Notes: a model not told the origin generated them from the letters alone. DNA of 18,452 bases from an uncultured Nitrososphaeraceae archaeon (GCA_963729045.1 CAVSMN010000003.1:1-18452); one strand, 5' to 3'; positions 1 through 18,452 are shown, counted from the first letter of the stretch. A program made the numbers and translations.

Positions 1-1
1 T

Positions 2-568
2 GATGATGATGATGATGATGATGATAACGATTTCTCTGATAAGGATGTAATTCAAATCTGTTGTGCATGGGGTTACGAATTAGCCGATGGTCTCTTAACG
101 TATTCGATAGAAACTGATGATAATGAAGATGATGATCTGAAGGATGCAGTAAGAAATGCAGTTGACTCTTGGAACGAGGGTTTGACTGGAATTACGTTGA
201 TTGAATCAGATGACAATGAAGATATCAAGATTTCTTTCAAAAATGATGGGAAAAGAATAGCTGGGAAAACTGTAAACTATTTTGACCAGTTTGGATTCAT
301 CAGACAATCTCATATAACAGTATCAGAAGAATCTTACGATCGTGATTTTAGTTCCTCACAAATCGAGCAAATCACATTGCATGAGCTGGGTCACGTACTT
401 GGTCTTGACCACGCCAACTTTAGAGGAAATCTAATGACTGAAAGAGTAGATATTGGAAGTCCGACTATCTCATCTTGTGAAATAGAAGCAGTACATATCG
501 CCAACGCCTGGAAGGTCAATGGCGGAGACACGATGTATATACCAAGAGAAAACTATATGGAATGTTAG
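2..568 (+). CDS. Matrixin-like (metzincin, M10-type) zinc metalloprotease, 5'-truncated by the window edge, with a poly-Asp tract
   Basis: The frame is open from position 2 (DDDDDDDDNDFSDKDVIQICCAWGYELADG...AVRNAVDSWNEG) into the tracked ORF at 182. It has the extended zinc motif HELGHVLGLDH followed by a Met-turn-like NLM. Confidence 0.85.
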   Translation, partial: DDDDDDDDNDFSDKDVIQICCAWGYELADGLLTYSIETDDNEDDDLKDAVRNAVDSWNEGLTGITLIESDDNEDIKISFKNDGKRIAGKTVNYFDQFGFIRQSHITVSEESYDRDFSSSQIEQITLHELGHVLGLDHANFRGNLMTERVDIGSPTISSCEIEAVHIANAWKVNGGDTMYIPRENYMEC

Positions 569-836
569 AAACAATAAAAAAACTATTAGTCTTAAAATAG
601 TCATTACAATTTTTTGGTCCAAATCAACTATCACAATTCAAGCTGGAAACTGAAAAAAGCGGAGGTAGTTTCATTTAAAAGTTATATCAGAAGGTTCTCA
701 AAGATAAATGCAGTTATTGCAAATATGAATAAATTATCTTATAAAAACTTTAAACAAATTTGCAAATATATCAAAAAGGAACAACTTTATTCTCTAGAAT
801 CAATGTATTTAATAATATCTTAAACTCAAGGTATTT

Positions 837-1031
837 GTGAATATTCTTCAAAAAAAATACAAGTGTGAAAAGGATGGAGAAAAATTTGATAATTATGAGA
901 AATTCATTGAGCATGGTAGAAAAGTGCATCATAAAGTAGTTTTAAAATGTAATAAATGTGGTAAACAGTTTATTAGTTCAAAGGACAGACTGCATCATGT
1001 TCAAGCACATTGTAAAGACAAAAAAGATTAA
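837..1031 (+). CDS. Small C2H2-type zinc finger protein (two fingers)
   Basis: CEKD-x12-H-x4-H (second Cys replaced by Asp) and CNKC-GKQF-x8-H-x3-H; GTG start. Confidence 0.75.
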   Translation: MNILQKKYKCEKDGEKFDNYEKFIEHGRKVHHKVVLKCNKCGKQFISSKDRLHHVQAHCKDKKD

Positions 1032-1199
1032 TACTTAGTAGATTTAACAGATTTTATTCTTTAATCCAATATTTTTTATTGTCAAAGATCACATTATGAC
1101 ATGAGGATTATTCGATAAAAGATTTCAATGGTTTAACCTCATAACTAAATAAAAATTAGGTATTTTTATATACATCAGATTCAAAATTACCTAAAAACC

Positions 1200-1206
1200 A
1201 AAAAAA
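1200..1206 (-). terminator. Oligo-T archaeal terminator of the large repeat gene
   Basis: T7 on the minus strand about 11 nt after the TAG at 1218-1220. Confidence 0.5.
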
Positions 1207-1217
1207 GAGGTTAATGA

Positions 1218-2841
1218 CTAGTTATCATCTTCATCGTCGTTTTGATGTCTGTCAGTCTCATCGTTTTGATGTCTGTCAGTCTCATCGTTTTGATGTCTGT
1301 CAGTCTCATCGTTTTGATGTCTGTCAGTCTCATCTTTTTCTTGTTTTGATGAATCTGTTTCTTGTCATCTCATGAATCTGTTTCTTGTTATCATCATGAA
1401 TCTGTTTCTTGTTATCATCATGAATCTGTATTCTTGTCATCCTCATGAATCTGTTTCTTGTCATCCTCATGAATCTGTTTCTTGTCATCCTCATGAATCT
1501 GTTTCTTGTCATCCTCATGGGTTAGATCATCTTTTTCACTGTAGCCACCTTGTTGACTGCGGCGTTACTTCCACTGTTTTGTTGGGTTTGAGTACTTAAA
1601 TTGTTGCCAGAATCTTCTATATTACTTCCTGCGACTACTAAGCTCCTTTGACCGGAGGATTGGGATTGTCCTATGCCTTGATTCTATAGAGTCGCCGCTA
1701 CCGCTACCTTTGCCACTGCCACCTTGTTGACCTGCGGCGTTACTTCCACTGTTTTGTTGGGTTTGAGGTACTTGTGTTGTTACAACTTCCGACATAAGCG
1801 TCGGCACCAGAAACACACAATGAATCTTGATTAGAGGATTGGGATTGTTGTATTTTTCCTTGATTTATATAGTAGCCGCCACCTTTGCCACTGCCACCTT
1901 GTTGACCTGCGGCGTTACTTCCACTGTTTTGTTGGGTTTGAGTACTTGTGTTGTTACAAGAGTTACCTATACTACCTCCTGCGACACACATTGCATTTTG
2001 GTTAGAGGATTGGGATTGTCCTATGCCTTGATCTACAGAGTTACCGCCACCTTTGCCACTGCCACCTTGTTGACCTGCGGCGTTACTTCCACTGTTTTGT
2101 TGGGTTTGAGTACTTGTGTTGTTACAAGAGTTACCTATACTACCTCCTGCGACACACATTGCATTTTGGTTAGAGGATTGGGATTGTCCTATGCCTTGAT
2201 CTGTAGAGTTACCGCCACCTTTGCCGCTGCCACCTTGTTGACCTGCGGCGTTACTTCCACTGTTTTGTTGGGTTTGAGTACTTGTGTTGTTACAAGAGTT
2301 ACCTATACTACCTCCTGCGACACACATTGCATTTTGGTTAGAGGATTGGGATTGTCCTATGCCTTGATCTATAGAGTTACCGCCACCTTTGCCATTGCCA
2401 CCACTACCGCTGCCACCTTGTTGACCTGCGGCGTTACTTCCACTGTTTTGTTGGGTTTGAGTATTTAAATTGTTGCAAGAATCTATCTATATTACCTCCT
2501 GCGACACACTAAGCTGCATTTTGACCGGAGGATTGGGATTGTCCTATGCCTTGATCTGTAGAGTTACCGCCACCTTTGCCACTGCCACCTGACTGACCGC
2601 TGCCACCTTGTTGAGCTGCGGCGTTACTTCCACTGTTTTGTTGGGTTTGGAAGTTTGCATTGAGACATGATATAAAAGTGTCAATTCCAGCCAAACAAAT
2701 TCCAAGCTGACTGACACTCTGAATTTGTCTTATAGATTGGGTAATTTCATTTTGCGCATATACATTACTTGGAGCAGCCATTAAAGCCGGAGCCAAAGTT
2801 AACATAATGAATATTGGTAATATAATTAAAGGATATTTCAT
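1218..2841 (-). CDS. Large secreted Q/N/S/G-rich repeat protein: signal peptide, 7 modules and a charged His/Asp repeat tail. Interrupted by several 1-nt indels and one TAG (assembly error or pseudogene)
   Basis: Manual reconstruction joins tracked ORFs 2509-2841, 1740-2327, 1622-1816 and 1330-1518. ATG at 2841, signal peptide ending NVYA|Q, modules such as NSTDQGIGQSQSSNQNAMCVAGGSIGNSCNNTSTQTQQNSGSNAAGQQ with GGSGKGGG linkers, then HEDDKKQI and probably HQNDETDR octapeptide repeats ending DDEDDN-TAG at 1218-1220. A T7 tract follows. The frame of the last tail segment is ambiguous. Confidence 0.75.
1239..1334. repeat. 24-bp tandem repeat x4 (gttttgatgtctgtcagtctcatc), encoding DETDRHQN on the minus strand
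   Basis: Four perfect copies starting at 1239, 1263, 1287 and 1311. Confidence 0.95.
1348..1519. repeat. 24-bp tandem repeat x7 (catgaatctgtttcttgtcatcct), encoding HEDDKKQI / HDDNKKQI on the minus strand
   Basis: Seven copies. Two carry the variant gttatcat, one has a 1-nt insertion (about 1430) and one a 1-nt deletion (about 1369). Confidence 0.95.
1550..2751 (-). repeat. Coding tandem repeat, core period 168 bp (56 aa), 7 units of which the outer ones are diverged
   Basis: The motif gcgacacacattgc recurs at 1981, 2149 and 2317 (period 168). The next copy at 2501 is offset by 184 (15-nt longer linker plus a 1-nt insertion). Confidence 0.95.
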
Positions 2842-2870
2842 TATAGTGATTTTTCTATTTTTATTTTTGT

Positions 2871-2878
2871 TATTTAAA
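2871..2878 (-). promoter_or_regulatory. Putative TATA box (TTTAAATA) of the large repeat gene
   Basis: About 30 nt upstream of the ATG at 2841; matches the archaeal TTTAWATA consensus. Confidence 0.5.
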
Positions 2879-3372
2879 CTTTATTCAAATTAACCACAAT
2901 AATGTTCAATAACAATCATTAGTAAAATTTTTCTAAAATTATCTTACCTAACATGATATACTAATTTGCTATTGATTTCTGCTGATTTGGTAATAGTTAT
3001 TGTTATTAGTATGCTTAAAAATTACGGTATGTTAAAAGTGCCTTATATCTACCATTCTTGGTTCAAGATTGCAAATATTATTGTTACTGTAGAAATCTAA
3101 CCATTTAATCCCAATATCATCGAAAAGATTAACTTTACCAGGAAGTATCCATATCAATTAGTAGTCATATTAAATATATAGTGATCGCTAAAAGACATCC
3201 AGTATGTAAGATTATCTAAAAATTCAAAATTTTGAAAATAGTGTAAAGTCATAAAATTTATACCTAATTCATAGTAAGCACATTGAATTTAGTTACAAGT
3301 TACTAAAGACAACTCTATCAATAAATCATGAAAAAATTTAAAAGATCTCTATGATCAAGTATACAGAATAAT

Positions 3373-3744
3373 ATGAAATACGTCATGAATTCAAAATTGC
3401 CTTTTATATTTTTGTTAGTGGCAGCTGCAATGGGGACATCATTTATTCTAGGTAATAATCATAACCCAGCGATAGCTCAAACATTTTCCGTGCCCAACCC
3501 TCAAACATATTCGATGGGTAACATTGGAAATGTTACAGGTGAGGAAAGTGATAGTTTTTTCCAGTTAGATGATGCAGTACAAACTACACAGTTATTGATC
3601 AATGAAACGCAGTCGGCGATTAGCAATAACAATATTACAGAAGCAGTGAATTTACTAAACCAAGCATACAATGAAACGGTTCAAATACAAAATAATGCTA
3701 ATAATTTGATATGGGACTCACCTGCATCAAATGAAGGTGCCTAG
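3373..3744 (+). CDS. Secreted hypothetical protein with a helical C-terminal half
   Basis: Hydrophobic signal peptide ending PAIA|Q; TTTAAAA upstream (about 3337) and T8 downstream (3769-3776). Confidence 0.7.
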   Translation: MKYVMNSKLPFIFLLVAAAMGTSFILGNNHNPAIAQTFSVPNPQTYSMGNIGNVTGEESDSFFQLDDAVQTTQLLINETQSAISNNNITEAVNLLNQAYNETVQIQNNANNLIWDSPASNEGA

Positions 3745-4324
3745 ATAATCCTAGGATCAAAAGCAATCTTTTTTTTGGTCTAGTTAATCCCAGATTTTAC
3801 TATTATTAATTTATAAGCAAAACGGTTTGGCTTTTTTGAATTAGAATTATCATGTTTTTTAGTTTTATACCCAAGTAGAGACAATAAACCTATATGCATT
3901 CATAATATTATCGGTAAATAGTAATCACTTTTGAATAGTCCCACAAAAATTCAGAAATTATTTTTTATTAATCACCTAACTATGGATACACAGGTTTTCT
4001 AGATGTTAACAGATAATTATCCAATGGATGCAAGGAGTAATATTATGAAGCGATAGAATAAAAACAATTTCTTGCTTTGAATTCCATTGATAATGCATTG
4101 TAGGGGGATATCAAAGCTTGTCTTTTCTCATCCACATATCTTGTGTAATAGAATATAACAAGATTAGTATCATAAATAATAATTTTAAAGTAGGACCAGT
4201 ATCTCATTCATTATTACAGCAAAATAAAATTCGCCAAATTGTCCAACAATTTAAGGTCTAAACGACCTCCAAGACTAAAGTTACCAAGAATTATGAACTC
4301 AAATAATAGGTCATTACAAATAAA

Positions 4325-4828
4325 TTAATTATCGCATAACTCCAGCATTCGTCTTGCTTGTTGAATCCCAGTAACAGGTATATTTTTTTCTTCAATGAGT
4401 CCTATTTGAACCAAAACTGAAGCCTGATCCCAGTATATATGTTCATGAGCAATTTTAGGTCCGGCAAATTTCATAATAACTACATGAGGTATCTCCACAT
4501 ATTTGCCTGTAGGTTCTATCCCCGGTAACATATATTCAATCTCTCTATCATGAGTAAAACTAATTATGATTTCATCTACTACCTGATCTTTACCTACCGT
4601 ACGTGATATAGGTTTTATTTTTATATCTTTTGGCATTTTTCCTATAAACCTATTTTTGTAAAAGCTATATACTGCATCATATCCAAATCCACCAGTCAAA
4701 GTCGGTACATGATGAACATATGGTTCATCAGTCATTGTAGTCATAGTTGCTTCAACATCCTCTTTTTTGAATTCATATTCTATATGTTTATCAAATATTT
4801 TACCTAGTTTTTCAGGCTCTTCAGCCAT
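4325..4828 (-). CDS. SnoaL-like / NTF2-fold (ester cyclase family) protein
   Basis: Motifs DVEATMTTMTDEPYVHHVPTLTGG, SRTVGKDQVVDE, FTHD...LPGIEPTGK.VE.P.VV and KIAHEHIYWDQASVLVQIGL are typical of this family. The ATG at 4828 (MAEEPEK) is preferred to the tracked TTG at 4888. Confidence 0.85.
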   Translation of the reverse strand: MAEEPEKLGKIFDKHIEYEFKKEDVEATMTTMTDEPYVHHVPTLTGGFGYDAVYSFYKNRFIGKMPKDIKIKPISRTVGKDQVVDEIIISFTHDREIEYMLPGIEPTGKYVEIPHVVIMKFAGPKIAHEHIYWDQASVLVQIGLIEEKNIPVTGIQQARRMLELCDN

Positions 4829-5187
4829 ACTAGTCAGAGGATTTTGTCGCTTAAAGATTTGTCTAATTGATGCGGATATCAAGACCAAGTTAAAGATTCT
4901 GTTATTTGAGATTAGTATATTTTATGATAGGTATACTCCCTTCCTGAAAACAGTAAAATCCTCATGAATTTGATGAATCTGATCTCATCAGCTACCTGAT
5001 CTAAAATGCTAAAATGGAATTTATTTTTAGCTATCTATCCTGGATATTTTGGGAAATTGAAATAATTGGTTTCCGGGAGGATAAATTTGAGAAAAATACA
5101 TGTTTAGAGAAAAATCTGATAATGCTAATCAAGCTATAGTATTAAATCAATGTTAAAACATCCTGACTTAATGTTTACATATGATAG

Positions 5188-5370
5188 ATGATAACCAATA
5201 CCATGACAATGTTTGCGTGTCCAAAATGTGGAGAATCATACATTGCTACACCCCCTGACTCGGATCACAAGAAGTCAACAAAATACCCTGACAGAGATAC
5301 AATTCCAACGAGTATTGAATGTAAAATGTGTGGAAATTTAAATACGATTTATTGGAAATCAGTTCAATAA
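5188..5370 (+). CDS. Small CPxCG-type zinc ribbon protein
   Basis: Two CxxC pairs, CPKCG and CKMCG; A/T-rich tract after the stop. Confidence 0.75.
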   Translation: MITNTMTMFACPKCGESYIATPPDSDHKKSTKYPDRDTIPTSIECKMCGNLNTIYWKSVQ

Positions 5371-5544
5371 TTTTTATTTATTCATGGTTCACTGATTTAC
5401 TTTACAGGTAACGCTATGAATACGTTAAATATCATACTGGAGAAACAATTGGATATTATATACATCCAAAATTTATTGAAAATGACAATTATTCGAAATT
5501 GAATTATTAACCCTTTTACAATTGAACCAATTTTTGGAGCAACA

Positions 5545-5675
5545 ATTGGTAAAGTAAATGCGAATGTCGCGCCTTTGTTCTCATCATTGTTTTTGGCCCA
5601 TATATTTCCTCCATGAGCTTCTACGATATTTTTGCAAATATAGAGTCCAAGACCAGTCCCTGAGGGAGAACTTCT
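5545..5675 (-). pseudogene. C-terminal fragment of a histidine kinase HATPase_c domain
   Basis: [25 protein letters not shown]...GATFAFTLP is the G2 box plus terminal strands. No N, G1 or H box upstream, and the homology degenerates after FTLP. Confidence 0.8.
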
Positions 5676-5928
5676 CATAGAGAATACCATGTTTGTCATT
5701 CTATTTATTAGCCATAACTGAATCGTTTCAAATAATGATAGTTATATAGCTATTGGGCTTAAGACAAATCAACCTGGTAACGTTTTCTTTGTGGTTCTTG
5801 AAGAATTCATTGACTGCTACGAAAAGTATCAAGATTTGGAGCAAAAATATATGGATCCTTTTTTGCAATCAAATAGTATTTCTAGCAATAAACTTTTGCA
5901 GTCATGCAATGAAAATATAATAAATTAC

Positions 5929-6270
5929 TCATTGGATTGACATATTATTCAAATGTACCTCTGTTATATTCATCAGTGCTTCTTCGACATCTTCATCCAC
6001 CGGAAATCCCATTTCATCTTCTAAGTTATTTATAGCCTCATCCCAATTTTCTCCACCATTTTGATTACCATCTTCTTTGTCCTCTTGTAATGCTTGAGAA
6101 AGGTTTGCTAGTGCGGAATCTTTGATACTGTCAGATAATCCAGTTGATTCTTGTTGCGGTGATGACGGTGATGTGGTTGCGTTTACAGTTGAAATAGTTG
6201 GGGACCCAATCAATAAACCTAAAACCCCAAGGGCACAAAACATAATTATAGAAAATCTTAATTCTTGCAT
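5929..6270 (-). CDS. Secreted acidic hypothetical protein
   Basis: Signal peptide (FSIIMFCALGVLGLLIG...TVNA|T); TATA box TTTATATA at 6294-6301. Confidence 0.7.
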   Translation of the reverse strand: MQELRFSIIMFCALGVLGLLIGSPTISTVNATTSPSSPQQESTGLSDSIKDSALANLSQALQEDKEDGNQNGGENWDEAINNLEDEMGFPVDEDVEEALMNITEVHLNNMSIQ

Positions 6271-6420
6271 CTTGGTTCAATTTATTCTATTGATATATAA
6301 ATATAGACAGTCACAAAATTGTTACAATTGGTAAAACAAATTAGATACTTGACTAACAAAAGAACAAACAATTAGATAGTTAGTTGAATCATATTTGATG
6401 TAGAACATAATCAGATAAAT

Positions 6421-6673
6421 TTAATCGTTACTGAACTTTTGAATTCTGTTGTTTTCATAACCTTCTATTCCTCCATTCCCGTTGGAATCCACTATAGAAC
6501 CTTAGGATTTGAAAACTGGTCATCATCACCTTCACCTCTAGAACCTCAACTTGCATAATAAGTAAAATTTAGATCATGAAGAAAAGCAGGAGATTGTATA
6601 TCATATCATAGAGTAATAAAAGAGGGCCAAAAATTGAAACACAAATAGCAGTGATAGTATTTACTTTCAACAA
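6421..6673 (-). pseudogene. Degraded secreted NHL-repeat (beta-propeller) protein gene
   Basis: Manual translation across frames: hydrophobic leader LKVNTITAICVSIFGPLLLL, then FTYYAS*GSRGEGDDDQFSNP / GSIVDSNGNGGIEGYENNRIQKFSND*. This matches the NHL consensus WGSxGxGDGQFxxPxGIxVDSxGNxYVxDxxNNRIQKF, with W changed to TGA and frameshifts. Confidence 0.75.
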
Positions 6674-7109
6674 GTAATCGTAAACCTTAATTTATCTAGA
6701 TATTGGATACACAAATAAACAAGAATATCTGTATTTGTGCAAAATTCAAACAAGGAAATTGAAAATTTAATATTTATATGAAATACAATCATGCTCACTA
6801 GTTCCAAAGCTTTTAAATAAGATAAAAAAGGATCAGGTATCTTTAAAATTATGATTTAATACTCTCAAAACATAGGGAAATTTTATCAAAAATAAAATTT
6901 AGGAAATTTTCCGTTTTGATCAACAATAATTACTTATCCTCATCTTGTATAGTTATAGAATCTAACTAGTACTCCGATCATATCATATGATATCCAGTAA
7001 TACCATACCCTAGCCTTTTCATAATGAGATATTTCAAGGTGCTGGATGGGGGAATTATGACGGTATTTCTTTTAAATATTAATTAATCCCCTCTGTACAT
7101 ACTAGATAA

Positions 7110-7694
7110 TTGATTAAATTATTAGGCATATCAGCTGCAATCATTTTCATTTTGAATGCGGTTTCAATAGGAGGGTATCATCAGGTTGGTTGGGAGATAT
7201 ATGCTCAAAGTAACTCAACGGTTGAGACTAAGAAGCAACCAGTAGTAGCAAACGCAACTCAAGGACAACAAGCTACTGTCATAGTAACCAAAATTGTTCG
7301 TTGCGATTCCTCTTTAGGTATTCCAAATGATGATTCCGTCTGTCAATTTGTGCTTGAAAATGTTGATGCAAGTCAGTTCGATTTAGTAGTAACAGGCAAT
7401 AATCCAAACATGACTAGTTTTCAAGGATCGGCTAATGGAACAAATATTTCTTTAGATCCAGGTGATTATACCATTTCAGAAACAGCATTTGATACCATGG
7501 ATATTGAAAATCAGCTAGGAGAAACAGCGATTGTAACTATTTTAACAGATTCTAATGGGGATTGCTCATCTCAATTTAACCAAGTAGACATGTTTCAAGA
7601 AGCAAATGGTACGATATCTGATAGTGAATTACAAAACTGTGAAATTATTAATACAATCGACGTGAGTCAAGGAGCCTCCCCAGAAGCACCGTAG
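7110..7694 (+). CDS. Secreted Cys-containing beta-sandwich (prealbumin/SpaA-like fold) protein
   Basis: Signal peptide ending EIYA|Q. The pattern VIVTKIV...FDLVVTGNNP...FQGS..GT.ISLDPGDYTISET...GDC...GTI....QNCEIIN resembles surface-protein beta-sandwich domains; four Cys. TTTAAATA at 7071-7078; TTG start. Confidence 0.65.
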   Translation: MIKLLGISAAIIFILNAVSIGGYHQVGWEIYAQSNSTVETKKQPVVANATQGQQATVIVTKIVRCDSSLGIPNDDSVCQFVLENVDASQFDLVVTGNNPNMTSFQGSANGTNISLDPGDYTISETAFDTMDIENQLGETAIVTILTDSNGDCSSQFNQVDMFQEANGTISDSELQNCEIINTIDVSQGASPEAP

Positions 7695-8097
7695 GTTCAG
7701 AATGAAAATCAACAATATGTAATATCTAGACGTGAAGGCTCAACTGCAAGAATTTAAAAAATAGATTCAATCCTTTATCTTTTTTTTTCTTAAAATTACA
7801 AAAAGTTTTAAAAGCTAAACATATCATCGTATTTTCCATTTGCGAAAATTTGAACTTACCCAGAAAAATTTTTTTATTAAATTTATTAAGGATTTAAATC
7901 CTAAACCCATGTTTTTAGCATAAACTAGTTAACCTGAAATAGACATGAACTAGAGCTAAAAAACCTTCCACAAAGGCTTAGAAGATTCAAATTCATGAAA
8001 ATCTTGTACCTTTGATTCAAATAGAGAAAAATTCAACAATCATTATTAATCATATTCTATATTTTTTCGCATATACCATTATAAGTGTCGGTCCAAT

Positions 8098-8736
8098 TTG
8101 ATTATGGTCATTTTGATCCTTGCCTTATCCGCAGTTTTAAATATGATGTTTGCCTTAGACGCAACATTTGTCCAAGACCATTCCGTGTACGCATATGATA
8201 CCCATTGCTTAAGGGATAATTCAACTGTCTCATTAGACCAATATATGAATCACTTAGTAACAGAATTGATAGATTATTCATCGTCGTCATCCACTAGAAA
8301 CGTAGATGAAGAAGAAGACTGTTCAAACCAGATCAGAAATACAAATATTGATTTAGACTTTTTTGCTAATGCTTTTTCTGGCAATGTTGAATTAAATGGT
8401 TTTATAGAGATATCTTTTTCAAAGATTTTCGACTCGCTTATCCGACCTTCATCGATTGTAATATTATTTTCAATCGTGGTTACTGGATTAGTTTTGAATT
8501 CTCTTAAAAAGTTAAAGAGAAGTACGAATAAGGCTAGAAAAGGGTTTTCTCAAGGGACACGAGAAAGAATTCTTAGAAAGCAAAATCATAGATGTGTTTA
8601 CTGTAGAAAGGTCTTAAAGGTCATAGATTATCATCACAAGAATGGCAATAGATCCGATAATAGAGAAAATAACTGTCAGGCACTTTGTCCGAATTGTCAT
8701 GCCATAAAAACTAGGAACAAATTAATCAAAAATTAG
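8098..8736 (+). CDS. Membrane-anchored HNH endonuclease domain protein
   Basis: N-terminal signal ending SVYA, internal TM segment SIVILFSIVVTGLVL followed by KKLKR, and a C-terminal HNH: CVYC...DYHHKNGNRSDN...NCQALCPNCHAIKT. Confidence 0.85.
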   Translation: MIMVILILALSAVLNMMFALDATFVQDHSVYAYDTHCLRDNSTVSLDQYMNHLVTELIDYSSSSSTRNVDEEEDCSNQIRNTNIDLDFFANAFSGNVELNGFIEISFSKIFDSLIRPSSIVILFSIVVTGLVLNSLKKLKRSTNKARKGFSQGTRERILRKQNHRCVYCRKVLKVIDYHHKNGNRSDNRENNCQALCPNCHAIKTRNKLIKN

Positions 8737-8951
8737 ACTCGTTTGTTTATCCAATCACCGTTATATTTGACAATGTTTAATGCCAGTTTATACCGGCAAA
8801 ATGATTGTTAGTTCAATAATAAACAGATAAAGTACAACAATGAAGTCCGTACCGATTACGGTGATATGGCATATTGGTTCAAATCCCTTCAAGCGATTGT
8901 TATTTGTGATAATGACGAAACTACGTCGGTGTAAAAAGCACTAAAGGAAAA

Positions 8952-9428
8952 TTAATTAGTTTCTGACGATTCAGGTCTTTGGATAATTTTGTCCAATATT
9001 TCTTTTACTAAAGTTGATTTCTCCTTTATTGAGCCTTCTCCAACAGGGTACAAGTTGTATTGCTGGTTTAGTAAATCATTACAGCGGTCTAGATCCTTAT
9101 CGTAAACAAATAGCACACTTCTAAGAATACCTATATTCGAATGTTTAATAGGATTCTCCGAGGATCCAATAATGTTACCAATATTTTGTAAATAATAATC
9201 TTTAGTTTTGTTTAATGTCTTTTCAAGTCGTTCAAAGAAATCAATGAGAGCAAAATTATTATTGTTTTCGTGCTCATTTTTGATTTCCCGCTTTAATCTT
9301 TCTCTATAGTATTCAAATGAGCAATGAATTATGTCAGTATACCTCAAATAATTGTTCTTGGGGGTATCAAAAACCACAGTTCTTCCATATGTAAATAAAT
9401 CATATAATGCTTTTCTTGACATGAACAT
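8952..9428 (-). CDS. Hypothetical helical protein
   Basis: 158-codon ORF in AT-rich DNA with protein-like composition; no motif recognised. Confidence 0.55.
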   Translation of the reverse strand: MFMSRKALYDLFTYGRTVVFDTPKNNYLRYTDIIHCSFEYYRERLKREIKNEHENNNNFALIDFFERLEKTLNKTKDYYLQNIGNIIGSSENPIKHSNIGILRSVLFVYDKDLDRCNDLLNQQYNLYPVGEGSIKEKSTLVKEILDKIIQRPESSETN

Positions 9429-10508
9429 CTATTTAATACCAAAATTTTGATAAAACATGAGCTGTGGAATAAGGATGAAAACAATCAGTCAATTACACGT
9501 AGGTCAAAGAGGAAAACAAAGGTGCATTAATGAAACAATGAGACAACTAGATAAAATACATCCTATGGGTAGATAAACCTTGATATATGTTATCCATAGA
9601 AAAATATTCGAGTTGGTCTAAGAATGACATCTTAATCTGATTCGCTTGATTTACTTATATCGGTAGATTTATTTTCAGAGTGAGATCCGTATCAAAGTCT
9701 TTTGCCAGTTCCCTATCGGGGTACACTTAGATACACTAGAATTAGAAGGGTGTTTGTATATTTAATAATCAAACAATCATGCAAAAAAAATAACCTCAAT
9801 ACCACGTAATTTCTATTACATTACCAGAGATCTCTACGTTTTGAACTAAACACAAGTGTATTCCGTCGGGTTTGAATAAATCAAATCCGAAATCATCAAT
9901 TTGTACCAGAACCAAGAATATTTCTATTTTATGTTGGGGAAGAATGAAGTTAAATATGATATTGTATTATGTTCTCTGGTTTCAATGTTTCTAGGATTAT
10001 TTAACATAAACGACCTTATTTTGCATTGTATACTGGAGCTGTCATTATGGGTTGATTTTTGGATTGGAGCAAAAAGAGAGAAAGTCAAAGGGGAAGGTAA
10101 CATGGATCGGGACTCTGAATTGTGATAGGAGGTTCAATGATATTTACATATGTTTCTGCACTAGTTGATCCCAAGTCCACATCGAGGACCACTTCCCAGA
10201 TCGTCACTGGAATAGCATTTCTAGTGGTTAGAATAAAATTAAAAGGCGAGTTATTTGACTATAAGAATTCAGACAGGCCTGAAATAAGAAAGTATTAGAT
10301 TTGAGGACAGCAGCAAGTTTATGTTTTTCCGCAGCAATCGAAATGGCAATAGGTTTTAACTTTTACTTTGTAGCTATAAATTCAATAGCTATTGCAGTAA
10401 TAGTACCTTAAATTCCAAAAATAGGAAAAAGACGTAAGAAGACTTGTGAATAATAAAGAGACAGATGTCATGAGTAAATATAAAATTAAGAGAAATCTAG
10501 ATGTATTT

Positions 10509-11495
10509 TTATTGCATCCAGTCAGATTTTAATTGTCCAGCCATTAAAAAGAGTTTCTCTTTATTTGCAGTCACCTTCTTTTTTATAGATTTTGCTGGTA
10601 CGCCTGCAACAATGTCTTCATCTACAATATCATAAATAACAGAACTGCCTGAACCCACAATAACTTGATCGCCTATTTTTATCTTATTTTTTATGGTACT
10701 ATTTAGCCCTAACCAACAATTATTGCCAATGATAGTACTACCACCTACTATAGTTCCAGCTGTTAGCTCGGTATTTTTTCCAATATTGACATTATGGGCT
10801 ATATGGCATAAAGCATCAATTTTGGTTCCTTGTCCTATAATCGTGTCAGAGAGAGATCCTCGTGCGATAGAGCAATTTGCAAATATTTCTACATCGTTTT
10901 CTATCACCACTTTACCATAATGAGGGAATTTTTCTAGATCTAAAGTATCACATGCTCTTTCAAATGCAAATCCATCAGAACCAATGGTTGTATTTGGTTG
11001 AATAGAACAATTATCTCCTACTTTACAATTTTGCAAATTTGCTTTTGATTCTATTATAGTATTATTACCAATAGAACAATTATCACCGATAACTACGTAG
11101 TCACCAATATAACAATCCCTTCCTATCTTTGCTGAATCGGCTATAACAGAACTTTTGGAAATACCAACCTTAGGCAGAGCATGGGTAATACGCTTTGCAA
11201 GTCTTGTAAATTCAAGTCTAGGATTATCAACAAATATCAATAGTTGTCCGTCCTTGTGATTTGGATATACCAGCCCCTCCATACTTTTTTTACAAAGTAT
11301 CACACCAGCGTTTGATTGTGAAATAGAGAGCATGCCTCTGTATTCCTCAGATGAACAAAATGAAACATCATCTCCTGTTCCAGTATGCAATGATGACACA
11401 TTTCTTATTGATTTTGAGGTAGATTTTTGTCCTTGAATTGTATAATCTGAATCGGTTATGTGCTGTAATAGTGATTCAACGGTCCATTGAACCAT
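10509..11495 (-). CDS. lpxD: LpxD-like left-handed beta-helix acyltransferase
   Basis: LpxD-type N-terminal domain (DVSF...AGVILC...VDNPRLEF), hexapeptide repeats, IGSDGFAF, PHYGKVVIENDVEIFAN..I.RG...DTIIG.GTKID..CHIAHNV.IG with the catalytic-His region, and GVPAK at the end. Confidence 0.85.
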   Translation of the reverse strand: MVQWTVESLLQHITDSDYTIQGQKSTSKSIRNVSSLHTGTGDDVSFCSSEEYRGMLSISQSNAGVILCKKSMEGLVYPNHKDGQLLIFVDNPRLEFTRLAKRITHALPKVGISKSSVIADSAKIGRDCYIGDYVVIGDNCSIGNNTIIESKANLQNCKVGDNCSIQPNTTIGSDGFAFERACDTLDLEKFPHYGKVVIENDVEIFANCSIARGSLSDTIIGQGTKIDALCHIAHNVNIGKNTELTAGTIVGGSTIIGNNCWLGLNSTIKNKIKIGDQVIVGSGSSVIYDIVDEDIVAGVPAKSIKKKVTANKEKLFLMAGQLKSDWMQ

Positions 11496-11834
11496 ACCGA
11501 GTTTATTTTTCTTTTTAATATAATTGTTTTCTATAATATCGTATTAGAGAAATGATAGTACAAATTCAGAAATGATAATTTTACTGATGGCTAAATTGCA
11601 CAAAAGTCTGTGTTAATTAAATCCATCGAACAATCAGTTGGGATTAAGAAAAGTTAAGCAATCAATTCAACGGCCGACAATTATTATCTTGCGAATGCAA
11701 AATTAGAATTCAGAAATTTAATAGGATTTTGAGATATTAATAAACAATTCTCTAAAAATTTCAACAAAAAGTTTAATGGGTGACTATATTTCTAGCACAA
11801 CATGTATTTGTAATAATATTCAAATATACATCGT

Positions 11835-12056
11835 TTAATCTAATAATTTAATCGTAACGGGTCCTCCGCTGAGAGATTTTTGTTCCAAACGGATAATTGA
11901 TCGCTTTCCACGATACATAACATAGGTTTCAAACTCCTTTTCTCCATATTCAAATTTGACCTTTTTATTCAACCACTCTTTAGGTACCACGGCAGTGAGT
12001 CCCAGCCCCGGTACTTGTCTAAAATGGGTCTTGCAGGTCATATTATCTTGAAACAC
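11835..12056 (-). CDS. Small basic beta-rich hypothetical protein (possibly AbrB-like)
   Basis: 73-aa ORF with GLTAVVPKEWLNKKVKF, reminiscent of swapped-hairpin VPKEW motifs; GTG start; imperfect inverted repeat just downstream (11802-11831). Confidence 0.6.
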   Translation of the reverse strand: MFQDNMTCKTHFRQVPGLGLTAVVPKEWLNKKVKFEYGEKEFETYVMYRGKRSIIRLEQKSLSGGPVTIKLLD

Positions 12057-12475
12057 ATTATATGATATGGTTAAAAGATAAAAAACTTATTCAACGAATG
12101 TTATTATATTATATGTTTTAAGTTTTGTGTGTAAAATACCAAGTTAAACTTTGATTGGAAACATTTTCCATTTTTCATCAAAAATAGAAAAACGTTAAGA
12201 GCTTTTCGTGCTTTATCATGTAAATATTAAGATCATTGATACTTGTGAATTAGAAAATCAGAGCAGAAGAGTGGAAGTTTGTTTCTATTAGACCTATCCA
12301 AGTCCAAGTCCAAAATCGTATGTTCTTACTCTAATCGAGTTTGATAATACTTACAATACCGCGAATAAAAGCAACATTAATAATCCTGGGTTCTAAGGGT
12401 TATTCAATCCAAAAAATGGTTCATTAATCTTTCGTATATGAAATCAATGGTAATAAAGACCATTTTATACCAATG

Positions 12476-12483
12476 TTTATATA
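12476..12483 (+). promoter_or_regulatory. TATA box (TTTATATA)
   Basis: Consensus match ending 22 nt before the ATG at 12506, consistent with a leaderless or short-leader transcript. Confidence 0.6.
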
Positions 12484-12505
12484 AGACGATGGATAACTAT
12501 GAATA

Positions 12506-13096
12506 ATGTCAAAACAAGATAAAAAAGAAACATCTACCTCTACAACCAGTTCAACTACAAAAGATAATATAGATCAAGCAGTTCAAATCAATACTGAAAT
12601 TTTCAATCGAGCTGTAGAAGAAAACACACAATCTCTAAATCAGGTATTTGAAGAGTCCAAAAAAAATATTGAAAGAAACATTACCGAAGCAAAAAATCAG
12701 ATCCCTTTGTACACAAAATCAATAAATGAGGTTCAAGAGCAAGCAGTTCAAGCTACAAGAGATATGGCAGAAAACTACCTTGACTATCAAAAACAAACCA
12801 TTGATTCCTTCCAATCTATTGTAACACCATATTTTGAAAATGCAAATAACCAGTTATGGAACAACCAAGATATATTTAGAAGATATCCAGAAATTTATTC
12901 AAAAATAGCCAATAATTGTGCAGAAAATACAGTAGCTATTACCCGAGTAATGAACAATATTGCATTTTCAAACGTTGAAATAGTAAAAACAGTAATCAAC
13001 AACACAAAAGAACAATCAAAGCAATTTGCAGAAATAGGAAAGAGAAACGCAAGAGTTTACGAATCTTTTGAAAGAGATAACAGAAACAGCCTTTAA
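12506..13096 (+). CDS. Amphipathic all-helical protein, phasin-like
   Basis: Q/N/E-rich amphipathic helices (INEVQEQAVQATRDMAENYLDYQKQTIDSFQS); no signal peptide. The family call rests on pattern recall only. Confidence 0.6.
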   Translation: MSKQDKKETSTSTTSSTTKDNIDQAVQINTEIFNRAVEENTQSLNQVFEESKKNIERNITEAKNQIPLYTKSINEVQEQAVQATRDMAENYLDYQKQTIDSFQSIVTPYFENANNQLWNNQDIFRRYPEIYSKIANNCAENTVAITRVMNNIAFSNVEIVKTVINNTKEQSKQFAEIGKRNARVYESFERDNRNSL

Positions 13097-13105
13097 ATAA
13101 AATCC

Positions 13106-13152
13106 AACTTTTGACTACAATTTGAGTCAAGAGTTTTTCATTTACTTTTTTT
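13106..13152 (+). terminator. Hairpin plus T-tracts after the phasin-like gene
   Basis: aacttttgact-acaatttg-agtcaagagtt inverted repeat (one G-U pair) followed by T runs. Confidence 0.5.
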
Positions 13153-14564
13153 AGCTAACTAATTTTCTATAGCATAAAGATAACATTTAGCAACAAGTGT
13201 CTAGCAGAATAATCTGATTTATCCAATTTCCAGTATTTCTATGAAACTGTATTAAAGGTCTCGTTGTATAGGGTTTAAAGGGTAAATCAACTTTTCTCGT
13301 ATCTCACTTGCCTTGATTTTAATAAAACTATAGATTTAGATTTTGTTTGATATTTGGACAAACCAGGCTTTTTGTTAAGTCAAGTTCAGTTATGTTGTGT
13401 CGCTATTATGGATGCCATTGTATCTGGTTTATTGTTGATAGAATAATTTAGATAGACGATAACTTAGATTAGATCTCCAATAAAACTAGTAAATGCTAGA
13501 TATCAAAAGGGAAAAGACTACTCGTTCATTTATTAATTTGCAAGAATATGATATTAATTAATAAAGTTTGGTAGCATCTCAGATATTATGCAAAATAGTA
13601 GGATAAATGACCATCATCATCGTTTTCCTATTCTACCTATTTGGTTGATGTTTTAGCAATAGTTATCAATGATCAGTCACCATTTTTGTCACTTATTTCT
13701 AAAGACATGGGTACGCCGTTGGGAGGAACATCCATCTCATTTTTTTCACTTCCTTCATAATAGGGATGAGCATAAAATAAACAATCACAACCATTGTTCT
13801 TATTACATAACGGTTCTTAATTGCATCTTCTGTAATAGTTTCGACTTTTGTAATCCCACACCTATCTATTTCATACATTAACATTAAGATAGTAACACCT
13901 ATCTTACCACAATTAATAGTTATAATGATTATAGGTTTTGTTATAGTGAGTTTATAAATATCAAAAGAGGTAACCAAAAAATAAATTATTCTCTGATTTA
14001 ATTCTTTAAAAAATAAACCCAATCAAGATAGAAAATGTGTTCAGCCATGATACGTTATGCATTTAATAGAAATAATAAGTCCATACAATGATTAGACATT
14101 AAACATAATTTGTAGACAGTATCATGCTACACTCCTGAAGAGTGGTCAAAAGGAAAAATCAATACGGTGTATGTGTTTAGTTTAGTGTTATCATCAAATA
14201 AACGCTTACTCTCGATCCAACTTAATTTGTGATTTTCAGTGAATATCAATATGTAAAAATATTTGGTTTGATTAAGAACCTTTAGTCTTTTTTCATCGAC
14301 TGTCGATTTCTAATGTTGCATATCGATCATCATAGTAAAGCGACTCAATCAAGAATACTTGATTGAAAAGAATTTATTTTCAGATTTTTCATACTAGACT
14401 ATAGTAATAAACACCGTGGCCTCAGTTAAAGTATCAAACCAACGATAGAATCAGTAAGAGATATCTAAAATATAAGGTTTTCAATCTTAAAGTACACAAG
14501 AATTTTATAGTTTTTAGCTTGAAAAGTCAGATATCTAAAGTTCATCGCAATAATAATGATTTAA

Positions 14565-14834
14565 ATGTCTACGATAACTAGAACACCAATAATTATTGCA
14601 GTGCTTGCTATTGCATCATTATTTGTCGCTGGCCCAGTATCAATGAGCATGGATGAATTAAATGTTTACGCTAATAAGAAATCAGACGCCGCATCACAAG
14701 GTCTATCACAGGGTGAATTGTCTGAACAATCCAGTGAAGTATTTTCAGAGAATGGAACCAGTACTGCTTCAGGTAATAACGTTGATTTATCATTTAACCT
14801 AAATGACGGCCAAAACGCATTAGGTCAACAATAA
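14565..14834 (+). CDS. Secreted single-module member of the Q/N-rich GQQ family (Cys-free variant)
   Basis: Signal peptide ending NVYA|N; module DAASQGLSQGELSEQSSEVFSENGTSTASGNNVDLSFNLNDGQNALGQQ-stop; T-tract at 14841-14846. Confidence 0.85.
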   Translation: MSTITRTPIIIAVLAIASLFVAGPVSMSMDELNVYANKKSDAASQGLSQGELSEQSSEVFSENGTSTASGNNVDLSFNLNDGQNALGQQ

Positions 14835-15340
14835 ACTTTATTTTTTCTAAATCCTTGATATACGATTTTCCTACAACACGATATCTAAATATCATCCTAA
14901 ATGCTACAAAATACTTCTAAATACGATTGTTTCAATTTATCAAATTACACGATAATAATATTTTAAGATAACAGTTCCTATATGTAAGGAAATGTAATAG
15001 TAACAAATCAGTTCAGGGCTTAATTCACCGTTCCACTCATTTAATTAAAAGATCGGTAAATGGAACGATCGGTTTGAAATCTAAGTCAGAGACAAGAAAC
15101 ATGATTCTCCAATTGATTATAGTAATAAGAGGTAGTATGTTTCTGGATCTCGTCGCAGAACCTACAGTAACGTTTGATGAACAACTAGGAATTCATTTAA
15201 ATGATAAAGCCAAGTCTCTAGTCAGGTTATAAATAAATATTCTGTAAAATTATTCTAAATTTATCGGATAGAACTAAATATGCTAAAGATCTTAAAAAAT
15301 TATTATATCTTATAATTTATGTATAGAAATTAATACTAAA

Positions 15341-15871
15341 ATGTTTAGGTCAAATAATACAAAATCTACCACAGTATTAATTGTAGTAGCACTAGCAACA
15401 GTAATGATAATGGGTCCATCAAATATCAAACGTGGGTGATGTATTTGCAAAACAAAAATACAACGATTGGGATGATTGTAGAGACGATCACAGTAAGAAC
15501 TGGTGCAAGAAATATTTCAAACATCATGACAATGACGATGATAATGATGGAAATAGAGCATCACAAGGTATTGGTCAAAGCCAATCCTCAGAGTCAAAAC
15601 AGCCAAGTAGTTTCTGGCGGAGATTCAAAAGGCTCAGGAAACAACTTTAGCTTCCAAAACCAAGAAAATTCTGGAAATAACGCATTAGCACAAGATTCGG
15701 CGGTGATGATGACGATGATGATGGAAATAGAGCATCACAAGGTATTGGTCAAAGCCAATCCTCAAGTCAAAACAGCCAAGTAGTTTCTGGCGGAGATTCA
15801 TAGATTCAGGAAACAACTTTAGCTTCCAAAACCAAGAAAATTCTGGAAATAACGCATTAGGCCAACAATAA
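15341..15871 (+). CDS. Secreted two-module member of the GQQ family, broken by four frameshifts
   Basis: ATG 15341 MFRSNNTKSTTVLIVVALATVMIMGPS, shift near 15422, ISNVGDVFA|KQKYNDWDDCRDDHSKNWCKKYFKHHDNDDDND, then two copies of GNRASQGIGQSQSSSQNSQVVSGGDSxxSGNNFSFQNQENSGNNAL(A/G)Q with shifts near 15591, 15698 and 15801. Ends GQQ-TAA at 15869-15871, then T8 at 15875-15882. Confidence 0.75.
15533..15860 (+). repeat. Near-identical direct repeat x2, period 174 bp
   Basis: ggaaatagagcatcacaaggtattggtcaaagcc starts at 15549 and again at 15723. Confidence 0.95.
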
Positions 15872-15996
15872 ATCTTTTTTTTGAGTAGATTTAATTATAT
15901 CGAAGAAGGTCAAACATCCCCCACAATCTAACATAGCATTTAGGACTTTATCACTATCAAACATGTTAAAATATAGTAGTTGTCATTAGAGTATAG

Positions 15997-16317
15997 TTGA
16001 AGATATCAGAATTATGTGAAATGATTGAAGAATCATTTCGTTCGGGAAAATATCCTTTAACACAAGAAACTGAAAAACGAATGTCAAAACTTGTCAAAGT
16101 GATAAATAGATCATCTTCAGAAGACATGAAAGGAGATAACATAATCATTGAAACCAGGATCAGTGATTTTTTTGTTATGAATAATTATGTGGCAGAGATC
16201 ACACATTTACCAGGAATGATAGAAATGGATACGCTAGATTCTTTTAAGATGCTTAGTAGACGCATTGACAGAGCTAAGAACGATGTAAATAACATCACCA
16301 TTAAAAAAATTAAGTAA
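15997..16317 (+). CDS. Hypothetical protein
   Basis: 106-aa ORF with TTG start and globular composition; T-tract downstream. Confidence 0.65.
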   Translation: MKISELCEMIEESFRSGKYPLTQETEKRMSKLVKVINRSSSEDMKGDNIIIETRISDFFVMNNYVAEITHLPGMIEMDTLDSFKMLSRRIDRAKNDVNNITIKKIK

Positions 16318-16565
16318 TAACTTTACTACATACCAGCAAAATTTTTATTTCTATATACGAGAGAATCTTTGAATTAGACCAAAGTTACATGTTAATTGCA
16401 ATACACGAAATCCCAATAAGCTTTTAATGTATTTATAACCTGATTTTCAGACTGTTGAATATCAAAAAATGTTTAAGGAGTATTCATGGCATAAACCATA
16501 AAAAATTACAAATTTGACAACAATAGTTAAAGTCAGATTTAAGAAAAAGTAGTAAAAAAAATTTT

Positions 16566-16838
16566 CTAATTAATTATGGTTTTATAATTTCTGGTTGGAG
16601 TCGCAAGTAATTCTTCGATTTCACTATTCATCTTTAAGAAAATTAGTCCCTTTTGGGTGGTTTTATATTCCGATCCTTCTATATATTCAATTAAATCATT
16701 TTCTATAAGAACAGAGAGATATTCTTTAAGTTGTGCGTAGCTCAGAAAAGCTTTGTACATTATTTTAGTTTTAGTAGCGCCACCATTGGCTGCTTCAAGA
16801 ATCATAGCTACAATTTCGGTGCGGCTTCTGTATTTCAT
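16566..16838 (-). CDS. Archaeal winged helix-turn-helix transcription regulator (HTH_45-like)
   Basis: MKYRSRTEIVAMILEAANGGATKTKIMYKAFLSYAQLKEYLSVLIENDLIEY...YKTTQKG is the typical pattern. The ATG at 16838 is preferred, with TTATATA at 16862-16868. Confidence 0.9.
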   Translation of the reverse strand: MKYRSRTEIVAMILEAANGGATKTKIMYKAFLSYAQLKEYLSVLIENDLIEYIEGSEYKTTQKGLIFLKMNSEIEELLATPTRNYKTIIN

Positions 16839-17219
16839 ATTAATATATATAACATCACTAGTATATAACCGTCTACAAATTAGAGCCAATATCGCTTAGA
16901 ACTTTACGAGCGTTTATGCCATTTGCCAAAAAAAATACGGCTAATTACACAGGAGATGGTTGAAACAATTCAACTTGTCTAAATATTTAAGAGCTAATGA
17001 AATTGACGACAAATAGGAAATATTGAGACACAATTTCATATAATAAAAGATGCAATATTTCTATAAATATCGCGGGTTCATATTTTATCATAATTACATA
17101 AAATGACATTGTCAACCACCTATTCCCTCAAAAATCAGTCATTTAGAACAGTCCACTATTCAAATACTTTAAGATATACAAAATATAGCATAAGATCTAA
17201 AAGTGGAGTGAAAGCATAG

Positions 17220-17699
17220 TTGAGATACTCTAACGAATACGAAAAAAATGGTAATGAGGAGGAGGATTGTATTATAAGACCTCAAGTCAAAATAGTCAAC
17301 TGCCCCATCAAAACAAGCCTCGGAGTCTTAGGCAAGAAGTGGACCATGCTAATAATAAGAGACATTGGTTTTCTAAAGATCAGGAGATTTAATAGAATAT
17401 TAGAATCAATTCCAGGACTAACACCAAGAGTGTTATCCATGCGCTTAAAGGAGTTGGAAAGGGAAGGTATCATAAAATGCAAGGAAGTGAGAAAAGACCA
17501 AGTAATGATATTATGGAGTTTGACCGAAAAGGGAGAAGACATCTTACCCATTTTACTTTTGTTAACGGCTTTTGGGTCGAAATGGTATCCTGAATTTGTT
17601 TTTGAGGACAAAAAGCCAAGGAGATTAGACGAAGTCTTTTTTCAACCTGAAACAAGACAGAGGATACTTGAATATAACAAAAGGTTCAGACTAAGGTAA
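17220..17699 (+). CDS. HxlR-family winged-helix transcription regulator
   Basis: CPIKTSLGVLGKKWTMLIIRD...RRFN.I...IPGLTPRVLS.RLKELEREGII...SLTEKG..ILPIL; N-terminal CP Cys as in thiol-sensing HxlR/DUF24 members. Confidence 0.9.
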   Translation: MRYSNEYEKNGNEEEDCIIRPQVKIVNCPIKTSLGVLGKKWTMLIIRDIGFLKIRRFNRILESIPGLTPRVLSMRLKELEREGIIKCKEVRKDQVMILWSLTEKGEDILPILLLLTAFGSKWYPEFVFEDKKPRRLDEVFFQPETRQRILEYNKRFRLR

Positions 17700-17857
17700 T
17701 ACTGAAAGAAACTAACAAAAAACTAGAATCAACGTAATCTTGTTATAAAATAACTAATATAAACTAATATAGTAACTTAATACCGTCATGATATTCTAAT
17801 AAAAAAAACTAGTAACAAGTATCCAAACTATGATATAATTAATTTCAGTTATACTTT

Positions 17858-18139
17858 ATGATTATAATGAGTAACATAACAAAAAACTATAAAGTAGGAA
17901 TTTTTGCAATGTTTATTGCAGCAGCCTTAATTGGTTCAGTTGTAGCCCTTGGTGATAACATGGCATATGCAGGCGGAAAACACAAGAAATCTAATGATGC
18001 AGAGCAAGCAATTGAACAAGGCCAAGCAAGCGAACAGAATGCACAATGTGTATCTGGAGACTTTTCATTAATATGTGGAAATAACGTAAACTTGCAATTA
18101 CAAGACCAATTAGGCAATTTGGCATTAGGCCAACAATAA
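17858..18139 (+). CDS. Secreted single-module member of the GQQ family (Cys-pair variant)
   Basis: Signal peptide ending MAYA|G; module NDAEQAIEQGQASEQNAQCVSGDFSLICGNNVNLQLQDQLGNLALGQQ-stop; T8 at 18142-18149. The start may be the ATG at 17867. Confidence 0.85.
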   Translation: MIIMSNITKNYKVGIFAMFIAAALIGSVVALGDNMAYAGGKHKKSNDAEQAIEQGQASEQNAQCVSGDFSLICGNNVNLQLQDQLGNLALGQQ

Positions 18140-18452
18140 TCTTTTTTTTAAACACTTTCGATTTTAGAATTTCTACAATTAACAATTGATTTTAGATATA
18201 CCACAATAACAATTGCATTATTTCAATATTTACTCAAATAATAGTAAATACTGAGTATAAGTAAAAATTTATAAAAATTACTTAAATAATTTCCGTTGTC
18301 TTTGATATTTATCTAGTAACGGTTAAATTATAAAATATTTTCAACAATCCCACAATTTTTTTTTAAAATCAATCTGATCTTGCTTTTGGACATACACAAG
18401 TAAGCAGCACTCCAAAATAACGTTTGATTCGAGAACACTAAGAGGTAACCAT

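What the first reader, a model, noticed from the sequence alone, without database searches (positions are those of the whole stretch)
1218..18139. Four-gene family of secreted Q/N-rich GQQ-module proteins: candidate archaeal functional amyloid or matrix fibre system
Seen: four genes (1218-2841 minus, 14565-14834, 15341-15871, 17858-18139) each encode a Sec-type signal peptide plus 7, 1, 2 and 1 copies of one ~48-aa module. Hand consensus: N-x3-Q-x-I-x-Q-x-Q-x-S-x-Q-x-[AS]-x-[CV]-V-[SA]-G-x4-6-S-[CG]-N-N-x3-Q-x-Q-x-N-x-G-x-N-A-x-G-Q-Q. Conserved residues fall largely at every second position on both sides of a central Gly turn, and Pro is absent. Established: secreted Q/N/G/S-rich imperfect repeats with Q/N ladders are the hallmark of bacterial functional amyloids (curli CsgA/CsgB, Pseudomonas FapC/FapB), and Streptomyces chaplins come as short single-domain and long multi-domain paralogues. 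Inference: the module is a long beta-hairpin or beta-arch that stacks into cross-beta fibres or sheets, with divergent paralogues as major, minor or nucleator subunits of an extracellular matrix in an aggregate-forming ammonia-oxidising archaeon. I do not recognise the module as a named family.
Basis: partly seen in the sequence, partly recalled or inferred. Interest (0 to 1): 0.9.

Follow-up and report, generated by a model that had tools for sequence, protein, structure and literature searches.

The report
Secreted Q/N-rich repeat family of Nitrosocosmicus
A soil ammonia-oxidising archaeon that lacks the usual archaeal surface layer carries about fifty genes for exported proteins built from one 48-residue glutamine/asparagine-rich unit, which may build its still unidentified cell wall or matrix.

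Summary
The 48-residue module is real, but the finding needs two corrections.

1. Two of the four window genes (1218-2841 minus, 15341-15871 plus) are not open frames as given. They carry in-frame TAGs and several frame changes. These are most likely assembly errors. rpoB is also split in this genome, and independent contigs lack the extra base at three of the break sites.
2. The family is not four genes. The genome holds 51 loci with 103 modules. The module was found in 14 of 14 same-genus genomes (Ca. Nitrosocosmicus by database names) and in only 4 of 106 other genomes of the family.

No Pfam, NCBIfam, PDB-sequence or Curlin_rpt match was found, and the papers I searched do not mention it.

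- **Fold:** Covariation (Cys19-Cys29, register i+j about 48) and one low-confidence AlphaFold model point to a long, disulfide-stapled strand-turn-strand unit. One face is an almost invariant Q/N ladder.
- **Expression:** Soil metatranscriptome contigs cover two of the genes.
- **Reading:** These are probably self-associating structural proteins of the wall or matrix of this S-layer-free genus. Amyloid formation is plausible but untested. The single-module protein was predicted unstructured, and the oligomer predictor was unavailable.

The scan had not noted this family before.

The parts
1218..2841 (-). Gene 1: signal peptide, seven modules and an acidic repeat tail. Not open in this assembly (TAG at 2509-2511 and at least six frame changes).
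   Evidence: Intact orthologues of 618 and 654 aa have the same N-terminus, 9-10 modules and an acidic tail. Tandem period is 168 nt x 6.0 copies over 1544-2590.
2755..2841 (-). Signal-peptide-like N-terminus of gene 1 (29 residues ending in a small-x-small motif).
   Evidence: translation. A metatranscriptome contig of run X17 covers 2628-2831 (table 8).
2608..2751 (-). Module 1 of gene 1 (full, Cys pair).
   Evidence: profile positions 1-48, E 3e-15.
2418..2565 (-). Module 2 of gene 1, broken by TAG 2509-2511 and one extra base at 2485.
   Evidence: Base 2485 is left out in one DNA contig (X1) and one RNA-library contig (X15). The X15 contig also lacks 2506, 2516 and 2518, which removes the stop (table 4).
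1899..2378 (-). Modules 3, 4 and 5 of gene 1 (2235-2378, 2067-2210, 1899-2042), intact and 98% identical to each other.
1558..1874 (-). Modules 6 and 7 of gene 1, each interrupted by single-base frame changes (near 1755, 1685 and 1560).
1218..1550 (-). Acidic C-terminal tail of gene 1 with two 24-nt tandem arrays (1237-1339 and 1349-1519). At least two further frame changes.
   Evidence: Orthologues P0122 and P0433 also end in acidic repeats.
14565..14834 (+). Intact 89-aa gene: signal peptide plus one divergent, Cys-free module (about 14688-14831).
   Evidence: (E 6e-13).
15341..15871 (+). Gene 3: signal peptide, a Cys-containing head and two modules (about 15552-15696 and 15726-15868). Not open in this assembly (at least four frame changes, TAG near 15801).
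   Evidence: Bases 15418 (runs X1 and X4) and 15591 (X1) are left out in independent DNA contigs, exactly at two breaks. An intact 187-aa paralogue lies at C16:35524-36084.
17858..18139 (+). Intact 93-aa gene: signal peptide (17858-17971), a short Lys-rich spacer and one module (17993-18136) with the second Cys shifted by one position.
   Evidence: (E 1.6e-18). Orthologues are 78-99% identical in the best 120 of 745 clusters. Two RNA-library contigs of run X15 cover position 18037 (table 3).

Best explanation
These genes belong to a large family of Sec-exported proteins that is specific to the genus Ca. Nitrosocosmicus. Each protein has a signal peptide, a short variable head and 1 to about 10 copies of a 48-residue module. 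Most proteins end exactly at the last module, with no membrane anchor or sorting signal.

- **Module (inferred):** a long strand-turn-strand unit of about 20 residues per arm. In most copies a disulfide between positions 19 and 29 (or 28) staples it near the Gly turn.
- **Two faces:** all conserved residues (Q5, I7, Q9, Q11, S13, Q15 on one arm; N31, Q35, Q37, N39, G41, N43, Q47 on the other) fall on one face. The other face varies freely.
- **Most likely mechanism (inferred):** the invariant Q/N face is a self-association surface, a polar zipper. Modules would stack on one another within a chain and between chains to form sheets or fibres outside the cell.
- **Proposed role (inferred):** these assemblies would contribute to the thick wall, the hair-like surface filaments or the aggregate matrix of this S-layer-free genus. 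A few larger surface proteins may be docked by the same module.

Shown here: the family, its anatomy, its genus restriction and its presence in RNA libraries. Inferred: the fold, the self-assembly and the location in the wall.
For: - **Family size.** There are 51 loci and 103 modules in this 2.85-Mb genome. Of the 51 loci, 25 are single open frames with a hydrophobic N-terminus, at least one full module and at most 2 residues after the last module.
- **Database proteins.** All 433 fetched proteins hold the module. Of these, 379 end within 2 residues of the last module and 354 have an M start plus a hydrophobic N-terminal segment.
- **Genus restriction.** Only 4 of 106 genomes of 17 other genera in the family had a match, with 1-3 matches each. 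Only 301 of 1.84 billion representative proteins match at E<=0.001.
- **Fold.** Cys19-Cys29 is by far the strongest covarying pair (corrected MI 0.72, next best 0.34). Six of the ten long-range pairs among the top 25 have i+j = 46-49, where about 10% is expected (binomial p 1.5e-4). Of 620 modules, 395 have C19/C29, 80 have C19/C28 and 129 have V19/G29. About 10 carry a single Cys. The best AlphaFold model of a 3-module paralogue gives one pair of 20-25-residue strands per module.
- **Constraint.** The 93-aa orthologues are 78-99% identical in the best 120 of 745 clusters, across several named species.
- **Expression.** Contigs from two soil RNA libraries cover gene 1 (2477-2518 in X15, 2628-2831 in X17). 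X15 contigs also cover 17858-18139. The same libraries leave 2839-4994 uncovered, while both DNA runs cover it, which argues against DNA carry-over.
- **Surface context.** The module is fused to a NosD-type beta-helix and to a beta-propeller plus PKD protein elsewhere in the genome.
- **Literature (passages read).** All Nitrosocosmicus examined lack S-layer genes. Cryo-tomography shows an approximately 18-nm wall and approximately 30-nm hair-like filaments of unknown composition (PMC11559005).
Against: - **Weak structure prediction.** The 3-module model has mean pLDDT 58.2 and pTM 0.43, and the other four models scored 33-43.
- **Single module unstructured.** The single-module protein of this window was predicted with no secondary structure in its mature part (pLDDT 40-53). 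That fits a disordered coat as well as folding on assembly.
- **No fold match above noise.** Foldseek gave FapC at E 6.9e-5 but TM 0.17, and CsgA at E 0.027 with TM 0.07-0.12. VIA-align's best was CsgA at Z 5.0 with rmsd 8.0 A over 71 residues, and only 12 of 48,161 chains reached Z>=2.
- **No dedicated neighbours.** No accessory, secretion or nucleator gene recurs beside the family loci. The most frequent neighbour groups among 418 neighbouring ORFs were antisense frames of the family genes and a methyltransferase-like group at 5 loci.
- **No direct localisation.** There is no proteomic evidence, no evidence of abundance and no localisation. Contig depths cannot rank expression.
- **Single lineage.** The link to the missing S-layer rests on one lineage, so it is one evolutionary event and not a statistical association.
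- **Different published view.** The papers read attribute the outer layer to a glycocalyx of glycoprotein or glycolipid.
Confidence: 0.5

Rival explanations
1. The proteins are true functional amyloid: cross-beta fibres in which each module is one layer of a beta-arcade, like curli or Fap. Single-module paralogues would act as nucleators or caps.
For: - Modules hold 34% Q+N and almost no Pro or aromatics.
- The repeats are strand-turn-strand with a conserved inward-type ladder.
- The second arm carries a Q-x-N-x-G-N-x-A-x3-Q pattern, which resembles the curlin repeat motif as I recall it. This comparison was not computed.
- CsgA and FapC are the top or near-top hits of two different structure searches. 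A parallel RTX beta-roll aligned 58 residues at 1.6 A across all six strands (Z 3.9).
- Archaeal envelopes made of amyloid-like protein are known from methanogen sheaths (abstracts of PMC6242892 and PMC10593813).
Against: - The Curlin_rpt model found nothing in the genome at E<=10 (0 of 11 candidates).
- The module profile found no PDB chain at E<=10, although CsgA and FapC chains are in that bank.
- All structural scores are within the range the tools call noise.
- The module is more than twice the length of a curlin repeat.
- The monomer prediction is unstructured.
- There is no accessory operon.
- No assembly test could be run, because the oligomer predictor was unavailable.
Confidence: 0.25
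2. The proteins are a hydrophilic, largely disordered and glycosylated coat (a mucin-like glycocalyx) that holds water and cations. They form no ordered beta assembly.
For: - The mature single-module protein is predicted without secondary structure.
- Confidence is low for the 3-module model.
- An N-x-S/T sequon sits at module position 31 in 211 of 620 modules, with 0.69 sequons per module overall.
- Acidic repeat tails and Asp/Glu-rich subfamilies occur.
- Cryo-tomography was read by its authors as a glycocalyx (PMC11559005).
Against: - Strict period-2 conservation over about 20 residues on each arm is not expected of a disordered chain.
- Paired gain and loss of the two Cys, and long-range covariation in one antiparallel register, also argue against disorder.
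- Ser+Thr is modest and Pro is nearly absent, unlike mucin-type stalks.
Confidence: 0.15
3. The module is mainly a wall-binding or docking unit. It would attach proteins to a polysaccharide or protein wall made of something else, like SLH, LysM or choline-binding repeats. The small proteins would then be fillers or regulators of that wall.
For: - Modules or half-modules occur with a NosD-type beta-helix (C11:102266-103054) and at the C-terminal end of a beta-propeller plus PKD protein (C13:105148-105981).
- Most proteins end exactly at a module (379 of 433).
- The conserved flat polar face could bind a regular glycan lattice. This is inference.
Against: - Only about 4-5 of 51 loci carry another domain.
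- The great majority of proteins consist of modules alone, which is unusual for a pure anchoring domain.
- No ligand is known.
Confidence: 0.07
4. The small paralogues are secreted signalling or antimicrobial peptides (archaeocin-like). The long forms would be polyprotein precursors.
For: - Many small, Cys-pair-containing exported peptides occur in clusters, some beside HTH regulators. HxlR at 17220-17699 and HTH_45 at 16566-16889 lie next to the window genes.
- One relative gave a weak, below-cut-off Sublancin match (E 0.001, 19.6 bits against a cut-off of 26.9).
Against: - The 93-aa orthologues are very highly conserved across species, not diversifying.
- No immunity, transporter or modification genes recur beside them, and HxlR neighbours were seen at only 2 loci.
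- No protease sites are evident between modules.
- The composition is unlike known peptide toxins.
Confidence: 0.03

Closest known systems
Curli subunits CsgA/CsgB (Curlin_rpt, PF07012)
   Same: - Sec-exported Q/N/G/S/A-rich imperfect tandem repeats.
- Each repeat is a strand-turn-strand with conserved Gln/Asn ladders.
- The G-N-x-A...Q pattern in the second arm is similar (motif recalled, not computed).
- CsgA is the best VIA-align hit (Z 5.0) and second in Foldseek.
   Different: - The module is 48 residues rather than about 20 and carries a Cys pair.
- There is no match to the Pfam model and no sequence match to PDB curli chains.
- There are no csgB/E/F/G-like neighbours.
- The host is an archaeon with no outer membrane.
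- There are about 50 paralogous loci rather than one operon.
Pseudomonas FapC/FapB functional amyloid
   Same: - Secreted Q/N-rich imperfect repeats that form a beta-solenoid fibre.
- Top Foldseek hit (9u4u_A, E 6.9e-5, probability 0.66).
- VIA-align Z 3.6.
   Different: - TM-score is only 0.17 with rmsd over 20 A, so the models do not superpose.
- There is no sequence match.
- No fap operon context was seen.
Streptomyces chaplins
   Same: - Paralogous family with short single-domain and long multi-domain members.
- Two conserved Cys per domain.
- Secreted surface-assembling proteins (established knowledge, recalled).
   Different: - Chaplin domains are hydrophobic, while these modules hold 34% Q+N.
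- No Pfam hit of any kind was found.
- The long forms carry no sortase-type anchor.
Amyloid-like sheath proteins of Methanospirillum and Methanothrix
   Same: Archaeal extracellular envelope built from beta-rich, amyloid-like protein (abstracts of PMC6242892, PMC10593813 and PMC11576556).
   Different: - They belong to a different phylum and are large globular-core subunits that assemble into rings, not short Q/N repeats.
- The sheath survey's main text has no occurrence of Nitrososphaer-, Thaumarchae- or Thermoproteota (term search, PMC11576556).
- No sequence comparison was run here beyond the PDB profile search, which found nothing.
Ice-binding and antifreeze beta-solenoids with flat polar faces
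   Same: They have regularly spaced polar residues on one flat beta face. Several appear among the weak Foldseek hits (E 0.3-4).
   Different: - The scores are at chance level.
- Thr ladders are typical there, against Gln/Asn here.
- No ecological link was found.

Membership tests
Curli (Curlin_rpt, PF07012) | Sequence match to the curlin repeat model above its cut-off (20.7 bits) | tested here: not met
   The six-frame search of the whole genome gave 0 matches at E<=10 among 11 candidates, while the control rang in E. coli. hmmscan of the window proteins at E<=10 listed no Curlin_rpt.
Curli (Curlin_rpt, PF07012) | Repeat unit of about 19-23 residues, five per subunit | tested here: not met
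   The module is 48 residues with 1 to about 10 copies per protein. The curli repeat length is recalled.
Curli (Curlin_rpt, PF07012) | Dedicated nucleator and secretion genes next to the subunit gene | tested here: not met
   No non-family gene recurs at more than 5 of 51 loci among 418 neighbouring ORFs. CsgE/F/G models were not searched by name.
Curli (Curlin_rpt, PF07012) | Beta-solenoid fold superposable on CsgA | tested here: inconclusive
   VIA-align gave Z 5.0 with rmsd 8.0 A over 71 residues. Foldseek gave E 0.027 and TM 0.07-0.12. The query model has pLDDT 58.
Fap amyloid (FapC) | Sequence or fold similarity to FapC | tested here: inconclusive
   Foldseek gave E 6.9e-5 and probability 0.66, but TM 0.17. 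VIA-align gave Z 3.6. The module profile found no PDB sequence at E<=10.
Chaplins | Hydrophobic chaplin domain recognised by Pfam | tested here: not met
   No Pfam family at E<=0.01 for any family protein. Modules hold 34% Q+N.
Functional amyloid (generic) | Cross-beta fibres: 4.7-4.8 A reflection, dye binding, SDS resistance | not testable with these tools
   This needs bench work. The oligomer predictor was unavailable.
Sec-exported proteins | N-terminal signal peptide with charged n-region, hydrophobic h-region and small-x-small cleavage motif | tested here: met
   - Translations show the pattern.
- A 15-residue hydrophobic window of at least 2.2 is present in the 25 complete loci.
- 354 of 433 database proteins have an M start plus a hydrophobic N-terminal segment.
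- This was judged by eye and by hydropathy, not by a signal-peptide predictor.
Disulfide-stapled hairpin or arch module (this family's own definition) | The two Cys are gained and lost together and lie symmetrically about the Gly turn | tested here: met
   Of 620 modules, 475 have two Cys (395 C19/C29 and 80 C19/C28), 129 have V19/G29 and about 10 have one Cys. This pair is the top covarying pair, with corrected MI 0.72.

The most novel reading that the evidence does not exclude
Nitrosocosmicus has replaced the archaeal S-layer with a wall built from this family. Disulfide-stapled 48-residue Q/N arches would stack by polar zippers into cross-beta sheets or fibres. These would form the approximately 18-nm wall and the approximately 30-nm surface hairs seen by cryo-tomography. 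Acidic tails and Asp/Glu-rich paralogues would tune surface charge and ammonium capture. Half-modules would dock other surface enzymes. That would be the first amyloid-type cell wall in Nitrososphaerota and a new, sequence-unrelated class of functional amyloid.
Probability: 0.2. Interest if true: 0.88.

Novelty: new variant of a known kind. Interest (0 to 1): 0.68.

Why it matters
Nitrosocosmicus species are abundant soil, wastewater and skin nitrifiers. They tolerate high ammonia, have low substrate affinity and form aggregates and biofilms quickly.

- **Open question.** Recent work shows they lack S-layer genes and an S-layer. It leaves open what their thick wall and surface filaments are made of (PMC11559005 passages; PMC12448741 passages).
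- **Concrete candidate.** A genus-specific family of about 50 loci encoding exported, self-similar Q/N-rich proteins is a testable candidate for that material. None of the papers I read mention it.
- **If confirmed.** It would explain envelope-linked traits such as adhesion, aggregation and ion capture. It would also add an archaeal family, unrelated in sequence, to the known self-assembling beta-repeat proteins.
- **Caution for annotators.** This genome's assembly carries single-base indels that break real genes.

Tried and rejected
- **Oligomer prediction.** Complex prediction with four copies of the mature 17858 protein was unavailable and nothing was folded.
- **Gene 14565-14834 in RNA libraries.** No RNA-library contig of X15 or X17 lay on 14158-15235. 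This is a hole in contig data, not evidence of silence.
- **Depth values.** The depths were not used to rank genes, as the tool warns.
- **X1 contig at the TAG.** The X1 DNA contig keeps a stop near 2509 while differing at 2506 and 2516. Its end lies 40-60 nt away, so I drew no conclusion from it.
- **Published transcriptomes.**
  - No occurrence of NMY3_03441 or NMY3_01457 in the supplements of PMC11561398 (its transcriptomes are of N. viennensis and N. europaea) or of PMC11559005.
  - A full-text search for the tags found no archaeal paper.
  - The N. franklandianus tables of PMC12448741 carry locus tags and TPM but no sequences. I could not map family members to tags, so those supplements may hold decisive expression data that I could not use.
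- **Literature searches for the family.**
  - 'Nitrosocosmicus' + 'amyloid': 3 papers, none relevant by listing.
  - 'Nitrosocosmicus' + 'proteome' and + 'proteomic' + 'hypothetical protein': nothing on this family by listing.
  - A low-complexity term search brought up no Nitrosocosmicus paper in the 10 listed.
- **ESM Atlas.** Only the family's own unnamed Nitrososphaerota clusters came up.
- **Longer fused forms in the protein collection.** Only 4 hits, all module arrays. The tool says crowding makes this weak.
- **Earlier scan notes.** Nothing related by sequence, place or words.
- **Weak family hits dismissed as below cut-off.** Gp38_N, Meg, DUF3493, Conotoxin, DUF7465, Sublancin and RadB-type lipoprotein.
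- **Pseudogenes.** I rejected the reading that the two broken genes are decayed pseudogenes, though it is not excluded. rpoB and class-I tRNA synthetase genes are also split in this assembly, and three break sites are absent from independent contigs.
- **Coordinates by peptide look-up.** I derived the coordinates instead.

Full report
**1. What the window is**

The 18,452-base window is a whole contig (C3) of a draft genome of 2.85 Mb in 22 contigs. GC is about 0.33 and estimated completeness is 87%. Named database relatives of its proteins are almost all Candidatus Nitrosocosmicus: N. arcticus, N. oleophilus, N. hydrocola, and strains FF01, T and SS. A few metagenome bins are labelled Nitrosopumilus sp. 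or Saccharimonadales.

**2. Checking the observation**

The ORF list under table 11 shows only two of the four claimed genes as intact frames: 14565-14834 (89 aa) and 17858-18139 (93 aa).

- Gene 1218-2841 (minus) falls into pieces. After the signal peptide, module 1 and the first half of module 2 there is an in-frame TAG (2509-2511). A frame change follows at about 2485. Three intact modules come next, then further single-base frame changes near 1755, 1685 and 1560, and at least two more in the acidic tail.
- Gene 15341-15871 changes frame near 15418, 15591, 15700 and 15800, and has a TAG near 15801.

A profile built from the genome's own copies finds the module in every one of these pieces, with domain E-values from 4e-4 down to 1e-22 genome-wide. 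The aligned modules (61 copies, alignment A2) are 48 residues long. Q5, Q9, Q15, G41 and Q47 are invariant, and N1, I7, Q11, S13, G22, S28, N30, N31, Q35, Q37, N39, N43 and A44 are at least 90% conserved.

At the DNA level gene 1 is a 168-nt tandem array of 6.0 copies, followed by two 24-nt arrays in the tail.

**3. Are the broken genes pseudogenes?**

Probably not.

- The assembly splits essential genes. The Rpb2_6 domain of rpoB lies in two overlapping frames at C7:79847-80779 and 80775-80969. The translation shows the conserved C-terminal part continuing in another frame. Class-I tRNA synthetase matches are also split on C16 and C19.
- I laid public contigs on window:2300-18452. Single bases are left out exactly where I had placed the frame breaks:
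  - 2485 in one soil DNA contig (X1) and one soil RNA-library contig (X15);
  - 15418 in DNA contigs of two studies (X1, X4);
  - 15591 in X1.
- The X15 contig also lacks 2506, 2516 and 2518, which removes the TAG and keeps the frame (table 4).
- Orthologues of gene 1 are intact in other genomes. P0122 (618 aa) and P0433 (654 aa) have the same signal peptide, 9-10 modules and an acidic repeat tail. P0002 (352 aa) is from strain FF01.
- An intact two-module paralogue of gene 3 lies at C16:35524-36084.

Strain-specific decay is not excluded. The X1 contig still shows a stop near 2509.

**4. Size and range of the family**

In this genome the profile finds 103 modules in 62 open-frame pieces, which merge into 51 loci.

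- 25 loci are single open frames with a hydrophobic N-terminus, at least one full module and at most 2 residues after the last module.
- 6 loci are in two or more pieces.
- The rest are fragments or fusions.
- Three two-module paralogues of 163 aa are near-identical in sequence.

Across genomes:

- Among 121 genomes of the same taxonomic family, 14 of 14 of the same genus have the module.
- Only 4 of 106 genomes from 17 other genera have any match, 1-3 each. One of those lies on the end of a short contig.
- In a library of 1.84 billion representative proteins, 301 match at E<=0.001 and 28 at E<=1e-30.
- The 93-aa protein of 17858 has 745 database clusters at E<=0.001. The best 120 are 78-99% identical, for example N. 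arcticus 96%, N. oleophilus NMY3_03441 94% and N. hydrocola 93%.
- Of the 433 family proteins fetched, 246 have one module, 41 two, 108 three and 33 four; five have more. 379 end within two residues of the last module, and 354 have an M start plus a hydrophobic N-terminal segment.

**5. Is it a known family?**

- There is no Pfam or NCBIfam family above cut-off for any member.
- The Curlin_rpt model finds nothing in the genome at E<=10.
- The module profile finds no PDB chain at E<=10.
- The ESM Atlas returns only the family's own unnamed clusters.
- In the passages I read of three recent papers on Nitrosocosmicus genomics, surface structure, biofilms and skin strains, the family is not mentioned (PMC11559005, PMC12448741, PMC13245735). 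Four further searches gave nothing.

**6. Structure**

Covariation was computed on 620 unique modules (effective number 160).

- The pair 19-29 stands out, with corrected MI 0.72 against 0.34 for the next pair.
- Among the top 25 pairs, ten are long-range. Six of these have i+j between 46 and 49, where about 10% is expected (p 1.5e-4).
- The two Cys appear and vanish together: 395 C/C, 80 with the second Cys one place earlier (the 17858 subfamily), 129 V/G and about 10 with one Cys.

With that register, every conserved odd position of the first arm faces a conserved odd position of the second: 5-43, 7-41, 9-39, 11-37, 13-35. One face is therefore an almost invariant Q/N ladder with a single Ile-Gly pair, and the other face is variable. 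This follows from the alignment plus the register and is an inference.

AlphaFold2 results:

- On a 3-module paralogue with 60 aligned relatives, the best model had mean pLDDT 58.2 and pTM 0.43. It shows six strands of 20-25 residues, two per module, with the turn at module positions 22-25. The other four models scored 33-43.
- On the 93-aa window protein with 65 relatives, only the signal helix was predicted. The mature part had pLDDT 40-53.

- Foldseek put FapC first (E 6.9e-5, probability 0.66, TM 0.17) and CsgA second (E 0.027).
- The Foldseek-independent VIA-align search found 12 of 48,161 chains at Z>=2. They were led by CsgA (Z 5.0, rmsd 8.0 A, 71 residues), an RTX beta-roll (Z 3.9, 1.6 A, 58 residues) and FapC (Z 3.6).
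- All of these lie below what the tools regard as meaningful. The kind of hit (parallel beta-solenoids and the two bacterial amyloids) fits a stacked-arch model but does not establish it.

I could not inspect coordinates, so hairpin meander and stacked arcade remain undistinguished.

**7. Expression**

Contigs from two soil metatranscriptome libraries of different studies lie on gene 1.

- X15 covers 2477-2518.
- X17 has a 204-nt contig on 2628-2831 with 3 differences.

Two X15 contigs cover position 18037 inside 17858-18139. The same libraries leave 2839-4994 uncovered, although both DNA runs cover it, which argues against DNA carry-over. The runs were found with words from 1000-10000, so cover of gene 1 is partly by choice. 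Cover of 17858-18139 is not. Paralogues at 92% identity or more could contribute.

**8. Context**

- No gene recurs beside the family loci, so there is no curli-like accessory set.
- The window genes sit among small regulators (HxlR 17220-17699, HTH_45 16566-16889) and other small exported proteins.
- Elsewhere in the genome the module is joined to a NosD-type beta-helix, and a half-module follows a beta-propeller plus PKD protein. This places the module among cell-surface domains.
- By the papers, all Nitrosocosmicus examined lack S-layer and anchor genes. Cryo-tomography shows an approximately 18-nm wall and approximately 30-nm hair-like filaments whose components are unknown.

**9. Reading**

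- Near-certain: this is a real, expressed, genus-specific family of exported repeat proteins.
- Likely (about 0.7): the module is a disulfide-stapled strand-turn-strand unit.
- About even (0.5): the conserved Q/N face mediates self-association into wall or matrix material.
- About 0.25: the assemblies are amyloid in the strict sense.

The rivals are a disordered glycosylated coat, a wall-docking module and secreted peptides. They are listed with their evidence in the rival explanations.

**10. Verdict**

In kind, this is a new, sequence-unrelated variant of secreted self-assembling beta-repeat proteins. It matters because it offers a concrete candidate for an envelope whose composition is an open question.

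Noticed in passing
G000:C7:79847-80969; C16:1588-3733; C19:860-2927; window 7990 and 9511: The assembly carries single-base indels in essential genes. rpoB is split into two frames, and class-I tRNA synthetase matches are split too. Both independent DNA runs differ from the window by one base at 7990 and at 9511. Gene calls on this genome will be fragmented.
   Followed up: partly
window 12506-13096 (+): A 196-aa protein with weak apolipoprotein- and phasin-like matches (below cut-off). RNA-library contigs of both metatranscriptomes cover it.
   Followed up: no
window 2-568 (+): A matrixin-type zinc metalloprotease (Peptidase_M10, E 9e-12) runs off the contig start. A poly-Asp stretch precedes it.
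   Followed up: no
window 5397-5699 (-): Only the C-terminal HATPase_c part of a histidine kinase is open (100 aa). It is probably another gene broken by assembly indels.
   Followed up: no
window 3373-3744, 5929-6270, 7110-7694: Three further small proteins have hydrophobic N-termini and no Pfam family. The contig is rich in small exported proteins of unknown function. RNA-library contigs lie on 5771-6242 and 7133-7788.
   Followed up: no
L031 (G000:C11:102266-103054); L034 (G000:C13:105148-105981); G000:C11:161203-162102: The module occurs fused to other surface domains. One protein has a signal peptide, a module and a NosD-type beta-helix. One has a beta-propeller, a PKD domain and then a half-module. 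One has a half-module followed by a long Ser/Gly/Thr-rich repeat.
   Followed up: partly
G000:C18:41288-41776, C18:53433-53921, C13:41921-42409: Three near-identical 163-aa two-module paralogues (differing only in the last few residues), and near-identical four-module genes with the same subtilisin-like neighbour on C8 and C9. These point to recent segmental duplications of family loci.
   Followed up: no
window 17993-18136 and its orthologues: In the 17858 subfamily the second Cys sits one position earlier (position 28, with Gly at 29). This holds in 80 of 620 unique modules, so the staple is kept but its register is shifted.
   Followed up: partly
window 14826-14850, 15863-15885, 18131-18152: All three plus-strand family genes end in the same ...CAACAATAA followed by a run of T. 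This looks like a shared archaeal terminator directly after the stop.
   Followed up: no
window 17220-17699 (+): An HxlR-type regulator lies directly upstream of 17858. An HxlR-like neighbour was seen at only 2 of 51 family loci, so no general pairing is evident.
   Followed up: partly
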